From a virus: DNA of 64,000 nt. The translations under genes were made by a program, and so were the position numbers. This document shows, one piece after another, positions 1 to 64,000 of the stretch; position 1 is the first letter of the stretch; each line of letters begins with the position of its first letter. The DNA lies in the IMG/VR virus record IMGVR_UViG_3300036768_000279, positions 1-64,000 of that record; one strand, 5' to 3'. Below the pieces are notes generated by a model. The model was not told the DNA's origin and did no database searches. It saw only the letters and a list, made by a program, of their open reading frames with translations.

Positions 1-2
1 CG

Positions 3-116
3 CCGCCCGATATCGTGAAGGACGCAAAAGTCCTTCTGAGTGAGTGGATATGGCTGCTGCTGTTTGCGATCGTGCTGGGTACGCTTAGCAGATTCTTCCA
101 CTGGACGGACGACTGA
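3..116 (+). CDS. 3' end of a small membrane protein (partial, runs in from window edge)
   Basis: Open frame ...KVLLSEWIWLLLFAIVLGTLSRFFHWTDD* with a hydrophobic segment, followed by a GC hairpin. Confidence 0.5.
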   Translation, partial: PPDIVKDAKVLLSEWIWLLLFAIVLGTLSRFFHWTDD

Positions 117-149
117 TAGGGGGGGGGCGGGTATTACCTGCCCCCCTAA
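117..149 (+). terminator. GC-rich hairpin, probable terminator
   Basis: TAG-G-run-CGGGT ATT ACCTGCCCCCCTA inverted repeat right after the stop codon. Confidence 0.5.
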
Positions 150-164
150 TTCTTGAAATAGAAG

Positions 165-193
165 TTGACAGACCGCACTTTCAAGGGTACTCT
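165..193 (+). promoter_or_regulatory. sigma70-type early promoter
   Basis: TTGACA-17-TACTCT, 8 nt before ATG 202. Confidence 0.75.
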
Positions 194-201
194 TAGTCAT
201 C

Positions 202-396
202 ATGAAGAACAGCACGTTCAACCTCGTTCTGGTTTCGATCATCCTCGCTCTGGTCGTCGGCGGCATTTTCGGATACGCCATCGCAGTGGGTGAAGTCCAT
301 AAGACAGCAGTCGCCAACGGCGTTGGCGAGTGGAGGGCAGTCAACGGCTATTCAAACGAATTCGTCTGGAAGCAGGGCTGCGGTTGCAACCGCTAG
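202..396 (+). CDS. small membrane-anchored hypothetical protein
   Basis: 64-aa ORF with an N-terminal TM helix, directly behind a promoter. Confidence 0.7.
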   Translation: MKNSTFNLVLVSIILALVVGGIFGYAIAVGEVHKTAVANGVGEWRAVNGYSNEFVWKQGCGCNR

Positions 397-446
397 TCCT
401 CAAGGGGTAGAGTATCCTTGTGCAGGCCAGCAAAGGAGAAACGGAC

Positions 447-752
447 ATGCCGAAAAAGGCAAACTTCGTCATCGGCGGGATTGTGGTGATAATGACTAGA
501 GAGCAGGCCGAACGTTGGAACCGTGGGGAGACGACCGATTACGACCTGCGAACCGTGCAGGCCAGTTTGCCAGACGAATACGAGCAGCCGAGCTACCTTC
601 GACGCGGGGGGATATTCATGGGGACGCCACGGCTAATTAGGGCAGGCCAAACTATTACGCTCGCCCGTGCGACGAACCGGCGACTCTCCCCACAAACGGC
701 GGTGGCGATGGACGGCATGCCCGCCGAGCGGTGCGGGGATTGGCACGATTGA
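447..752 (+). CDS. hypothetical protein
   Basis: AAGGAGA SD before ATG 447 (MPKKANF...). Confidence 0.7.
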   Translation: MPKKANFVIGGIVVIMTREQAERWNRGETTDYDLRTVQASLPDEYEQPSYLRRGGIFMGTPRLIRAGQTITLARATNRRLSPQTAVAMDGMPAERCGDWHD

Positions 753-784
753 TAAGCTCCCTGACTAGAAAACATTTCACATGG

Positions 785-811
785 GGCTGGGACGCAATCC
801 CGGCCCTTTTT
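785..811 (+). terminator. intrinsic terminator
   Basis: GGGCTGGGA-CGCAA-TCCCGGCCC then TTTTT. Confidence 0.7.
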
Positions 812-822
812 CGTATTCCTAC

Positions 823-841
823 GGCTGCCATTTTGGCAGCC
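823..841. repeat. TGCCA-N3-TGGCA palindrome, copy 1
   Basis: GGCTGCCA TTT TGGCAGCC. Confidence 0.8.
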
Positions 842-882
842 ACATGTCTATGGTGGCCCCAGGCCCTCGACCATGACACCTA

Positions 883-911
883 AGCATACCACACGAATCG
901 CGTGTTGTCAA
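883..911 (-). promoter_or_regulatory. leftward sigma70-type promoter L1 (no gene downstream)
   Basis: Reverse complement TTGACA-17-TGG-TATGCT; back-to-back with promoter 956-983. Confidence 0.65.
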
Positions 912-955
912 ATGGAATGCTTTTAGAGCAGACAGCAAGAAAAAGAGAAATCACC

Positions 956-983
956 TTGACTTTTTCCCAGAATGAGTTAGTCT
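956..983 (+). promoter_or_regulatory. early promoter
   Basis: TTGACT-16-TAGTCT with an A-rich upstream region. Confidence 0.6.
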
Positions 984-1034
984 ATTGGTGTCCGCAGTGG
1001 ACATTCAACCAACAACAAACGGAGAACACATCAC

Positions 1035-1226
1035 ATGAACACGAACGTCGAAACCAAGCGTGGCCGTGGCCGTCCCGCGACCTTCCCGAACAAGGCAACC
1101 AAGATGGCGGGCTACAACCTCCCCGTCGAGACCCTCGAACTCGTCCGCAAGGCGGCTGCGAAGCGTGAGGTCAACCAGAACCTCCTCGTGGACCGTGCCC
1201 TCCGGGCGTACCTCCGCAAGGGCTGA
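1035..1226 (+). CDS. ribbon-helix-helix (CopG/Arc-like) DNA-binding protein with AT-hook-like N-terminus
   Basis: KRGRGRP motif, then a beta strand (KMAGYNLP) and two helices (LELVRKAAAKR / NLLVDRALRAYL); GGAGA SD. Confidence 0.7.
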   Translation: MNTNVETKRGRGRPATFPNKATKMAGYNLPVETLELVRKAAAKREVNQNLLVDRALRAYLRKG

Positions 1227-1228
1227 TC

Positions 1229-1363
1229 GTGGCACACGAAATCTGGACAGGGCACAGGTACCTCTTCACCTGTGGCTGGAACGAAGACCCCTGGGAAGCC
1301 GCTGCGTACGTACGTGACGCCCGCGTGATCCGAGTGGTGCGAGGAACTCGCACCGAACTGTAA
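1229..1363 (+). CDS. hypothetical 44-aa protein (not in ORF track)
   Basis: GTG start 2 nt after the previous stop; MAHEIWTGHRYLFTCGWNEDPWEAAAYVRDARVIRVVRGTRTEL. Confidence 0.55.
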   Translation: MAHEIWTGHRYLFTCGWNEDPWEAAAYVRDARVIRVVRGTRTEL

Positions 1364-1384
1364 GCCCTGCGGGCTTGGGTTGAG

Positions 1385-1411
1385 AAGGGCTCCGAGAAAT
1401 CGGGCCCTTTT
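1385..1411 (+). terminator. intrinsic terminator
   Basis: AAGGGCTCCGA-GAAA-TCGGGCCCTT TT. Confidence 0.65.
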
Positions 1412-1415
1412 CTCC

Positions 1416-1443
1416 TTGACTTTACTCCTGCGAGGAGCATGCT
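1416..1443 (+). promoter_or_regulatory. early promoter, leaderless
   Basis: TTGACT-16-CATGCT-6-ATG. Confidence 0.6.
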
Positions 1444-1449
1444 CCGAGC

Positions 1450-1947
1450 ATGAATCACTACAACATAGAAGCCGAGGCCCTCGCCATCCGCGAAGAGGTC
1501 ATCCAGAAGTTCCCCGAGTACCTGGATCTGCTGCGTAGCGTCCGCATCCGCGTGTCCAATCGCACGACCCAAGCTCTCGGCGTCTGCCGTTTCAAGGGTG
1601 GCAAGCCCTACGAGATCGTCCTGTCCTTCGCTGCGTACAAGCACGACGAGAACAGGGGCGGGCTGCGTAACACGATGCTGCACGAAATCGCCCACGCCAT
1701 CGCTGGGCATGCGGCGGGCCATGGTCCGGTGTGGCGTGCTGCGGCCCGCAAGGTGGGTGCGACGCCCGAGCGTTGCGGCACGAAGCTAGCCGTGTCCCCT
1801 GTCACGCTCGTGTCGATCGCGTGCTACGTCTGCCAGGGCGAAATCAAGGTGACCCCGAGGCGTGCGGCGAAGGCCAAGCGTGGCGAGCGGTACCGTCACA
1901 CGACCTGTCGCCCGAAGGGCGACAAGTTCTACCCGTTTTTCCTTTGA
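1450..1947 (+). CDS. SprT-like zinc metalloprotease
   Basis: SNRTTQALGVC, LRNTMLHEIAHA (HExxH), GHGPVW...VGATPERC, C-terminal CxxC. Confidence 0.9.
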   Translation: MNHYNIEAEALAIREEVIQKFPEYLDLLRSVRIRVSNRTTQALGVCRFKGGKPYEIVLSFAAYKHDENRGGLRNTMLHEIAHAIAGHAAGHGPVWRAAARKVGATPERCGTKLAVSPVTLVSIACYVCQGEIKVTPRRAAKAKRGERYRHTTCRPKGDKFYPFFL

Positions 1948-2094
1948 CTTATCCCCTGCGGCGAACCTGCTGCATTCCATCTACGGGCCGAAGGACATCG
2001 GAGCTCCAGAAATCAGCATCGTGGATTTCGAGATCGTCGGCGAAGAGGGCGGTCATACCGTCCTGGTCAAGGTCGGCTACGAAATCTGATTTTT

Positions 2095-2165
2095 GTGCTC
2101 GACAACGTGACCTGGAAGGTCAGCGAAGCCGGTCGCCAGCATGTGATCCGCGAGAAAGTGTTCAA
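2095..2165 (+). pseudogene. fragment of a common phage hypothetical gene
   Basis: LDNVTWKVSEAGRQHVIREK resembles (from memory) a widespread phage motif V-S-E-A-G-R-Q-R-V-L-R-E-K-x-K-N-V-H-A, but the frame runs into promoter sequence; no SD. Confidence 0.4.
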
Positions 2166-2197
2166 GTCAAGTTCAACCAAGATTGCAGCGTTTTTGC

Positions 2198-2225
2198 TTG
2201 CGAAAACTCGTGAGCGAGGTATTCT
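2198..2225 (+). promoter_or_regulatory. early promoter, leaderless
   Basis: TTGCGA-16-TATTCT-5-ATG. Confidence 0.7.
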
Positions 2226-2230
2226 AAGAC

Positions 2231-2527
2231 ATGGCACTTCAAGTTCAACTCCTGCAAGACGCCCCCAAGGAAGTCGATCACGCTCCGCTCATGGAACTCA
2301 TGCAGTGGATTCGTGAGAACGGTGATACGGGCTTCTATCTGCCCTACGACAACGGTGAAACGGGATGCTGCGTCGTGGATCTCGGACATATGATCCAGGG
2401 CATCGAGGAATGGCAGGATCCTGACTTCGGTGGTGCGGACGCGGGCATTCCGCCCCCGCCCGACATCCGCGAGTATCTGCAAAAAGAAATCGCGGCTGGT
2501 CGTTGCCTCGCGTGGGTTTCGTGGTAG
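2231..2527 (+). CDS. hypothetical acidic protein
   Basis: 98-aa ORF directly after a promoter. Confidence 0.75.
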   Translation: MALQVQLLQDAPKEVDHAPLMELMQWIRENGDTGFYLPYDNGETGCCVVDLGHMIQGIEEWQDPDFGGADAGIPPPPDIREYLQKEIAAGRCLAWVSW

Positions 2528-2530
2528 AAT
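2503..2530 (+). promoter_or_regulatory. early promoter, leaderless
   Basis: TTGCCT-16-TAGAAT-6-ATG. Confidence 0.7.
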
Positions 2531-2536
2531 ACTGAC

Positions 2537-2857
2537 ATGAAGTACCGCATCATCAAGCACGACAAGCTCAACTGGGCCATCCAGGAATTCCAGGAAGGCG
2601 GCGGGGAAATCTCTCGCGGTCGCTACGCTGGCCAAGAGAAGCAAGAAAAGTGGAAGGCCCCCAAATCCTTCCATCCCTCGATCCGCAATGCGGCCCTCGC
2701 CTTGCTCGATCAGGCAGCGGGTGACGCCCTGCTGAGTGGCGAAGCCACCAGCATCCTCGAAGCCCTCAAGCTCGCGGAGCAGCGTGTGCAGGCTACGCTT
2801 GCGGTCATCGACATGGGGGTGGCGTATCCGCCCCCGCCCTCTCAGGAGGCTGTATGA
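2537..2857 (+). CDS. hypothetical protein
   Basis: 106-aa ORF directly after a promoter, coding-like codon usage. Confidence 0.75.
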   Translation: MKYRIIKHDKLNWAIQEFQEGGGEISRGRYAGQEKQEKWKAPKSFHPSIRNAALALLDQAAGDALLSGEATSILEALKLAEQRVQATLAVIDMGVAYPPPPSQEAV

Positions 2858-3012
2858 GCCGCGACCAGCAATACTGCGATGATTGCGGTGAGCCCATCAA
2901 GGACAAGAACTTCTACGCAATCACGAATCTAAAGGCGGACGCTTCTTCCGCCAACAAGGGAGAGAGTGCGATCCTATGTCTATGCTGTTTCAAGAAACAG
3001 CCCTCAGAATGA
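2854..3012 (+). CDS. small zinc-finger-like protein (52 aa, not in ORF track)
   Basis: AGGAGG SD, ATGA overlap; CDDC...CLCC. Confidence 0.65.
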   Translation: MSRDQQYCDDCGEPIKDKNFYAITNLKADASSANKGESAILCLCCFKKQPSE

Positions 3013-3024
3013 GGGCTATACTCC

Positions 3025-3052
3025 TTGACTTTTCTATGTGGCGTGCTATTCT
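3025..3052 (+). promoter_or_regulatory. early promoter
   Basis: TTGACT-16-TATTCT with extended TG; AGGAGA SD downstream. Confidence 0.75.
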
Positions 3053-3073
3053 TTGTTCTCTAGGAGAACAACT

Positions 3074-3235
3074 ATGGCACGCAACAAGAAGCAACGTCTC
3101 CCGCATGAAGTGGAGAAGCTGAAGGCCCGTTGTGCGGGCATGGCCTCGACCACGAAGAACCGCAAGACCCGTTTCAAGGATAGACGCAAGGATGCGTCTA
3201 GGAAGGCATGCCGTGGACAACAAAACGAAGACTGA
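3074..3235 (+). CDS. small highly basic protein
   Basis: MARNKKQR...FKDRRKDASRKACRG; SD AGGAGA. Confidence 0.65.
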   Translation: MARNKKQRLPHEVEKLKARCAGMASTTKNRKTRFKDRRKDASRKACRGQQNED

Positions 3236-3434
3236 TCTGGTAGCACAGTCCGAAGCGGAAGCTGCAAGGCTCAAGGCTGAGGGGTGGACCCAAAAGGACT
3301 TCGCACTAGCTCTTGTGAAGGCTCTTTGCGTATTCCATGACGTGACGCCATACGACCTGAGGGCTGTCGCTTTCAAGCTCAAAAAAGAACAACACAAACT
3401 ACTTGACGATTGGTTAGAATCGAGTATCCTCTAA
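3213..3434 (+). CDS. hypothetical protein
   Basis: GTG start after AGGAAGG; helical ORF. Confidence 0.6.
   Translation: MDNKTKTDLVAQSEAEAARLKAEGWTQKDFALALVKALCVFHDVTPYDLRAVAFKLKKEQHKLLDDWLESSIL
3403..3430 (+). promoter_or_regulatory. early promoter, leaderless
   Basis: TTGACG-16-TATCCT-6-ATG 3437. Confidence 0.65.
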
Positions 3435-3436
3435 CC

Positions 3437-3689
3437 ATGGCACAACTCGCAAAAACTTCCTACCAAGCATCACAAGGCTTTCGAGCGATTGCGTGAGCTT
3501 CGTGACACGATCGGATTCGGGGTCGCCGATGGCTATGCGTGGTACCTCGTTAAGAGCCGCAAGCCGCTTGTGTTGCAGCACATCGACTACCTCGATGGCT
3601 ACAGCGTGTCCGCCGCTATGATTCGCGGCCTGCGTACCGAGGACATCGACGCCCACGCTCGCCGTAGCAAGATGGGGTTCAAGTTCTAG
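3437..3689 (+). pseudogene. hypothetical phage gene split by a one-base frameshift in an A5 run
   Basis: Leaderless ATG gives MAQLAK; the body (LPTKHHKAFERL...GVADGYAWY) is in the +1 frame after AAAAA 3451-3455. Confidence 0.6.
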
Positions 3690-3718
3690 GGCTTCGCCCT
3701 AGAGTACCGGGTCGATGG

Positions 3719-3746
3719 GGGGCCGCTTTAAACGGCCCTCTTTTTC
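3719..3746 (+). terminator. intrinsic terminator
   Basis: GGGGCCGC TTTAA ACGGCCCT CTTTTT. Confidence 0.65.
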
Positions 3747-3872
3747 TATTTCAAGATAGCTTTGCTTGAAAAGCAAAAAGCTCAGTGATCCCCTCAAAAT
3801 GCTTACATAGAGAATTTCAGGAATCTCCGGGATTTCTTTACATTTACTTACATGGTGGCCACGCCACCAGGG

Positions 3873-3900
3873 TGCCAGAATGGCGGCTGGCATAACGGCA
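3873..3900. repeat. TGCCA-N3-TGGCA palindromes (degenerate pair)
   Basis: TGCCA GAA TGGCG and TGGCA TAA CGGCA. Confidence 0.6.
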
Positions 3901-3964
3901 GGAAAGAATTTCCTACGCACAAGTGCGTACGAAAAATAGCCCTTTCAGGGCTAGCCCCTCCTCA

Positions 3965-3993
3965 AGTATACCATAAAATCGCAAGGGAAGCAA
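3965..3993 (-). promoter_or_regulatory. leftward promoter L2 (no gene downstream)
   Basis: Reverse complement TTGCTT-17-TGG-TATACT; followed within about 30 nt by hairpin TAGCCCT-GAA-AGGGCTA-TTTTT. Confidence 0.7.
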
Positions 3994-4018
3994 GGGGAAA
4001 ATAAAAAAATCTTTTTGC

Positions 4019-4046
4019 TTGCATTCTCCCGATCCTAGGGTATAAT
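4019..4046 (+). promoter_or_regulatory. early promoter, leaderless
   Basis: TTGCAT-16-TATAAT-6-GTG. Confidence 0.8.
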
Positions 4047-4052
4047 TGTGGC

Positions 4053-4685
4053 GTGAACGAAACGAAAACGTCCGAGCTACTGGCAATCGTCGGCGGTCTC
4101 TCGAAACCGTCAAAAATGCCCGGCTTGGCATACGGCATTCCTGCCCAAGCGTGCAAGGTGGGGAGCCTACTCCGCAATATCAAGGGCTCAACGTGCGGCT
4201 CGTGCTACGCTCTCAAGGGTATGTACGTTTTGCCGCGTGTCCGCAAGGCGTTGGAGCGTAGGCTGGAAAGCCTTTCCAATCCCTTGTGGACGGCTGCTAT
4301 GACGGAACTGCTTTCCCGCAAGTGCAAAAAAGTTCCCTATTTCCGATGGCATGATGCGGGAGATATCCAAAGCCTGGAACATCTTTCCAAGATCGTGCAA
4401 ATCGCGAAAAATCTGCCGGGAATCAATTTCTGGCTGCCCACCCGCGAGACATCGATCCTGAAAGAGTTTCTCGCTCAGGGAAATACCTTCCCTGCCAATC
4501 TGACGGTTCGAGTGTCCGCCCCCATGATCGGGCGGGCACCCGAAAAGATTTCCGGCACCGTGGGGTCGAGTGTCGGAAATCCTGCCGCATTCCAGTGTCC
4601 GGCCCCCAAACAAGGAAATTCTTGCCAGGAATGCCGTGCCTGCTGGGATGCCAAGGTGGAAGAGGTGTCCTATTCGAAACACTGA
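4053..4685 (+). CDS. phage Gp88-like (radical-SAM-like Fe-S) protein
   Basis: LSKPSKMPG, CKVGS...STCGSCYALKG, FRWHDAGD, FWLPTRE, CPAPKQGNSCQECRACWD. Confidence 0.8.
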   Translation: MNETKTSELLAIVGGLSKPSKMPGLAYGIPAQACKVGSLLRNIKGSTCGSCYALKGMYVLPRVRKALERRLESLSNPLWTAAMTELLSRKCKKVPYFRWHDAGDIQSLEHLSKIVQIAKNLPGINFWLPTRETSILKEFLAQGNTFPANLTVRVSAPMIGRAPEKISGTVGSSVGNPAAFQCPAPKQGNSCQECRACWDAKVEEVSYSKH

Positions 4686-4783
4686 TAACGAACATTCTTC
4701 CTTCATCCTCAGTGTGCTCTTTTTTCTGTTCATCCTTGCGATTGCAGGGACTATCCTGAAAGGATTTCACACCTAACCTAGAC

Positions 4784-4825
4784 GGTGCCTGCCGAAATGG
4801 CAGGCACCGCTATGCCATAATGGCA
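4784..4825. repeat. TGCCA-N3-TGGCA palindromes (pair)
   Basis: GGTGCCTGCCG AAA TGGCAGGCACC and TGCCA TAA TGGCA. Confidence 0.8.
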
Positions 4826-4851
4826 GGAAAAAATGGCTACGCTGGCACCTA

Positions 4852-4880
4852 AGTATATCCCGCGAGCGGGATAAGGCTAG
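4852..4880 (-). promoter_or_regulatory. leftward promoter L3 (no gene downstream)
   Basis: Reverse complement CTAGCC-17-TATACT; sequence after the -10 (TAGGTGcCA) matches L1 (TAGGTGtCA). Confidence 0.5.
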
Positions 4881-4914
4881 CAGAATCCCGAAAAAAAGAA
4901 AAAGAAAATTCCCC

Positions 4915-4942
4915 TTGCCTTTTCCAGCCGATAGGGTACAAT
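4915..4942 (+). promoter_or_regulatory. early promoter
   Basis: TTGCCT-16-TACAAT, A-tract UP element, 5' hairpin in the leader. Confidence 0.75.
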
Positions 4943-4997
4943 TTAGACGTTCAAGCAATTCGCTTGGACGCACCTACCAAAACGGCAAGGCACCACC

Positions 4998-5372
4998 ATG
5001 AACGTTTCGATTGTCTCTCGTGCCGATGCGGTCCGCATGATCCGCGAGGCTCGCGGCATGATCTCCGTCTACTCCGTCAAGCGTGCCGACGGTTCGCTAC
5101 GTCGGTTCAACGGGTTCGCCGCGTGCAATCTCAGCAACGCGGAGCGGGCCGCGAGCACGAATGGGAAGGGAATGCCATTCGATCCCCTCGCTCACAATCT
5201 CATCCCTTTCTACGAAATGGTTTCCGAGTGCCAGAATGGTACTCGCGTCGTCAATGGTCGCACGATTGATTGCAAGATACGTCGCACGGTCGGAAAGCAA
5301 TTCAGAAACATCGCCATCGAAGGTATCCGTGCCTTCAAGGCCAGCGGCAGGACTTACACCGTTGCCGATTGA
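4998..5372 (+). CDS. hypothetical protein, possible SH3/Sm-like beta-barrel
   Basis: SVYSVKRADGSLRRFNG ... IPFYEM ... FRNIAIEGI pattern typical of phage SH3-fold proteins. Confidence 0.6.
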   Translation: MNVSIVSRADAVRMIREARGMISVYSVKRADGSLRRFNGFAACNLSNAERAASTNGKGMPFDPLAHNLIPFYEMVSECQNGTRVVNGRTIDCKIRRTVGKQFRNIAIEGIRAFKASGRTYTVAD

Positions 5373-5390
5373 ATTGTCCCGACGAATTCT

Positions 5391-5418
5391 CTAGACTTTT
5401 CCAGCTATAGGGTAACCT
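5391..5418 (+). promoter_or_regulatory. orphan early-type promoter with no ORF behind it
   Basis: CTAGAC-TTTTCCAGCTATAGGG-TAACCT; spacer nearly the same as that of promoter 4915. Confidence 0.5.
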
Positions 5419-5562
5419 ATAGTGCGATTGAGCGGGCCGAAAACGGCCCGCTGCCGCGTGCTCGCTCGCTCGCCGATAGCTTAGCTACGCGGGCGGGCGG
5501 AGCGTTCGCCCTAGGCCCGCGTAGGACGTTATAGGGCAAATCGAGTTTTTTGATTTTTCCCC

Positions 5563-5590
5563 TTGCTTTTTCGAGCCGCTAGGGTATACT
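5563..5590 (+). promoter_or_regulatory. early promoter
   Basis: TTGCTT-16-TATACT-5-ATG. Confidence 0.75.
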
Positions 5591-5595
5591 TCGGC

Positions 5596-5904
5596 ATGAT
5601 TAGGAAAGGGCACGCAATGGTAAGCATCACCTGGCACGGGCTGGAAATCACGGGCAACGTCGAGCATGACGCCGGGGTCCGCACGTTCTCGAACGGCGAT
5701 CCCGGCTATCCAGCCTCAACAGAAGTCTACGACATCGAAATCGAGGGCGTGGACGACGCGGAAGAGTTTTCCGCCCTGCTCGAAGAGCACGAAAAGCCTT
5801 CCGAGTGGAAGAGTCTTCCGCAAGAGGCAAGGGATTGGATCCTCTCGAAATGGGAAGATACCATCGCGGAAAAGTTCATCGACCGCTATTTTGAAGATAG
5901 ATAG
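5596..5904 (+). CDS. hypothetical acidic protein (start 5596 or 5617)
   Basis: ORF behind promoter; D/E-rich, contains NGDPGYP. Confidence 0.7.
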   Translation: MIRKGHAMVSITWHGLEITGNVEHDAGVRTFSNGDPGYPASTEVYDIEIEGVDDAEEFSALLEEHEKPSEWKSLPQEARDWILSKWEDTIAEKFIDRYFEDR

Positions 5905-5980
5905 CGGGTCTCGTGAGGGCCGGAAACGGCCCTCCGCTCTAGAGCGTTATATGCAATTGCGTGATTCTCGCAAATTCCCC

Positions 5981-6008
5981 TTGCCTTTTTCGTGCCCTAA
6001 TGTATATT
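5981..6008 (+). promoter_or_regulatory. early promoter, leaderless
   Basis: TTGCCT-16-TATATT-5-ATG. Confidence 0.75.
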
Positions 6009-6013
6009 AGGGC

Positions 6014-6466
6014 ATGAAGCGTCTAGTTCTGTTGCGTGGACCCTCTGGCTCCGGCAAGTCCACGCTCGCCAGCAAGATCCTGGGGACGCAATGCTCCAGT
6101 GCTCGTCATTTCGAAGCGGATCAGTTCTTCTACAATGACGGCATGTACGAATTCGATGCCTCCAAGCTGGCACAGGCTCACAGGGACTGCCAGCGTCGAG
6201 TTCGTGCCGCTATGGAAACCGGCGAGGAATTGCTGGTCGTCTCGAATACCAGCATGACACTTTGGGAGCTAGCTCCCTACTTGGCGATGGCCAAGGAATT
6301 CGGTTACGAAGTCGTAGTCTACCGTACCAAGGGGCCGTGGGACGCAGCCCTATTCGCGTCACGTAATCTTCACGGCGTGGCTAAGGATACTATACAAAAG
6401 CAAATCAACAAGTATCAGCCGCTCGAATACGAAGCCGAGTTCGAGACGGGAATCGATGGCAAGTAA
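6014..6466 (+). CDS. P-loop kinase (AAA_33 / polynucleotide-kinase-like)
   Basis: LLRGPSGSGKSTLA Walker A, HFEADQFF, AHRDCQ, VVSNT, RNLHGV. Confidence 0.9.
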   Translation: MKRLVLLRGPSGSGKSTLASKILGTQCSSARHFEADQFFYNDGMYEFDASKLAQAHRDCQRRVRAAMETGEELLVVSNTSMTLWELAPYLAMAKEFGYEVVVYRTKGPWDAALFASRNLHGVAKDTIQKQINKYQPLEYEAEFETGIDGK

Positions 6467-6588
6467 CCACTAACGGGGTACGGGGCGGGCCTGCGGGCTC
6501 GCCCCTTAGCTACGTTCGTCGTCGGCCCGCATAGCCTAGGGCCGTTTCCGGCCCGTATAGGGTAAATCGCTTTTTCGAGGAATTCCCC

Positions 6589-6616
6589 TTGCTTTATTCA
6601 CCCGCGATGGTATACT
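6589..6616 (+). promoter_or_regulatory. early promoter, leaderless
   Basis: TTGCTT-16-TATACT-5-ATG. Confidence 0.75.
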
Positions 6617-6621
6617 CTGGA

Positions 6622-6810
6622 ATGCAAAAGCAGACGATTATCACTATCTCGCGGGAAGACCTTTTCAAGTTGCTGGCCGAAAAGGGTTACGCTGTTCCGT
6701 CCACCGCTATCGTGATCAATGGTCCGCAGGATTGTACCAGCAACGTGGAATTCCCTATCGTGGTTTCGTGGGCGACAGTGCCTGATAGCACAAGCGATCC
6801 TAGAGCGTGA
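6622..6810 (+). CDS. hypothetical protein
   Basis: MQKQTIITISREDL..., leaderless start. Confidence 0.65.
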   Translation: MQKQTIITISREDLFKLLAEKGYAVPSTAIVINGPQDCTSNVEFPIVVSWATVPDSTSDPRA

Positions 6811-6840
6811 TAGAGCCAATCAAAAAACTAGGTTTTCGCC

Positions 6841-6869
6841 TTGCTTTTTTCGAGTCTGTAAGCTATTCT
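6841..6869 (+). promoter_or_regulatory. early promoter, leaderless
   Basis: TTGCTT-17-TATTCT-AAGAC-ATG (same junction as at 2220-2233). Confidence 0.75.
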
Positions 6870-6874
6870 AAGAC

Positions 6875-7162
6875 ATGGGCAAGCAACCGCTCGAAATCCA
6901 GCGGCATCTAGTCGCGAGTCTCGCACATATTTCAACAAATGATGCCAAACTCCTAGCAGAGGATGGCGTTATCGTGATTCACGACTACGAGGAAGGTTTT
7001 TGTATCCACGTCAACGGCGTGGAAGATTCTTTCCTGCGTGGCTTCGGCTATTCCGAGTCATTCCTCAGACTCATGTCGCTCGCTCGTGAGAACGCGTGCG
7101 ACTATCTCACCATTGATCGGGACGGACCCGAAATCGACGGCCTCGAAACGTTTTCGAGGTAA
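6875..7162 (+). CDS. hypothetical protein, DUF5983-like
   Basis: LVASLAHIS..D...L, YEEGF, LARENACDYLTIDRDGPEIDGLETF. Confidence 0.65.
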   Translation: MGKQPLEIQRHLVASLAHISTNDAKLLAEDGVIVIHDYEEGFCIHVNGVEDSFLRGFGYSESFLRLMSLARENACDYLTIDRDGPEIDGLETFSR

Positions 7163-7349
7163 GCATGGGTGGCGAGTGTCGCTCGCCACTACGCTACTCG
7201 TCCGCTGTTTTACAACCTCACGAAACGGGCTAGAAATGGCTATGCGGACGCTATTTCAAGCGTACGCAAAAAATTCCGGGAGTCCTGTTACATGCCTTTA
7301 CAGGACATGCCCTACCCCTGGACCGCCCGATTGTAAGGGAAGTGTAAAC

Positions 7350-7424
7350 TGCCAAGGTGGCAGGAAAACTCTTCCGTTTCGAGATCGTGGCGGAAAACGA
7401 TTCCGCCCATCCGCCATATCGGCA
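7350..7424. repeat. TGCCA-N3-TGGCA palindromes (two copies)
   Basis: TGCCA AGG TGGCA (7350-7362) and CGCCA TAT CGGCA (7412-7424). Confidence 0.7.
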
Positions 7425-7441
7425 GGTGAGAACACTTTTCC

Positions 7442-7470
7442 AGTATACCTTATGCTTATCAGCCTGTCAA
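7442..7470 (-). promoter_or_regulatory. leftward promoter L4 (no gene downstream)
   Basis: Reverse complement TTGACA-17-TATACT, near consensus. Confidence 0.75.
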
Positions 7471-7510
7471 TAGGAAAATCCTTCCCTATTGTAAAATGGC
7501 TATTTTTCGT

Positions 7511-7538
7511 TTGCTTCTTGGCCAGTCTAGGCTATAGT
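7511..7538 (+). promoter_or_regulatory. early promoter, leaderless
   Basis: TTGCTT-16-TATAGT-6-ATG. Confidence 0.7.
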
Positions 7539-7544
7539 GGTCGC

Positions 7545-7739
7545 ATGGAGACGACTACAGAAGCTGAACTGGCAGAGTATGTCGCAGAAGCGATGCGAGA
7601 ATATTCTACGCTCGCTCCTCTAGAGGCTACGATCGCTCTTGCTCTTGCAGAAGCTCGTGAGACTATCTTATTTCTCGCTCCTCGCAAGGCACGCACGGCA
7701 GAACGCCGCAAGAATCGAGACGCAAAAGAATCCGAATAA
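7545..7739 (+). CDS. hypothetical protein (true start METTTE)
   Basis: Leaderless start; the longer 7038 ORF in the track crosses regulatory DNA. Confidence 0.6.
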   Translation: METTTEAELAEYVAEAMREYSTLAPLEATIALALAEARETILFLAPRKARTAERRKNRDAKESE

Positions 7740-7812
7740 GTCTAACAGTATCTCGTGAGAATGCCGATACCTTTAGTGCGAGAATTATCTCGCACCTAGC
7801 AGAGAATAGACC

Positions 7813-7971
7813 ATGAAACCCAAGCAAGAAAAGCTTGCCTTGACCAGCATCAACCGTCTCCTCGCGGAACTCTTTTACCAGCATCCCAAGACCGGGAAAA
7901 AGGTTGTCGATCCCGCGAAGATGCGGGCCTTGGCGGCAAGGATTGCCGCCAAGGCAGGGAAGCTATCGTAG
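7813..7971 (+). CDS. small basic protein (52 aa, not in ORF track)
   Basis: MKPKQEKLALTSINRLLAELFYQHPKTGKKVVDPAKMRALAARIAAKAGKLS. Confidence 0.6.
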   Translation: MKPKQEKLALTSINRLLAELFYQHPKTGKKVVDPAKMRALAARIAAKAGKLS

Positions 7972-7996
7972 GCAATTTGCTTTTCTAGAAATCTAC

Positions 7997-8025
7997 TGGA
8001 CAAGGGCGACAGTCTCAGGTATACT
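7997..8025 (+). promoter_or_regulatory. early promoter
   Basis: TGGACA-17-TATACT, followed by a 5' hairpin and AAGGA. Confidence 0.65.
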
Positions 8026-8069
8026 GTTGCGTTCCGATGGTGGAACGTCAATCCAAGGAAACGCCAATC

Positions 8070-8171
8070 ATGCAAAATCTTCGCAGCCTCTCGATACTTC
8101 TGCTTTTCGTCCCCGTCACCGTCATTGTGTGCGTCGTACTCGTGAGGCTTTCGAGTATGCTACCGGCGTGA
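8070..8171 (+). CDS. 33-aa single-TM peptide
   Basis: MQNLRSLSILLLFVPVTVIVCVVLVRLSSMLPA. Confidence 0.55.
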   Translation: MQNLRSLSILLLFVPVTVIVCVVLVRLSSMLPA

Positions 8172-8204
8172 GAGCGAATAGGCAAGTCTTGCCAGGGGCG
8201 ACCA

Positions 8205-8239
8205 GCCTGCCATACTGGCAGGCTGCGGCCATTTTGGCG
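8205..8239. repeat. TGCCA-N3-TGGCA palindromes (pair)
   Basis: GCCTGCCA TAC TGGCAGGC and GGCCA TTT TGGCG. Confidence 0.75.
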
Positions 8240-8338
8240 GGGGGAAGGGGTTTTTTCACCGTGGAAAGACTTTCAACATCCCCGCTGCCGGGGGGGTGGT
8301 TTTTAGCCGGGGTGACGACCTTTCCACAACCTCTCTCC

Positions 8339-10171
8339 TCAGGTGTTTCGCTGTGCGAACACTCGCTCCCCTTCTTGGTTTTCAAGCACCGCTTGGAGCG
8401 TACCGCCCCAGGACTTGTCGGCGTTAGCTTGCAGCCACGCTAGCTTTTGTGGTAGCGTAGCTGCCACAACCCAATTTTGAAGCGACGCTTCAAGCCATCG
8501 CTTGTCTCGCGTAGCAAGGAAGGTCAGTGCAAGCACTTGCGAAACGTGTGCGGCGTCACCACCACCATTACTATGCTCTGTTGTTATCGCAACAGGTACA
8601 TTATCGATGTGAGTCCAAACCCAGTGAGGCGGACCCTTCACGGCTCCATCGGGACTGTATTCTTCTGGTATCGTCGGCATTTCGGGGTTGTCTAACAACG
8701 CAGCACACATACGGCGAAGTTTATTTGCCGGAGAACGTCTCATCTGATTACAAGCGGCGTGAAAGCCGATTGCAATAATCATTTCGTGGAACGTCTGAAT
8801 ACCCTGAATGTTTGGCTCTGGGAATTGAGCAGCATAGTTGCGTCCCACAATGCCATTCGGCATCATGGCCTTGTCGCACATGCTAATCATCTTTCGGAGC
8901 CAACTACCTTGATATCTTCCCATGCGGTGCATCATGGCTCCGAGGTATAGCGACCAACCATAAGCTCGATCGCAGTGCGGCGAGCCTTGATGTGGCCATT
9001 CATTGATGTCGTACAAATACGCTCTAATTGAGGGCGGGGTGTAGTCGTGGTCGTGCTCGATTTCGTCTCCACGATCCGAGAACTGAACAAATCTCATATG
9101 CTGAAAAAGCATTTCAAGATCGTCAGCGATCATCGGATCGTGAGTGTACTCCCAAACTGCGATGCCGTGTTGAATGGCTCGGATATAGTGAGAGATCCAC
9201 ACAGACTTGTACGCCCACACATCCTCGCGGCGGGACGAAGGCCCTGCATTGAACCATGCATATTGGGCGTTGTCCCAGCCGCCAGACAAGAAAATTGGCA
9301 GTTCGTTTTCCCACTGCCACATTCCCTCGCCACGGATTTGGGCGATTTGCTGAGGAGCCGGAAAGTCGGCGGGCTTCATCTGATTGCCATTGCTATCGAA
9401 AATCGCGGCATTCATGCGATCCATCCAACGACTATGCTTCCAGCGGCGGAGCAGAATGTTGCTTCGCGAACGTTCATAGCCGAAGTTTGGATTGATGCCG
9501 TTACCGCCGTGAGCGTATGGCTGCAATTCGCCTGCGGGCTGACGGGGCCCAATACGTGGAGCTTCGGATTCCCAAGAGCCCTGTGGATTTCCACTTTTCC
9601 AAGCCTCTATCCATTGGCGATATTCAGAGGCGGATTGATTTTCATAGTCATGACCCGCTACCGAAGGTAGCGGAAGTTCGCTTGGTCCAAAATTGCCAGC
9701 AAGCGGCTCCCAAGAGTGATCTTCGATGTCACTATACGTTAGTTTGCTCTTTGCAAGCTCAATTAGTTCGGGACGACAAACAGCAAAGCGTGACTCAAAG
9801 ACAGCACGCGGCAAGAAATCGAGAGCTTCGCCTTCGTAGATGACAACTTCGGCACCTACGGTACCATCTTCCATTACTACAACATGCCCCACTGGGGCTG
9901 TCAGTTTGTAGCTCGTATATCGTACGACTCCACGCCAGAAGATGGCATTGTCCGAAATCGCACGATCAAGCGTACCATTGTTTGTACGCAGACCGCACAA
10001 ATGTACGCCGTCAGACGAATCGACGTACAAATGGTTGCCCATCAAGTTTGGCTGACCAGCACGCTGAAAGCGTGCGTGTTGTTTGCCTTCGGCCAGCGGT
10101 AAACTCGCCGAAAAATCGCCGACATCGGCGACACCCATTGACACAGTTAGAGTAGGTCGTCTGCGTTGCAT
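8339..10171 (-). CDS. large hypothetical protein (~610 aa), possibly a carbohydrate-active enzyme
   Basis: Long aromatic-rich ORF with beta-rich N-half and helical C-half; preceded by a late-type motif. Confidence 0.75.
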   Translation of the reverse strand: MQRRRPTLTVSMGVADVGDFSASLPLAEGKQHARFQRAGQPNLMGNHLYVDSSDGVHLCGLRTNNGTLDRAISDNAIFWRGVVRYTSYKLTAPVGHVVVMEDGTVGAEVVIYEGEALDFLPRAVFESRFAVCRPELIELAKSKLTYSDIEDHSWEPLAGNFGPSELPLPSVAGHDYENQSASEYRQWIEAWKSGNPQGSWESEAPRIGPRQPAGELQPYAHGGNGINPNFGYERSRSNILLRRWKHSRWMDRMNAAIFDSNGNQMKPADFPAPQQIAQIRGEGMWQWENELPIFLSGGWDNAQYAWFNAGPSSRREDVWAYKSVWISHYIRAIQHGIAVWEYTHDPMIADDLEMLFQHMRFVQFSDRGDEIEHDHDYTPPSIRAYLYDINEWPHQGSPHCDRAYGWSLYLGAMMHRMGRYQGSWLRKMISMCDKAMMPNGIVGRNYAAQFPEPNIQGIQTFHEMIIAIGFHAACNQMRRSPANKLRRMCAALLDNPEMPTIPEEYSPDGAVKGPPHWVWTHIDNVPVAITTEHSNGGGDAAHVSQVLALTFLATRDKRWLEASLQNWVVAATLPQKLAWLQANADKSWGGTLQAVLENQEGERVFAQRNT

Positions 10172-10183
10172 GATAGCTATCAA

Positions 10184-10191
10184 TACACTAC
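10184..10191 (-). promoter_or_regulatory. late-type motif variant
   Basis: GTAGTGTA-TT on the minus strand, 12 nt before ATG 10171. Confidence 0.5.
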
Positions 10192-10439
10192 AGAGGACGC
10201 CAATATTGCGTTTTGATAAAGTAGTTACGCTGTTCCGGCGAAACCATGGCCTCTAAGGGCTTTTCTAGATGTCCAGGGAAATGATATAAGGCCCTTCCCT
10301 TAACTTCGTTGTACGTGACTGTGAAGCCATCTTGACACTGGTAATGCTCGTCAAATGACTCCGCAACGTTTTTCAGGGCATCCTGCAATTCGTGCGGTTT
10401 CATGCGATAACGCTCTATGATGTCGTTTAGATCAGCCAT
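10188..10439 (-). CDS. hypothetical protein
   Basis: MADLNDIIERY... Confidence 0.65.
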   Translation of the reverse strand: MADLNDIIERYRMKPHELQDALKNVAESFDEHYQCQDGFTVTYNEVKGRALYHFPGHLEKPLEAMVSPEQRNYFIKTQYWRPL

Positions 10440-10500
10440 TTCGCTTTTTTCTTTTTCCAGTGAACACCAACAAAAGATCCAAGGGGTAATAGTCACCAAT

Positions 10501-11001
10501 TCATGTGAGTTTTCTTTGGACGTTTGTTAGTTGACGAATTAATGAAGCGATGCGATGTTTTTTGCGACCAGTGATCACAAGAAACCAAGGAATCCATTTG
10601 TTGTGCTCTTCTGTATGCCAAATACGGAAGAACCAGTCGTGGTCGTGTTTTACAATCTTGCCGGTCTCAGGATCAGACACATAAATATTGTCATCGTCAT
10701 ATCCTACGACAACGACATAGTGACCGCCCTCAGGAGTCAGAATATGCACGATCGGCAAACGATGCCGGTCAATCTCTTTCTTGAGCTTCTTGAAATTACC
10801 AGCACTACTTTCCTTGAAAGTGAAGCCAAGGGTCTTGAGGCCGTCAAAGTCGCTTGTGCCGTTTCTGTTCGTGGCGAGGACTACAGACAATTCTGTGTCT
10901 GTAAGATCGAGTCCGAACTGGTAGTACAAGACCGTACGAACAGCAGCCGGACCACAAGTCCAGCGTTGTTGTTGTCGAAACGGCTTGACATCCAGAATCA
11001 T
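10501..11001 (-). CDS. C39-family cysteine peptidase
   Basis: QQQRWTCGPAA, GHYVVVVGYDDDNIYVSDP catalytic Cys/His/Asp. Confidence 0.9.
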   Translation of the reverse strand: MILDVKPFRQQQRWTCGPAAVRTVLYYQFGLDLTDTELSVVLATNRNGTSDFDGLKTLGFTFKESSAGNFKKLKKEIDRHRLPIVHILTPEGGHYVVVVGYDDDNIYVSDPETGKIVKHDHDWFFRIWHTEEHNKWIPWFLVITGRKKHRIASLIRQLTNVQRKLT

Positions 11002-11147
11002 TTCAGCAACTCACATCTTCCTCTTTTGATCACTTCATCGAGTCTTAGCACAAGTTCGATGATTAAAGTATAGCGATGCCCTCGTTTTGCTGATTACACT
11101 CAGGGCGGTCATTGTCCAGTCCTTTTCAGGACCATCCCCTGGGATCA

Positions 11148-11300
11148 TTAAGATGTTGTGACAACAATATGTAGCATGTCTCCGTGCGTACGCGAGTGTT
11201 CGCGTCCAATCACTTGACAGCGTTGACCTTTGTATGTCACGTACTGTCCGCCAGTGCTAGCACATGACGCTAGTAGAAGAGCAAGAACGAAGTATTTCAT
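11148..11300 (-). CDS. small lipoprotein
   Basis: MKYFVLALLLASC lipobox; ATGA coupling. Confidence 0.65.
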   Translation of the reverse strand: MKYFVLALLLASCASTGGQYVTYKGQRCQVIGREHSRTHGDMLHIVVTTS

Positions 11301-11788
11301 TGTACGAATCCGGGGGTCCAAATTTCCATGTTGTAGTGACACGTTACAGGAACGGGCGAACTAACCCTTACATGGAATCCATTGTCATAAACCCCAACCG
11401 GCAGATTTAACACAACCAGTTCGCCAGGATCGCCGATAAAATGAGCCACCATATCCGATGTCTCGTTTTCAAGATCTTGTGCGAAAATAAAAACCTCAAT
11501 TGGGGCGTGATTTGTGCTGTTGATGACCATCGACACAATCTCGCTGGACGGAGCGAAAAAGTGATACCAGTCTTGATCGTTGACCGTACCAATGTCGCCA
11601 TTCACAAACAAATGATCTGGCGGCGTGAATACAGAAACAAAACTAGCCGTATCGATTGAGTCGTTCGGCTCTAGATCAAAAACGGGCGGAGGCGGCGGCG
11701 GAGGTCCGTCACCATGACCACCTTCATGCGGAATAGCACGAGGCCCGCAACTAGCAAGCAGCATAGCAATCAAAGCAAATTGCTTCAT
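11297..11788 (-). CDS. lipoprotein with Pro linker and pre-peptidase C-terminal (PPC)-like beta domain
   Basis: LLASC lipobox, poly-Pro, EPNDSIDTA...DQDWYHF. Confidence 0.75.
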   Translation of the reverse strand: MKQFALIAMLLASCGPRAIPHEGGHGDGPPPPPPPVFDLEPNDSIDTASFVSVFTPPDHLFVNGDIGTVNDQDWYHFFAPSSEIVSMVINSTNHAPIEVFIFAQDLENETSDMVAHFIGDPGELVVLNLPVGVYDNGFHVRVSSPVPVTCHYNMEIWTPGFVQ

Positions 11789-11880
11789 TGTGGATATACC
11801 TTGTCGATGTCATTATTCACGAACACGAAATGGGCAACCGTCTGACTTACGGTTACAACGACAACGAAGATGATGTTGAG

Positions 11881-11909
11881 AGTTTACTATGTGATGTCGG
11901 TCTTGTCAA
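11881..11909 (-). promoter_or_regulatory. sigma70-type promoter
   Basis: TTGACA-17-TAAACT. Confidence 0.7.
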
Positions 11910-12805
11910 GCGATTTCCTTGCCGATACGTTCGACAAGCCAATCGTCCCAGAAAGTACGATCCACCGTTTTGGGCAGATCTGAATTTTCTGCCAGAATCT
12001 CAACTTCCTTGAGAATTTCGTCTAGCAGAGTTTGCACTAGTTCCAAACTTGTGTCACCACGCTTGATCGCAAGCAACATATCTGCCTTTTCAAGCGGGAA
12101 TTTGATTTCGCGAGTGAGTAGCAACTCGCGAAGTTCAAGTGATACGCGAACGGCATGGCTCATCGCTTTCCAGTCCACGCCAGCTTTACTGGCGTTGGCA
12201 CGCTTGCCATACCCATCAATGATCCGCTGTACGCTTTCGCGTACATAGCGGATCTGTGTCGTAGCCCCAAACCACTTTCCAGCGATTTGGACTTCTTGAA
12301 CGCCATGCACATTGATACGCTGATCATCTCGCGGTAGTTTATCAGCCACCGCAGACAATAGCTCGTCGCCATGGGCGGACTCTAGGACGCCCAGGAACGC
12401 CTCAAGGTTGGATCGACGTTCGCCCTTTAGGCTGTACTTGGCAGCCTGACCACGAGCGTAGCCAATGAAGGCGTTCATACGCTTAGATAGAAACTTATGC
12501 CGTAAGGCATGAAGCTGATCCCAGATGTATCCAGCCTCACCACGTTCCACCTGCCACTCTGGCGTCCAGAGCATATCGAATGCCACCGTTTGACCTTCGC
12601 ACGCAAGTTTCACGAAATGGTGAAGAGAGTACAACTCATAATCATCTTCTTTTCCAGCTTCCTGCTCTTTGTTTGTGCGTGGGATGCGACCCAACAAAAC
12701 GTCACGCTTTGATGGAATGAATATTCCACGCACATCAATGTCAGACGTTGGCGTTGCCGTCCCATATAGGTGGCTACCAAAGCGAGTCTTGCAGATGATC
12801 TTCAT
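11906..12805 (-). CDS. Pol-beta superfamily nucleotidyltransferase (phage Nuc-transf/RlaP-like)
   Basis: FGSHLYGTATPTSDIDVRGIFIP, DWKAMSHAVR, LLAIKRG. Confidence 0.9.
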   Translation of the reverse strand: MKIICKTRFGSHLYGTATPTSDIDVRGIFIPSKRDVLLGRIPRTNKEQEAGKEDDYELYSLHHFVKLACEGQTVAFDMLWTPEWQVERGEAGYIWDQLHALRHKFLSKRMNAFIGYARGQAAKYSLKGERRSNLEAFLGVLESAHGDELLSAVADKLPRDDQRINVHGVQEVQIAGKWFGATTQIRYVRESVQRIIDGYGKRANASKAGVDWKAMSHAVRVSLELRELLLTREIKFPLEKADMLLAIKRGDTSLELVQTLLDEILKEVEILAENSDLPKTVDRTFWDDWLVERIGKEIA

Positions 12806-12952
12806 GAATCGAATGTCGTATTCAGCATTCCATCACAGTCTTAATATCGTCAAGCACGCTTGACCGTGATAGAACATGATTATCGAGCCGTGAATGATTT
12901 GCTTGAGTAGTGTTCGACATGACAAATGATCTCGGGCTTGAGCCAAATGTCA

Positions 12953-13525
12953 TCAGAATGAGTACCCCACGGTCAACATGAATAGATTGCTGTCGGTAGG
13001 CGGATCATTGATCCAAATCTCTTGATCTTCGCCCCAGAAGCTACGGCGATACATGACGCCGCAAGTATAGTGCTCATTGACCAGATAGTTCAGGCCCGCC
13101 TGAGCGTAAGGTGAATAAGCTACGCTGTGATCTGACGGCGTGCCTGCATACGTAAGATCAGCACTAGTTTCGAGCATAGTGGCGGACATACCACCACTAA
13201 CATACGCCTGGAACGAAGTTCCAAGCATGAAGTTCTTGCGGATGCCCAGCGACAATTCGTCGATATAGGACTTCGTGTAATACACGGGTCGATTCACGTA
13301 ACGTCCGTCACGCGAAGTATCGTCGCTGTGTATCAGAGCGATCTCGGGGCCGAATCCGTTCGGTTCCGCAAAACTTGCCTGAATGCCAACGGCAGCCTGT
13401 TGATCGGTTTGTTCCCACGAATCGCGGCCATCAAAGTCGCGGAGTCCTGCCATGAGGTCAACGTGCGGCTTCGCGGCACTACAAGCACTGCAAAGAAGAA
13501 CGAGAGAAGCGAGAAGAAGTTTCAT
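12953..13525 (-). CDS. outer-membrane beta-barrel protein
   Basis: Signal/lipobox (LCSAC), alternating amphipathic strands, C-terminal TVGYSF beta-signal. Confidence 0.8.
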   Translation of the reverse strand: MKLLLASLVLLCSACSAAKPHVDLMAGLRDFDGRDSWEQTDQQAAVGIQASFAEPNGFGPEIALIHSDDTSRDGRYVNRPVYYTKSYIDELSLGIRKNFMLGTSFQAYVSGGMSATMLETSADLTYAGTPSDHSVAYSPYAQAGLNYLVNEHYTCGVMYRRSFWGEDQEIWINDPPTDSNLFMLTVGYSF

Positions 13526-13768
13526 ATGATGTCGTCAGAATTGAAGATATTTACGGGCTTTCCCGCCTTGCGGACGAATCCCACGGTATGAGCGTACCTA
13601 ACTTCCACACACCCGTCAAGGCGATTTCGCAAATGTTCTTGGCCGCTTTGTGGCCATAACCTTGAAAAGACTGAAAATGCCGTTCGCACCACCCGAGTAG
13701 ATGGTGATATCGCCGTGCGTGGCCCGGAGCTTATGAGGTCTGCGTCCGGTCGCGGAGAAGTGTCGCAT
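13522..13768 (-). pseudogene. eroded SLOG/YspA-like gene
   Basis: ATGRRPHKL, YSGGANG and, in another frame, AHTVGFVRKAGKPVNIF: conserved SLOG blocks with intervening sequence missing. Confidence 0.55.
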
Positions 13769-13814
13769 ATAACATTCCTAGCATAGGATTTTGATACTCA
13801 TTGATTGTGTCCGC

Positions 13815-14012
13815 CTAATCTTTCAGCGACATTGTACGAGTTTCGTATTCTTCGTCGCTAGACTTCTGAAACGTGTCATCGCATAGATTTGCAGCGGCGT
13901 CTTTAGCCTCTTCTCCGCCAATGTAGTCAAGATACTTTTCTGCCATCTCTCTCGATTCGTAGATGCCAAGAATCTCGTTATACTCGACACCACTATTGCA
14001 CAGAATATACAA
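13815..14012 (-). CDS. hypothetical protein
   Basis: ILGIYESREMAEKY motif common in small phage proteins. Confidence 0.6.
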   Translation of the reverse strand: MYILCNSGVEYNEILGIYESREMAEKYLDYIGGEEAKDAAANLCDDTFQKSSDEEYETRTMSLKD

Positions 14013-14014
14013 TT

Positions 14015-14473
14015 TTATAGTTTTTCCACTTGAATACCAGCCTTGCGTAGAAGGTCTGGCCCATCCGAAAGACGGTATTCCTCTTCGTAGACAACACGCT
14101 TAATACCAGCTTGAATAATGAGCTTGCTGCAATCAAAGCAAGGCGAGCACGTCACGTAGAGCGTCGCCCCTAGCGAACTATTGGTTGATTTGGCAACCTT
14201 TGCGATAGCGTTGGATTCGGCATGAAGCACTTCGGGTTTAGTGATAAGTAACTTGACTGGATTCATTTCCTGATCAAGCATACTTACACATTGTTCTTCA
14301 ACAACCTCGCATACATTATCGAAGCCCGAAGGCGTACCATTGTATCCCTCAGCAATGATACCCTGTTGCGATACTAGTATCGCACCAACCTTCTTACGCT
14401 CCGCCTGTGAAAGTCCTGCGATTGCGTTAGCACATCGCATGTACGCTTCATCCAGTTTTCTTTGTGTCGCCAT
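14015..14473 (-). CDS. dCMP deaminase
   Basis: KVGAILV, GYNGTPSG, HAESNAI, PCFDC; start at MATQRK. Confidence 0.95.
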   Translation of the reverse strand: MATQRKLDEAYMRCANAIAGLSQAERKKVGAILVSQQGIIAEGYNGTPSGFDNVCEVVEEQCVSMLDQEMNPVKLLITKPEVLHAESNAIAKVAKSTNSSLGATLYVTCSPCFDCSKLIIQAGIKRVVYEEEYRLSDGPDLLRKAGIQVEKL

Positions 14474-14945
14474 TGAATTTGACAACTGCTTGAATAGTGC
14501 TTTGTGAAAGTTGCTCGAAGATTTTTGGCGGGGTGATGTGTTTTGGTGTCCCGTACATGACATGAAGATCAGTTGCCACATCTTGTATAAGCTTACTAGC
14601 CATCTGCATGTACATAGAAGCTTGCTTCATCTTCATGATACATCGTAGATACTCTAGCTTGAATTTGGCGTCTTTGAACGACTGCTCTAGACCGCCTTTG
14701 ACTTCTCGCATCTGACGACGAGTAAATGTTGCTGACGGCTCGTCTGACATCATGTACTCACCGTGACCGCAGGCTGGATTTCTGTAAACATCCATTGCTT
14801 TGTCGAAATCGTCAGCTTCAATTGCAACGCCACTGAATTGCATTACTCCAGGATCAAACTCATGTGCCGCAAAATGTTCAATGGCGTCCTCCTCGACGAA
14901 TTCGTATTCGTCTTTGGCGGACGTATAGACAAAGAATTTCACCAT
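14448..14945 (-). CDS. hypothetical protein
   Basis: 165-aa ORF in operon context. Confidence 0.7.
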   Translation of the reverse strand: MVKFFVYTSAKDEYEFVEEDAIEHFAAHEFDPGVMQFSGVAIEADDFDKAMDVYRNPACGHGEYMMSDEPSATFTRRQMREVKGGLEQSFKDAKFKLEYLRCIMKMKQASMYMQMASKLIQDVATDLHVMYGTPKHITPPKIFEQLSQSTIQAVVKFNGDTKKTG

Positions 14946-15139
14946 GGCATCAAAACGATTGGAATGTGAGTGACTGGATTGTCAAGAATAATCATAGGAA
15001 GCTTGGCCATCACGGGTGGTAACGGCTTTTCTTCAATAATCGGGGGTACATCGCCCTGTGGACGATCAGATGGAGTAATGACGGGAACGTGTGCCATTAC
15101 AGTTCCAGCAATGAGTGTGGCAACCAAAAATCTCTTCAT
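14939..15139 (-). CDS. small secreted Pro-rich protein
   Basis: Signal peptide MKRFLVATLIAGTVMA; ATGA coupling. Confidence 0.6.
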   Translation of the reverse strand: MKRFLVATLIAGTVMAHVPVITPSDRPQGDVPPIIEEKPLPPVMAKLPMIILDNPVTHIPIVLMPW

Positions 15140-15426
15140 GATAATCCTCCTAACTTAACAAGAACAGTGAGCAATTCGTGTAAGCGAATTTCAATCTCAT
15201 TCTGTTCAATTGGATGAAGCTTTTGTGTCGCGAGACGCTTTACGTGTTCGGCGGCCATATCGTCAATCACCTTGATGGCAGCGTTGAGTTCGTGCTGCTC
15301 GTTCCATCCGCTCAGAAGCGATGAAACAAGCCGCAAAGCTAGACCAATCTCGGGTCTAGTCTTGGTCAATATACCAATGCCAGCCTGCAAGGCCGGATTG
15401 GATAAAACGTCATTGAGTGTGCTCAT
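15136..15426 (-). CDS. hypothetical protein
   Basis: MSTLNDVLSNP... Confidence 0.65.
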   Translation of the reverse strand: MSTLNDVLSNPALQAGIGILTKTRPEIGLALRLVSSLLSGWNEQHELNAAIKVIDDMAAEHVKRLATQKLHPIEQNEIEIRLHELLTVLVKLGGLS

Positions 15427-16009
15427 ACCATTTCCAGTCTGGTTGATTCGACAACCCAAGACGCTGCAATTCCTTCTTGCCAAGCTGACGCACCTTGCGA
15501 GTTTCACGCCTGGGAAAATAACGCTTCACCTTCTTGCGGAGCAAGAAATCGAATTCTTCGCGGCACTCCGTGATGTATTCGTCACGTGCCCCAAACCAGC
15601 AGCCATTGATGCGAACATACGGATTACCGTTGACCGCATACTCGTCTGGATTCTGTTGACTCTTCCAATACGACTTGCGACGTACATTCTCACTTCCCCA
15701 ACGATGAAGAATGCCCTTCGAATCGTAGTAGAAGTCACGCCACCCACCATCCCAGCAGCGAGCCTGACGAGCATCGGCAACAGCACAGATTTCAGAGTAA
15801 ACCTTCGCCCAAGGGCGACCAACATTGCTCTTCAAGAAGTTGAAAAGCGGATTCAGATGGTCGCGAGGACCATCATTCCAGCCATAGGATGGATCCTTCA
15901 TCTTGGCAGGCTCAGGGTCCCAATCACGTTCCTTCGTTTTCGTGCTATGGCTATGGTCTTTGGGGCGGCTGTGCCCCTTCACAATCAATTTCGCCATGTC
16001 GTTATGCAT
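15410..16009 (-). CDS. hypothetical basic protein
   Basis: DHLNPLFNFLKSNVGRPWAKVYSEIC...RQLGKKELQRLGL. Confidence 0.75.
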   Translation of the reverse strand: MHNDMAKLIVKGHSRPKDHSHSTKTKERDWDPEPAKMKDPSYGWNDGPRDHLNPLFNFLKSNVGRPWAKVYSEICAVADARQARCWDGGWRDFYYDSKGILHRWGSENVRRKSYWKSQQNPDEYAVNGNPYVRINGCWFGARDEYITECREEFDFLLRKKVKRYFPRRETRKVRQLGKKELQRLGLSNQPDWKWYEHTQ

Positions 16010-16184
16010 CGTCTAGCTCCGCTCTGTCAACACAATATTTGTCGGATTGAATTACGTCCAAAATGGCCGCAACCTCTGCTGCTCGCGTATCGAAATGGAA
16101 GCGTTCATTGTCAGAACACAACGACTTGGCCCGATATTCTTCTAGGCGATTCTCAAGCCACTTGATGAATGCTCGATGATCCAC
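16002..16184 (-). CDS. hypothetical protein
   Basis: Overlap-coupled to both neighbours. Confidence 0.6.
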   Translation of the reverse strand: MDHRAFIKWLENRLEEYRAKSLCSDNERFHFDTRAAEVAAILDVIQSDKYCVDRAELDDA

Positions 16185-16432
16185 TACACCTTGAAGGTCA
16201 ATTCGAGTCCGTGAGCAGTTTCTATGTAGCCCACGCGGACATTGACCGTACAGTCCCGATGTTCGATGTTATCTGTCAAACGTGACCGCACGAATGCCGC
16301 GAGCAAAGGCTTAGTCGCCTTTATAGCGGCCTGTTGCTCTGTAGTAGCAACTTCTCCGTTGATTACACGACTACTGCGGACCTTGCCATTCTTGATCGTG
16401 AACTCGGTCACATACTTAGCTCTTACTCGCAT
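16184..16432 (-). CDS. hypothetical protein (leaderless start MRVRAK)
   Basis: ATG 6 nt after a consensus -10. Confidence 0.7.
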   Translation of the reverse strand: MRVRAKYVTEFTIKNGKVRSSRVINGEVATTEQQAAIKATKPLLAAFVRSRLTDNIEHRDCTVNVRVGYIETAHGLELTFKV

Positions 16433-16438
16433 ACTTGA

Positions 16439-16467
16439 ATTATAGCCCGTTCTCAATGACTTGTCAA
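16439..16467 (-). promoter_or_regulatory. perfect consensus sigma70 promoter
   Basis: TTGACA-17-TATAAT-6-ATG. Confidence 0.85.
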
Positions 16468-17169
16468 CTGAAAACATTCATTGCGGCCAACTTGTTGCAG
16501 GACCGGAAGATTTTTCCATGCCAGAGAGATCTCTAGTTTGGTTAGTTTTGAGCACTTGTTCAGGTCGCTTGAAATAGGATACATCACTAGCTTGCGTGCG
16601 TCGAACTTCTCAGGCACGACATAGCAGCCGGTTGCTGCTACTGCGGCTCCGACGTTCAAGAAGTGGGGCAATCCAAAGATGTGTCCAAGCTCGTGTAGAG
16701 CAACAACATACGCCTTGTCTGGATCCATTTCAAGTACATCTTTGTCTAAGACTAGCGTGTTGCCATCCCAATCCCAAAAGCCAAGCAAATCCTTGGGCAT
16801 GTTGTACGGTGCCACTTGTATGTCGGCGATATGAACTCGAACTACACCACGCTGATCAGTAATAGACTGCGGACCAAACGGCAAGAACGGAAAACTACCG
16901 GCCTTATCAATGAACACGGCACATTCGATCGGTAAATTGCGTGCCCACTCTGTGAGTGCATCATCGAATGCCTTGGCGGTCTTGGGGCTTTGAGCAATCT
17001 CTGGTTCGAACATCACAAAATTGATGCGTACGAGATATGCATCAGGCTCATTCTCAACTTCTACCTGTTTTTCAGCTTGCACTGTGGGTAGAATTTGGGG
17101 CTCGGTTTTGTAGGGTGTTGCACAGGCCATTACCAAAACGGCCAACATTCCAGCCATCAACTTTTCCAT
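16453..17169 (-). CDS. metzincin (matrixin-like) metalloprotease lipoprotein
   Basis: VMAC lipobox; HELGHIFGLPH zinc motif; Met-turn VMYP. Confidence 0.85.
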   Translation of the reverse strand: MEKLMAGMLAVLVMACATPYKTEPQILPTVQAEKQVEVENEPDAYLVRINFVMFEPEIAQSPKTAKAFDDALTEWARNLPIECAVFIDKAGSFPFLPFGPQSITDQRGVVRVHIADIQVAPYNMPKDLLGFWDWDGNTLVLDKDVLEMDPDKAYVVALHELGHIFGLPHFLNVGAAVAATGCYVVPEKFDARKLVMYPISSDLNKCSKLTKLEISLAWKNLPVLQQVGRNECFQLTSH

Positions 17170-17415
17170 ACACGCCTCCCGCGAAAGTGGTGCCTTGTAG
17201 TAACCACTGTTAGACTAAACTAACATAAATGCGGGAGGCGGCTTGAAAAAGGGAATATCAATAGGCTGTATGTATTAGACTACGTTAGAGCCTTGTCTAA
17301 TTCTCGTCTCTATGGCTGGATAGCTTGGCTCCGCCAGTAATCGTCTCAGCCTAGGCTGGACTATTATGACATCGGTTTTGTCGTTTGGTAAGTAAAATCA
17401 CGGATTTCCCAGAAA

Positions 17416-17673
17416 ATGGAAAAAAGATTAGTCACTAAGGCAGAGCTACAGTCTCTAACTGTCCCGTTACCGGATAACATCCATCTTCTTGGGTTTCGTA
17501 TCGTTTCAGTAGGGCCTAACACAATGGAACTGGCGAAACGCATGGGTGCGAAAATCTGCGAAATTGTAGATGAACAGCCCTCGTTTTTCATTATCAGTGA
17601 GTCACCGGAAGGGCTGAGGCAGACAATGCACGACCTCGTTGACCGAGTTTGTAATTCGATAGAGGGTAAGTGA
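17416..17673 (+). CDS. hypothetical protein
   Basis: First ORF of the + strand block. Confidence 0.7.
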   Translation: MEKRLVTKAELQSLTVPLPDNIHLLGFRIVSVGPNTMELAKRMGAKICEIVDEQPSFFIISESPEGLRQTMHDLVDRVCNSIEGK

Positions 17674-17674
17674 G

Positions 17675-17959
17675 ATGAATCAACGTCGTAGTCGCAACGC
17701 CAATAGTCAGAATAAGCTTGACTTTATGGCCTTCAATACCGGCGGGCACGCGGCCCGCCACGCTCCGAATGAGGATGCACAAGTGTTAACACCACAAAAA
17801 GTCACAGGCGAATCGAAGCCGGAAGTTCCTCAGGGGATTGCTAAGGCTTCGCCCAATTTCAAGCCAATCACTCCTCCTGCCAAAGCTATGGACAAGCAGG
17901 ATGAAGAGAAGGTGATTGCTGAAAATTCAACCAAGATCGAAGATAAGAAGAGTGAATGA
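17675..17959 (+). CDS. hypothetical disordered protein
   Basis: Tight operon packing, GAGG SD. Confidence 0.65.
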   Translation: MNQRRSRNANSQNKLDFMAFNTGGHAARHAPNEDAQVLTPQKVTGESKPEVPQGIAKASPNFKPITPPAKAMDKQDEEKVIAENSTKIEDKKSE

Positions 17960-18273
17960 AACTTTGTCTCAAGTGTCGGCTTTACAAGCAAGCTACAGAC
18001 TTTCACGATCATCAGGGCGGTAAACATCCATACTGTAAATCGTGTCGGTGTGTAATAGCTAAGAAATATGCTGATGCTCTTCGAGACAATGTGTTTGAGC
18101 GATATGGTGGATCTCATCGTAAAACAGACGCTTCTGTTGGCAAGAATTTATATCGTTGGCTCAAAAGAAATAAGTATCCTGATGGCTTTCAAGTGCTACG
18201 CATGAATTGCAATCTAGGGAAGTCGCGTAACAATGGCATATGTCCACATCGTTCGCATATCCAGGTCACATGA
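17956..18273 (+). pseudogene. HNH homing endonuclease with catalytic core deleted
   Basis: Homologous to 37334-37774 but lacks the segment between YGG and HRK; also LRMNCN instead of LCxNCN. Confidence 0.6.
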
Positions 18274-18860
18274 CATTTGTAATTGCTACGAGCGGATTGC
18301 CTACGTATGCCGACATCAGCGATATCGTTGAGGCGTTGGTAAACACTGAGGGCAGACGATACCCGATTCCGGGCTATGATCACGATGACATAGCTCAAGA
18401 GATTCGGGTTGAGTGTCTTCGTGTTCTACCATTTTTTGATGCTGGTAGAATTGGTCCTTCGCCGTACAAGTATTTGCAAACCTGTGTTCGCAACTTCTTG
18501 TATAACATGCGTAGAGGAATTTGGGTTCCGAATAACCCACCATGCGTTCGTTGCCCGCTATGGGATCGTGTGAGACGCACCTGTGCCATTGAAGAAATAG
18601 GATGTGACAAGATCGTGCAGTACCGAGAGAACATGGCAGCGAAGGCCGATCTTCGTAAGCCCACATCGCTTGAAGATGACGTTTTGGATAATTATCAGGA
18701 CGAGCAAATTGAGGCTATGCTGCTCGACCAAAGCATTCGAGGCTCTCTTCCACCTCGTCTTCTTCCTTTTTATGATAAGATGCTGGTAGGAGATAAGATA
18801 CCCGCCAGGATCAAACGCGAAATTCGCGTGATTGTCACGGAGATCATCAACAATGCCTAA
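18270..18860 (+). CDS. phage sigma-factor-like protein with Cys-rich insert
   Basis: Region-2 pattern DHDDIAQEIRVECL...FD...YKYLQTCVRNFLYNMRR; CVRC...C...C insert. Confidence 0.7.
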   Translation: MTFVIATSGLPTYADISDIVEALVNTEGRRYPIPGYDHDDIAQEIRVECLRVLPFFDAGRIGPSPYKYLQTCVRNFLYNMRRGIWVPNNPPCVRCPLWDRVRRTCAIEEIGCDKIVQYRENMAAKADLRKPTSLEDDVLDNYQDEQIEAMLLDQSIRGSLPPRLLPFYDKMLVGDKIPARIKREIRVIVTEIINNA

Positions 18861-19617
18861 GGTTTTTTCGCAAGCAGAGAAAGAGGCTGTGAAGCTGCTA
18901 TCTAAGCAGGGTTATACCTATGTTGAGATTGCTAAGCAGATGTCGGAACGATATCCTGCTACTTGGAACGCTAAGAATGCCGCACGTTCTGTTGCCCGTA
19001 TCCTCAAGGGCAAAAATGATGACGGTGATGACGAGAAGACGTTAGATGAAATGACACGCGACGAGCGTGCCAATTTTATTGAAGCAAAGCTTCAGGGGAC
19101 GCCACGTTTCAAATTGGCGTTTCGCAACTTCAACGACGAAGAGAAGCAAGTTTTCGTTGACGAATACATTAGCGTCATCAAGTCCACAGAGAGCTTGACA
19201 GAAGTAGAAGAGCAAGCCTTGTTTGCTTCGGTTCTTGAACTTGTACTTGCATTTCAAGCACTTGCTCGGAAGGAACGCGAGGAAAGACTATTTGAACGTT
19301 CACAGAATGGAGAACTTTCTCAGGACGACCCTCAGTATCGTCGTTTCGTGGACGATCGTTATCACAAAGAGTACGACGCACACATGAAGCTCTACCAAAA
19401 GGGTATGGAACAACTCAAAATGAGTCGTTCTCAACGCCTGCAACAGGTACGCTCTCAAAAGCAAACGCTTGTTGATTTGGCACAAGAACTCTCGTCACGT
19501 AATGCACAAGCAGAAGTGGCAGAAGAGATTGAGCGTTTGTCTAAGATGAAGGACGATGAATTGAAACGTTTGATAGACGAAGGACATTTGTTTGGGGTAT
19601 TTGAGGACTATCAATGA
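18853..19617 (+). CDS. HTH + coiled-coil protein, possible terminase small subunit
   Basis: N-terminal HTH (KQGYTYVEIAKQM), long helical body, upstream of TerL. Confidence 0.55.
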   Translation: MPKVFSQAEKEAVKLLSKQGYTYVEIAKQMSERYPATWNAKNAARSVARILKGKNDDGDDEKTLDEMTRDERANFIEAKLQGTPRFKLAFRNFNDEEKQVFVDEYISVIKSTESLTEVEEQALFASVLELVLAFQALARKEREERLFERSQNGELSQDDPQYRRFVDDRYHKEYDAHMKLYQKGMEQLKMSRSQRLQQVRSQKQTLVDLAQELSSRNAQAEVAEEIERLSKMKDDELKRLIDEGHLFGVFEDYQ

Positions 19618-20558
19618 AAATTGCGATGCTTTATGCTTCATGGGAAAACTTCGGAGAGAAGTGGTCTACGCCCATGGGCGTCAAAAACGAACTTGTGGCT
19701 CGCGGACATGAAGTTAAGATCTACAACCTATATCACGCCGATGGAGACTTCTTGCCGAAACGTAAGGAGCGTTCATATTCAAATGATTCTATTAATCGTT
19801 TGATGATGGAAGTGCGTGAGGGCAAGTACAAACCAGACGTTATTTTTCTCATGGACTATGGTCCATGGGATGCAATGCAGTTTGACAAGAAGTATTTTCC
19901 AGGCATTGTGCTTGTTAACGAAGCTGGTGATGAACCACAATCACACAGAATGATGTGGCTCAAGGCTCCAAGGGTCCACGCAATTCTCTCACCAGACTGG
20001 CCTTGTGTTGAACATTATCGTCAGTTTGGTTTCAATGCAGAGTTTTGGACGCATCATGCAGACCATCGTATTTTCTATCCTCGTCCTGAAATCAAAGAAC
20101 AGTTTGATTGCGTGACTACATGTGGTCCTCGCGGTGGCGGTCTCACAGAGAAGATCAAGGACGCACTTGGTGATGCGTTCAATAACGAACGCTACTTCTA
20201 CGACGAAGAACACGCTAAACGTCTCTGTATGGGCAAAATGGTTTTCCAGTGCTCACAGTATAAGGAAATCACACGTCGTATCTTTGAGGGTATGGCTTGT
20301 GGCAAAATGGTAATCACAGATCGTCTTCCGTTAGAGACTAAACTGCATGAGCTTTTTGTCGAAGGCGAAGACATTGTGTATTACGATTCAGCAGAGGATG
20401 CGATCGACAAGATTCGTCGTTATGCATCCGATGACAACGAACGAACAAGAATAGCTCTCAACGGCTATAACAAGGTAATGGCATATCATACCGTTGCAAA
20501 TCGTGTAGATGCCTTTGAAGCAGTGGTGGCGAAAGCCCAAAAGGAAATCCTAGTATGA
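19614..20558 (+). CDS. GT-B glycosyltransferase (CgeB / Glyco_trans_1_2-like)
   Basis: RRIFEGMACGKMVITD, LFVEGEDIVYYDS, RIALNGYNKVMAYHT. Confidence 0.9.
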   Translation: MKIAMLYASWENFGEKWSTPMGVKNELVARGHEVKIYNLYHADGDFLPKRKERSYSNDSINRLMMEVREGKYKPDVIFLMDYGPWDAMQFDKKYFPGIVLVNEAGDEPQSHRMMWLKAPRVHAILSPDWPCVEHYRQFGFNAEFWTHHADHRIFYPRPEIKEQFDCVTTCGPRGGGLTEKIKDALGDAFNNERYFYDEEHAKRLCMGKMVFQCSQYKEITRRIFEGMACGKMVITDRLPLETKLHELFVEGEDIVYYDSAEDAIDKIRRYASDDNERTRIALNGYNKVMAYHTVANRVDAFEAVVAKAQKEILV

Positions 20559-21124
20559 AGAGTTTGATTTTGGTTGCTGGTCTTCTGTTTGGCTCATTCA
20601 ATTTCATTGGCTCTGCCGCACCAGTTGCACAGGCTGTGCCTTCTAGTGCCACAAATCCATATTGTGGCAAGCAGCCTTCCGATTTTTCTGTTCCAGAGGT
20701 CGTATGTCCGTCTGATGGTTATTACATTGTAGATGTCGATTGTGTTGCGGCATGTGACGACGCCTATCGTTCGAAGATGGTCGAGATTTACAATGCGGCA
20801 TGTGTTTCGTATGACAATGCGGACGCGAATTACAAGCTGTGTACACGACTCGCAATTCATGCTTATGACGCATGTTTTGCTGCCGCAACTACATTGCCTG
20901 AGCGTGAAGCTTGTAGAGATACGCTGACGACGGCTATGGAGGATTGTGCTGCTACTCGTGCTGCTACTCGTGCTGCAATTGCGGCAAATGTAGCAAGTCA
21001 ATCTGCCGCTGCTGCGGCAACCTTCCAAGAATGTGCCGCTAAGTGCTGCAAGAAGGTTGGGGAACTGGGCGGCAAGAGCAATGGCGGCAAGATTGGTGCT
21101 CAGGGGTCTCGCAGTGGCAATTGA
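20555..21124 (+). CDS. secreted Cys-rich helical protein
   Basis: Signal peptide; 12 Cys. Confidence 0.7.
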   Translation: MKSLILVAGLLFGSFNFIGSAAPVAQAVPSSATNPYCGKQPSDFSVPEVVCPSDGYYIVDVDCVAACDDAYRSKMVEIYNAACVSYDNADANYKLCTRLAIHAYDACFAAATTLPEREACRDTLTTAMEDCAATRAATRAAIAANVASQSAAAAATFQECAAKCCKKVGELGGKSNGGKIGAQGSRSGN

Positions 21125-21398
21125 ACCGAGAAACGATTATGTGCTCGTGCAGACCGAACCAAAGCAAGAGCGAACTCGCGGAGGCATCCTGCTTCCTGAA
21201 CGTGTTCAGGAAGATCGTATGGAAGCCGTTGTGTTGGCTGTTGGTCCGGGTGGTGTCACTGCCAACGGTATACGAGTACCAATTGATCTTAAGGTCCAAG
21301 ACCGCGTTCTGATTCATCCATTTGCTGGTCAGCAGATTGGTAAAGAAGAAGATCGCATGTATTTGGTGCGACAAGATAGTATTCTTTGCAAGCTATGA
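21114..21398 (+). CDS. groES: co-chaperonin GroES/Cpn10
   Basis: IEPRNDYVLV, TRGGILLPE mobile loop, VLAVGPG, LKVQDRVL; probable GTG start. Confidence 0.92.
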   Translation: MAIEPRNDYVLVQTEPKQERTRGGILLPERVQEDRMEAVVLAVGPGGVTANGIRVPIDLKVQDRVLIHPFAGQQIGKEEDRMYLVRQDSILCKL

Positions 21399-22204
21399 CA
21401 TCGAGTGATCGACATCTGATACCGGGACAACCCAAGTGGGACTATAGTGTGCAACGCTATAAGTCCCACCGGGACGTTTTCCATGAACATGGACTATTCT
21501 CAATCCTGTTCTTGGCATGTGGTCGTCATGATGTTACACGTAGATGCCTACTCGCGACCGTAGATGCTGTCGCTCGCAGTCCTCTTGAAGTAGAGTGGAT
21601 TTTTATTGAAAACGGTCAATGCGAAGAGAACTATCGTTTGTTCTCAGAGATTCCTCTCCAACGCAAGGTCATTGTACGTCAATCAAACTACGGCATCAAT
21701 CAAGGTTTGAATCAGGCGTGGGGCTTATCGCGTGGAGAATACTGCTTGATTCACGAGAACGACTGGGAATGTCGCAAGAATATTGACTTCCTGTCTATCA
21801 CTCGTGATATCATGCAGGAAAAGCCAGAGGTTGGAATCGTACAACTGAGAGCGGTTTACGATCCATGTGAAAATTGGGGTATTGGAAAGCCAGACTACTC
21901 GCCGTGGTCTTGTAGTCAAGAAATGCTTGATCGTGCGAACGTTCGTCTGTGGAATGAACGTACAGCAGCGGGCCATCCATATCAGATTGCCAAATTTCAC
22001 AATGGCTTCAACAACAATCCTGTTGTGATACGTAAAAGTCTGTATTGGGAATGCGGACCATATCCAGAAGCAGAATTAGGCACAGATCCGCGACACGGCG
22101 AGACTGAATATCAGGAACGTGTGGCGAGAACTGGGTGTGCAATTGCACACATTGGTATTGAACTCTTCTATCACTGTGGTCAAACGACCACGAAAGCGAA
22201 CTGA
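21395..22204 (+). CDS. GT-A (family 2-like) glycosyltransferase
   Basis: WIFIENG, NYGINQGLNQAWGLSRGEYCLIHENDW (DxD-like END). Confidence 0.85.
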   Translation: MTSSDRHLIPGQPKWDYSVQRYKSHRDVFHEHGLFSILFLACGRHDVTRRCLLATVDAVARSPLEVEWIFIENGQCEENYRLFSEIPLQRKVIVRQSNYGINQGLNQAWGLSRGEYCLIHENDWECRKNIDFLSITRDIMQEKPEVGIVQLRAVYDPCENWGIGKPDYSPWSCSQEMLDRANVRLWNERTAAGHPYQIAKFHNGFNNNPVVIRKSLYWECGPYPEAELGTDPRHGETEYQERVARTGCAIAHIGIELFYHCGQTTTKAN

Positions 22205-22205
22205 C

Positions 22206-22430
22206 ATGAATCTACAAGGATTATTGGTACGTGTTGATGGTGTGCAGGCTACTGTTGAAACGTCCTGGGGGCAGGGCAAGCATCGTGTATTCAAGCTTGA
22301 TGATGGGCGTCAGGTCTTTGACCTTGACAAGCTTATTGAATCTGGCAAGGCAACCGTGGAGTCGATTCCAGAATCAAAACTGGATATCCCTATGCCTCCT
22401 GTAAAAGAACCGAAGAAGTGGTCGCTGTGA
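22206..22430 (+). CDS. hypothetical protein
   Basis: Operon-packed ORF MNLQGLLVRVDG... Confidence 0.65.
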   Translation: MNLQGLLVRVDGVQATVETSWGQGKHRVFKLDDGRQVFDLDKLIESGKATVESIPESKLDIPMPPVKEPKKWSL

Positions 22431-22921
22431 AATCTGAGCTTCCCAAGAAGCCCACACTGATCATTGATACCAGAGAGAAGACTCCCTGGGACTTTGAAGG
22501 TGATGACGAGTTCGAAGCCATTGAGCATACGAAGCTTGATGGCGGCGACTATTCTATTAAGGGTATGGAACATCTCATTGTCATTGAGCGAAAAGCTAAT
22601 GCCGATGAGCTATTCAATAACTTCACACAGAACAAGGATCGCATCTACGCTGAGTTTGAGAGATTGAAAGATCATAGAATGTGTGTCATTGTGATCGAAC
22701 AATCTTGCGAAGACGTATTCAATCCTAACTGCTACTATGTCAACAAGAGGGGCTTGAATAAGCGAGACTTCAAAATGCCTGTTGCTGTTGTAGCTTCTAA
22801 TCTAACAGAGTTGATGGTTAAGCACAACACTCATGTGATTTTTGGTGGCAACAAGGCCAAGGCTATGGCTCGCGGTATTTTGCTTCTGGCTTACAAGCTG
22901 CACAGACAGGGCAAACTGTAA
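22418..22921 (+). CDS. ERCC4/XPF-domain nuclease
   Basis: IIDTREKTPWDF, LDGGDYS, VIERK. Confidence 0.9.
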   Translation: MVAVKSELPKKPTLIIDTREKTPWDFEGDDEFEAIEHTKLDGGDYSIKGMEHLIVIERKANADELFNNFTQNKDRIYAEFERLKDHRMCVIVIEQSCEDVFNPNCYYVNKRGLNKRDFKMPVAVVASNLTELMVKHNTHVIFGGNKAKAMARGILLLAYKLHRQGKL

Positions 22922-24960
22922 TGAGTCTTTCTGCTGGACAAATCAGACGCATGAATAGCTCTGCTTGGAGGACGACCTTCAAGCGAGAGGACATCATGCG
23001 TGTGTTTGATGAATGTGGACCCGTACAATCCATTTATCATATGGCCAATTTCAACTTGGCGTGGTTTGTGCAAAAGGTATTTTGCAATCAGCAAGGCAAG
23101 CCACTCAAGCTTTTGCCATTTCAGCAAGTTATGTTGCAGATGTTGTGGTCCAAGAAGTTCCCAATGATTCTTGCCACTCGTGGTGCTGGCAAGTCATTCA
23201 TTCTAGCCTTGTACGCCTTGTTGAGAGCCATCCTCATTCCTGGCTCAAAAATCGTTATTTGTGGTGCTGGCTTCCGTCAGGCCAAGCTGGTATTCAAGTA
23301 TATCGAACAACTCTATGAAGCTTCGCCGCTTGTTAAGGAAGCTCTAGAGCAATGGGGTGGTCCAAAATATGGTTCTGACATGGCGACGCTTCGCGTTGGT
23401 TTGTCTGTCATTCAGGCTATTCCTATCGGGGACGGTGAAAAGATACGAGGTATTCGTGCGACCTGTCTGATCGCTGACGAGTTCGCTTCTATCCCCGAAG
23501 AGATTTTTGACATCGTTATCGCTCCGTTCACAGCCGTACACGCAAACCCAGAAGAGCGTGCCGCGAACGCCGCCTTCGTTAATCGTTTAATCGGACTTGG
23601 AGCACCACAAAACCTTGTAGAAGCTATTCGCAGCACACAAGGTTTTGGTAACCAGATCGTCATTTCGGGTACACCATCTTACAAGCACAACCATTTCTAT
23701 AAGCGTTATAGTGTGTACAAGATGTTCATTCAGTCGCGTGGTGACGCGAAAAACCTCAAGCGTGCCTTAGAAGAAAAGCATCTTGCGTCTACTGGTCGAA
23801 CTCAAGACGTTACAGAAGACGATTTGAAGAATGCTGAAAAGACGTGGCGTCACTATGCCATCTATCAGCTTCCGTACACAGCACTGCCAGAAAACTTCTT
23901 GGACGAAGACAATATTCGTTCTGACCGTGCCGCGTTCCCAAGACATCGTTTCGCGATGGAATACTTGGCTCAATTCCCTGACGATACGGACGGTTTCATC
24001 AAGAGATCGTGGGTTGAGCGTGCAACGCCGCGTGCCCCTGAAGAGCCGGTGTATGCAGAATTGTATGGCGATCCGCGTGCCATCTATGTCATGGGAATTG
24101 ACCCTGCTCGTTTTAACGACAATCTTGGTGTCGTTGTTCTCAAGCTTACGTCGCGTGGCAAAGAATTGGTATATTGCAACGCATGGGACAAGACAGAGTT
24201 CGGCGTGTCGGCTCAAAAGATTCGCGAGATTGTTAAGCGTTTCAATATTGCATACATCGCTATGGATACAGGCGGTGGTGGCGAGCCAATCCGTGAATGG
24301 CTTTGCAAGAAGGCCGATGGTGTAGCTCCTGAGGAATTCATTTGGGTTGTGCCCGACCAAATGGAGAAGTTTACTGGTGACATGACCGGAATGGGAGCAC
24401 CCGGCAAAAAGATCCTTGAAATGGTTGATTTTACGACCACATGGATTTCTCAAGCGGCCCACGGCGTTGCGTCTGACGTTGAACAATGCAACATTCTCTT
24501 CCCACATCGTGCTGACGAAACACGAGTTTTTGAACAATACGCACGTCACTTTGGTTTGTCTGATCTTTCAGATCGAGAAAAAGAAAAGCTACAACAAGAC
24601 ATTTGGGGTGTAGACGACTGGGACGCCGAACGTGCTTCGAAGACGTATGGCGAGAAATTCATGCCACGCATGGGAGTAATGCAACATATCAATGAGTGTA
24701 TCAATGAGATGTGTGCGATTATGCGTATGGTTAGCCCCAAGGGTACAGAAAGTTTTGAACTACCTAAGCTTTCAGAGCAACCAGAGGGACTTGACATGAG
24801 ACGCCGTGACCGTTGGTCCGCACTCATGCTAGCGAACTATGCAGCCAAGGTTTTCATGGGCACAGGTCACAAACCTAAGGCTGGCGTACCAAGATCCCGT
24901 ACCAGTAGTCGTGGATACACTAGCAGAAGTCGTCGCAGAGGAAGTGTTGGATATTTATGA
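22921..24960 (+). CDS. terL: terminase large subunit
   Basis: LLPFQQ, Walker A TRGAGKS, RGIRA, Walker B LIADEF, SGT coupling motif, nuclease MGIDPA, RRDRWSA. Confidence 0.93.
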   Translation: MSLSAGQIRRMNSSAWRTTFKREDIMRVFDECGPVQSIYHMANFNLAWFVQKVFCNQQGKPLKLLPFQQVMLQMLWSKKFPMILATRGAGKSFILALYALLRAILIPGSKIVICGAGFRQAKLVFKYIEQLYEASPLVKEALEQWGGPKYGSDMATLRVGLSVIQAIPIGDGEKIRGIRATCLIADEFASIPEEIFDIVIAPFTAVHANPEERAANAAFVNRLIGLGAPQNLVEAIRSTQGFGNQIVISGTPSYKHNHFYKRYSVYKMFIQSRGDAKNLKRALEEKHLASTGRTQDVTEDDLKNAEKTWRHYAIYQLPYTALPENFLDEDNIRSDRAAFPRHRFAMEYLAQFPDDTDGFIKRSWVERATPRAPEEPVYAELYGDPRAIYVMGIDPARFNDNLGVVVLKLTSRGKELVYCNAWDKTEFGVSAQKIREIVKRFNIAYIAMDTGGGGEPIREWLCKKADGVAPEEFIWVVPDQMEKFTGDMTGMGAPGKKILEMVDFTTTWISQAAHGVASDVEQCNILFPHRADETRVFEQYARHFGLSDLSDREKEKLQQDIWGVDDWDAERASKTYGEKFMPRMGVMQHINECINEMCAIMRMVSPKGTESFELPKLSEQPEGLDMRRRDRWSALMLANYAAKVFMGTGHKPKAGVPRSRTSSRGYTSRSRRRGSVGYL

Positions 24961-25027
24961 AGACTTGCATTGTAAATGCGATAAAGATAGTCTTCCTTTT
25001 ATAGGAATAGGGCTCAAAAAGTATAAA
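24957..25027 (+). pseudogene. possible relic of a homing-endonuclease zinc-finger N-terminus
   Basis: ATGA-coupled MKTCI / KCDKD / FYRNRAQK spread over several frames; AT-rich. Confidence 0.35.
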
Positions 25028-25046
25028 GCGTCTCAACTCAAGCAGC

Positions 25047-25056
25047 TTAGTGTAAT
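25047..25056 (+). promoter_or_regulatory. putative late promoter
   Basis: TTAGTGTA-AT upstream of portal. Confidence 0.7.
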
Positions 25057-25105
25057 CCTCACTGGACCAATCTGATCGCGATATAATCGCTTCTAGGCAT
25101 CCCAA

Positions 25106-27568
25106 ATGGCAAAACGCACCAACTCACGCAGTCAAGTATCGTCTAATAGAGCATCGCCTCAAGCGATGTTAGCCGCTACTCAACGCTCGAATGGCCGCGA
25201 GCCTCAAAAGTCTATGGGCTATTTTTATGGCAACATGGGCGACAGTATTGAGCGTCGCTACAGCGGTCTAGATGGTAGTCCGAATGCTGGCTTCGGTGGC
25301 GGTAGTGACTGGGGCCAAGGTACCCTCGGTGCCGGTACATCCTGGAATGCACAGGGTTACGGCAACTACTTTGGCACTGGTTTGCTCAATGGCTATGGTC
25401 GCATGTTCGGTGGTGCTGCCGCTGGTGGAGCGGCTGGTGGATTTACCTACCTAAAGCGTTTCTCTTCAAACGCCGCATTCAATCACCAGATCATTGCCCA
25501 ATGCCATATGGCATATCTGGGATACGGTATCGTTCGCAACATCGTAGATCTGTATGCAGACTTTGCCACCGAGGGCATCGATATCGAGCACCCGGACGCA
25601 TCGGTACGTAATTTCTACAGAACTTGGGCACGTAAGATTGGTCTTGAGGAACGTTGTCATAACATGTTCCTCAATCTCTTCGTTTCAGGCCAAACGTTCG
25701 TGCATCGTCGCTGGGCAACGCTTGATGATAATGAAAAGCGTGCTATGAAGCGTTCTGAGGCTTCTGAGAACATTGGCGACACTCTTGTGGTACGTGGCAA
25801 GTCCAAGGACTTGACGATTGAAGGCAGCGAAGAGGGGTTCATTGATTGGTTCCTTTCTAAGAAGGGGACGGAATACATCAATGATCTAACCAAAGCCGAG
25901 AAGGCTATTGGTAAAGCCCCGCCTTCTGCTACAGAGGAAAAGCTACCTAAGAACGAAGGCAAGCAAATTCCTTGGGGCTACACATTCCTCAATCCATTGC
26001 AGATGGAAATGCGTGGCCGCAAGATTAGTGGCGACTCTTACTGGGTTATGGCCCTTGATAAGCGAGACGCTCTTGATGTTGCTCGCGGACTTGGAATGAG
26101 AACGACACAGGACTTGGGGACAACTCAAGTCAACATTCCGCGTGAGTTCTTGTCACGTATAAATGCTTATCAAGGCCCCGGTGCTGGATACGCGGCTGAG
26201 ATCAAGCTTTCAAAGGAAGAGTTGAGCGTTGTTCAAGCTCCAGGCAAATGGGATTGGTTTGACTGGGCCGTGCCGTTTGTCTATCCATGTTTGCGTGCAT
26301 TGTATTTCAAGGACTGTTTGCGTACGATGGAAATTCGTGCATGTCAGTCTATCGTCAATGCCGTCTTTTTGTACAAGCTTGGCAATATGGAAAAGGGTAT
26401 GCCAGCCGAAGAAGAACACTTCGAGCGTTTGGCAGACATGCTCCAGATGCCTGGATCGGTGATGAACATTCTCTGGAACGAGAACATCACTGCGGAAGTA
26501 ATTCAGCCTAAGGTCGAGGGCATTTTTGATATCGACAAGCATAAGTCTGCTGATCATGACATCATGACGGCACTTGGCGTGCCGGAAGTTTTGATTGGCG
26601 GCGGTGGCGGCAACTTCTCAAATTCGTTCATTGCGGTTTCGACCGTACTTGAACGTCTTGAGTCGTATCGTAATCGCGTCAAAGACTGGATCATGGGAGA
26701 AATGAAGATCATCGCCGATGCGATGGGCTTCCAAAAACTCCCAACTATTCGTTTTGGCAGAACAAGTCTTCAAGATGAGAGGGCTTACCAAGCCTTCGTC
26801 ACTGGTCTATATGACCGTAACATTTTGTCTGCCGATACAGTTCTTCGTGAACTAGACACGGACGTTGCTACTGAAGTCGCGAAGATGCAAGAAGAGAATG
26901 AATTGCGTGGCGAGGGCGTCCTTGAAATGCGTGGGCCGTTCGTCAGACCTGACAATAAGGATGGCGTACCTCAACCTCCGTCACCGCCAGCCGCTCCTGC
27001 TGGACCGGGCGGAGCCAAGAAACCAAAGACTCCAAAGACGCCAAATGGTCGTCCGATTGGCACACCAACTGGCCCAACTGGCAAGCAGGGCAATCCTCGT
27101 AAGCCGAAGGGGCAGGGTGTTGCAAAGCTTTCGAAACTATTGGCACTACACGACGAGCTTTCGGAGCGTGGACGTAACGTATTGGCACGCCTTGAAGACT
27201 TCATTGGCGAACGTGTGCTTCGTGCTAAAGCCAAGGACAATCCTGGTCTCAAGCACTTGAAGCAACTCAAATATGAAGAACGTGAGCGTTTGGAGCAGAT
27301 GATTTATAACGTATTCAGTCACATGCCTGCACCAGACAGCGACTCTTCTTTGAGTGATGATTTTATTATCAACATGCTTCGTTCTGATGCATCTGAAACA
27401 GTTAAAGCTGATGTCTTGAACATCTATACGGACAAAGTTGCACAGTACAGCAAATCGTATGGCAAAGCTCCTACCCGGGAAATGCGTCGCCAATTTATGG
27501 TGTCTGCATGGACGCAAAAAGCCATTAAGGAACACATCGCTCAAAAACCTGATTTACTCAGATCATAG
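25106..27568 (+). CDS. portal protein
   Basis: Position after TerL; GIVRNIVDLYADFATEGI, ALGVPEVLIGG...NFSN; Pro-rich C-terminal extension. Confidence 0.85.
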   Translation: MAKRTNSRSQVSSNRASPQAMLAATQRSNGREPQKSMGYFYGNMGDSIERRYSGLDGSPNAGFGGGSDWGQGTLGAGTSWNAQGYGNYFGTGLLNGYGRMFGGAAAGGAAGGFTYLKRFSSNAAFNHQIIAQCHMAYLGYGIVRNIVDLYADFATEGIDIEHPDASVRNFYRTWARKIGLEERCHNMFLNLFVSGQTFVHRRWATLDDNEKRAMKRSEASENIGDTLVVRGKSKDLTIEGSEEGFIDWFLSKKGTEYINDLTKAEKAIGKAPPSATEEKLPKNEGKQIPWGYTFLNPLQMEMRGRKISGDSYWVMALDKRDALDVARGLGMRTTQDLGTTQVNIPREFLSRINAYQGPGAGYAAEIKLSKEELSVVQAPGKWDWFDWAVPFVYPCLRALYFKDCLRTMEIRACQSIVNAVFLYKLGNMEKGMPAEEEHFERLADMLQMPGSVMNILWNENITAEVIQPKVEGIFDIDKHKSADHDIMTALGVPEVLIGGGGGNFSNSFIAVSTVLERLESYRNRVKDWIMGEMKIIADAMGFQKLPTIRFGRTSLQDERAYQAFVTGLYDRNILSADTVLRELDTDVATEVAKMQEENELRGEGVLEMRGPFVRPDNKDGVPQPPSPPAAPAGPGGAKKPKTPKTPNGRPIGTPTGPTGKQGNPRKPKGQGVAKLSKLLALHDELSERGRNVLARLEDFIGERVLRAKAKDNPGLKHLKQLKYEERERLEQMIYNVFSHMPAPDSDSSLSDDFIINMLRSDASETVKADVLNIYTDKVAQYSKSYGKAPTREMRRQFMVSAWTQKAIKEHIAQKPDLLRS

Positions 27569-27570
27569 TT

Positions 27571-27580
27571 TTAGAGTATT
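27571..27580 (+). promoter_or_regulatory. putative late promoter (variant), leaderless
   Basis: TTAGAGTA then 9 nt to ATG 27588. Confidence 0.65.
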
Positions 27581-27587
27581 CTAGGTT

Positions 27588-28511
27588 ATGGACAAAGCTA
27601 CTGCCAAGATCGTCAAGAAGGGCGACAAGTGGTGTGTCTACTCCGAGGACGGTACTAAGAACCTTGGCTGTTCAAAGACAAGGGAAGGTGCCGTAAAACG
27701 CCTCCAACAGATTGAGTATTTTAAGCACACCAAAGGAAACGCAATGAACTACGAACAAGCATTTCGCAACATGGCCAAGTCTCTGTCTCCCGGAGACATT
27801 AAGCCTAACGAGATTGGTCAGGCCCCCGAGGCTCGTCCTCGTCAAGTGCATGTGCCTTCTGATTCGATCACGGAAGGATTCAGTAGCGGTAGCATTGCTG
27901 GACAAGGATCTCCTCGTCTTTTAGACAAGAAGGATCACTTCCCGGTCTTTACTGAGACCCAAGCACGTTCAAGCATGTCGCGTGCTATGCAGTTGACGGA
28001 AGTACCAGTTTGGTATAGCGGCTCTCTTGACGATCTTCGCAAGGAAGTCTATGCTGGCATTGCCAAAGCCCATCCTACACTAGTTGACATTGAAGTTAAC
28101 GTTCCAGCTTCGCGTATCGTTGCTCTATCTGATGGTATGATACCAGCCGAAACAGGCAAAAAGAGCATTGATAATCCCGCTGACGTACAGAAGAGCTTGG
28201 TTCCTCAAGTCAAGCGTCCGACGATTACAACAGCCGAAGTTGCCAAGGCATGCGAAAACGAACAAGCACGTATTGCTATTGCTGGCAAGCTGCTTGAATA
28301 TATTGAGCAGCAAGAAGCAGATATTGGCCACGCCAAGAAAATGGCTCAAACACTTCTCAAGAAGGGGCTATCGGCCGAACAGTTTGACGCTCTCAGCACA
28401 TATCTTCAGAGCGATATTCTACGCGAATTGCTGTACAATCAATCGACAGCCAATGCAGAAGCCTCTGTTGAAGATCGCCGTCGTGCCCTTCTTGATCGTT
28501 TGAAGCAATAA
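27588..28511 (+). CDS. head-module hypothetical protein
   Basis: N-terminal KKGDKWCVYSEDGTKNLGC...KRLQQIEYFKH domain typical of phage head-region proteins. Confidence 0.75.
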   Translation: MDKATAKIVKKGDKWCVYSEDGTKNLGCSKTREGAVKRLQQIEYFKHTKGNAMNYEQAFRNMAKSLSPGDIKPNEIGQAPEARPRQVHVPSDSITEGFSSGSIAGQGSPRLLDKKDHFPVFTETQARSSMSRAMQLTEVPVWYSGSLDDLRKEVYAGIAKAHPTLVDIEVNVPASRIVALSDGMIPAETGKKSIDNPADVQKSLVPQVKRPTITTAEVAKACENEQARIAIAGKLLEYIEQQEADIGHAKKMAQTLLKKGLSAEQFDALSTYLQSDILRELLYNQSTANAEASVEDRRRALLDRLKQ

Positions 28512-28520
28512 GAGGCAAAG

Positions 28521-29024
28521 ATGAATGCCAAGATCAACTCTCAATTGATGGCATTGCTGTCGGCGACGGTTGATCTACGTCTGTCTTCACACATGATCCA
28601 TCTTAATACAGTTGGGTCTACATCATATCAAAATCATCTACTAACACAGCGTGTATATGAACATTTGGATGGTGCTGTAGATGATATCGGCGAACACATT
28701 CGTACGCTTGGACTATTCATCCCGGACTCACCGAAGGCATTGATCTCTGGCTCATTCTTGAAGCCAATTGGCGACTATACAGACGCCTCCAATGCAATGT
28801 CAGCACTAGCAGATTCTTTGGCACAAATTCGTGACAAATGGAATCAGCTTTCTACCGATGCTACCAACGCAGAAGACCAACTCACTGCCGACTTCGCCGC
28901 AGGCGAAGGACGCGAGATTGCCAAACTTGCTTATCTTGTTTCAAGCACTGTTGGCAAATCATCTGCAAGCGTCATGTATAGCGATTCAGCTTTCAAACTC
29001 GTTGCGGAAAAGAAGGTGAAGTAA
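28521..29024 (+). CDS. dps: Dps-like ferritin-superfamily protein
   Basis: HMIHLNTVG..YQNHLL...YEHL...DDIGEHIRTLG, DQLTADF; ferroxidase His/His/Asp/Glu retained. Confidence 0.8.
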   Translation: MNAKINSQLMALLSATVDLRLSSHMIHLNTVGSTSYQNHLLTQRVYEHLDGAVDDIGEHIRTLGLFIPDSPKALISGSFLKPIGDYTDASNAMSALADSLAQIRDKWNQLSTDATNAEDQLTADFAAGEGREIAKLAYLVSSTVGKSSASVMYSDSAFKLVAEKKVK

Positions 29025-29263
29025 TGGCAGCTCCCCTAAATGCTGGATTCAGGAATAACATCAACGTCATTCAACTTCGTTCGAGCGGCACGAGCTTGCA
29101 GCGTGTGACTGATCGTACAATTGGAGCATTGACTCCACTTGCTACGGATCCGCCGTCTCCTGCTGGCGTTTCGCGTTCAGTCATCAAGACTACCGTAGAT
29201 ACCGATGGTGGTGTTGAGCATCGTACACAATTGGCTGCGATCTACACAGAAGGTGGCAACTGA
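29024..29263 (+). CDS. hypothetical protein
   Basis: TAATG/TGATG coupled. Confidence 0.7.
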   Translation: MAAPLNAGFRNNINVIQLRSSGTSLQRVTDRTIGALTPLATDPPSPAGVSRSVIKTTVDTDGGVEHRTQLAAIYTEGGN

Positions 29264-29727
29264 TGTGGAAGCGTGAATATCTTGAACGCAATCGCGGCTT
29301 GCAGGCCGATGTGTTCAGCGACGCAATGAAGAGGGCCGCTGGTGCAAATCCTGTCATTACTGATAAGATTAAGCATGGTGGCGTTCCTGAAACTCCCGGT
29401 ACGGACATTGCTGATCCGTATGCTTCTCTTTTGAAGCCGAAGAATGTTCCTGTTTGGGATCATTTGCCAGCCACCCCAGAAGAAGAAGCTATCTATGCCG
29501 GTACGCACATTCATGCTGAATCCAATCCTCTCGGATTGCATTCTCATGTCATTGGTGGTAAATTGAGCGGTGGCCATAGTCACGGACCTCAGAACCGTTT
29601 TGGTGCCCACCATCATAAGAGTGGTGCCATTGAAATGTCGGTTTCTATCGACGGTGCCCACGTTCACGAGGCTGGCCGTAATCACCCAGACGGCGAGCAC
29701 GAGCACTGCCCGGAGAATTTCGGCTGA
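29263..29727 (+). CDS. His-rich putative metal-binding protein
   Basis: Repeated G-x-H-x-H: GTHIH, GLHSH, GGHSH, GAHHH, GAHVH, GEHEH. Confidence 0.75.
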   Translation: MWKREYLERNRGLQADVFSDAMKRAAGANPVITDKIKHGGVPETPGTDIADPYASLLKPKNVPVWDHLPATPEEEAIYAGTHIHAESNPLGLHSHVIGGKLSGGHSHGPQNRFGAHHHKSGAIEMSVSIDGAHVHEAGRNHPDGEHEHCPENFG

Positions 29728-29740
29728 GTCTAACCCGCTT

Positions 29741-29750
29741 TTAGTTTATT
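29741..29750 (+). promoter_or_regulatory. putative late promoter (variant)
   Basis: TTAGTTTA-TT, 12 nt before ATG 29761. Confidence 0.5.
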
Positions 29751-29760
29751 GGTATACGGG

Positions 29761-31659
29761 ATGAAATACAAGACCCAGCTAGTTTCTAAGGCGACACTGC
29801 TACAACCTCAGACAGATAAGTATAAGTCTGTGGCGTCGTCGCTTAAGGGCAAATACGGCTTTGATCTAAAGCCGCAAATGGATCTTTTGTATCTCGAATC
29901 ATGTCTCGTTTCTGCTGGTGTACGAGTCGGTGTAAACGATAACGATGACATCTTCACTCGCGAAGAGTGCTGGGCTGCTCGTCAGACTCCTGTGTTGAAG
30001 CCTTTTAATTGGCAACATCAGGACAAAGACATTGTGGGTGTTATCTACACGGTTCAGGCTCGTGACCTGAATGGAAACGTTCTTGACATCGATAGCGAGA
30101 CGGTGCCGGACACCGACTTTGATCTTTGGACAGAAGCAGTCATCTTCCGTTTGATTCATCCAGATCGTGCCCGCGAGGTTGAAGCTCGTTCGAAGACTAA
30201 CGATCTGTTTGTGTCTATGGAAGCATGGTTTGACGACTACAGCTATGGGCTGTATGGCAGCAATGGTCTAGCCAAGATCGTCGCTAGAAATGAGAAAACC
30301 GCCTTCCTTGATAAGCACTTGCGTGCCGCCGGGGGAGTCGGGAAATACCATGACCCTGAGTCGGGTCAGGATATGCGGATTGGTCGCGTCCTACATTCTA
30401 TTACGTTCGGCGGATGTGGTTTGGTAGACCATCCAGCAAATAAGCGTTCGGTAATCACAACTGTTGATGTGGTTCCGAACACAAGTGAGCAAGATGAGAT
30501 CGAACTCTTTCTGCAAAAAGTAATGGAATCGGAAGCACGTCCTTCACAGGAGTTAGCCGTAATGAACACTCAAGCGAATGTAAAGCCCGACGAAATCAAG
30601 ACGGCTATTGAATCCGTACTTGACAGTCGTGAGCAGGCGGCAGCTAAGGCAGCCGCAGAACAAGCCCTACAGGCCCGTGCAGCCACAGCAGAAGCAATGA
30701 GCAAGGAACTCGAAGCTAAGAATGCTGAGCTGAACAAGGCACTCGAAGTTAAGAACCAAGAAGTCAAGTCTTTGAATGACCAGACTGCTGCGTACGACGC
30801 CGCCGTCAAGAAGTTGATCGAAGAGCATGTGACTGCTGGTGCAACTAATGACGTACCGCCGGAGATCGCGAAGATCGACGCCGCTAAGACAGGCGAAGAG
30901 GCTTTCAAGGCCAAGATCGCTTGGATTCAGAATTCGCTCGCTTCTCTCCGCACTCGTGCTGCTCGTGCAGCCGAACTGGAAGCAAAGCTCGCCGAAGCCG
31001 AAATGGTCGTTCGCGAGCAGGACGTGCGTTCGCTGTTGGGCGATGTAATGTCAGAAGAGGCGGTTGAGACGTTTGTGGCACATGCCGCAACGCTGGACGC
31101 CGAAACTTATTCGCATTGGCGTGACGAGAAGGAACTGATGGTTATCGAAATGGCTAAGGCCGCTAAGAAGGCTATGGATGAAGAAACCGATCCGAACGAA
31201 GCGGAGCCGGATGCCGATGAGGATGACGCTCCGTTCAAGAAGGGCAAAAAGAATATGAAGAAGGACGCAAAGGCCAGCAATCCGTTCGCGGCTCTGTTGG
31301 CAAAGTATCGTTCAGAGAGTCAGGCCGACGCAGACACCTCAAAGGTGACTAACGGCGACCCTCTGATTAATCATCCAGGTGGAGAAGGCATCAAGAGTGG
31401 TGTCAACCCTGGACAATTGAAGACACCGCGTCACAAGATCGCTGGTGGTGCCGCCGGGAACGATCCTTTGAAGGTGCTGGAAACAGCGAAGCCTAAGAAT
31501 GGCGTTTCTCTTGCCGGTGCCTCTCAAGCTGGTGGCGAGGGTGAGAGTGTGAATCCGTTCCGCGTGCTCGCGGGATTGGTGACAGACTCTACGCAAGAGA
31601 GTGAAGACAGTGAAACCAAGCCTGAGGCCAAGAAGCCGGGCTTTGATCCCGTTCAGTAA
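29761..31659 (+). CDS. prohead protease / scaffold fusion
   Basis: N-terminal NDNDDIF, PFNWQH, VSME, FGGCGLVDHPAN; coiled-coil and acidic C-half; upstream of capsid genes. Confidence 0.8.
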   Translation: MKYKTQLVSKATLLQPQTDKYKSVASSLKGKYGFDLKPQMDLLYLESCLVSAGVRVGVNDNDDIFTREECWAARQTPVLKPFNWQHQDKDIVGVIYTVQARDLNGNVLDIDSETVPDTDFDLWTEAVIFRLIHPDRAREVEARSKTNDLFVSMEAWFDDYSYGLYGSNGLAKIVARNEKTAFLDKHLRAAGGVGKYHDPESGQDMRIGRVLHSITFGGCGLVDHPANKRSVITTVDVVPNTSEQDEIELFLQKVMESEARPSQELAVMNTQANVKPDEIKTAIESVLDSREQAAAKAAAEQALQARAATAEAMSKELEAKNAELNKALEVKNQEVKSLNDQTAAYDAAVKKLIEEHVTAGATNDVPPEIAKIDAAKTGEEAFKAKIAWIQNSLASLRTRAARAAELEAKLAEAEMVVREQDVRSLLGDVMSEEAVETFVAHAATLDAETYSHWRDEKELMVIEMAKAAKKAMDEETDPNEAEPDADEDDAPFKKGKKNMKKDAKASNPFAALLAKYRSESQADADTSKVTNGDPLINHPGGEGIKSGVNPGQLKTPRHKIAGGAAGNDPLKVLETAKPKNGVSLAGASQAGGEGESVNPFRVLAGLVTDSTQESEDSETKPEAKKPGFDPVQ

Positions 31660-31672
31660 GGAGTAAGAAACT

Positions 31673-32158
31673 ATGGCACTACTACCTAGTCGTCAAGTTT
31701 TCCAGACATTTGTCGATGGCACTTGTTCTGGTGTGTCTGAACGCGGCGGTATCATGTCGTTCGTTCCCGGTGTTGCAGGGCTTGTAGCCTATGCAAACGC
31801 TGCTGCTGTCTCTGGTCAGCTTGTTCAACCACTTGGTCTCTTGATGGACGATGTTGAGAATCTCAACAACTACAACCATCCTGAGTACCGTCAGCGTAAC
31901 GTTGTTACGCAGGGCAGCGTGGTTGGCATCTGCACAGAAGGTGAATTCTGGACTGACTTTGTGGAAACGACTGGACCGGGCAATATCCCGGTTGGTACGT
32001 ACGCCCCAGGGGACGTTCTCTATCTCGCAGACAACGGCAACGTTTCTCGTAACAACGGAACGTTCAACAATGGTGCTACTGCGAAGCGTTATGTCGTTGG
32101 TAAGGCCCTGTCTGCCCTTGGCAGCGACGGATTCCTAAAGGTCCGTATTGACCTCTGA
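31673..32158 (+). CDS. head decoration/cement protein
   Basis: Immediately before MCP; PLGLLMDDV, GDVLYL...G, VVGKALS...DGFLKVRIDL. Confidence 0.7.
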   Translation: MALLPSRQVFQTFVDGTCSGVSERGGIMSFVPGVAGLVAYANAAAVSGQLVQPLGLLMDDVENLNNYNHPEYRQRNVVTQGSVVGICTEGEFWTDFVETTGPGNIPVGTYAPGDVLYLADNGNVSRNNGTFNNGATAKRYVVGKALSALGSDGFLKVRIDL

Positions 32159-32170
32159 TAGGAGCATGAC

Positions 32171-33208
32171 ATGAATTTCCAACGTTATCCGCAAGAAGCA
32201 ATTGATGCACTGCGTGCTACGGCTCACGCCGATAGTGAAGTGCGTGCAAAGGCCCAGAAGGCGTTTGCTGCCGAGTTGCAGTGGCCGCTCCGTCAGGGCG
32301 TGTTCGATCGTGACAACCTCGGTGGAATCTACGAAAAGCAGGTTCTCGCACCGGGTGCCCAGGCAAACTACCCGCTTGACTTCGTGAAGCCGGGTGATGA
32401 AGATCAGTTCATCGCCTTCGCTATGCCGAAGCAGGGTCGCGTTCCTGAGCGTCACGTTGAGGGAGACGAGTTGTGGGTTCCGACCTTCCAGATCGCGAAC
32501 TCAATCGACTGGTCTTTGAAGTATGCCAAAGAAGCACGTTTCGACGTTATCATGCGTGCTATCCGCGTGTACGAAGCTGGCTTTGTTCGCAAGATCAACA
32601 GCGACGGTTGGCGTACCATCCTTGGTGCGGCTGATGGCCGTGGCATGGTAGTGACGGCAAACGGATCGGCCCCGTTCACTGGATCGACGCTTGTTCCTAC
32701 TGCGGCTGCTGGACAGTTCACCAAGGAACTGATCAGCCGCATGAAGACGGCGATGACTCGTGGTGCTGGTGGTAACGGTAACGCAGGTCGCTTGACCGAC
32801 GTTTACCTATCCATGGAAGCCATGGAAGACATTCGTGCTTGGGACGTGGATGAGATCGACGAGTTCACTCGTCGTGAGATCTTCGTTTCGAAGGAATACG
32901 GCCTAGCTCAGATCTACGGCGTTGTTCTGCACGAAATGACTGAGTTTGGTGAAGGACAGGAGTACGAGAACTTCTTGAAGACAACTCTTGCTCGTTCGCA
33001 CCAGACTGTCAACTCTGTCACGTTGAAGGAATACTGCATTGGTTTGGACTTGAGCACGATGGACTCATTCGTGATGCCGATTCGTGAAGAACTCCAGACC
33101 TATGAAGATCCGTCCCTCTACCGCGAACAGCGTGCGGGCATCTTCGGTTGGATGGAGCACGGCTTCGCCGTTCTCGATCCTCGCCGCGTGCTGATCGGCG
33201 AGTTCTGA
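32171..33208 (+). CDS. major capsid protein
   Basis: 345 aa, position, strong SD and codon bias, C-terminal GFAVLDPRRVLIGEF, terminator follows. Confidence 0.88.
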   Translation: MNFQRYPQEAIDALRATAHADSEVRAKAQKAFAAELQWPLRQGVFDRDNLGGIYEKQVLAPGAQANYPLDFVKPGDEDQFIAFAMPKQGRVPERHVEGDELWVPTFQIANSIDWSLKYAKEARFDVIMRAIRVYEAGFVRKINSDGWRTILGAADGRGMVVTANGSAPFTGSTLVPTAAAGQFTKELISRMKTAMTRGAGGNGNAGRLTDVYLSMEAMEDIRAWDVDEIDEFTRREIFVSKEYGLAQIYGVVLHEMTEFGEGQEYENFLKTTLARSHQTVNSVTLKEYCIGLDLSTMDSFVMPIREELQTYEDPSLYREQRAGIFGWMEHGFAVLDPRRVLIGEF

Positions 33209-33232
33209 TACTCGCTAGTCAGTGAATGACAC

Positions 33233-33263
33233 AAGGGCGGCGGCTACAAGCCGCCGCCCTTTT
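33233..33263 (+). terminator. intrinsic terminator after MCP
   Basis: AAGGGCGGCGGCT-ACA-AGCCGCCGCCCTT TT. Confidence 0.85.
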
Positions 33264-33265
33264 CA

Positions 33266-33275
33266 TTAGTGTACT
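33266..33275 (+). promoter_or_regulatory. putative late promoter
   Basis: TTAGTGTA-CT. Confidence 0.72.
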
Positions 33276-33296
33276 ATCTAACAGAAGGCGGATCAC

Positions 33297-34169
33297 ATGG
33301 CTGGCGAAACCAAAATCCTCACTGTCGGTCAGGCTGCATCAGCCCTTGACATTTTTCTATCCGCTAACGGTGCCGCTGTTAGTGGACAATATGTTGGGTT
33401 CCAGCTATTCGACGCAGCGAACGTCTCCGCAGTAAGTGGAGTGGCGTTAAATCCTGCACTTGGACAATACACTGGCTCTGGATTGATCCCAGCCGGATAC
33501 CAGCTTGGTAGTTGGCATATTGATTGGACTATCGTTACAGAGACAAATTCTGTTGTACGTGCCAGCGAACCATTCCAAGTTCAAGACCTAACAGTATCTA
33601 TTGGATTTGTGCCGCCAACGGACAAAACGGCTACCATCTACGACGCTGTACGCATTGACATTGGTGATCCAGAAGGTCATATTTTTGACGATAACTTCTT
33701 GCAGCACGTTTTGATCAAGGCCGTTCGAAGACTCAATCAGGCTCTTGGTCTGTCTCGTACTTCTAGACCAATAGGCATTCCGGGCGGATTCGGTGGCCCG
33801 AAGATTCAAGTTGCAGAACTGACTGTTGATGTTGAGGCTGGCACAATCTCCCCCAACAACGACGAGTTGTGCGATCTCATCATTTTGCAGATGGAATTCA
33901 TTATCATCACTAGTGAGACATCTGCACTAAAACGACTAGGTGCAGCTTTTGCTTCTGGTCCATTTGCAACTGTTGCTGGTGGTATTGGTAGTGAAGGTAT
34001 TTCTGTTACTAACGCTGATGGCGTAACAATCAATATCAGCACTGGTCGTTTGCAATTCCGTTCAACGCTACAACGTCTTGACGTTGAGACACGCGAAAAG
34101 GAACTAGAGACCGCAATCAAGCGTTTCCTAAGCAGAATGACCGGGAACATGGGCAAAATGATCTATTAA
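33297..34169 (+). CDS. head-tail adaptor-like protein
   Basis: Follows MCP; VRIDIGD...FDDNFL pattern. Confidence 0.65.
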   Translation: MAGETKILTVGQAASALDIFLSANGAAVSGQYVGFQLFDAANVSAVSGVALNPALGQYTGSGLIPAGYQLGSWHIDWTIVTETNSVVRASEPFQVQDLTVSIGFVPPTDKTATIYDAVRIDIGDPEGHIFDDNFLQHVLIKAVRRLNQALGLSRTSRPIGIPGGFGGPKIQVAELTVDVEAGTISPNNDELCDLIILQMEFIIITSETSALKRLGAAFASGPFATVAGGIGSEGISVTNADGVTINISTGRLQFRSTLQRLDVETREKELETAIKRFLSRMTGNMGKMIY

Positions 34170-34348
34170 TGTTTATTAAGAACTGCAAATACTGTCATGT
34201 CAGAGGCGGAAAACTAACTATTGATCATAAGCAACCAGTTTCTCGCGGAGGCACTGATAGTCCAGAAAATCTATGTGTCGCTTGTCATAAATGCAATTGT
34301 CGCAAGGGCAAGAAAACGGTAGCTGAATACATGGAGTATTTGTCATAA
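34169..34348 (+). CDS. minimal HNH endonuclease (59 aa, not in ORF track)
   Basis: CKYC...LTIDHKQPVSRGGTDSPENLCVACHKCNCRKG; TAATG-coupled at both ends. Confidence 0.85.
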   Translation: MFIKNCKYCHVRGGKLTIDHKQPVSRGGTDSPENLCVACHKCNCRKGKKTVAEYMEYLS

Positions 34349-34689
34349 TGCTAGTTCACGCTCGAACCCCCCGCGGCATTCTCTACCTGAACAATGAACC
34401 AATTTACGGTAGAGAGACTGGCCGCGATCCTGCCGATGTCTCGTTCGCAGTATATGAGGCATGCAAGGATTGTTTGGAAGACGCAACATACCGCGAAGGC
34501 TATTTGCGAGAAAAGTTTGGATGGACTCAAGGCGAAATCGCATTTACTTACGGCGAATTAAGATGGTTGCCGGAAAGTACACTTCGTAAAATCGCTAAAG
34601 GCATGGGCCTTAATGAGGCTAAGCGTACAACTTCAAAGCAACTAGTTGAAGATATCAAAAGAGCACTAAGGGATGTCGTTAAGACCTGA
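34348..34689 (+). CDS. hypothetical protein with C-terminal HeH/Rho-N-like motif
   Basis: ESTLRKIAKGMGL...KQLVEDIK. Confidence 0.65.
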   Translation: MLVHARTPRGILYLNNEPIYGRETGRDPADVSFAVYEACKDCLEDATYREGYLREKFGWTQGEIAFTYGELRWLPESTLRKIAKGMGLNEAKRTTSKQLVEDIKRALRDVVKT

Positions 34690-35245
34690 AAGACAGACTC
34701 AACAAGTTAACATTGACTACCAGTGTCCATGGACACAGGAGCGTGGTGGTATTTTGAGTTGGGTACAGGCTTCTGGTATTTACTTCGCAGAATACGCCTT
34801 CAATCCTAGCGGTGTTCATTCGATTGGAATTCAGCTAAACGATGTTGAGAATGTGAATATGACACGTCAGCCATTTCAGCAATACATTCGCAACATCGAC
34901 ATACCGATGGCTAGAGTTGGCGTAGCTACTCAGGGAGATTTTTTGACTGACTGGGTTTATCCCGTTGGTACAATCAATCCGGGAGATTTGGCGTATGCTG
35001 GCCCAAGCGGAATGATCACAAATTCTGCGTCTTTTGGCGGCGAAGTGGTTGGCAAATTCTTGAGCGTTCTAACACCCAAGCCTCATACTGTTACATTGCG
35101 TGGCATGGGATTCTCACGCCAGTATATCGACACTACCAAACCTTCTAAGCCACTTATCTGGGAAAACAATCCAGCGGATGCGATCCGTTTGGCGACGCCC
35201 GGATTCATTAAGGTACGCATTGATATGGGAGCGAGTCTAAGATAA
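34673..35245 (+). CDS. decoration-protein paralog
   Basis: Shares ERGGI, NDVEN, GxFxTD, PGD and GFxKVRID with 31673-32158. Confidence 0.75.
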   Translation: MSLRPERQTQQVNIDYQCPWTQERGGILSWVQASGIYFAEYAFNPSGVHSIGIQLNDVENVNMTRQPFQQYIRNIDIPMARVGVATQGDFLTDWVYPVGTINPGDLAYAGPSGMITNSASFGGEVVGKFLSVLTPKPHTVTLRGMGFSRQYIDTTKPSKPLIWENNPADAIRLATPGFIKVRIDMGASLR

Positions 35246-35784
35246 TGGTACAGATCACGCCCAATCAAGACTTCTCTACAGCAAGCGGAATTCTTAATTC
35301 TCCGTTTATGGAAGCTGTCTATCACTCCTTTATGAGTGAAGCTTTTGTAGATCTCGGACGTTCTGTGACGTTCCATCTGCCCCCCATCAAGGAGCAAGAC
35401 GTTCAGACTCAATCCCAAGCCGCCCCACAACAATACAATCCTTTCTTTTCAAGAGTGCCTGTGCCTGCCACGAATACACGCAATACTGGCTACAAAGTTA
35501 CGCCGCGTGACGTGACTTACAAAGCACAGATTGTCATTGGTCCATTGAGCAATGACAAGAGATTGCAGGGTATGGGTTGGCTCAATGAAAACGAAGCCAT
35601 GATCACTGTCGTGATTGAGGCTCTTGAACACGTAGTCGCCGCTCTTGCCGTTTCCATTGAGGGTCGTAGATACACCGTTGTCGAAACGAGACCGATTGGC
35701 TTTTCTGTACGCAGATACTTGATGGTTAAGCTACGTGCTATTCAGGAAACAGAAAACCCCTCTCCTGATAAGGTGGTAGGATGA
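35245..35784 (+). CDS. head closure/neck protein
   Basis: Position; beta-rich C-terminus IEGRRYTV. Confidence 0.6.
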   Translation: MVQITPNQDFSTASGILNSPFMEAVYHSFMSEAFVDLGRSVTFHLPPIKEQDVQTQSQAAPQQYNPFFSRVPVPATNTRNTGYKVTPRDVTYKAQIVIGPLSNDKRLQGMGWLNENEAMITVVIEALEHVVAALAVSIEGRRYTVVETRPIGFSVRRYLMVKLRAIQETENPSPDKVVG

Positions 35785-36290
35785 TTACGCAAGTCAAGCA
35801 ATGTTCTAGATGTTATGGCTACAAGGATCTATCGGCTTTTCCTCAGAGCAAGAACGCAAAGGATGGCTTATATTCTTGGTGCAAGGTGTGCAATACAGCT
35901 AGTACGCAAAAATACTACGCCGCTAATCGTGATGCTGTCAACGTCAAGCGTCAAGCTAATAAACAAAAGAACAAACAAGACTGGCGTGCGTTTTTTATAC
36001 AACTCTATGGGGAGATGCCTCAATGCTCTATTTGCTTGAAAGCATTGGATTGGAATGCTGATGCAGAAACAAACTGTGGTACGGTAGTAAACTGGGATCA
36101 CCGTCATGGCAATCATGCGGCACATGTGAAGCCTGCCAATTGGCTCCATGGGCACTTATGTAACGAAAAGAACCAAGCTATTTGGCATTCATTTGATTTT
36201 GGTATTTTGTGTAACTACTGCAATGGTTCGTTACCAACCAATAATAGAATTCAGTGGCTTGAACAAGCCCTGAAGTATGCGAGGCAATAA
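35781..36290 (+). CDS. HNH / endonuclease VII-like homing endonuclease
   Basis: CSRC...KDGLYSWCKVC zinc finger; CSIC...WDHRH...GILCNYCN. Confidence 0.8.
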   Translation: MITQVKQCSRCYGYKDLSAFPQSKNAKDGLYSWCKVCNTASTQKYYAANRDAVNVKRQANKQKNKQDWRAFFIQLYGEMPQCSICLKALDWNADAETNCGTVVNWDHRHGNHAAHVKPANWLHGHLCNEKNQAIWHSFDFGILCNYCNGSLPTNNRIQWLEQALKYARQ

Positions 36291-37315
36291 TGGGCTTAGA
36301 GTACAAACTACGTAGCTTACTCAAGCTTAATCTCAAGTTGTTTTTAGACATGCATTTTTTGCGTGAGTCTAGCTTTATCAATGTAGCTTCTGGTCAATTG
36401 TTTTATGACGGAAGCGACATGAGCGTTCTTCTTCCAGATACTCAAGCAGACGATACGTTGTACGGCGTCTCTAATGGTCAGGTGTGGCAATCGCCCTTTA
36501 GACAATTTGTCTATGAGTCTGGTGTACCATTGGATGGTACAAATGTCAGCACTCCACCATTGCAATGTTCTGGCGTATACATTCATGGTGCGTTCAGACC
36601 AACAAATGATTCTCAGTTTGGACATACTATTGACTACATTAATGGTCGCGTCATCTTCAATTCGCCGCAACCACTTGATCTCAAGGTTAACGCGACCTAT
36701 TCTGCTCGCGAAGTACGTATTGGCTTCGAACACGATTTCAATCAGCAATTCAATCGTGGATTCTTGGAAAGCAAGTTTGCCACGAATCCATTGACATCGA
36801 ATCAGCTAGTCTATCCATCTGGACAGGCACAACCATTTCCAGCCGTTTTCATTGAGGTAGACAATCGCTCAATGACGCCATACGAGCTTGGTAACCGTAG
36901 TGCTGTGATCCGAGACAAGGTTATTTTGCATGTCTGGGCACTAGACGATTTGCAGCGTGACAATATTGTGGACATCTTGACATCGCAATGGCGTAAGAGC
37001 ATTCCGATTATCAATTTCAATCGAGCACCTTTGCCGCTATCTGGGATTTACAACACCCTATCTCCTGAGTATGTGCCGTACCAGGAAATGCTGCGGAACA
37101 ACAAACTGATCACAACTGTGGGTTCCGGCACGCCAGTAGTCTATACGGCCTACATCACGGATATTGCAGCCGAGAACATTCAGGCAACAGCAGAGTATGA
37201 ACGTGCCATCGTGACATACGAAATGGATGTCTACCTAAACGCTCCAGTAACGCCTTTGGGTAGCTACTTTGGTCCTATCTCAACGATACCTACGATCGAG
37301 GATCCATTGGGCTAG
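36290..37315 (+). CDS. tail terminator/completion-like protein
   Basis: Before tail tube; IDYINGRVIF, PAVFIEV, PYELG. Confidence 0.65.
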   Translation: MGLEYKLRSLLKLNLKLFLDMHFLRESSFINVASGQLFYDGSDMSVLLPDTQADDTLYGVSNGQVWQSPFRQFVYESGVPLDGTNVSTPPLQCSGVYIHGAFRPTNDSQFGHTIDYINGRVIFNSPQPLDLKVNATYSAREVRIGFEHDFNQQFNRGFLESKFATNPLTSNQLVYPSGQAQPFPAVFIEVDNRSMTPYELGNRSAVIRDKVILHVWALDDLQRDNIVDILTSQWRKSIPIINFNRAPLPLSGIYNTLSPEYVPYQEMLRNNKLITTVGSGTPVVYTAYITDIAAENIQATAEYERAIVTYEMDVYLNAPVTPLGSYFGPISTIPTIEDPLG

Positions 37316-37316
37316 T

Positions 37317-37326
37317 TTAGTGTAAT
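37317..37326 (+). promoter_or_regulatory. putative late promoter
   Basis: TTAGTGTA then 9 nt to ATG 37334. Confidence 0.72.
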
Positions 37327-37333
37327 CATGGAC

Positions 37334-37774
37334 ATGGGAAATTGTGGACGGAATGGCTGTAAAGAGTTGGTCTCTAGAATAAATCCTAAGACTGCTAAGC
37401 CATTTTTCTATTGCGAAACACACAGAACACAGAAGCATGCTGGTTTTCGATTGGCATCTTCTCGTATTGGCGAACGAAGACGCGACCAGTCAATCGACTA
37501 TAGACGCAAACTTCGTTTGAAATTTTTGGAAATGTATGGCGGTAAATGCATTTGCTGTCATATAGACGAGGAAGCATTTCTTGCTCTTAACCATATTCTA
37601 GAAGATGGTGATGAGCATAGAAAGCAAAGAACGAGCTATGGGATCTATATAGACGCTACAGCAAAATACGACCCCGATCGCTTTCAAATCCTTTGTCACA
37701 ATTGTAACTTTGCAAAGTATCGAAACGGTGTCTGTCCTCACCAACTAGTTGGGCAGAAGGGAATTCAATCATGA
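37334..37774 (+). CDS. HNH homing endonuclease
   Basis: YGGKCICC...LALNHI...FQILCHNCNFAK...CPH. Confidence 0.8.
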   Translation: MGNCGRNGCKELVSRINPKTAKPFFYCETHRTQKHAGFRLASSRIGERRRDQSIDYRRKLRLKFLEMYGGKCICCHIDEEAFLALNHILEDGDEHRKQRTSYGIYIDATAKYDPDRFQILCHNCNFAKYRNGVCPHQLVGQKGIQS

Positions 37775-39177
37775 CAAATAATCGCGTATTTTGGGCGATT
37801 GAACAGTTGGCTATTAAGGCAAACTCTGCACCTGCTACGAGCGGTGTGGCTGCTTTCAATGCCCGTAACTACGCTACAGGTGCAATTGCATCGGGCGTGA
37901 ACGAAGTCAACGGCCTCTGGGAAGTGCCGCGTGGCGTTCAAAGTGCGGGTATGAGCACTAAGTTCAATCTACAACAGGTTTTCCAGCTTGGTCAGATTGA
38001 GCTTTATGAATACTCGGAACGTCAGCCAGACATCGAAATGACAATTTCGAAGTGTGTGGACGGAACTAAGCCGCTCTTCTTGATGGTTACGGACCCATCG
38101 TTCACGGACATTGTTGGCAAGACAGCCAATTACCGTGTTGACGTTGCGTTCCAAATCTATCCAGATACGAAGTTCCGTGCTACCGGCAAGCCAGTGTCTA
38201 TCTGCACTTGTTCCGGTATGTACCTATCGAACATTTCGTACACCTACCCGATCGATGGCTTCGTCACAGAAGACATCACGTTGGTTGGTAACGACAAGAT
38301 CTGGGGCTCGTTCATCAACGTTTCTGGTGTAACAGCCGGAAACGGTGGAACGGAAACAATCCTACCGTTCCCGACGCCTGGATTTAATGGTAACATTGAT
38401 CCGAACGCCCCGGATGGCGGACCTTCTGGCGTATTCGGTCACGATGGTAACACTTCGGCTCTTGTCGAAGGCGGTGCTTTTGAAGTTGCTGGTGGTGCCG
38501 ATCGCTTCGGTATCATCGTGGTTGGTTCTGGCGTTGCTCGTCGTGAAGAAGTAGATATCAGCCACTCGATCTTGCCGCGAGACATCCCAGGCGTGACCAC
38601 ACCGAATATCTCTGGCATCAACGCCGCTTACGTCAATGGTGGATTCGGTGCTCAGGGACCGGGTACTGCTTCTAACTTCACGCAATTGATTGCTGACGCC
38701 AACACGGACTACATCGCTGAGCACATTCAGACAATCACTGTTTCCTTCGCGATTGCCCGTAAGGACATTTTCGAGCTTGGAAGTAAGCGTCCGTTCGTGA
38801 AGGTTCCAGAGTATCCTCTGGAGGCTACAGCAAGCATCACCGTGATCACCGCTCAGGGTGACCTTGTTGATGCAACGTCGAACATCGACTGTGGTCCTGA
38901 TAACACACGCGAAAGCAACACGATCATCATCCGTACTTGCGACGGTCTCCAAGTTGACCTTGGTGACGCTAACCGCTTGACGGGCATTGAAGTTGCTGGT
39001 GGCGAAGCTGGTGGTGACAACATGACTGTCACGTACAACTACTCAAGCTTCAACACGTTCTACGTTTCGCACGACTTCTTCCAGCCGAATCACCGTGTGA
39101 CGATCTTCGGTACTGGACGTAGCCGCTTCAACGTAGGCAAGCCGCCATTCCGTAGAAGCGACATCGGTCTCTTCTGA
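37771..39177 (+). CDS. major tail (tube) protein
   Basis: Position, high-expression codon bias, internal duplication (QVFQLGQ / DIFELGS) typical of tube proteins. Confidence 0.75.
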   Translation: MTNNRVFWAIEQLAIKANSAPATSGVAAFNARNYATGAIASGVNEVNGLWEVPRGVQSAGMSTKFNLQQVFQLGQIELYEYSERQPDIEMTISKCVDGTKPLFLMVTDPSFTDIVGKTANYRVDVAFQIYPDTKFRATGKPVSICTCSGMYLSNISYTYPIDGFVTEDITLVGNDKIWGSFINVSGVTAGNGGTETILPFPTPGFNGNIDPNAPDGGPSGVFGHDGNTSALVEGGAFEVAGGADRFGIIVVGSGVARREEVDISHSILPRDIPGVTTPNISGINAAYVNGGFGAQGPGTASNFTQLIADANTDYIAEHIQTITVSFAIARKDIFELGSKRPFVKVPEYPLEATASITVITAQGDLVDATSNIDCGPDNTRESNTIIIRTCDGLQVDLGDANRLTGIEVAGGEAGGDNMTVTYNYSSFNTFYVSHDFFQPNHRVTIFGTGRSRFNVGKPPFRRSDIGLF

Positions 39178-39182
39178 TACTC

Positions 39183-39235
39183 GTTGGTGGGCCGTGACAG
39201 GGGCAGGGGGGTAAGTCCTGTCACGGTCTGCTGAC
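39183..39235 (+). other. long RNA hairpin after tail tube gene
   Basis: GTTGGTGGGCCGTGACAGG / CCTGTCACGGTCTGCTGAC; mismatches are G-U pairs on the + strand. Confidence 0.7.
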
Positions 39236-39293
39236 TTACAATTTTGTCAAGGTGCAAGGTTACCGCTAAGCGGGTGGTTTAGGAATGGAGCAT

Positions 39294-39326
39294 AAGGGAT
39301 GCACCTAATTGGTGTGTCCCTTTTTT
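39294..39326 (+). terminator. intrinsic terminator
   Basis: AAGGGATGCACC-TAATT-GGTGTGTCCCTT TTTT. Confidence 0.8.
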
Positions 39327-39329
39327 CGT

Positions 39330-40523
39330 ATGACTGTACAGGAAAAAATTCAGCAGCTACTTTGGGATAGACGCTACGTCCAAATCCCGGCGGAGTATGC
39401 TAAGCCGGGATACGAGTACGTCATCATTAAGGACATGACGACGGAAGATCGTAACATCCACTCTTTTGTGCGTCGTCGAGAGCTTGAGTCTGCACGCAAG
39501 CAGGGAGTACCAACTGAGGCAGAGCTTCTTGCGGAAGCCAAGAAAGTTGGCTTGTGGACAAGCGAGGATGATCTCGTCATGACTAAGGCCGACGAGCACA
39601 TTGCCTTCCTCGAAGCCGAGCAAAAGAAGCAAAAGTTCCTTGCTCGCAAGAAATCACTACAGGTACAAATCGACGCAGCCCTAGAAAAAAAGCGACTAAC
39701 GCAATCTAAGCGTAACGAATACTTCATTCACAGTGCGGAGTTCTACGCCAACGAAGTAGCCGCAAACGTCCTCGTCAGACGAGTCGTGTTCGATATTGAA
39801 GGAAGACCGTTGTGGCCCGACGACGCCTCTTTCCTTCATTCCAAGCACAATCATATCAACTTTTTGATATACGTTACAAACGAAGTTCTATCGGAGGGTA
39901 TTCTGCCGATTGACGAAATTCGTGAAGTAGCACGTCATCCAGAGTGGCGATTGACATGGGTTCTGCAACGCGAGAACCTACACACAATATTCAATCGTAA
40001 CATTGGTGATTTGAGTATCAATCAAAAACTTTTGATCTATTGGAGTCGTGTTTATGATTCTGCTTTGGAGTCTACAGATCCGCCTTCATTAGACATCATC
40101 AACGACGACGACAAATTCGATGAGTGGCTATCAAATCGTGAATTGAACGACAAGGAGTCAAGCAATTCTAAGCGTCTTGGAGCTAAGGACCACAACGAAC
40201 GCATGCAGCTACTTGATGGAGAATACAGCGAAACATGTAATTGTGGTGCTAAAGCCAAGAACGTCGGCAAGGGGCTTGGCGAACGTGTACCTCACACGAC
40301 AACTTGTCCATGGGGAACGTTCCGCAGATATACCCCACAAGAACGTGAACAGATCGCAAATCAAACGTATGCCCGTAACTCTGATCGTGTTCGTTCATTG
40401 CTTGAGCATGAACAGCAAACGGTCATCGAAAAGGGACAGGTCGAAGAACACCATCTACGTGGTACAAAGACACGCCACATTCTTGGTATGAAAACTGACG
40501 TAGTGTCTACACACAAGAAATGA
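39330..40523 (+). CDS. tail assembly chaperone-like protein (long form)
   Basis: Between tube and tape measure; paralogous to 41072-41791. Confidence 0.6.
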   Translation: MTVQEKIQQLLWDRRYVQIPAEYAKPGYEYVIIKDMTTEDRNIHSFVRRRELESARKQGVPTEAELLAEAKKVGLWTSEDDLVMTKADEHIAFLEAEQKKQKFLARKKSLQVQIDAALEKKRLTQSKRNEYFIHSAEFYANEVAANVLVRRVVFDIEGRPLWPDDASFLHSKHNHINFLIYVTNEVLSEGILPIDEIREVARHPEWRLTWVLQRENLHTIFNRNIGDLSINQKLLIYWSRVYDSALESTDPPSLDIINDDDKFDEWLSNRELNDKESSNSKRLGAKDHNERMQLLDGEYSETCNCGAKAKNVGKGLGERVPHTTTCPWGTFRRYTPQEREQIANQTYARNSDRVRSLLEHEQQTVIEKGQVEEHHLRGTKTRHILGMKTDVVSTHKK

Positions 40524-41068
40524 AAAAGCAAAATCAATCATTGGATCAACTCAGTAGGAGTCTTGATCGTAGATCGCGTCACCTTATGGTACAGACTCTA
40601 CAGAGATTTGAAGAGTCATTTCCAGACGTAGACAATACTCGTCAAGGACAAATCTTCAAGTCTGATCTTCGCAACATGTTTAACGATGTGATGCGTGCCC
40701 AGAGAGACGAACTGAATGATTACGAGGTCGAGTATCGCCCTCTGCGTATGACCGAAAACGGCACTTTAGCGATGACCCAATCTTTTATGCAGACCGTGCA
40801 GAAGGTTGAGTTTGGCTCTAGAGGGTCAGTTCCGTTCATGAAGATCTTCTCTAGCAAAGAGAACGCCCGTGTTTTGGACGCCATTCGTATGGAGTTCGGG
40901 GCCGGGGTATTAGACAATGAGGACGGTGGCCTTGTCCTTGAAATTGTTGGTATTGAATCATGCGTAAATTGTGTATTACCTATCATGGACAAGTACCGCC
41001 TGATGGAACAGGTTGGTGTTAAGTACCGTGAGTGGCGGCGTGAGGTTGTTAGACGCTATAGGAGTTAG
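40520..41068 (+). CDS. hypothetical protein
   Basis: ATGA-coupled 182-aa ORF. Confidence 0.75.
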   Translation: MKKQNQSLDQLSRSLDRRSRHLMVQTLQRFEESFPDVDNTRQGQIFKSDLRNMFNDVMRAQRDELNDYEVEYRPLRMTENGTLAMTQSFMQTVQKVEFGSRGSVPFMKIFSSKENARVLDAIRMEFGAGVLDNEDGGLVLEIVGIESCVNCVLPIMDKYRLMEQVGVKYREWRREVVRRYRS

Positions 41069-41071
41069 GGC

Positions 41072-41791
41072 ATGTCAGTGGAAAGAACGTTTCGAGCTGT
41101 AGACCGTTTTGGGGCACAGATGGACTTCGTAGTCACTACCCCAACTCTTGCTATCGAGAATGAGGGCGATCGTCAGTACCGAATCGCCTATAGCAAATCT
41201 CTGGCGGATGGCGTCTATCCACGCAACAAAATGCGTGAGGTCATGCGTTCACACGGTATGTGGACTGACGAAGATGACCGCATTATGCGTGAAGAGGTAG
41301 CAAACTTGGCTATCCTACAGATGGAACTTGAACAGGCTCAACTTAAGGGCGAGAATGACAAATGCCTTGAGATTGCGAAGAAGATGCGTCAGCATCGTTT
41401 CCGCATGTGGGAACTGTTTATGATTCAGCAAAGCGTGTACATGAATTCTGCTGAAGGTATTGCTGAGCTTGTGAAGGCTGAGGCTATTATGGCGGCCTGT
41501 ATACAGTTGAAAGCAACTGGTCAACGCTATTGGCCAACCTACACAGACTTCGTACGTGAACGCGACGAAAGCACTCAATCAACGGTTTATGTGAAGGCCG
41601 TTGAAGTTCAGAATCAGATCTTGCTTGAAATGCGTAACACCATTGAAGAGAGTCATCCTGAGAATAGATATCTCAAGGACGCAAAGCAAGCAATGTTTGA
41701 CCGAGACATTGAAGAGCGTGTGGAAGCCGAACTTGCCGCTCGCAAGCAAAGAGCATTGGAGAATGCAGATGGCAATCGAGTGGAGAATTGA
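41072..41791 (+). CDS. tail assembly chaperone-like protein (short form)
   Basis: GMWTDEDD, NSAEG and GQRYWP match GLWTSEDD, HSAEF and GRPLWP of 39330. Confidence 0.6.
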   Translation: MSVERTFRAVDRFGAQMDFVVTTPTLAIENEGDRQYRIAYSKSLADGVYPRNKMREVMRSHGMWTDEDDRIMREEVANLAILQMELEQAQLKGENDKCLEIAKKMRQHRFRMWELFMIQQSVYMNSAEGIAELVKAEAIMAACIQLKATGQRYWPTYTDFVRERDESTQSTVYVKAVEVQNQILLEMRNTIEESHPENRYLKDAKQAMFDRDIEERVEAELAARKQRALENADGNRVEN

Positions 41792-42419
41792 ACTGCAAAA
41801 ACCAATACTCACGCTGAACAAACATGCGTTTGACGCATGGGCATACAGTATGTCTGAGCTTGAGCTATGGATGCGAAAGGAACTTATTCCAGCTATGGTA
41901 CATGGCGGAATGGGAATTGTTGGCATCGCACAAATAGACTTCTATCGTTACGTTACAAGTGCTCGTGGATTAAGTGAACTTGGTATTGAAGCGTCAGAAC
42001 CTCCTAAGCTTTTGAAGGCTTATGAAACTACTGCATTCAAGATCAATGTTCAGAAGAGACAAATGACACTAGAGTTTGGCAATTACGCTAGATTGCGAGC
42101 AGCTACTCCTCACCCAGCAAATGGTACAGGACACTTGCATATTGATTCGTGGCTTGAGTGGGTTGATGGCAAAGAAGTCAATAGAGGATTTGTTCCTCGT
42201 TCCAAACTTGGCGGTCGTGCTGCTAAGTCAATTCGTTTGGGATCTCCTCTTGGTGGTTTGATGTTGCCGCGTGGTGCTTATGGTAGCGTTGGATTGTGGC
42301 GTTTTCCTTCACAACTGAGACACTATGAAGACAAGTGGTTCAAGCAGAATATTGATGTGATTCAAAAGGTCATCCTTGAGAAGATGATTGCTATCTTCGT
42401 AATGAAGCTGGTGACGTAA
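41769..42419 (+). CDS. hypothetical tail-region protein
   Basis: MAIEWRIELQKP...; coupled to tape measure. Confidence 0.7.
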   Translation: MAIEWRIELQKPILTLNKHAFDAWAYSMSELELWMRKELIPAMVHGGMGIVGIAQIDFYRYVTSARGLSELGIEASEPPKLLKAYETTAFKINVQKRQMTLEFGNYARLRAATPHPANGTGHLHIDSWLEWVDGKEVNRGFVPRSKLGGRAAKSIRLGSPLGGLMLPRGAYGSVGLWRFPSQLRHYEDKWFKQNIDVIQKVILEKMIAIFVMKLVT

Positions 42420-45400
42420 TGGCTAACAGAGTAGAACTCGAAGCAATTCTGAGGTTTGTTGGCGTCAAAGTAAATTCTGGCGTCTTCAATCAGATTAGTC
42501 GTGCTGCTGCCGGTATGCCCGGTCCAGTGCAGCAGTTCAATCGTAACCTCAATCAGAGCGTTAATGCTGCCAACAACGTCAACCGTGCTGTACATGGAGT
42601 GAATCAACAGTTGAGTGGTAGCGAAAGAGCGGCACGCCTCTTTCTACAGCGTATGGCACAGTTTGCCATCCTTCTCCCCACATTCGCTACTCTAAACAAG
42701 AGTATTCAGGGCGGCATCAAATTCTTGTTTGAATTTGACGCTGCCGTCAAAGACATCATTCGTATTGATATTGGCTCTCTTTCCGGCAAATTTGACGACA
42801 TTGCCAAGAGTGCTTTCAATCTTGCTACTCAATTTGGTTCGAGTGCTACTGAGGCCGCCAACACAATCAAAACGTATGTGCAGGCTGGTTATTCTCTTAA
42901 GGAAGCGAACGAACTAGCAGAGCTTTCATTGCTTGCTACAAAGTCATCAACTCTTGAAGCTGGACAGGCTGTAGAATTCTTGCTATCAGCTAGCAAGCAA
43001 TTCCGACTTGAGGGCGAAGGTCTAAAAAATGCCCTTGATGGTCTTGTTGCCTCGGAAGACTTGTCTGCCGTAGAAGCTCGCGATATTGCTGATGCCTTCA
43101 AGACTGGTGGTAACTCGCTTGCTGAATTTAGTAAGGACATCAATGACTCAATTGGTCTGATTTCGGCTCTTAGAGAACAGACCCGTAAGTCAGGTAATGA
43201 AATTGGTACCTTCTTCAAGACATTGCAGACACGTATTTTCGCTGCTGGCGAATCGCGTACGGCACTTGAAAGTCTTGGTGTATCTGTTCAAAACCTAGAT
43301 GGTAGTCTACGTCCTACGCTTGCGGTATTGAATGATCTCAAGGTGTCGTTCGACAGGTTGAATGAAGCTGAACAGGCCAACGCTGCCAAGGCAATTGCTG
43401 GCGTTCGTCAGTTTGAAGAACTCATTGGTACGCTCAATTCATTGGATCGTGCCAACCAACTCGCCGCTGCCTCTTCAAACGCTGCCGGTGCAGCACGTCG
43501 TAAGGAAGGGGTTGATGCTACCAAACTCCAACGTCGTCTTGATGATTTGATTGTTGCTGGTCAAAAGCTCGCCTATGCTTTGGGTGAAGCAGGCAGTTCT
43601 GACTTTTTCAAGAACGCCCTTAAGAGTGCAACGTTCCTTGTTGACAGCTTGACTGAAATTGTCAAGCTTCTAGACAAGTTCAAGGTGCCAATCCTACCTA
43701 TTCTTGCTCCTCTCGCTCTTAAGGGGATTGATAAGGTGTTTGGTCTTGGCTTGACTGGTGCTCCAGGCAAGGGCGGTGGTGGTGGCGGCGGGGGTGGTGG
43801 TGGGCCACTTAGACAAAATACATCTGACTTGGCTGCAAATACTGCGGCATTAAGACAGCTTACAAACGTCATCAGTGTTCTTGCACAGGACATTAAACTT
43901 GCTAGCGGAGCATTGATGAATCAGGTCGGTGCTTCACAGGTTGCCGTTGCAGCAACTAATGTGCAAACACAAGCAACCAACGTTCAGACACAAGCTACAC
44001 AACAGGCTACAGCGGCAACACAAACCTTTGCTCAAAAAATGAAGGCTGCTCTCAACACGCCACTCGGCAAGGGTGCGGGTGCTGGAGAAGGCTTGAAGTC
44101 AGCGGCACTGTTTGCCGCATTGACAATTGGAGCATCTGCTGTTACTGCTGGATTGAACACTCTAGCTGACAAGCTTGGTGGCAATAGTTCATTTGCCGGT
44201 TCTTTGACTAAGGCTACTAGTGCAGCAGCACAAATGGGTATTCAATTTGCTGCATTTGGTCCTGTAGCCGCTGGCGTTGCAGCCTCTCTTGGTGCCTTGT
44301 GGGATGTTAGTATTAGATATGTTGAAACACTACAAGATATGGACAAGGCTACACATGAAAACATCAAATCTGTAGAAGATAATGCGAAGCAAGAACTTGG
44401 TGTTGGCAAGGCATCGAAATCACAACAAGCCCTTGCTGCCTTTAGTACAGGATTAGAGGGACGAACACAAGAAAACGTTAACTACGACGCCCTTTTCAAG
44501 GGCGTATTCCAAAGTTTAGATGATGGTACAAAGAAACTTTTAGGTGATTCTAACACCCTGAAAGAAGTGTATCTAACTAATAGCAAAATAGTTTTGCAAA
44601 CAGTACAGAATTCTATCACTGGTGCAACCGAAATTACTGAAAAGTATGTCAAAGGTGCTGGCGAAGATTTGATCAGATCGTGGGCAATGCAAGATAGTGC
44701 AGCCGTAAAAAATGTAGCCGCTCTCCAAGAGCTACGTGATTCATACGACGCATCCGGCAAGAGTTCGAAGTCATATAAAGAGCAACAGGACTTGTTAGAG
44801 CAAGCATACGGCAGACTTGCTCATGGTGCCGCTGAAGCAGCCAAGCAAGTACAGTTCTTGCGTATGACGTTTGATGACATGAAGAAGCTTCAAGACCTGA
44901 TCGCTTCTGCTCAAGACGTTAACAACATGAATCGTGATATCTTCAATCAATCCAAGAGCCCAGAAGATTTGGCTCAAGGTATTGATGAACTATCTCAAAT
45001 CGCTCGCAATGCTCAGACAGATCTTGCAAACGCTCAAAAGGCTTTTGAGGATCTGCTGTCAACACTGCAAACCGCTGGTTCAGATACGTCGCAGTTTGGT
45101 GCTTTTAAAAGCATGGATGACGCCAAGAAATTCCTGGCAGATCTTGGCCAATTGCTGTCTAAGCCAAATAATGGCGGTGCCATTGCTTCGTTCTTGGGTG
45201 ATCGCAAGCTCACGGACGCCCAGAAAGAATTCGCAAAAGAGTATATCAAGATCGAAGAAAATCGCGTCAAGGCATCCTTGAAGGCCAAGGAAGCCGAAGC
45301 GGCTTTTAGTAGCGAAGCGTATAAGCGTAGCCTGGAAGAAACCAAAGCTCAGAAGGAAGCCTCTGTGAAGGCTGCCGAGTCTCTTGGCAAGTTCCGTTCT

Positions 45401-47743
45401 GAGCTTGCAAAAGTTGGAGCACAAGCAAGCACAAATGGCGACATTGGCCTTGTCAATCAAATTGCTGGACTCAAGAGCGAAGACGTACAGAGAGCATTGG
45501 CTGGAGGATCAGATCTACCCAAGGTTTTGCAGGATGTCATTGCATCGACGTTTGTTGATGGTGTAAAACGAGCAGAAACCGATCTATCTCAGATTGCTGA
45601 TGAGTTGGCATTTGCTGTGGCTCCTGTCAATAACCGTATTCAAGAGCTACACGACGAGATTGCTGCTCTTGGTGACGTTGCACCAAACACAGAAAAGGCC
45701 ACAAAGAAGGCTCACCTACAACAAGAACTTGCAGCCAAGTCTCTTGAAAAACAGAACATTGAGCAGGATGCTTACGTCAAGAGTCTTGAGGGTCTTCAAA
45801 AACTTACCACAGAAACGAAGAAGGCTCAAGAAGAGGCTGCACGGGCAGAGGCAGATCGTCTCAAGAAGACTCAAGCTCTTACCGACGCCACATACAACTT
45901 CGCCAAGTCTGTGCATGATGTCAACAAGAGCTTCGAAGAGTTTTCAAAGCAGCGTATTGATGATTTGGCAGAGAAGCAAGCCGGTGCCTATGACGAACTC
46001 AAGTCTGTCGAACAGGGAGTTCTGAGTGCGACGCAGGATGTTTCGGCGGCATACAAGGACTACATTTCGACTATCATTCAGGTAAATGGGGCTATCGCTG
46101 AAGCCAAGATCAAGTCTAATCTACTTGGCCGTGATATTGGCATGCTCAATGGTAGTATCGTATCGTTCCAAGACAAGCTTGGCTCTCTAGATAATGCATT
46201 CATTAGCGTTCTAGATGACGCCAACATGAAGTTGGAACAGCGTATCGGTCTCGAAAGACAGCTAGCCGAACAGACATTATCATTCTTGCAACAAGCACAG
46301 GATCAGATTACATCTGCTGGCATCAACGTTTTCGGACAGTCGGCCCAAGAAAACCAAGGACTCCAGAAGGGTATCGCCGGTCTAACATACGTGGCCGAGA
46401 AGCTTGGAGGATCGTTCCAGAACTTCTTGGGCATGGACTCGCAACAGATCCAGGGATTGTCTCAGGAACTCCTCAACTTGCCAGTCGAGTTCCGCAAGCA
46501 AATCCTCGACGCCCTTTCATTCCTTCCAAGCTCTACATCGATTGGTGGATTTAGTGCCGACCAATTGAAGCAGGCTATTGGACAGATTGGTGCGGGTGTG
46601 GCTCCAGAAGAGGGTCTGCCAGCCATTTCTGAACTCACTGCTCAGCAAGTTGAGCAACTCAAGATACTTGGTCAGCTTGGAACTGAGGAAGCCAAGATGC
46701 AACTAACTCAAGTGTTGGCGGCACAGAAGCAGCTTGAGAAGGCTCAAGAGCAACTTGACATTGCCAAGCTTCAAGAAGAGCGTGCTCGTGACGGTTTCGA
46801 GCAAGTGCGTATGGCGGTACTTGACGAAATGGCGGTTCTGGATCAAGCAAATACAGAACGTCGCGATCTCTTGCAGAAGGTGATTGAAGCTGATAACGCT
46901 AATACATTGCACGACATCGAAAACCAAGCCCAGTTGTTTGCCGACCAGAACTCGGTGTTCCGTGAGGTTGGCGATCAAATTGTTCAGGGCGTTGGACAGG
47001 CTATTAGTGCCAAGATGTCTATGATTGAGGCACAGACATCACTCAACAATTTCAATACAGCACAAAGCTTTGGCAACCAAGCTAAGGGATGGATTCCTAA
47101 CTTCGCTGCTGGTAACCTATCGCCTAGTGAAGCCGCCGGTCTTTTGCAAGCTGCTGCTCGTGAAAAGCGAGCTATGCCGAATGGTGCTCAGTTGGCTGTG
47201 GCCAACACAAAGGAAGCCATCATTCCTATGTACAAGAACTTCGCTGGTGGTAACGAAGGCGGCAGTGCTATCGCAGCAAGCATCAACACAATCCGTACAC
47301 TCGACCAAACGATGGTCGCTGCCATTGCCCGTTCTGTGACAAGTACATTGTCACAGCTACAAAGCAATACTGGTAGTGAGCAGGCACTCGACAAGATTGC
47401 TGGTCTATTGACTGATCTTAACACAAGTATTGGTCAAGTACGTGATTCGAGCATTGCTATTAAAACCAATACAGCCGGTCTTGCTGGTACTACAGGATCC
47501 AAGACTCCTGGTGCAGCAGCGACAACCGCACAGGAAATCAATATCAATCTTCAAACAAATCAAAACAGTAGTGTGCAAATCACTGGTCTTGAGAGTTTGC
47601 GAGATCAACTCAAGGCCGCTCTATCCGAGACAACGGACAAGCAGGCGGCTAAGACAATTGAGGTTTTGATGGTTCAACTAGAACCTATTTTCCAAGCATT
47701 GAATGAGCGTGGCATCATTAGCTCGTTTGGACAGTCGAGATAA
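42419..47743 (+). CDS. tape measure protein
   Basis: 1774 aa, Ala/Gln-rich helical; TP901-type core (RKSGNEIGTFFKT, AKAIAGVRQ). Confidence 0.93.
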   Translation: MANRVELEAILRFVGVKVNSGVFNQISRAAAGMPGPVQQFNRNLNQSVNAANNVNRAVHGVNQQLSGSERAARLFLQRMAQFAILLPTFATLNKSIQGGIKFLFEFDAAVKDIIRIDIGSLSGKFDDIAKSAFNLATQFGSSATEAANTIKTYVQAGYSLKEANELAELSLLATKSSTLEAGQAVEFLLSASKQFRLEGEGLKNALDGLVASEDLSAVEARDIADAFKTGGNSLAEFSKDINDSIGLISALREQTRKSGNEIGTFFKTLQTRIFAAGESRTALESLGVSVQNLDGSLRPTLAVLNDLKVSFDRLNEAEQANAAKAIAGVRQFEELIGTLNSLDRANQLAAASSNAAGAARRKEGVDATKLQRRLDDLIVAGQKLAYALGEAGSSDFFKNALKSATFLVDSLTEIVKLLDKFKVPILPILAPLALKGIDKVFGLGLTGAPGKGGGGGGGGGGGPLRQNTSDLAANTAALRQLTNVISVLAQDIKLASGALMNQVGASQVAVAATNVQTQATNVQTQATQQATAATQTFAQKMKAALNTPLGKGAGAGEGLKSAALFAALTIGASAVTAGLNTLADKLGGNSSFAGSLTKATSAAAQMGIQFAAFGPVAAGVAASLGALWDVSIRYVETLQDMDKATHENIKSVEDNAKQELGVGKASKSQQALAAFSTGLEGRTQENVNYDALFKGVFQSLDDGTKKLLGDSNTLKEVYLTNSKIVLQTVQNSITGATEITEKYVKGAGEDLIRSWAMQDSAAVKNVAALQELRDSYDASGKSSKSYKEQQDLLEQAYGRLAHGAAEAAKQVQFLRMTFDDMKKLQDLIASAQDVNNMNRDIFNQSKSPEDLAQGIDELSQIARNAQTDLANAQKAFEDLLSTLQTAGSDTSQFGAFKSMDDAKKFLADLGQLLSKPNNGGAIASFLGDRKLTDAQKEFAKEYIKIEENRVKASLKAKEAEAAFSSEAYKRSLEETKAQKEASVKAAESLGKFRSELAKVGAQASTNGDIGLVNQIAGLKSEDVQRALAGGSDLPKVLQDVIASTFVDGVKRAETDLSQIADELAFAVAPVNNRIQELHDEIAALGDVAPNTEKATKKAHLQQELAAKSLEKQNIEQDAYVKSLEGLQKLTTETKKAQEEAARAEADRLKKTQALTDATYNFAKSVHDVNKSFEEFSKQRIDDLAEKQAGAYDELKSVEQGVLSATQDVSAAYKDYISTIIQVNGAIAEAKIKSNLLGRDIGMLNGSIVSFQDKLGSLDNAFISVLDDANMKLEQRIGLERQLAEQTLSFLQQAQDQITSAGINVFGQSAQENQGLQKGIAGLTYVAEKLGGSFQNFLGMDSQQIQGLSQELLNLPVEFRKQILDALSFLPSSTSIGGFSADQLKQAIGQIGAGVAPEEGLPAISELTAQQVEQLKILGQLGTEEAKMQLTQVLAAQKQLEKAQEQLDIAKLQEERARDGFEQVRMAVLDEMAVLDQANTERRDLLQKVIEADNANTLHDIENQAQLFADQNSVFREVGDQIVQGVGQAISAKMSMIEAQTSLNNFNTAQSFGNQAKGWIPNFAAGNLSPSEAAGLLQAAAREKRAMPNGAQLAVANTKEAIIPMYKNFAGGNEGGSAIAASINTIRTLDQTMVAAIARSVTSTLSQLQSNTGSEQALDKIAGLLTDLNTSIGQVRDSSIAIKTNTAGLAGTTGSKTPGAAATTAQEININLQTNQNSSVQITGLESLRDQLKAALSETTDKQAAKTIEVLMVQLEPIFQALNERGIISSFGQSR

Positions 47744-47745
47744 TC

Positions 47746-49263
47746 ATGGGTGACTTAATATCCGTCGTTACAAATCCACCGCAATCTGCGGTTGAAGTCT
47801 TCTATAATGGCAAGAAGATCGTACCCGCTCCGTTGATTGATTGGACGGTGGAATCGCAATTCCGTAATGACGGCACTCGTGTTGACAACATCAACCGCCT
47901 GACACTAACTGGCACAACTCTTATTGTACCATCTGGTAGTTATGAACAGATGTACATTAAGATGCAGGCGTTACGTGACACGTTTGCGGAAGATTATAAG
48001 GATCTTGTTATTCTTGCCGGTCCTGGCAATAGAACACTCACACAAGGTACGGTTATTTCGTCTGGTTTGCGTCCTCGTGTCAACAGCCTGAACATTGCAC
48101 CAGATACGCAGGTACAACGTTTTGACTGGACGGTTGAACTACAAGACCTTGTTGCCGCCTCTGGCGTCAGCGGCGTCACTTCTAGTCTCAGTAACCAATG
48201 GTCGTTCCGCGAAGACCAAGATACCTGTACGCTACGTGTTACTCACCAAGTAAACGCAGAAGGTCCAGAGAACGAACCTGATAAGTTCTTGCAGGCTATG
48301 GCTGCCGTTAAGCCATTGCTTGGTATTGACAAACTTCCAATCCACATACCATATTTCGCTCAACCGAACTTCTCTGGTTTGTTCGGAATGACCCATCCTT
48401 CGAACCCGGCTGGTGGTCCGGTATTCGAAGTCTCCGTCGAACGCGAAGAGGTTGCTGACGTTGCTAATGGTAGCTACTCTGTTACAGAGCAGTTTACGAT
48501 TGTCAGTGGAGTACCATTCTACTTCACTTCCAAGACCGAATCGTTTGAAGAAGACGCAAACGGTATCGCACAAGTCACTATTGCTGGTTCTGTACAAGGA
48601 CTGGGACGTACACTCACTCCTTTGGACGCGGAAGGCGGCGTTGGCTACTTCCGAGCTGCTTCTGGATTTGCGAACTACGTACGCCCACAATTACCATGGA
48701 TTGCGTCTGGCGTATATCTGAGATTTAAGAGCGGTAGTGGTGGAGCCGGTGGAAGTGGTCTAGCACTTAACAACCCGACAGCGTTCTCTATTTCTCAGAA
48801 CAAATGTCGTGGCTCGATTGACTTCTCGATTACATATACTGACAACCCAAATGCGAACCTACCAAGTGGTATTGCAAGCAAGTCGTCTAGTGTCAATATT
48901 GTAGAGGGTACTAGAGTTCAAGCAAGTCATGCCATTCCGTTCCGTCGTCTTGGAAGCATCATCCAAGATATCAAGACAACTACAGACGGCACGATCAGTA
49001 TCCAGTGTCAGGCCGTAGCCAAGAATACTGGCAACAATACGGCTGATACGAATCTTGCTATTGCATTTGTGCAGAACGAACTAAATAGACTCAAAGACAT
49101 TTATGCCAACTCTGCAAACTTCGTGACCTTGCGTATTACGGGACTCAATCAACAAATTAGCGACGTTGATCGTAGTTGTAGTGTGACGCTCGAATACGGC
49201 TTCACGGTTGATCTGGCTACTGTACAAGCCGTTGGATCTACGATTACGCTAAGGACTTTGTAA
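47746..49263 (+). CDS. distal tail / tail tip protein
   Basis: Directly after tape measure; beta-rich. Confidence 0.65.
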   Translation: MGDLISVVTNPPQSAVEVFYNGKKIVPAPLIDWTVESQFRNDGTRVDNINRLTLTGTTLIVPSGSYEQMYIKMQALRDTFAEDYKDLVILAGPGNRTLTQGTVISSGLRPRVNSLNIAPDTQVQRFDWTVELQDLVAASGVSGVTSSLSNQWSFREDQDTCTLRVTHQVNAEGPENEPDKFLQAMAAVKPLLGIDKLPIHIPYFAQPNFSGLFGMTHPSNPAGGPVFEVSVEREEVADVANGSYSVTEQFTIVSGVPFYFTSKTESFEEDANGIAQVTIAGSVQGLGRTLTPLDAEGGVGYFRAASGFANYVRPQLPWIASGVYLRFKSGSGGAGGSGLALNNPTAFSISQNKCRGSIDFSITYTDNPNANLPSGIASKSSSVNIVEGTRVQASHAIPFRRLGSIIQDIKTTTDGTISIQCQAVAKNTGNNTADTNLAIAFVQNELNRLKDIYANSANFVTLRITGLNQQISDVDRSCSVTLEYGFTVDLATVQAVGSTITLRTL

Positions 49264-49264
49264 C

Positions 49265-49825
49265 ATGGTGAACTTCCCGTCAGTTGAATGGATTCAGCAA
49301 GATCCGACAACGGATCCGTCTGGTTTCCGCCATCTAAAGCAGACCATCTATGGTTTCGTGCGAAATGTAGATACTAGTGCTGGTGGCGTTCTTGACTTTG
49401 GAAGCATGAATACTACTGGCTCTGGTGCAATTAGCGACACCAAACTAGTCTATGCTCGTGTTTCTAGTATGGGTGACGCTAGTGGCGTGTACAACATGCG
49501 ATTCTTTATTACGAACGCCTCTGCGTTTACTGCTGGCACGTATCGCTTCCTGGAAAAGAAGAGTTTGCACTTCATTCCAAACTTGCAACTCGATTCTGGA
49601 GCGGACAACACGCCAACGAACGTACCAACAAACGCAAACTTCTCTGGCACAATTCAGACTCCATACTGGCAATCAGGTCAACCATGGATGAGTGGTATCC
49701 TAGATCAGGATGTGAGTCAGTATGTATACTTGGCCGTTGAGGCTGACGTGAACGTACCGATTGGAACCAAGGGTGGAGCCGGTGCTGGTACATTCCGCTT
49801 CCGCCTTCTATATGATTTCTCGTAG
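49265..49825 (+). CDS. minor tail protein
   Basis: Paralog of 50855-51496. Confidence 0.65.
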   Translation: MVNFPSVEWIQQDPTTDPSGFRHLKQTIYGFVRNVDTSAGGVLDFGSMNTTGSGAISDTKLVYARVSSMGDASGVYNMRFFITNASAFTAGTYRFLEKKSLHFIPNLQLDSGADNTPTNVPTNANFSGTIQTPYWQSGQPWMSGILDQDVSQYVYLAVEADVNVPIGTKGGAGAGTFRFRLLYDFS

Positions 49826-49838
49826 ACGAGTCGATACA

Positions 49839-49848
49839 TTAGTGTACT
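49839..49848 (+). promoter_or_regulatory. putative late promoter, leaderless
   Basis: TTAGTGTA then 9 nt to ATG 49856. Confidence 0.72.
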
Positions 49849-49855
49849 CATAATT

Positions 49856-50704
49856 ATGAGCAAACACACACACAACAGAGCGTTTTTTGACGTTCTTACG
49901 CCTCTTAGTTGCTATTGGGCTGGTTTCATAGCCGCTGATGGATCTATCTATGCACCAAATGGCAATATTCGTATAGGATTATCTGAAAAGGACAAACAAC
50001 AAATTGAGTTGTTCAAGTCTGCTATAAAATCAAGTAGTCCAGTACGTTGTTTTGATACTTCAAATGGTTATAGGTGTGCTCAAATAGATGTCTATGGAGC
50101 GTATGAATGTCAGCAAGTCCTACAGAAAACATTCAATATAACTCAAGCCAAAAGCAAAACTCTTCGGCCTCCATTGCTTGAAAATGAAAAAGACGTTCGT
50201 CACTTTATACGTGGTTATATGGATGGCGATGGATCTATTTCGTTCAATCAATCATCGAAGTCTCCACACTGGACCGTGAGTTTTGTAGGCACACAAGAAA
50301 TGTTGCAATGGATCAAACAACAAATACAACTTTATGTGATTGGCGTGGGCAATCCATCTGTTTGTGCTGACCGCAATATATTCCAAATCCTATTTGGTGG
50401 TTGGCAAGTACGTCCCATTCTTGATTGGCTGTATCAAGATTCTACACCTCAAATACGGTTGGCACGTAAGCATCAAAAATACCTAGAGGTTTTGAATTTC
50501 TATTCAGCAGAAAAACGCAAATACGTCTCCAGATATCGTGGCGTTGACTTTTTCAAGCGAACTGGCAAATGGAAAGCTGAAATCAAGAAAAACAATCAAC
50601 GTTATCATCTTGGCTACTTTGCTACTGAACGTGAAGCTGCCCTGGCTTACAACGACAAAGCTCGCGAGCTTGGTTTGCTCGAAAGATGTTACAGTGTCAG
50701 CTAA
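49856..50704 (+). CDS. LAGLIDADG homing endonuclease with C-terminal AP2 domain
   Basis: WAGFIAADGSI and IRGYMDGDGSI; AP2 SRYRGV...KWKAEI...HLGYFATEREAALAYN. Confidence 0.9.
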   Translation: MSKHTHNRAFFDVLTPLSCYWAGFIAADGSIYAPNGNIRIGLSEKDKQQIELFKSAIKSSSPVRCFDTSNGYRCAQIDVYGAYECQQVLQKTFNITQAKSKTLRPPLLENEKDVRHFIRGYMDGDGSISFNQSSKSPHWTVSFVGTQEMLQWIKQQIQLYVIGVGNPSVCADRNIFQILFGGWQVRPILDWLYQDSTPQIRLARKHQKYLEVLNFYSAEKRKYVSRYRGVDFFKRTGKWKAEIKKNNQRYHLGYFATEREAALAYNDKARELGLLERCYSVS

Positions 50705-50876
50705 CGACGACATCGTACTGAAAAAGCTTGGTGAACCAGAAGAAAAAAAGCTTCCGGTTGGTATCTATGTCATTGAATTTGATGGCCGTGCCGTCTTTGT
50801 GCGACGAATGGGCGGTCGTTTCATGCCTGTGTCAGCACAGGAACAAGAAGAGCTATGTCAACGATTTCGCCTCTAG
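50694..50876 (+). CDS. hypothetical protein
   Basis: GTG start, MSANDDIVLKKLGE... Confidence 0.55.
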   Translation: MSANDDIVLKKLGEPEEKKLPVGIYVIEFDGRAVFVRRMGGRFMPVSAQEQEELCQRFRL

Positions 50877-51496
50877 TTCGCGTCTTCGCGTGGGATGTTG
50901 CTGAAATTGCAAGCCCGGTTGGTGGTCGCACCATGCCGGGTGGACAGTTTGCGTTCAAGTACATGGTCGCTTCGGGATGCATGACGGCAGATCCACTCAA
51001 TCCTGCCACTACATCCGGCACTCTACTTTTCGAAGGTACGAAGTTTGACCTTACATCATTGCCTCTGCCGCCGTACTTAGAGTCTAAACCAGCATGTCTA
51101 ACGTTCAACCTAGCCAATAGTGGTGTGGCCATCTCAGACTTGAAATTGTTCCTGATTGACGACTCTGCCCTGAGAGTTGGCGTTTGGTATGGTGTTGGGT
51201 CTGGGCTCGTGCAAGTCAAGCAAGGCGGAAGCAACTGGCTGTACAATTTGACGATGCCTTCGGGCTCTAATCCAGTTTTGACCACAAGCATTCCAAGCCT
51301 GCCCAATGTACGCCGACAAGATGGAACCTGGGCTCTCGCAGGACAGAGCGATAGCGATTCGTCTGAGTTCATATACCTAAACCTCATCCTGCCACTTGGT
51401 TTTCCGTTAGGCAGTTTTGGCGTCTGTGGATCTGGTCTACTCAGGTTCGGATTAGTATTTAACTACTGGTCCAATGACTACCTGCTATCTTTTTAG
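50855..51496 (+). CDS. minor tail protein
   Basis: C-terminus SEFIYL...PLG..G..GSG.LRF.L.FNY matches 49265-49825. Confidence 0.65.
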   Translation: MSTISPLVRVFAWDVAEIASPVGGRTMPGGQFAFKYMVASGCMTADPLNPATTSGTLLFEGTKFDLTSLPLPPYLESKPACLTFNLANSGVAISDLKLFLIDDSALRVGVWYGVGSGLVQVKQGGSNWLYNLTMPSGSNPVLTTSIPSLPNVRRQDGTWALAGQSDSDSSEFIYLNLILPLGFPLGSFGVCGSGLLRFGLVFNYWSNDYLLSF

Positions 51497-51502
51497 TGTA
51501 TT
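51493..51502 (+). promoter_or_regulatory. putative late promoter
   Basis: TTAGTGTA-TT overlapping the TAG stop. Confidence 0.7.
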
Positions 51503-51558
51503 CTCTCGTGGGTCTAGCACCCGAGTCAAACGTTTGATTTTCCACAAGGAGGCCATTC

Positions 51559-51744
51559 ATGGCAACTTTCAATTTCACAAGTAGCACGAACAACGCCAAC
51601 GTTGTACTGTGGAGCTTCGGAACAAAGCTTGAGAAGCATTCCGATCGCGACGCAGTTTCAACGGCCCGTGGGGGTTTGATCAGTGCGGTCAATAACCTCG
51701 GCACAGGCGTAGCTGCGGGCGAGCCGTTCACCATCCTTGGATGA
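51559..51744 (+). CDS. small protein in its own transcription unit
   Basis: Perfect AAGGAGG SD; own promoter motif and terminator. Confidence 0.8.
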   Translation: MATFNFTSSTNNANVVLWSFGTKLEKHSDRDAVSTARGGLISAVNNLGTGVAAGEPFTILG

Positions 51745-51765
51745 TTGAACCTCGTTGAGTGCTAA

Positions 51766-51794
51766 CAAGGAGCCCGCTTCTGGCGGGCTCCTTG
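51766..51794 (+). terminator. terminator hairpin
   Basis: CAAGGAGCCCGC-TTCTG-GCGGGCTCCTTG. Confidence 0.7.
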
Positions 51795-51796
51795 CG

Positions 51797-51806
51797 TTAG
51801 TGTATT
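51797..51806 (+). promoter_or_regulatory. putative late promoter
   Basis: TTAGTGTA-TT. Confidence 0.72.
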
Positions 51807-51857
51807 ACTATTTCGAGGCGTAGCGTTTCGCTTAGCCTTGGGTGTAAGGGGTAGTAC

Positions 51858-52322
51858 ATGGTCAACGCTTCGTTTGAACACGAGGGCAATCTCGGCTCTC
51901 TCAAGGTGGTTACACACTTTGACACTACGCACGTCATTTCTTGCGAGAAGCGAGACGGCGAGTCGTTCCGTTTGGGCGGAACAGCAGTTAACGAAGTCGC
52001 CGTATTTGAAGGTGTCGTACTCAACCTTCCCCTTTCTACTTTTCGAGCGTTTGCGTCTAATGGACGTATTTTCGAGAGTAAGGGTATTTTGTCTCCAGAA
52101 AATTGGAGCGACGCAGATTTGCACTGCTATGTGCATGAGCATTATCCATTGGACATGGAGGGCAAAGAGCCAACTTGGTTTATTGCTAGTCATCCGCTCC
52201 AAAATGCTCACCACATCTTCATCAATCTTGATGTGTTAGATGGCGGCGGCAATGTTATCAAGAGATATCGAGTATCTCCTTTTACAGGCGAGCACGTAGT
52301 ATTGGAGTACGTACATGGCTAA
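51858..52322 (+). CDS. hypothetical protein
   Basis: AAGGGG SD; 154 aa. Confidence 0.75.
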   Translation: MVNASFEHEGNLGSLKVVTHFDTTHVISCEKRDGESFRLGGTAVNEVAVFEGVVLNLPLSTFRAFASNGRIFESKGILSPENWSDADLHCYVHEHYPLDMEGKEPTWFIASHPLQNAHHIFINLDVLDGGGNVIKRYRVSPFTGEHVVLEYVHG

Positions 52323-55300
52323 CTTCCTCAATGATGGCTCGCTGATTGGATTTTGGCCGCTCAATGAACCTAGCGGCTCTCCAATCTTTTTGAACTATTC
52401 CCCAGCACGCTCCCGTCAACCTAGTGGCATCTCGTTCGATTTTCACGTTGCCCAAGCCGAATCTGAGGCCGCCGCACAAGTCAAATCTGTGTGGCCAGGT
52501 ACTGCTACAGTGTTCAATCCTGAGTCTGGAGTCAACTACAACGGCTTCATGGTTCAGGGTTACTGGAAGCTTGGTACGGACTCTTCGCCATACAGCAGGT
52601 ACCTAGTTCTTGGTAATGGATGTTCACAAGTTCGCGAACAAACACTTTCACAGAACGTTGCACAAAGTGGTATTACTGTTGGTATTTGGGTATATCCAAA
52701 CAGCAACGGATACCTGAATTTCTATACAGACGCAAACACTGCTTCGTATAATGGCGAAACAGAGGGCACACGCTGTCACATGTTGTTTGGTCAAAAACAA
52801 TTTGCTCAGCTTGGTGGTTGGCAAATTGGAATCTCTGGTGCTATGGATCAGGGAGCACAATTCAATTCTGCCGCTAGCAATAGACAGTTGACGGCATATG
52901 CAAGCATTGAACGTAATGCCGGTAGTCCAACTGTGCTTCGTACTCCAATTGAATCTGGTAGATATACCCACCTTACATTCACGTTCCGTTATCTTGATGG
53001 TACTACAGACCAAGTAGTTTTGTACAAAGATGGACGTGTTGCTGCGAGCGGCACAAGCAATACTGGTGCTGGCGGAGCAAGTGCAACGTGTTTGGCAAAC
53101 TCTAACTTGACTGGTAGAGCTGTTACAATTGGTGGTGGCGATAATGCTAATACCGGTACAAACAATTATGGTGGTACGTGTGGATGGAATCACCTTGTGT
53201 CTGGAGCGTACATCTTTAGACGTGTGCTGCACGAGGGCGAAATCCTCGATCTTCATAATGGACAAACGCTCCAACCACTTGAAGGCAATAGAAAACACCC
53301 AATCAAAGTTGAATTGACAGACAGTCAATTACTTGCCTACTATCCATTCCGTTCGGTTGGATGGCCAGATGTATCTAAAAATCACAGACCATTGATTGGT
53401 CAAAAGGACGAAGGACCGAGCACAACTATCATTCCGATTCCTGGTCCTTTCAAGGCCGGGGCGATGCTTAACAATGGTACAAACCAATCAAACCATGTTG
53501 TAGCAACTAGCGGCTTGATTTACGACATGATTAATGCTCGTAGTTGGACTATCGGCATGTTTGCTGGACCAACTAACGGTCTTGGTCGCCCGAGTAACAT
53601 GTTGTTCTCGATGGGATCTGTTTCTGCGACCACAACGGTTGGTGCCCCTGCCGCCATTACAACATCAACATTTGGCATGGCATTAACAGAATTCGGTGCT
53701 CCAAACAGAATTCGTTTCTCTGCCTATCCTCTTGGCGATATCACAGCGTCGGTATTCAATATTGATACCGCGACCAGCGGCTACTATCGTGGCGTTTCGC
53801 ATCATTATGCGGTTGCTTACGATGACTCTACAAAGGGCATTGCTGTTTACGTTGATGGACATTTACAGGGAAGCGGCACGCTTGCACATTCGCTAAGTGA
53901 TCAGCTTTTACGATTGGCTGGTAGTGGGTACCCTTTGATGTTTACGAATGGCGTATCAGACACAATTTCTGATGCGGCTAGCCACGGAACTCTAGCTGCC
54001 GGTGGACAGGACTTGTTTGTTGGTCCTATTATTGTAATGGGCCGTGCGTTACTACCGGAAGAGATCATGTACGTTGCTCAAAGCGGCATCGATACTACGC
54101 CAACTTGGAGAACTCCACACGATCCAAGACTTGTTGGTTATTGGCCGTGTACTGATTTCAAGCTTGATGACGTTATTGCAGAAGATCGTGCCCGAGTATG
54201 GGAGCCATTCCCAGGCAATTTGTCTCGTGGTGACACAACCACTAAGTGGGCGGCATGGTATGTAAGTCCACGCTTCAATCAATTTGGAACTCGTACTACA
54301 CCAGCGGCACTAGACAGCTATGGCGTTCTTGGCATTACGTCTGGCATTTTTGGAGTGCATGGTCTAAGTCCTGGCACTGCTGTCGTGGCCGATGCGTCAC
54401 CAGCCAGGTCATCGATTGCTAACTTGGCTCTGCGTTACAAGCCGGTGAACGAACAGAATAACTTGGCGTGTCAAAATCCGATTGGAGACTTTGTTCTTGG
54501 ATATGAAGTAACTCCAAGCGGTAATATTCCGGCTACACCATTTGGTTTGACAGCAGACAATACCAAGTTTGAATTCAATTCAACATTGCACGTATATGGT
54601 AATCTTGCCGGTTCCACAACCGATGGAGAAGTGCGTTCGTTCTTAACGACAGTAGACGCCGCTCAGGGTTCTGGTGTTTCTATTGTTTTCGCTTCACGCA
54701 CAGGCACATTTTCGGCAGCTAACTACACTGCATTAATATCTGGTGTATTGCCTTATGGTATTCCAAGCAAGGTTTTGCTTCACGCTAAGTTTGATTCGCC
54801 ATACAACGTTAATGCTGATGCCGCTGGCACTACTCCACTTACACTATCGCTTTGGATCAATGGCAACCTTGCTTCTAAACGCCGCATGACGGCAGCTACA
54901 GCAAGACTATGGACGGACAATACAGCCGATAGCAGTGGCGACGACTTCTTGTTGGAGTTCGGCGGCGAAGCGGGCAATGATACACTGACGACTCAAATTT
55001 CTCGTGATGGTGGTCTGGGAGAGATTTACATGCGTGAGATCTTCCTCATGCGTGGAACATTTGACAAAGATGAAATTCAGGCTTTGGCAACAAGCGGTAT
55101 TCAAAACCCAAGTATTGCTGGATACACTCCAACTCTACCCAAGACGCAAGTCACTGTCTTTGATTCAAATCTAGAAGGATATTGGCGATTCAATGGATTT
55201 GCTGGCGGCGGGTCTGGAACTACAGACCTGAGCTTGAAGTCGCATCATTTGACGCCACTCGCAGAACAGAAAAATAGAGCTGGTGCTGCTAATCAAGCTA

Positions 55301-57132
55301 CGAGATCATTTACGTTCTTGCCTGGACCGCTGAAAAACTCAGACTTGTTGGTGCAGTGCAGTGGCTTGACTTACGCAAATGGTAGTGCTGGTACTACAAA
55401 TTTGATTCCTCCATTTGCTGTGTCTGGATCGTATTTCGACAGTCCACAAAACGGATTCTCGGTTGGTTTCTTTATGGCAAAGAGAGCCAATGCTGTTACC
55501 AACAATGTGGACCCTATGCTTGTGTATGGTCTTGTTAATGCTACAAATTCCACAAACACTGCAATTGATTTCAATCGTGGTTGGGCAATTGTTGGTGACG
55601 ACAACGGCAACATTAAAATGGTGATGTCAGTGGGTGGTGGTGGTTACTACGATAATCCCACCGTAGCGGTGCCTATTCAATCTGGTCAGATCGTTTGTGG
55701 TACTTACGATAATGACAGTCCATACGAAGATCAAACACGCTTCAACAACTATCTATTTGGCAATCCAAAACCACCGAGGTTGGATTTCTGGAACCATTAT
55801 TGTTGGACGTGGGATCCTACACAAAAAGAACTGAAGTGTTTTGTCAATGGTCAAGAGGTTGATCGCAAGGGAACAAAATTTGCGGTTGATCCATTGAACG
55901 GTGGTCCTGCATCAGGCTTGAATCCAATTGTGCCAGTCAATCCAGCGGCTCGCATGATCACGTTCTTGTCGCACCAAAATGCCTCTCCATGGGACTTTAG
56001 TGCATCCGCCTTGCATGATGAACATTCCATCATTACTGACGTTTTCTATTTCTCTCGTCAACTCACTGAAGCTGAAGTGCGTTACATTTCTCAAAATGGG
56101 ATCGATGGTGCAAACGGCACAGCAACAAGCGGAACGATCGGTGGATACATTCTAGGATCTATGCAGGCGTCTGGTTCTATTGGCGGTTATCAAAGAGGCT
56201 TGGACACCACTTCAGGCATCTTTGGTGGCTTCAATTTCTCTGCTGAGGCGGCGTCCGGTATTATTGGAGGATACATTTCCGGCGTCACGTTCTTTACGGC
56301 TGCACCATCTGGATCGTTCGGCGGATATATCCGTGGATACGATTTTGGATCAGGTCTCTTTGGCGGATTTATCAAGGGTGCTGGAACACTAAGTGGTATC
56401 CTTGGTGGATTCATGCTTGGAGGTCTTCGTGGAAGCATGCAATTCGATGGCGGATTCACAGTACAAGCTTTTGCCGCTAAGGACTTCGACTCGCAAGTAG
56501 TCATTCGCCAGAATACGACATCTGACTTTGATGCCAAACTAGTCATTTTCCAAGCCGAAACCGGACCACTTGTAGATATCATTGTTCCGTCAAGAACCGT
56601 AAGTGGAGTAACCGCCCCATTCAACCAATACTTTGTTGGTGCTGCATCAGGCACACAAGGCAAGTCTATCGTACAAACACGCTGGACATTTGGAGACTTG
56701 ACGCCATCTGTTTCTGTTTCGCCAAGTGGTGATGGATTCTATCCAGTTCAGCATTACTATGCTGGTAGCGGATTCTTCATTGCCAAGTTTGAAGCAATCG
56801 ATTCGAATGGCATCCATGGATCGGCTACACGCATTATTAATGCCGCATCTGGCATTGATCCTGTGATTGTCAGCCTATCTGGAGTGCCACGTTCTGGCAA
56901 TGCTGCACTGACAGTGGATTTCGTGACGACAGTTGATATTTTGCCACCTGGGGTAGCCATCAATACAAGTCTGTTGAACTTTGATGATGGACAGTCTACG
57001 ATTACGCTCAGCCCGACTCACGTCTATACAGAACCAGGAACTTACAAACCAATCTGGATTGTTCGCGATTCTCGTGGCGTGATTTGGTGTGATAGCCTCG
57101 AAGCCGGTAACGACTTCTTGAGAGGGGTCTAG
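52315..57132 (+). CDS. large tail fibre/adhesin: four LamG/ConA-like domains, SG-repeat stalk, two PKD-like domains
   Basis: Four L(I/V)GYW-type domain starts and R.L...EI ends; C-terminal WTFGD and FDDG..HVYTEPGTY. Confidence 0.8.
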   Translation: MANFLNDGSLIGFWPLNEPSGSPIFLNYSPARSRQPSGISFDFHVAQAESEAAAQVKSVWPGTATVFNPESGVNYNGFMVQGYWKLGTDSSPYSRYLVLGNGCSQVREQTLSQNVAQSGITVGIWVYPNSNGYLNFYTDANTASYNGETEGTRCHMLFGQKQFAQLGGWQIGISGAMDQGAQFNSAASNRQLTAYASIERNAGSPTVLRTPIESGRYTHLTFTFRYLDGTTDQVVLYKDGRVAASGTSNTGAGGASATCLANSNLTGRAVTIGGGDNANTGTNNYGGTCGWNHLVSGAYIFRRVLHEGEILDLHNGQTLQPLEGNRKHPIKVELTDSQLLAYYPFRSVGWPDVSKNHRPLIGQKDEGPSTTIIPIPGPFKAGAMLNNGTNQSNHVVATSGLIYDMINARSWTIGMFAGPTNGLGRPSNMLFSMGSVSATTTVGAPAAITTSTFGMALTEFGAPNRIRFSAYPLGDITASVFNIDTATSGYYRGVSHHYAVAYDDSTKGIAVYVDGHLQGSGTLAHSLSDQLLRLAGSGYPLMFTNGVSDTISDAASHGTLAAGGQDLFVGPIIVMGRALLPEEIMYVAQSGIDTTPTWRTPHDPRLVGYWPCTDFKLDDVIAEDRARVWEPFPGNLSRGDTTTKWAAWYVSPRFNQFGTRTTPAALDSYGVLGITSGIFGVHGLSPGTAVVADASPARSSIANLALRYKPVNEQNNLACQNPIGDFVLGYEVTPSGNIPATPFGLTADNTKFEFNSTLHVYGNLAGSTTDGEVRSFLTTVDAAQGSGVSIVFASRTGTFSAANYTALISGVLPYGIPSKVLLHAKFDSPYNVNADAAGTTPLTLSLWINGNLASKRRMTAATARLWTDNTADSSGDDFLLEFGGEAGNDTLTTQISRDGGLGEIYMREIFLMRGTFDKDEIQALATSGIQNPSIAGYTPTLPKTQVTVFDSNLEGYWRFNGFAGGGSGTTDLSLKSHHLTPLAEQKNRAGAANQATRSFTFLPGPLKNSDLLVQCSGLTYANGSAGTTNLIPPFAVSGSYFDSPQNGFSVGFFMAKRANAVTNNVDPMLVYGLVNATNSTNTAIDFNRGWAIVGDDNGNIKMVMSVGGGGYYDNPTVAVPIQSGQIVCGTYDNDSPYEDQTRFNNYLFGNPKPPRLDFWNHYCWTWDPTQKELKCFVNGQEVDRKGTKFAVDPLNGGPASGLNPIVPVNPAARMITFLSHQNASPWDFSASALHDEHSIITDVFYFSRQLTEAEVRYISQNGIDGANGTATSGTIGGYILGSMQASGSIGGYQRGLDTTSGIFGGFNFSAEAASGIIGGYISGVTFFTAAPSGSFGGYIRGYDFGSGLFGGFIKGAGTLSGILGGFMLGGLRGSMQFDGGFTVQAFAAKDFDSQVVIRQNTTSDFDAKLVIFQAETGPLVDIIVPSRTVSGVTAPFNQYFVGAASGTQGKSIVQTRWTFGDLTPSVSVSPSGDGFYPVQHYYAGSGFFIAKFEAIDSNGIHGSATRIINAASGIDPVIVSLSGVPRSGNAALTVDFVTTVDILPPGVAINTSLLNFDDGQSTITLSPTHVYTEPGTYKPIWIVRDSRGVIWCDSLEAGNDFLRGV
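56128..56421 (+). repeat. seven ~14-aa S-G-x-(I/F/L)-G-G-(Y/F) repeats
   Basis: SGTIGGY, SGSIGGY, SGIFGGF, SGIIGGY, SGSFGGY, SGLFGGF, SGILGGF. Confidence 0.85.
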
Positions 57133-57134
57133 GC

Positions 57135-60100
57135 ATGAACATTCTTGTATCTAATGGCATTGTTGTTAGCGGCGTAGGTGTGCCGCTCAATGGCATTGCA
57201 TTTCCATCTGGTCAGTTTGGTTCTGGCGTGCCGGGATCTCAACTAGCAGCTTTCTTGTCTTCTGCTAATGCTACGTTTGGTTTCAATCTAACTCCACACA
57301 ACCTACAAACTGAATGGATTCCCGTTGGTCCTCCAGAGACCTTCCATGGTGCTAGCGGACAGTTGCCAGAAATTGGCAAACCAATGGAGATTTTCATTGG
57401 CGACTTCTACTTCCGTGGCAGTGTAGTTCACTCAGATTACACAACAAGTATTGGTGGAACGATTGTAAATGTGACATTAGAAGATGATCGTCGCTACTTG
57501 CGTCGCGTCAAGGTTCATACAGAAGATCTTGGTCAGAGCGTACCAAGCGGCGTTGTATCTGTTGCTAGAGCATTCCGAATTCTGAATGGTCTTGAGGACG
57601 TTGACGGCAATCCATCAGAGCCTCTTGTAAAGGAATATGATCGCATCCTTCAATTCGGTGGTACGTACGATCAAATCTTGGCGGCTATCGACCTTGCTTA
57701 CAACGAGGGCAATTGTTCGATTCCGGTTTCTATTCTGCCCACGGTAGAACAGATTGAGAAGAACATTGGCGGAACTGTAACGGCCATTCGTTTTCAGTTC
57801 AATCTAGACACACTGGATGACGTGCTTTCGCGTGTATTGCTAGATACTGGTTATGACTGGTACTGGAATATGGATGCACAGCGTGTCGCACTTATCAACA
57901 AAAAGAAACAGTTCGACATTAGTGAAGCCGATATCCTGAATCTGGTGTCGCAGTTTGGTAGTGCGTCTGGACTAAACGAAACGAAACAGCTTGGCTTTGG
58001 TCAAGACGTTGTTCCAGATCCAACACGCTTCCGCGTTCTTGGCGGACACCAAGAAGGCTTCATCAACTCTCATTTGTTGAGTCCAATTGATGGCATGGAT
58101 ACGTCCGCATTGGACGGCAATGTTGTATTCACTAAGGCATGGGACAAACTGAGTGTTGGATTCTATGACGCTGATGGCTTCTTCCGTACATACCGACCAA
58201 CAGAAAAGGAATTGCAGCTTGCGTTGGCGGGCATTGAGCAATGGACATACTACAAGATCTATCAGACGGCTAGCGGCACAGCGAACCCTCCAGGATACGG
58301 ATACCCACCTGACAACGGCTCGATCGCCGCTCAAGACCCATCATTCCAAAGTCGTCTTGATCCTAACATGCCGCTTGCTGGTATTGCTACTGGAGCAGCC
58401 GAGTCTGGTTTGAGGGTGATCAGCAATCGTCGAGACCAAGAACAAAACTGGGTAATCGCTTTCTACAATCGAGTACGCGATCATGCATCACGTCACTATG
58501 GACGCTCGTATGTGGCTGAGGGCTTGTTGTACAATCAAGCTTCCGGTCTTTTCCAGCTTGTTGATGCTGCATGGGCAAATATCGAAAATCAGGTACAGGG
58601 ATATTCTCTATCTGCTTCTGGTACAGTTACAACAAGCGGCGTGTTCGTAGAAGACTATGAAATCAATCGTGCTCTAGGTCCGATAAGTCCATTCGTGACA
58701 GATGATTTTAGAGTTCGTGCATACTGTGTTCTGCCTCGCGATACGGTGTATGGTCCTCTTGGCGACGACAATCCAGCAAGCTTTGCAAACTGGACGGAAG
58801 ACGCTCCGCCATTCAATCCAAGCGGAGACGGCAGACACTACATTCCGATCACTTTGCAGGACGTTGGTGATCGTGTCATTGACCCGCATAGTGAAGCAGA
58901 CCTTTACGGATTTGAGTCATATCCAAAAGGCACATTGCTTTGTCAACTACCAATCAACGCCGGACCATCTGGCGGGATTGTGAATGATGGTATCATCTTC
59001 AATTTGGCTACGATGTTGACAACTGTCAACAAGCTGACCGGCTCTGGTTTGCTAGATATCATCAATCCATCGCAAGTCTTGAATGTCTATGACGCACTCT
59101 CTGGAGTGGCTATTCCGGTACAGTCGCGTCTGCGTTACGGCCAAACATATCCAAGTCAATGGGTATTGGGCGACCTCCATTATGAGCGTCACGAAGACGT
59201 ACAGCTAGACGACCAGTTTGTACCGTGGGCTTTCTCGCCAGAGGGAAATCAAACATCTCTCCAGATCATGACGGATCGTGCTATTCGTCGTGTACAGGGC
59301 AAAATTGTGCCGAAGTCGTCTTCTCGCTATGCGGATTTCCAGCAAGTGGGATTGCCACTATTGTCCTTTGATGCATTTGCTGAGCAGAACATTGGACCAT
59401 CGGGTCTGTACGGCGAGATTTCGCACGGTGTTAGCGAAATGAACATCAGCTTTGGCGTCGATGGTTTCATTACACGCTACAAGATTCAGTCTTACTATCC
59501 CAAGTTCGGTCGCGAGGCCCCACTGGGTGAACGTGTGCGTGCCCAGCTAAACGGCATCCTCAATCCAATCGATTTCGCCGATCTGCAACTTCTCGACCCA
59601 AATCCGGGCAAGCCATCGAACCCGGCACTACCGGGCGATACGTTCGCACCACCGATCTTTTTCGACGCAGAGCAGAATGCTGTGCGTGTAACGATTACTG
59701 AAGTCAACAATGTTTTCACACTTTCAAGCACTCCCGGTACCGCTATCGATGAACGCTATCGTGGTATCGACCAGCACGCTTACACGAAGCCGCCTATAGC
59801 TCTGAGTTCATCTAACATTGATTTCCGTGAGGGGGCAATTTGTATCGATGGATTCTTGAACATAGGCGATAAGGCAGTCTATCACACCGACAACTTCCAG
59901 TTGCCAAATGGCAACACTATTCTAAGGTATTTCACACAAGGGCGTCCATTTGCCAACGGAACCATTGTTCAGATCGAACGTGTCAATCCAAGCAATACGT
60001 CTAACTATGACGTAACGATTGTTGGTGGCACGGCATCTAGAGCTATCTTCAATCTACCAGTTTTGAATGGCACAGTGACAGTTGGAGACAGAACTACATT

Positions 60101-60449
60101 GGCAGCACAAGGCAATGCCAAGATCATTCCTGGTGAAATGGATGGTACGGTTTACCTCAATGGAACTACTTCAAGTGCCGCTGGTGTTGTGCCTGTAGAA
60201 ATCACGTCTATGTCAGATCAGGGACTCGTAACAGCAAGAGCTACATGTCGTCCATTGAACACGGATGGTCAGGTCGTTAGTTCTGGAACGATCTATTCTA
60301 ACGTTATTCCGATTCCATTCCCACAGTTTGCTTCATCTGGCGACAGAGGATTCTTGGCAAGTGCCGTTGTTCCAAGTGGCTCTTTCGGTGCAACAGCTAC
60401 AGCCAACTTCATCGAAATTGTCAAGCCAGCCTTCTTTAGATATCAGTAA
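57135..60449 (+). CDS. tail tip / baseplate hub-like protein
   Basis: 1104 aa, beta-rich, in tail module. Confidence 0.65.
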   Translation: MNILVSNGIVVSGVGVPLNGIAFPSGQFGSGVPGSQLAAFLSSANATFGFNLTPHNLQTEWIPVGPPETFHGASGQLPEIGKPMEIFIGDFYFRGSVVHSDYTTSIGGTIVNVTLEDDRRYLRRVKVHTEDLGQSVPSGVVSVARAFRILNGLEDVDGNPSEPLVKEYDRILQFGGTYDQILAAIDLAYNEGNCSIPVSILPTVEQIEKNIGGTVTAIRFQFNLDTLDDVLSRVLLDTGYDWYWNMDAQRVALINKKKQFDISEADILNLVSQFGSASGLNETKQLGFGQDVVPDPTRFRVLGGHQEGFINSHLLSPIDGMDTSALDGNVVFTKAWDKLSVGFYDADGFFRTYRPTEKELQLALAGIEQWTYYKIYQTASGTANPPGYGYPPDNGSIAAQDPSFQSRLDPNMPLAGIATGAAESGLRVISNRRDQEQNWVIAFYNRVRDHASRHYGRSYVAEGLLYNQASGLFQLVDAAWANIENQVQGYSLSASGTVTTSGVFVEDYEINRALGPISPFVTDDFRVRAYCVLPRDTVYGPLGDDNPASFANWTEDAPPFNPSGDGRHYIPITLQDVGDRVIDPHSEADLYGFESYPKGTLLCQLPINAGPSGGIVNDGIIFNLATMLTTVNKLTGSGLLDIINPSQVLNVYDALSGVAIPVQSRLRYGQTYPSQWVLGDLHYERHEDVQLDDQFVPWAFSPEGNQTSLQIMTDRAIRRVQGKIVPKSSSRYADFQQVGLPLLSFDAFAEQNIGPSGLYGEISHGVSEMNISFGVDGFITRYKIQSYYPKFGREAPLGERVRAQLNGILNPIDFADLQLLDPNPGKPSNPALPGDTFAPPIFFDAEQNAVRVTITEVNNVFTLSSTPGTAIDERYRGIDQHAYTKPPIALSSSNIDFREGAICIDGFLNIGDKAVYHTDNFQLPNGNTILRYFTQGRPFANGTIVQIERVNPSNTSNYDVTIVGGTASRAIFNLPVLNGTVTVGDRTTLAAQGNAKIIPGEMDGTVYLNGTTSSAAGVVPVEITSMSDQGLVTARATCRPLNTDGQVVSSGTIYSNVIPIPFPQFASSGDRGFLASAVVPSGSFGATATANFIEIVKPAFFRYQ

Positions 60450-62605
60450 TGACACTCGCATCAGGACAGCTACCGTACAACTACGATCACGGAAAAGGAC
60501 GTTTCCGTGTTCCAAATCCGTATTCATCAATACATCCAATTGGACCGTCTGGAGTTCTATTGGAACAGGCATTGTTCGTTCTAACCGCAGAACGTCGCAA
60601 GCTATTGAAGTTTAGCTTTGGCGAAGGCAACAACTATCTGTATGATGCTTTCGTCTACGTTAACCCTGTTATTGCTCCATCAGGGCCGTATGAGCCCAAA
60701 GCAAATGGATCAACGATTGGCAATGCGGTGTATCCTGGTGCTGCGTTTATCATCGATCACATTCAAGACTTGCGATATGCAATGAACCAGCACTTTTCAT
60801 TCATTTCGCAAGATACTAATCTAGGAAGCGATGACTATAGAGCTGCATGGCTACAAGCTTTGTATCCAGAAAGCCCTAGTGGTTTTTTGTTTGCAACAGA
60901 TCCCGATACTGGCAATGATGTGACTGGTCATTGGGCACATCGTGCTCCATCAGACATTGGGGCATTTGTAGACTATACATTACCTGAAGTGCTTGGTGCA
61001 TCAGGAATTTTGTACGACATTGATTTTGGAGAATTAATGTGGAATCCCCCACCGCACTTGTCGAGTTTTGGTAATGACACGATGCATTCTCGAAAAGTCG
61101 ATGGTACGAACGATACGTTTTCTGTACAGCAATTCCCCATTTTTCCTGCTTTTCAAAAGACCAACGGAGACTTGGTGACATTGACTGGTCGCGAACCAGA
61201 TGTTATTCCACAAGCTTCTGATTATCAGATTGATCACATTGCTTCTGGTGCCATCAGATTCGATGGCTACGCCCTGTTTAGCAACACCAAGTTATTTGTG
61301 GGTCGTAATGGCAACATCTTCAACACCACAACACCAGATTTTACAGTTGACGCCGAAGGTCATCGTGTTGTTCTTGATGGCGGTAACGTTGCCAGCTCGC
61401 GTATATTTGCTTCGCCGTCTGCACAAACATCCGGCGTCTATCGTATAGCGGCCAAAAATCGTTTCGCTGATTTTCCTACAACTACTATTGAATCTGGCAA
61501 GATGAGCTTTTGGCCAACGATTACATCGTATTGGCCAAATTCCGACGCTGTTGTACAGCCGTATGGCCAAACACAAGTTGTGGGCTATCTTGGCTATCAT
61601 GTATTTGATGATTGTTTGTGGCAGACGGACGTTTCGTTCAATCAATCAGTGACCCCAGATACGGGGTTCTGCTCTGGTTTGGCGATTATGTCTCCGTATA
61701 CAGGACACCCATTATGGGTGCGTTACGCAGATCAGACAGCCGTTGATTCTATTCCACTTGCGGGCTTTCCTGCGAAAAAAAAGAATTGGTCAACTGGCAA
61801 GGGATTGGAAAGGGTTACTACAAACGACATTCGTCGTCTACACCCCAACATACAACACGATGCTACGCTTGTATCTGGTCAATTTATTATTATGCAATAT
61901 AATGATATGCTTGACCTTACAACGTCTTTTGCTACAACATCAGACAGTGTTGAAACTGGTCTAGTAGACAACGTTCCGCTTGGTGTTGGTTCGTCTACTA
62001 CTATTGAAGTTAATGATTTGTGGCGTGATGATGTAACTGGCGAATACTGGATTGCAAATAGCAATTTTGCTGGCTTTGATGTTTGGAAATTCGACTCGTC
62101 TTTTAAGTACATCAATAAATACATATTCAATCCAAATAGCGGTATTAACAACGCTCGTGGTTTCTTCATGAATGGCAATCACTATCTATTCCATGGCGAG
62201 TTTGGTGCAACAGGCACAACTCACATTCGTGGTAGTGGCATCTATCCTGTACGATTTGGTGCAGACGGTACCGAGCCCTATGACAATACTAGTAACCAGC
62301 CGCAAGTTGGTGTACTGTGGATTTGGCCCAACGAGGGAAAATTCATTAATGGTGCTCCATTTCTTGGCACAAGACGTTTTGCCGAAATTCTTGATATGAT
62401 ATACGTGCCGTCTGCAACGCACGTTGTGCCTGGGGTATATGCCTTAGTAAGATGGGCAAGAGCAGAAGGTAGCTTCAATGACTTGTATTTGTTGCGTCTT
62501 GAGGAAACTACTGACGCCTGGGAAATTCGTGCCGTCACGGAATTGGACACATCGTTTTTAAGCCCAAATCAAGGTAGGCGAGAACTCTTATACATGACCT
62601 ATTAG
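60449..62605 (+). CDS. tail-associated protein, possible receptor-binding protein
   Basis: 718 aa, aromatic beta-rich C-half. Confidence 0.6.
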   Translation: MTLASGQLPYNYDHGKGRFRVPNPYSSIHPIGPSGVLLEQALFVLTAERRKLLKFSFGEGNNYLYDAFVYVNPVIAPSGPYEPKANGSTIGNAVYPGAAFIIDHIQDLRYAMNQHFSFISQDTNLGSDDYRAAWLQALYPESPSGFLFATDPDTGNDVTGHWAHRAPSDIGAFVDYTLPEVLGASGILYDIDFGELMWNPPPHLSSFGNDTMHSRKVDGTNDTFSVQQFPIFPAFQKTNGDLVTLTGREPDVIPQASDYQIDHIASGAIRFDGYALFSNTKLFVGRNGNIFNTTTPDFTVDAEGHRVVLDGGNVASSRIFASPSAQTSGVYRIAAKNRFADFPTTTIESGKMSFWPTITSYWPNSDAVVQPYGQTQVVGYLGYHVFDDCLWQTDVSFNQSVTPDTGFCSGLAIMSPYTGHPLWVRYADQTAVDSIPLAGFPAKKKNWSTGKGLERVTTNDIRRLHPNIQHDATLVSGQFIIMQYNDMLDLTTSFATTSDSVETGLVDNVPLGVGSSTTIEVNDLWRDDVTGEYWIANSNFAGFDVWKFDSSFKYINKYIFNPNSGINNARGFFMNGNHYLFHGEFGATGTTHIRGSGIYPVRFGADGTEPYDNTSNQPQVGVLWIWPNEGKFINGAPFLGTRRFAEILDMIYVPSATHVVPGVYALVRWARAEGSFNDLYLLRLEETTDAWEIRAVTELDTSFLSPNQGRRELLYMTY

Positions 62606-62611
62606 TGTATT
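62602..62611 (+). promoter_or_regulatory. putative late promoter
   Basis: TTAGTGTA-TT overlapping the TAG stop. Confidence 0.7.
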
Positions 62612-62697
62612 GTTACGTGCGTTGGTATTTTTACCATAGCAGTGCAGGGTCAAACGTTCTCTCGTGAGATAGTTGCCCATCACGTAGAGGAAAACAC

Positions 62698-63357
62698 ATG
62701 GTAAGTGGAATTCGTTTTTTTGCATGTTCTGGAGCTATGGGTGGAACTCCGGCCACTCGTGCAACTCCAAACCTTGAGATCTTCAACCTTGAGCCGGGTG
62801 CTACCAACAATCCTAACCGCATGGGATTTTTCGGTTCTGCTGGTGCTCCAAACAGTGCGGTCATTGTTGGGCAGTATCAAGATCGTACTCACCGCTGTGA
62901 CGAGACTGGCGTTGACTTTGGGGCGATGATCAATGTCAAATTCACTGGTGCAACTACTGCCAGTGTCTCTGGCGTTCCATTCACGGCCGGATTGCAGAAT
63001 ATTTCACGTAGCTCCGGCACCCTGCTTTGTCGTTTCACGGAACCGAATGGTACGGCTGTAATCACTCAGAACGCTACGTTTAGTGCAATCAATCTCACGG
63101 CTGGGTCTGGTGCCCCGAACGTGTCAGATCTCGTGAGTACGGGTATTACCATCAAGGCTGCACAACTTCCCGATACACAAGGTTTTGCCGGTAGTACATC
63201 TTGGCAGAACATCGATAGCAGCGGTTCTGCTCTAGCCCTCAACGCTCAGAACGGTACGGCGAGCGTACACGACTTCCATTTGATCATCAGCGGTACTCCG
63301 ACTGCCGCCGGACGCAAGGTGAACTTCGCATACTACATGCAACTTGAGTATCTGTAA
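62698..63357 (+). CDS. virion structural protein
   Basis: GAGGA SD; G/S/T-rich beta protein; own promoter motif and terminator. Confidence 0.7.
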   Translation: MVSGIRFFACSGAMGGTPATRATPNLEIFNLEPGATNNPNRMGFFGSAGAPNSAVIVGQYQDRTHRCDETGVDFGAMINVKFTGATTASVSGVPFTAGLQNISRSSGTLLCRFTEPNGTAVITQNATFSAINLTAGSGAPNVSDLVSTGITIKAAQLPDTQGFAGSTSWQNIDSSGSALALNAQNGTASVHDFHLIISGTPTAAGRKVNFAYYMQLEYL

Positions 63358-63401
63358 TCGGGCCGAAACGGCCCGAAAGATGGCCCGATTTAGAGTCTAT
63401 C

Positions 63402-63432
63402 TGGGGGTGGTGTAAGCCACCCCCAATTTTTT
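63402..63432 (+). terminator. intrinsic terminator
   Basis: TGGGGGTGG-TGTAAG-CCACCCCCA ATTTTTT. Confidence 0.8.
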
Positions 63433-63507
63433 CCGCCACTTGGATGGTCGGCTGTCATAATGGAAGTGTCAACCGCTGTGCTGGTATCACCTGCGGATCT
63501 GATAGCC

Positions 63508-63963
63508 ATGACGTTAGCCTTTAGCTCGAAACATCCCTTTGTGCCTAACCCTTCTAAGGACTCGAATGCGAGTCGTTGGATTGCTTCACTCTCAGACGGA
63601 ACTACCGTTTTTGAGGATGTGACGCCGGGCGAAAAGTCAGCCTGGATTCGTCTGAGGGAGTATGTGGCTTTGCACAAGCTCAAGGTTACTAACCTACGCT
63701 TGGAAGCATACGGGCATCGCGTAGTGCTCATGCCCTACAAGGACGAATTTGGCAATCCCCAAATCAATGGGTATTGGCATTCAAAGAAGGCTGGAGCATT
63801 GCTCAACGCTGGACCTATTGGCCAGATGTACTGGAATGGCATTGGTCTAATCAAGGGACGCGAGATCCATGTGACGTGGGTCGATCAGTCGGGCAACGTC
63901 AGCTACGAAATAAAGCAGTATCAGGAGGGCAATCCCGCCTGTATTGTGAACGATGCAGTATGA
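63508..63963 (+). CDS. hypothetical protein
   Basis: WIASLSDGTTVFED...SAWIRLREY; start uncertain. Confidence 0.7.
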   Translation: MTLAFSSKHPFVPNPSKDSNASRWIASLSDGTTVFEDVTPGEKSAWIRLREYVALHKLKVTNLRLEAYGHRVVLMPYKDEFGNPQINGYWHSKKAGALLNAGPIGQMYWNGIGLIKGREIHVTWVDQSGNVSYEIKQYQEGNPACIVNDAV

Positions 63964-64000
63964 AGTACAAGTCGATCACTACGCCTGATGTAGAGCACGA
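63960..64000 (+). CDS. 5' end of next gene (partial)
   Basis: ATGA overlap, MKYKSITTPDVEH. Confidence 0.5.
   Translation, partial: MKYKSITTPDVEH

Follow-up and report, generated by a model that had tools for sequence, protein, structure and literature searches.

Divergent promoter pairs in the phage early region

What might a phage gain from strong promoters that point away from its genes? Four such promoters (L1 to L4) occur among the early genes of an uncultured phage with a genome of 147,927 bp (IMG/VR virus record IMGVR_UViG_3300036768_000279), of which positions 1 to 64,000 form the window analyzed here. The first-pass annotation had called them near-consensus minus-strand promoters. 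A promoter matrix derived solely from 15 rightward promoters was run over both strands of the 147,927 bp and gave 50 sites scoring at least 12; all four leftward promoters are among them and fit well into the early promoter family of this phage. L1 (883..911, minus strand) reads TTGACA-17-TATGCT with an extended TG, matches 10 of 12 positions in the consensus scan and has a matrix score of 16.1 (rank 21). L2 (3965..3993, minus strand; TTGCTT-17-TATACT) scores 23.9 (rank 8), L3 (4852..4880, minus strand; TAGCCT-16-TATACT) 19.5 (rank 12), and L4 (7442..7470, minus strand; TTGACA-17-TATACT, 11/12 in the consensus scan) 13.1 (rank 37). The −35 element of L3 is a weak match to the E. coli consensus but agrees with the phage's own TTGCCT at 5 of 6 positions. 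All four have −35 and −10 elements separated by the 16–18 bp spacer of the early-gene family. Judged from sequence, the four sites are host sigma-70-type early promoters belonging to this family.

Each leftward promoter stands back to back with a rightward one across an A/T tract, as first described, with −35 to −35 gaps of 44, 25, 34–35 and 40 bp for L1 to L4. The partner of L1 (956..983, plus strand, matrix 24.7) drives a ribbon-helix-helix gene (1035–1226), an assignment backed by fold evidence, and the partner of L2 (4019..4046, plus strand, matrix 23.6) drives GP88 (4053–4685) as a leaderless mRNA. The partners of L3 (4915..4942, plus strand, matrix 30.5) and L4 (7511..7538, plus strand, matrix 17.7) serve gene 4998–5372 and the leaderless gene 7545–7739, respectively. 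The modules around L1 (module A) and L3 (module C) are paralogous across both promoters. A decayed duplicate promoter is present at 1944–1971.

Likely leftward starts, predicted from the promoter sequences, are at about 876, 3958, 4846 and 7435. From there to the upstream stop codon the leftward arms run 124, 268, 160 and 272 bp into DNA that is indeed non-coding and palindrome-rich. L1 and L3 do share the motif TAGGTGYCA downstream of the −10, as reported, but it is similar to GGTGT, the consensus found generally in the start region of non-leaderless promoters in this phage. The terminator-like hairpin and T-run past L2 are present at 3937..3953 (minus strand), about 22–30 nt from the L2 start.

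Palindromes and boxes in the leftward arms

In module A the palindrome TGCCATTTTGGCA (826..838; 8-bp arms GGCTGCCA...TGGCAGCC) lies 45 bp downstream of the L1 −10, and the far end of the stretch is the intrinsic terminator of the upstream rightward cassette (783..807, plus strand). The L2 module (module B) holds a palindrome run (3851..3929) made up of TGGTGGC..GCCACCA, TGCCAGAATGGCG (3873), TGGCATAACGGCA (3888), GGAAAGAATTTCC (3901) and TACGCACAAGTGCGTA (3914), with CTTACAT / CTTTACAT boxes beyond it on the far side (3796..3850). L3 faces the palindromes TGCCGAAATGGCA, which sits inside a hairpin with 11-bp arms, and TGCCATAATGGCA (4790..4825), and then the 3′ end of GP88. L4 faces TGCCAAGGTGGCA, GGAAAACTCTTCC, GGAAAACGATTCC and CGCCATATCGGCA (7350..7424). 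A fifth cluster (8208..8239) closes the rightward early block. It is conserved in the relatives G002 and G003 and has no leftward promoter, the best minus-strand score there being −3.6.

The exact palindrome TGCCA-N3-TGGCA occurs four times genome-wide, always within 826–8220. A second palindrome, GGAA-N5-TTCC, is enriched about 100-fold (10 exact copies in 3.8 kb, 0.11 expected) and is also found inside the GP88 coding sequence. Both types are orientation-specific in the early regions of most relatives, where their enrichment is 20- to 100-fold. The TGCCA-N3-TGGCA consensus is fixed across relatives, while the order of the boxes, the spacing and the copy number vary. As expected of an operator array, the palindrome is conserved in sequence, over-represented and clustered near promoters. 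It lies 17–140 bp downstream of leftward promoters that are consistently oriented toward it. Its position, mostly beyond the promoter core and not over it, weighs against the cassette reading favored below. Fixed consensus, equal folding of the two strands, flexible layout, enrichment and retention in the relative G005 nevertheless suggest that the palindromes act at the DNA level.

Dispersed palindromic operators of global regulators are known from the 13-bp KorB operators of RK2 and the 13-bp symmetric element of CopG. The phage palindrome is likewise a conserved 13-bp sequence repeated at variable distances from promoters, and a ribbon-helix-helix gene adjoins one module. Unlike in those systems, the genome has no ParB or KorB domain and the palindromes lie downstream of an orphan promoter rather than over promoter cores. 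The local ribbon-helix-helix protein is found in 8 of 9 relatives, and its DNA-reading β-strand changes while the palindrome stays constant.

Conservation of the modules in relatives

We compared the modules with those of related phages (portal proteins 60–84% identical across the phages compared). The repeated regulatory module proposed at first pass holds up: besides the paralogy of modules A and C, an alignment of seven modules drawn from two phages can be made, and palindromes are associated with a leftward promoter in most relatives. In the seven-module alignment AGTATA is invariant, which is the leftward −10 read on the plus strand. For nine genomes (the window phage and eight relatives) we searched within 150 bp of each TGCCA-N3-TGGCA cluster for leftward promoters and judged them against background score percentiles. 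Eleven of the 21 clusters have one at or above the 95th percentile, and 14 of 21 at or above the 90th. Among seventeen catalogued modules the orientation of the promoter relative to the palindromes is consistent in 16–17. This recurrence of the promoter-plus-palindrome unit in most relatives argues, at the level of sequence, that it is a real control element.

The partner that stays with a module is the downstream gene, either GP88 or the ribbon-helix-helix gene, and the upstream gene differs between relatives. The promoter pair upstream of GP88 is in the same place in the window phage, G002, G004 and G007, and is shifted in G001 and G005. A leftward promoter, read by eye, precedes the ribbon-helix-helix gene in six further relatives. 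In G002 and G011 the L1 orthologue has undergone substitutions (TTGACG / TATAGT) but retains both hexamers, and the palindrome 826..838 is identical in these two genomes; the L4 orthologue in G002 reads TTGATA / TATACT. The TACGCAC palindrome of module B is shared with G004, positions 3900–3931 match DNA of G007, and boxes homologous to the CTTACAT-type boxes occur in G001, G002 and G005. The leftward promoter is absent in G009 and G006. G005 has kept its palindromes, and some of its modules retain just −35-like remnants with no −10 beside them.

We considered whether the leftward promoters are relics, left without a function of their own when recombination of one-gene cassettes duplicated a cassette in inverted orientation. 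The paralogy of modules A and C through both promoters would fit, as would the decayed duplicate promoter, the swapping of intergenic cassettes between the window phage and G002 (where the position of module C holds the other cassette type), and a leftward promoter in G001 with a complete leaderless start (TATACT-TGGGT-ATGAAG) like that of a rightward gene. Neutral promoters are expected to decay, though, and at orthologous places hexamers and spacing are kept where the flanking non-coding sequence no longer aligns. Together with the consistent orientation toward the palindromes this makes the relic explanation quite improbable.

The modules, above all those flanking GP88, might instead be replication origins or another nucleoprotein hub, with palindromes as iterons and the orphan promoters as activator or primer. 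Origins of lambda, T7 and T4 pair iterons or promoters with A/T-rich DNA, and the pairs here enclose an A/T tract. Dense orientation-specific palindromes are found both outside and inside GP88: in four genomes of the clade this gene carries 4–7 copies of GGAA-N5-TTCC, and 79 GP88 genes from other phages carry none. At about 20–25 bp the A/T tracts are short, however, and the two promoters of G001 and G010 are about 190 bp apart with G+C-rich DNA between them, so that a shared A/T tract is not a conserved core. Past the leftward promoter the sequence is rich in G+C, unlike an unwinding element, each genome has four to five copies, and no initiator gene was identified. We regard an origin as rather improbable on this evidence. 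RNA polymerase sinks and replication priming, both raised at first pass, may each be compatible with the sequence.

Between relatives, module A is a site of gene insertion or deletion. In T4-type phages, PeSL (promoter-early stem-loop) cassettes combine a terminator stem-loop with a host-type early promoter, are repeated between small variable early genes, and are sites of gene gain, loss and replacement between relatives (PMC2839356, PMC4122927). The phage described here similarly places repeated composites of terminator and early promoter between its small early genes, and breakpoints of rearrangement fall at these cassettes. PeSLs have a single promoter co-directional with the genes, whereas a subset of the cassettes here adds an orphan divergent promoter, conserved 13-bp palindromes and TTACAT boxes. 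The architecture thus differs, and this phage clade is an unrelated one with leaderless mRNAs.

Open frames in the leftward arms

The leftward arms had been described as having no gene. No conserved ORF was found in them, but a 73-codon minus-strand frame behind L2 (3920..3699) is also open, with 98 codons, in the closest relative, G002. The possibility that this frame, or an 8-codon frame behind L1 (MVEGLGPP), encodes a small protein draws on 55% identity to the G002 frame across 71 residues, interrupted by one in-frame gap, a dN/dS of 0.30 with most differences at third positions (21, 18 and 33 at the three codon positions) in a protein-guided alignment, and retention of the short frame in G002 as MVEDRGPP. 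Yet the nucleotide alignment of the long frame requires gaps that are not multiples of three, and the part conserved at its C-terminus corresponds to the upstream terminator in reverse complement. The G002 frame lacks an ATG or GTG start, the window copy lacks a Shine-Dalgarno sequence, and a terminator intervenes between L2 and the frame. No homologue was found in G001, G004 and G007, where the orthologous module is present, or in G003 and G011, and no relative is present in IMG/VR. In addition, successive palindromes fall in different reading frames. Small proteins are a very remote prospect as the products of these arms.

Structure and fate of the predicted leftward transcripts

The arms had also been proposed to make a family of structured small RNAs. 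The leftward promoters would then be small functional RNA genes, each RNA showing one to three CCUGCCA-NNN-UGGCAGG hairpins and serving as a decoy for a nucleic-acid-binding protein or as a cis-antisense partner of read-through transcripts. The stretches are hairpin-rich as described and fold better than shuffled sequences, with minus-strand z-scores of −2.2 to −4.8; on the plus strand z is −2.9 to −4.3, as good or better in three of the four stretches. Hand counts over the listed modules show the central triplet T-rich on the leftward-sense strand at 19 sites versus 7, giving U-rich loops in the RNA, and G·U-compatible variants favoring the same strand 12 to 6. Weak polarity of this kind would not be expected of a DNA site that is purely symmetric. 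An RNA reading is further served by the terminator after L2 (+22), by terminator-like sites in module X1 of G001 (+61 and +88, the latter being the last palindrome, a hairpin with a T-run), and by the GGTG start context that L1 and L3 share with the phage's non-leaderless promoters.

An Rfam search of positions 1–18,500 of the window and of the relatives' modules gave no match. The stems show no compensatory base changes; one consensus sequence is kept, with six C·A mismatches on the sense strand. Palindromes and TGTAA boxes differ in order between orthologous modules, terminator-like sites occur in few modules other than those named, and neither a conserved intrinsic terminator nor a conserved RNA length was found across modules. 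In module B of the window the terminator precedes the palindromes, and the G005 module retains its palindromes with no adjoining −10. A small-RNA family thus lacks support in these comparisons, and we think it unlikely. The related idea of antisense action on upstream 3′ ends is unlikely as a conserved role because the upstream gene varies between relatives and the downstream gene persists. We found no antisense target elsewhere in the genome and no conserved target gene lying across from the arms on the opposite strand, the first 124–272 nt being intergenic.

Classical phages also have orphan leftward promoters for the host polymerase in the early or immunity region, namely those of lambda oop and P22 sar and the T7 A0 promoter. 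They run against the neighboring genes, yield no protein, and have products that are short or of obscure role. The leftward promoters described here likewise run against their neighbors in an early region. The oop and sar RNAs each have a defined mRNA that they overlap and a defined terminator at which they stop. The phage promoters, in contrast, are present in four copies per genome, transcribe intergenic palindromes, and have an unconserved terminator and a variable upstream gene. The hairpin promoters used by the virion RNA polymerase of phage N4 (5–7-bp stem, 3-nt loop) resemble TGCCA-NNN-TGGCA in shape only. The early genes here use sigma-70-type promoters.

A proposed composite cis-regulatory cassette

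We favor, with a probability of roughly 40%, the interpretation that the four sites are working early promoters within a conserved, composite, non-coding cis-regulatory cassette. From left to right the cassette would comprise the upstream terminator, TTACAT/TGTAA boxes, palindromes (one to three TGCCA-N3-TGGCA, often interleaved with GGAA-N5-TTCC), the leftward promoter, the A/T tract and, last, the next gene's rightward promoter. The palindromes would be DNA sites for a putative conserved dimeric binding protein. A polymerase leaving the leftward promoter would meet these sites or hairpins almost immediately, and its non-coding RNAs would therefore all be short and heterogeneous. What matters may be that transcription takes place and is blocked, and not the sequence of the RNA. 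Leftward transcription could set the occupancy of the shared upstream region and so tune the rightward promoters of particular genes, namely GP88, the ribbon-helix-helix regulator and two others, and the downstream gene may also be insulated from the upstream cassette.

More speculatively, and in our view improbably, the two palindrome families and the orphan promoters would form a previously undescribed phage control system in which transcription into bound arrays or hairpins acts as a gate. If such a gate exists, the leftward transcript may serve as a sponge RNA, taking up a nucleic-acid-binding protein of the host or the phage, or the modules may form a transcription-activated, origin-like nucleoprotein hub centered on GP88.

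Leftward promoters in the early region

The window is the initial 64 kb of a record of 147,927 bp. A terminal repeat of 127 bp in this record is probably an assembly overlap, which makes coordinate 1 arbitrary. The early block, which ends at a convergent boundary at ~8.2–8.3 kb, comprises about 17 small genes read rightward (positions 1–8300). Every rightward early gene has its own promoter of a single family (CCCCTTGCnTTTT ... tAGGGTATAnT), and most are leaderless, with 5–6 nt from the −10 to the ATG. The G+C content is 52–59% in the rightward early block (1–8000) as compared to 45–52% across 10000–64000, and a megablast search of the region against a phage database returned no match. A leaderless-type ATG at 3437 opens a frame of only 19 codons, and the 66-codon ORF at 3489–3689 uses a different frame and lacks a good start. 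Possible causes of this oddity (3437–3689) are a frameshift, a sequencing error or the use of an alternative start.

A simple consensus scan found 12 promoter-like sites in 9 kb as compared to 4.6 ± 2.3 in shuffles, among them minus-strand sites at 911..883 (10/12) and 7470..7442 (11/12). We trained a position matrix on 15 rightward promoters only, applied it genome-wide to both strands and ranked the 50 sites with a score of at least 12. The four minus-strand promoters proposed in the first-pass annotation were all recovered within the top 37 of the genome: L1 (883–911) scored 16.1 (rank 21/50), L2 (3965–3993) 23.9 (rank 8/50), L3 (4852–4880) 19.5 (rank 12/50) and L4 (7442–7470) 13.1 (rank 37/50). 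The −35 of L3 is poor relative to the E. coli consensus, yet it matches the phage's own TTGCCT at 5 of 6 positions. The back-to-back pairing holds as well, with gaps from L1–L4 to the rightward −35 of 44, 25, 34–35 and 40 bp and an A/T tract in each. The leftward arms are indeed non-coding, for 124, 268, 160 and 272 bp until the preceding stop codon, and the terminator-like hairpin described downstream of L2 is present together with a T-run. L1 and L3 do have TAGGTGYCA in common. The other non-leaderless promoters of the phage, among them that of the ribbon-helix-helix gene (1035–1226), have a similar start context, GGTGT, a likeness that marks TAGGTGYCA as probably a family trait rather than a special signal.

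Palindromes and flanking boxes

The 13-bp palindrome TGCCA-N3-TGGCA has four exact copies genome-wide, all within 826–8220, a count that 0 of 100 shuffles reached. In the modules (A–D, the non-coding promoter-plus-palindrome cassettes of L1–L4) it adjoins a second palindrome, GGAA-N5-TTCC, which has 10 exact copies in 3800–7600 (at 3901, 4265, 4304, 4376, 4479, 5760, 5807, 7363, 7392 and 7473) as compared to 0.11 expected from dinucleotide shuffles; its reverse arrangement occurs 0 times in the same interval. A scan of the early regions of eight relatives found the second palindrome enriched in seven, and the palindrome arrangement in the relative G002 is GGAAAgatTTTCC-TGCCAgaaCGGCA-gcc-GGAAAgatTTTCC.

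GGAA-N5-TTCC is also found within coding sequence, with 4–7 copies in the GP88 gene (4053–4685, PF17338) of the window and of the relatives G001, G002 and G007, several at matching positions between genomes (coordinates read by eye); it was found in 0 of 79 GP88 genes of other phages. L2 and L3 bracket the GP88 locus in the window. The density of this palindrome and its copies within GP88 point to the locus as a hot spot of putative cis-acting sites. GP88 itself has no solved relative, a literature search on PF17338 found nothing, and the protein atlas returned only the same family of unknown function.

Palindrome copy number is variable, with a 29-bp tandem duplication in G002, and in one module of G001 exactly the palindrome has been lost. 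The order of palindromes and TGTAA boxes in module D is reversed between the window and G002. Each module has 2–4 boxes of the type CTTACAT / CTTTACA / TGTAA(A/G), which can face either way and stand beyond the palindromes as seen from the leftward promoter (window 3796–3850 and 7285–7350; 9720–9760 and 10480–10520 of the G001 sequence piece L005; 4080–4130 of piece L105). An extra conserved box, AGAAACCGTAGAAGTGTGAGA ... CTTAACGTATATATA, is present in G001, G010 and G008. The modules might also form an origin or nucleoprotein hub where leftward transcription would serve activation or priming, a role we consider improbable.

Conservation of the unit in related phages

A search with GP88 identified a 170-kb relative, G001, in which three palindromes upstream of the GP88 gene are followed by a leftward TTGACT-16-TATACT promoter. 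A portal protein search yielded nine more genomes (60–84% identity), all of which contain the palindrome, and an exact search with a 19-nt DNA pattern found G002 and the newly added G011, plus unrelated coding matches only. With the early regions oriented alike, we inspected 150 bp on the right-hand side of every palindrome cluster in nine genomes. A promoter on the minus strand reached at least the 95th background percentile at 11 of 21 clusters, and at least the 90th at 14 of 21. In the 17 modules set in register the leftward promoter always fires towards the palindromes, which begin 17–140 nt downstream of it. The module thus recurs as a repeated unit, as had been proposed.

The leftward −10 (AGTATA on the plus strand) is invariant across seven aligned modules from the window and G001. 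The position of the pair upstream of GP88 is shared by four genomes (the window, G002, G004 and G007), with the leftward −10 ~85 bp ahead of the start codon and a gap of 25 bp to the rightward −35, and this position is kept though the surrounding sequence is barely alignable; in G001 and G005 inserted DNA displaces the leftward promoter near GP88. Both hexamers of L1 are kept in G002 despite substitutions, with TTGACG for TTGACA and TATAGT for TATGCT, and six further genomes have a leftward promoter upstream of the ribbon-helix-helix gene. The arrangement of palindrome and leftward promoter is absent from G009 and G006, and in some G005 modules only −35-like remnants adjoin the palindromes, which argues that the unit, as read from these genomes, is conserved but not universal. 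The palindromes are more general than the leftward promoter. That the leftward promoters are relics of inverted cassettes is a reading to which we give little credence.

DNA sites or structured RNA

The suggestion that the leftward promoters make a family of structured small RNAs was not supported. Rfam gave no match at E ≤ 1 in window positions 1–18500 nor at E ≤ 0.1 in four related loci. Both strands of the leftward stretches fold better than shuffles, with z-scores for L1–L4 of −2.5, −2.5, −4.8 and −2.2 on the minus strand and −4.1, −4.3, −3.8 and −2.9 on the plus strand. Strand-specific RNA structure was rejected on this equal folding, and folding on two strands is what palindromes yield. 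The stems hold one consensus sequence in all genomes, no compensatory double changes were found in the stems of the 17 modules in register, and a C·A mismatch occurs on the leftward-sense strand at six sites. No conserved terminator was found behind each leftward promoter. Matches of at least 13 nt between the leftward RNAs and possible trans antisense targets across the whole genome were other palindromes or chance only. Together with the shuffled order of the boxes and the varying palindrome copy number, these results favour putative protein-binding boxes in the DNA over structured RNA.

It is doubtful that the leftward RNAs work as functional hairpins. On the modules in register, manual counts for the leftward-sense strand gave 19 sites with a T-rich central triplet and 7 with an A-rich one, and G·U-compatible variants numbered 12 on that strand versus 6 on the other; both point towards RNA, though weakly and from sites that are partly non-independent. 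The Rfam result, the fixed stems with their six C·A mismatches and the lack of a conserved terminator speak against such RNAs. Were they functional, they would represent a new kind of phage non-coding RNA.

Coding potential of the leftward arms

The leftward arms contain short frames only, and the frame changes from one palindrome to the next. A 73-codon frame behind L2 (3920..3699) is open in G002 as well, with 55% identity, a single in-frame gap and a dN/dS of 0.30 in a protein-guided alignment. However, it has no ATG or GTG start in G002, the nucleotide alignment with G002 favours gaps of lengths not divisible by three, and the C-terminal part that is conserved corresponds to the upstream terminator read as its reverse complement. 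Homologues were absent from G001, G004 and G007, which carry the orthologous module, from G003 and G011, and from IMG/VR. Small proteins encoded by the arms are thus very improbable, and ORFs are unlikely to explain this DNA, in agreement with the first-pass annotation. An 8-codon frame lies 8 nt past the L1 −10 (850–876, minus strand; MVEGLGPP-stop), with the counterpart MVEDRGPP-stop in G002 (11264–11290 of piece L103); the same DNA also yields an 8-codon plus-strand frame, and the L1 frame may be chance in an imperfect palindrome.

The cassette follows the right-hand gene

The gene upstream of modules A and B is not the same in the window and in G002, whereas the one downstream, be it GP88 or the ribbon-helix-helix gene, does not change between relatives. 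This pattern argues that the cassette would be a 5′ control region of the right-hand gene and not an antisense device against the left-hand gene, and RNAs antisense to the upstream gene are unlikely as its conserved role.

G002 has another cassette type at the place of module C, a GATAGCTTAGCTACGCGGGC block plus promoter. This second intergenic type, in which the block precedes a rightward promoter, is present at 5420–5590 and 6470–6616 in the window and at least eight times in G002 (piece L102, at 8047, 9441, 9861, 11660, 12061, 12602, 13311 and 13864); in G001 the block is located between the leftward and rightward promoters. The block has a faint likeness to the 5′ half of a tRNA. Several near-identical one-gene cassettes for a hexapeptide-repeat-like protein (…TIGKNATIG…), each with an identical promoter, separate module A from the ribbon-helix-helix gene in G002 as insertions (L102 1–6400, L103 11330–11811). 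Promoter-driven tRNA-like sequences lie near GP88 in G001 (L005 6990–7170) and G009 (L143 ~110–310); their acceptor/T-arm end is normal (GGTTCGAATCCTGCC...), a long insertion interrupts them internally, and neither ARAGORN nor Rfam called them.

Candidate binding proteins

A ParB/KorB-type binder was rejected, as the genome has no ParB domain. The 63-aa product of 1035–1226, present in eight of nine relatives, matches the profiles of CopG and Arc weakly and bears an RGRGRP arm that is AT-hook-like. Its model has a pLDDT of 76 and the Foldseek list consists almost wholly of ribbon-helix-helix proteins (target TM 0.76–0.84); at the level of the model, the fold is confirmed. The β-strand of this protein differs among genomes and the TGCCA palindrome is constant. 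A different hairpin occupies the gene's own 5′ leader (984–1034) and varies by clade, being TGTCCrCAGTGGACA for the window and G002 but GCCCC..GGGGC for the others, in parallel with the β-strand changes. The protein is an unlikely binder of the TGCCA palindrome, for which its variable β-strand and different leader hairpin make it a poor match. A σ54 promoter reading of TGGCA was also rejected, as the required spacing to a TTGC element is absent (by eye).

A composite cis-regulatory cassette

We tentatively read the module as a composite cis-regulatory cassette, with a probability of roughly 40%. Its anatomy and conservation are observed; protein binding, blockage and an effect on the neighbouring promoter are inferred. 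The orphan leftward promoter would be a genuine promoter, and polymerase leaving it would at once meet the protein-bound palindromes or their hairpins. Its output would be short non-coding RNAs, but control over the upstream region shared with the rightward promoter would come from the transcription event and not from the RNA. Leftward transcription may in this way insulate the rightward promoter from the upstream cassette.

The closest described system is the PeSL cassettes of T4-type phages (PMC2839356, PMC4122927). Repeated terminator-plus-early-promoter composites, with genes shuffled at them, are common to both; PeSL cassettes are not known to include the divergent orphan promoter and the palindromes that the cassettes described here have. 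The λ oop, P22 sar and T7 A0 promoters are functional analogies of the orphan promoters, and the dispersed 13-bp KorB operators and the CopG element are analogies of the palindromes, in neither case memberships. With the N4 hairpin promoter the palindromes have only their shape in common.

The early regions of a phage determine the course of host takeover, and to our knowledge almost nothing is known of early-region control in uncultured large phages. The cassette defined here is conserved and compact (~150–400 bp), combines two back-to-back host-type promoters with two strongly over-represented palindromes, and is open to direct synthesis and assay without knowledge of the host. If the palindromes bind a conserved factor, that factor would explain the promoters without a gene and would offer a way into the timing switch of an entire clade of phages.

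Follow-up and report, generated by a model that had tools for sequence, protein, structure and literature searches.

Does the dipeptide Ser-Gly (SG) mark serines in the tail proteins of this phage for O-glycosylation by enzymes of the phage itself? The genome belongs to an uncultured phage and is complete with 147,927 bp (~148 kb). The window analysed here comprises positions 1 to 64,000 of the record, i.e. 64,000 nucleotides, and all genes given below with both coordinates lie on the plus strand. A sequence-only reading of the window had proposed a glycan coat directed by an SG sequon, which was said to be enriched only in surface-exposed structural proteins.

Ser-Gly excess and the extended motif

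The hand counts of SG on which the proposal was built were all reproduced exactly. The highest number, 39, was found in a 1605-aa fibre (52315-57132) with LamG-like jelly-roll domains and a PKD domain (PF13385 and PF18911), for which the earlier figures of 18 GS and 5 TG were identical on recount. With 2000 composition-preserving shuffles per protein as a null model the excess of SG persisted after correction for composition. Seven proteins were significant on their own with z-values of 3.5-6.0. These are the fibre (39 observed, 16.8 expected, z 6.0), a 505-aa baseplate hub of tandem tube-like domains (47746-49263; 12 and 3.8, z 4.6; AF2 pLDDT 86), a 1104-aa tail/baseplate protein (57135-60449; 19 and 7.9, z 4.4), a 186-aa tail protein (49265-49825; 7 and 1.7, z 4.4), a 718-aa variable distal protein (60449-62605; 12 and 4.6, z 3.8), a 341-aa neck/tail protein (36290-37315; 6 and 1.6, z 3.7) and a 219-aa beta-sandwich protein (62698-63357; 7 and 2.3, z 3.5; AF2 pTM 0.81). 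The excess was individually weak in a 468-aa tail-tube-like protein (37771-39177; 7 and 3.5, z 2.1), a 213-aa protein (50855-51496; 6 and 2.6, z 2.3) and a 290-aa protein at 33297 (4 SG, z 1.2). The 213-aa protein was aligned to the family of the 219-aa protein, its putative homolog. Atlas look-alikes of the 468-aa protein carry Phage_tube_2 or Phi812_tail_tube with scores of 0.94-0.96, which serves as a lead only. Searches of Pfam, PHROGs and PDB sequences yielded almost no matches for the SG-rich proteins.

Pooling of nine tail proteins gave 115 SG with 44.9 expected (O/E 2.56, z 10.5). SG was the top dipeptide of this set, the runner-up reaching a z of only 3.3. Direction matters, as the same proteins had an O/E of 1.22 for GS and 0.64 for TG; NG and DG were not enriched. 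Because SG was written by 20 different codon pairs, the signal resides at the level of the protein and a cause at the level of DNA was ruled out.

SG was rare in the proteins that had been listed as internal or non-virion, i.e. the large terminase TerL (679 aa, 22921-24960; phrog_2, E 2.5e-35; 1 observed, 2.7 expected), the portal (820 aa, 25106-27568; phrog_2739, E 2.7e-9; 3 and 4.9), the major capsid protein MCP (345 aa, 32171-33208; phrog_2522, E 1.7e-5; 0 and 1.2) and the tape measure protein (1774 aa, 42419-47743; phrog_4211, E 4.7e-37), in which 6 SG with 10.8 expected amount to a depletion. The counts were correct, but the MCP is not internal. An exposed MCP without SG and a hub of tube-like domains with 12 contradict the restriction of SG to surface-exposed proteins.

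The real unit is the tetrapeptide [A/P/G]-S-G-[V/I/L]. Across 16 tail and fibre proteins S-G-[VIL] occurred 86 times with 15.4 expected (5.6-fold); the O/E was 0.65 in TerL, portal, MCP, tape measure and three others. There was no enrichment of T-, A-, N- or D-G-[VIL]. The sequence context described earlier thus held and was specific: V/I/L followed 51% of tail SG versus 16% of non-tail SG (Fisher p 8.5e-11) and only 12-19% of AG, TG, NG, DG, GG or PG. A/P/G preceded 47% of tail and 21% of non-tail sites (Fisher p 2.2e-6). The aliphatic residue at +1 after SG was accompanied by L/Y/F at +2, and within four residues of SG the acidic fraction was depleted to 0.047 versus a background of 0.091.

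Shared ancestry and repeats, that is duplicated domains and paralogs, could yield an SG excess as a by-product. The seven tandem SG-led repeats noticed in the fibre are real (SG-x-x-G-G-[Y/F], 14 aa each, residues 1272-1365), its N-terminus resembles repeated LamG-like domains according to an Atlas lead, the 213- and 219-aa proteins are presumably paralog-like, and five proteins encoded at 103-109 kb have common SG-bearing N-termini. Yet nearly every SG site sits in unique local sequence, and more than 30 SG remain in the fibre once the repeat block is removed. Furthermore, SG is in excess separately in the hub, in the tube-like protein and in those of 341, 186, 1104 and 718 aa, among which no similarity was noted, and the per-protein shuffles were significant in seven unrelated proteins. 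We regard this explanation as largely refuted and very improbable.

The leading reading, to which we give somewhat less than an even chance, is that tail, baseplate and fibre proteins may carry [A/P/G]-S-G-[V/I/L] as an acceptor signal, with a serine that would be O-glycosylated by glycosyltransferases (GTs) of the phage.

Conservation and structural setting of the sites

The serine of SG is under strong purifying selection. In orthologs with 45-70% identity it was conserved in 80% versus 43% for other serines, and in the fibre, at an overall identity of 43%, the corresponding values were 87% and 29%. Ten SG of the hub were invariant in an alignment of five orthologs, and orthologs of the 341-aa protein had 5-6 SG. 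Orthologs of the 718-aa protein shared 23-33% identity with it, yet contained 13-16 SG each. The family of the 219-aa protein was kept across the wider clade with 5-10 SG in each of 30 homologs, and the tape measure had an SG O/E of 0.2-0.9 in 17 relatives. Of 169 tail-module proteins from the wider clade, 32 were SG-enriched at p<0.01; most control dipeptides reached this level in 0-1 of the proteins and GG in 4. The SG-enriched set included fibre proteins without BLAST similarity to the 1605-aa fibre.

Newly created sites behaved differently. Among dipeptides that were unshared between orthologs SG had an O/E of 1.22, equal to that of GS. Thus the excess is made of old, fixed sites and not of continual re-creation, which would speak against a sequon.

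An SG excess as a generic property of tail proteins was ruled out by the tails of T4, T5, lambda, P2 and MaeS. Their SG O/E was 1.05, 1.24, 1.58, 0.96 and about 1.3-1.6, respectively, and S-G-[VIL] ranged from 0.9 to 1.6. Homologous folds elsewhere do without the excess, so tail folds do not require SG.

When SG was mapped on AF2 models, most sites were located at loop/strand boundaries or in tight hairpins. Two SG of the hub were inside one long helix, and the 219-aa protein had one inside a strand. In these predicted models the SG sites correspond to no single structural element, which favours the sequon. The SG-free MCP, the most exposed protein of the virion, the 12 SG of the hub, including the two in its helix, and the strand site of the 219-aa protein count against it. 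Foldseek searches with the hub and 219-aa models gave no match at E <= 0.001; weak matches of the hub were to tail tubes, the Mu baseplate and SPP1 Dit.

The serine was replaced by D, T, G or N at SG columns of close orthologs, and in distant homologs TG, DG or NG were the commonest substitutes. TG, DG and NG are classical turn formers, and their presence at these columns would argue against glycosylation of the serine. It would suit a lineage-specific structural idiom, in which S-G-[V/I/L] opens a beta-strand with a glycine turn capped by the serine. Such a turn would have been fixed early in the tail proteins of the clade and retained by purifying selection, the serine being unmodified and the GTs acting elsewhere. 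The predominance of loop/strand boundaries and hairpins, the strand-compatible residues at +1 and +2, the confinement of the excess to conserved sites and the SG of a buried-looking hub next to an SG-free exposed MCP are all in line with such an idiom. Yet the same folds in T4, T5, lambda, P2 and MaeS lack the excess, and some hub homologs have only 0-2 SG. An idiom also leaves aside that V/I/L does not follow other x-G dipeptides in the same proteins and that NG and DG, although better at forming turns, show no enrichment. It would also have to have been taken up by each of sixteen differently folded proteins with no common driver, and at the helical SG columns of the hub distant homologs have S-K or S-A. 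We consider the structural idiom a serious rival, somewhat less likely than the sequon. Single-protein scans of viral contigs for the context of SG-rich and SG-poor distant hub homologs yielded no matches.

Glycosyltransferases and sugar genes of the phage

A GT-B and a GT-A glycosyltransferase had been placed between a sigma-like gene and TerL. Both GTs were confirmed and neither contains SG. The CgeB-like GT-B enzyme, termed GT1 here (19614-20558), matched PF13524 with an E of 1.7e-24 and 86.9 bits at a cut-off of 25, and the GT-A enzyme of family 2 (21386-22204) marginally matched PF00535 with an E of 4.5e-5 and 23.9 bits at a cut-off of 23.3. The sigma-like gene that heads the late block (18240-18860) is a weak, sub-threshold call (Sigma70_r2, E 0.0049, 17.1 bits, cut-off 24), and a gene for a Cpn10/GroES co-chaperonin (21033-21398; PF00166, E 1e-21) intervenes between the two GT genes. 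Both GT genes immediately precede TerL on its strand, a position kept in relatives. GT1 orthologs were 50-82% identical in five relatives examined, among them G001, G002, G003 and G005; in G002 and G003 GT1 was seen to adjoin TerL, and GT-A orthologs were present at 42-53%. In the entire genome there are about 12 GTs along with 3-4 methyltransferases and Gmd/Fcl, a set far larger than the two GTs first noticed. GTs and methyltransferases are found in a 75-94 kb operon, and the sole sugar-nucleotide pathway seen is that for GDP-fucose.

Modification of DNA or of host surface glycans had been named as alternative tasks of the GTs. PF00303, a hydroxymethylase of the thymidylate-synthase type, was absent from the complete genome while control genomes matched, which disfavours glycosylation of DNA. 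A crude hydropathy scan detected 0 ORFs with more than two TM-like segments, and hence no polytopic flippase, polymerase or oligosaccharyltransferase. This disfavours export to the host surface, although host machinery could still serve.

The motif might also be read by another clade-specific factor, either for phosphorylation, acylation or a similar modification of the serine or for docking of a chaperone or protease, with the GT operon serving host-surface remodelling or some other target. Directionality, restriction to one class of proteins and absence from other phage tails fit such a reader equally well. Further points for it are the Cpn10 gene between the two GTs and the GT1 homologs of other viral contigs, which are situated in glycan islands, one of them next to a Cpn60 (GroEL-type) gene; for cyanophages, too, glycan clusters have been suggested to modify the surface of the host. 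Yet no phage-encoded membrane machinery for export of surface glycans was found, and GTs stand out as the only conspicuous class of enzymes, with some in 30/30 clade genomes examined. The partly annotated genome showed no kinase, acyltransferase or dedicated protease, which counts weakly against this reading. In our opinion another reader is unlikely.

Within the clade PF13524 was detected in 28 of 30 genomes, and the remaining two carry PF00534. SG and GTs co-occur, but a search for a clearly GT-free relative among these 30 genomes found none. With at least one GT in each clade genome examined, the co-occurrence is confounded by common descent. The genome with the fewest GTs, G015 (72% GC), has neither PF13524 nor PF00535, but one PF00534 above the cut-off and two weaker ones. 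Its tail proteins had an SG O/E of about 0-2.0, but ORF calling is unreliable in this genome and its big fibre escaped detection.

The dispersed motif was absent from three unrelated phages that have glycan islands with GT1 homologs, and this would again argue against a sequon. Instead, one of them has collagen-like (G-T/S-S)n giant proteins and one has acidic low-complexity repeats. Within ±10 kb of GT1 homologs there were no tail genes, hence these surroundings are uninformative on SG.

If the leading reading of SG as an acceptor signal is correct, O-glycosylation of the serine would take place in the cytoplasm of the host, either ahead of tail assembly or in the course of it. An initiating GT would recognise the motif, the candidates being the pair beside TerL, which is expressed together with the structural genes. 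Glycine may expose the serine hydroxyl, and the aliphatic residue may anchor the site at the loop-to-strand junction. The 75-94 kb operon would then provide the GTs and methyltransferases for elongating and capping a methylated glycan that contains fucose. The coat could provide resistance to proteases or grazers, adhesion or masking. A sequon-directed coat is supported by a directional, conserved and composition-corrected motif and by a large sugar machinery; the MCP, the hub and the helix sites do not fit it.

Relation to known systems and meaning

To our knowledge, only a few mycobacteriophages are known to glycosylate phage virions with enzymes of their own. Virions of Che8, Corndog and Myrna are reported to be O-glycosylated by phage-encoded GTs (Freeman et al. 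2023 as cited in PMC12619734), and the glycans are located at the C-termini of capsid and tail-tube subunits. The systems are alike in that phage GTs are encoded in or beside the structural genes, that the proposed acceptors are structural proteins, with the tail tube among them, and that modification is cytoplasmic, here by proposal, without export machinery. The phage studied here has about six times as many GTs, joined by GDP-fucose synthesis and methyltransferases. The sites differ, which counts against the sequon. In Che8 the MCP and the tube terminate in ...GS, whereas the MCP here ends in ...LIGEF and the tube-like protein in ...DIGLF. Instead of Ser-rich C-termini there are about 120 dispersed internal candidate sites in 11 tail, baseplate and fibre proteins of the window.

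TibC/AAH is a cytoplasmic GT-B enzyme that hyperglycosylates many serines of the beta-rich adhesins TibA/AIDA-I (PMC4358343). TibC heptosylates Ser, not Thr, and the AIDA-I sites N-S313-G-G-A-V and T-S322-A-A-V have a small +1 residue (PMC4358343). Enrichment of SG with depletion of TG parallels these Ser-only acceptors at the level of motif statistics. Yet a phmmer search with GT1 against all PDB chains gave no match to TibC, a GT-B enzyme with an iron-finger and a beta-hairpin thumb, but only a weak GT1-family match to 5i45 (E 0.063). Furthermore, the donor of TibC/AAH is ADP-heptose, while GDP-fucose is the only pathway seen here, and the acceptors are autotransporter adhesins as opposed to phage tail proteins of several folds.

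The Ser-Gly core is common to proteoglycan xylosylation, the sequon of which has acidic flanks. The likeness drawn earlier ends there because the motif differs, with acidic residues depleted and flanks of A/P/G and V/I/L. No transferase family related to proteoglycan xylosylation was seen in the phage. HMW1C-type enzymes carry out cytoplasmic multi-site glycosylation of adhesins at a short linear sequon, and chloroviruses and mimiviruses encode glycan pathways for virion proteins that include fucose and methylated sugars. They resemble the proposed system in dozens of short-sequon sites in the cytoplasm or in a viral glycan pathway of their own. They differ by N-linkage at NX(S/T) or atypical N-sequons and by belonging to bacteria or eukaryotic viruses; none is a tail system of a tailed phage.

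By extension the whole clade, i.e. uncultured and probably freshwater phages of 125-185 kb, might coat tails and fibres with a self-made fucose/methyl-sugar glycan via a dispersed sequon, a view that we consider quite possible, but short of probable. If the motif were purely structural, it would be an unusually clean clade-wide sequence idiom that could mislead motif-based predictions of modification. If the acceptor reading is true, no protein-glycosylation sequon would have been defined in tailed phages before this one, and each genome would hold roughly 170 candidate sites. Virion glycosylation would then be predictable from sequence, and the big sugar-gene islands without obvious target in many large environmental phages would be explained. 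It would also bear on host recognition, on survival of virions in water and on the engineering of phage surfaces.

Ser-Gly content of the phage proteins

The sequence-only reading had proposed O-glycosylation of the virion from two glycosyltransferase (GT) genes and an enrichment of the dipeptide Ser-Gly (SG) in surface proteins. Its SG counts per protein were all reproduced exactly, and the excess withstood correction for composition: on shuffles preserving the composition of each protein, seven proteins were individually significant (z 3.5-6.0). Pooling of nine tail proteins gave 115 SG vs 44.9 expected, i.e. an observed/expected ratio (O/E) of 2.56 with z 10.5; the second-ranked dipeptide reached z 3.3. 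The corresponding O/E values were 1.22 for GS, 1.29 for NG, 1.08 for DG, 0.93 for AG and 0.64 for TG. In the remaining 30 window proteins, 30 SG were counted vs 42.4 expected. Because 20 different codon pairs encode SG, the signal lies at the amino-acid level.

Genome-wide, only five further genes were SG-rich, fibre-like paralogs located at 102.9-108.6 kb; the remainder had an O/E of about 1.0. These five co-oriented genes (102938-108628, L027:2938-8628, outside the window) encode proteins of 253, 392, 256, 228 and 743 aa, none of which matched Pfam. Several have a common N-terminal motif, S-G-(Q/S)-A-H-L-G ... N-I-H ... S-G-V, and together they are probably a second fibre set.

The motif extends beyond the dipeptide. 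The residue following SG was V, I or L at 51% of the tail sites vs 16% of the other SG sites of the genome (p 8.5e-11), while the same residues followed AG, TG, NG, DG, GG or PG of the same tail proteins at 12-19%. A, P or G preceded SG at 47% of the tail sites vs 21% elsewhere, and acidic residues were depleted nearby. In 16 tail and fibre proteins S-G-[VIL] occurred 86 times vs 15.4 expected (5.6-fold); TerL, portal, MCP, tape measure and three others had 3 vs 4.6 expected. T-, A-, N- and D-G-[VIL] counted alike showed no enrichment.

For tail proteins pooled by phage, the SG O/E was 1.05 (T4), 1.58 (lambda), 1.24 (T5) and 0.96 (P2), and about 1.3-1.6 for the Microcystis phage MaeS, the closest cultured TerL relative from water. 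The O/E of S-G-[VIL] in the tails of these five phages was 0.9-1.6. Thus the SG excess is not a generic property of tail proteins.

Conservation in close and distant relatives

IMG/VR holds syntenic relatives with 58-90% identity in the 505-aa baseplate hub (47746-49263), two of which were studied over 60 kb each. All SG-rich proteins stayed SG-rich in both (O/E 1.3-4.3), and TerL, portal, MCP and tape measure remained SG-poor. Both parts of this pattern recurred across 17 loci. Between orthologs 77% of SG were retained, compared with 33% of all dipeptides, 62% of PG and 51% of DG. Ser was conserved to 80% in SG vs 43% elsewhere and Gly to 86% vs 68%. In the 1605-aa fibre (52315-57132; 43% overall identity) the Ser of SG was conserved to 87% vs 29% for other Ser, and 10 of the 12 SG of the hub were invariant among five orthologs. 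Among dipeptides not common to orthologs the SG O/E was only 1.22, equal to GS. Therefore the excess consists of old sites, fixed at the ortholog depth studied, and sites that are fixed and not renewed speak against glycosylation.

A profile search yielded 476 hub homologs. All of those with E<1e-20 had an SG O/E of 1.9-3.3; in more distant ones it ranged from 0 to 4.0 (mean about 1.7), SG frequently occupying different positions, and some had no SG. At the SG columns of the lineage, SG was commonest in the distant homologs, followed by TG, DG or NG. This replacement by turn formers is a further point against glycosylation.

These distant homologs were spread over 38 viral loci, many of them on contigs of 90-180 kb. 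Among the 169 tail-module proteins of these loci 32 were SG-enriched at p<0.01; by the same cut GG was enriched in 4 and most control dipeptides in 0-1. The SG O/E distribution had a second hump at 2.5-3. The enriched classes were large fibre-like proteins and a family of about 210 aa; the hub and the next two proteins were SG-poor in these phages. Their SG-rich fibres had no BLAST similarity to the fibre of this phage, yet displayed the same flanks and TG depletion.

In tail-module proteins of the far-clade loci L121-L158, NG (O/E 0.76) and DG (0.89) were depleted, 21-24 proteins individually, which may reflect avoidance of deamidation- or isomerisation-prone sequences. The tail proteins of this phage itself showed no such depletion.

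Gene order and sugar machinery

The virus record is complete at 147,927 bp with direct terminal repeats, the window being its first 64 kb, where the + strand carries genes from about 18 kb onward. The late block starts with a weak sigma-like gene, a CgeB-like GT-B (19614-20558), a Cpn10 gene, a GT-A (21386-22204), an ERCC4-like nuclease and TerL. Portal, MCP, neck genes, a tube-like 468-aa protein and chaperone-like genes follow, then the 1774-aa tape measure, the hub, small proteins, the fibre and proteins of 1104, 718 and 219 aa, all on the + strand. This order, together with the missing sheath match, suggests a resemblance to T5-type siphoviruses. The TerL of the phage is just 25-33% identical to the nearest among cultured phages, and most structural proteins had no match in Pfam and PHROG searches.

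The ERCC4-domain gene (22418-22921, +) abuts the TerL start, at the place expected for a small terminase, and is kept in relatives. A homing endonuclease of LAGLIDADG plus AP2/HNH type (49856-50704, +), inserted amid tail genes, contains no SG and has no counterpart at that place in the syntenic relatives G002 and G003. A 169-aa gene (35781-36290, +) has no equivalent at the same position in G002, and its sole G003 homolog sits beside the GT gene instead; by its placement, this small gene may be mobile or shuffled. The Cpn10/GroES gene (21033-21398, +; E 1e-21) lies between the two GTs, and an unrelated viral contig (L045) has a Cpn60 (GroEL-type) gene near a homolog of the GT-B.

Besides the two GTs of the window, the genome encodes four of PF00534, four of PF00535 and two of PF13524 at 74.8-94.2 kb, along with a sigma-70-like protein, three to four methyltransferases, a GMP-reductase/IMPDH-family enzyme, an Fcl-like epimerase and Gmd. 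A thymidylate-synthase-like gene was not found in the genome, and no ORF exceeded two TM-like segments. Of 30 clade genomes, 28 had PF13524 and the two exceptions had PF00534. Orthologs of the GT-B with at least 50% identity occurred in the five relatives examined, and large phages unrelated to this one had homologs with 35-42% identity inside glycan islands. Three unrelated phage contigs with such islands revealed no dispersed SG motif.

One of these three, a large phage with 35% GC (G045), encodes three giant proteins of 1050-2865 aa (41572-44724, 50053-58413 and 69369-77966, -; L164-L170). They contain long collagen-like runs of the triplet (G-T/S-S)n, and their Ser content is 20-24% and their Gly content about 20%. 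The capsid (5051-5872) and major tail protein (7613-8422) of Mycobacterium phage Che8 (L163) both end in Gly-Ser (...NKTGS and ...YSDGS); these two proteins are reportedly glycosylated C-terminally.

Structural context and possible readers of the motif

The hub model (pLDDT 86) consisted of repeated tube-like units, and Foldseek returned weak matches to tail tubes, the Mu baseplate and SPP1 Dit. Its modelled SG positions were in loops (7), at hairpin strand ends (2), at a loop-to-strand junction (1) and within the long helix 298-328 (2). The 219-aa protein (62698-63357) was modelled as a beta-sandwich (pTM 0.81) with SG mainly at loop/strand boundaries; a single SG was in a hairpin of two residues and another within a strand. 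That SG is a structural idiom of these proteins is a real possibility, somewhat less likely than glycosylation. Tube, hub and beta-sandwich folds of like kinds occur in T4, lambda, T5, P2 and MaeS.

We consider it possible, at somewhat below an even chance, that SG is a glycosylation signal read by the phage GTs, which are the conspicuous enzymes of the clade and lack a DNA or export route. As a precedent, TibC is a cytoplasmic enzyme that hyperglycosylates Ser specifically, at S-G and S-A sites (PMC4358343). On the other side, co-occurrence with GTs is inseparable from common descent, some SG sites are in helix, strand or hub, and the exposed MCP is without the motif. Service to another reader or modification is unlikely, and other causes of the excess take the remaining probability.

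The data argue for a clade-specific reader over a requirement of the fold: the motif is directional and extended and occurs in a single class of proteins, the same folds lack it in other phages, and within the clade it recurs in fibres that have no detectable similarity to each other.
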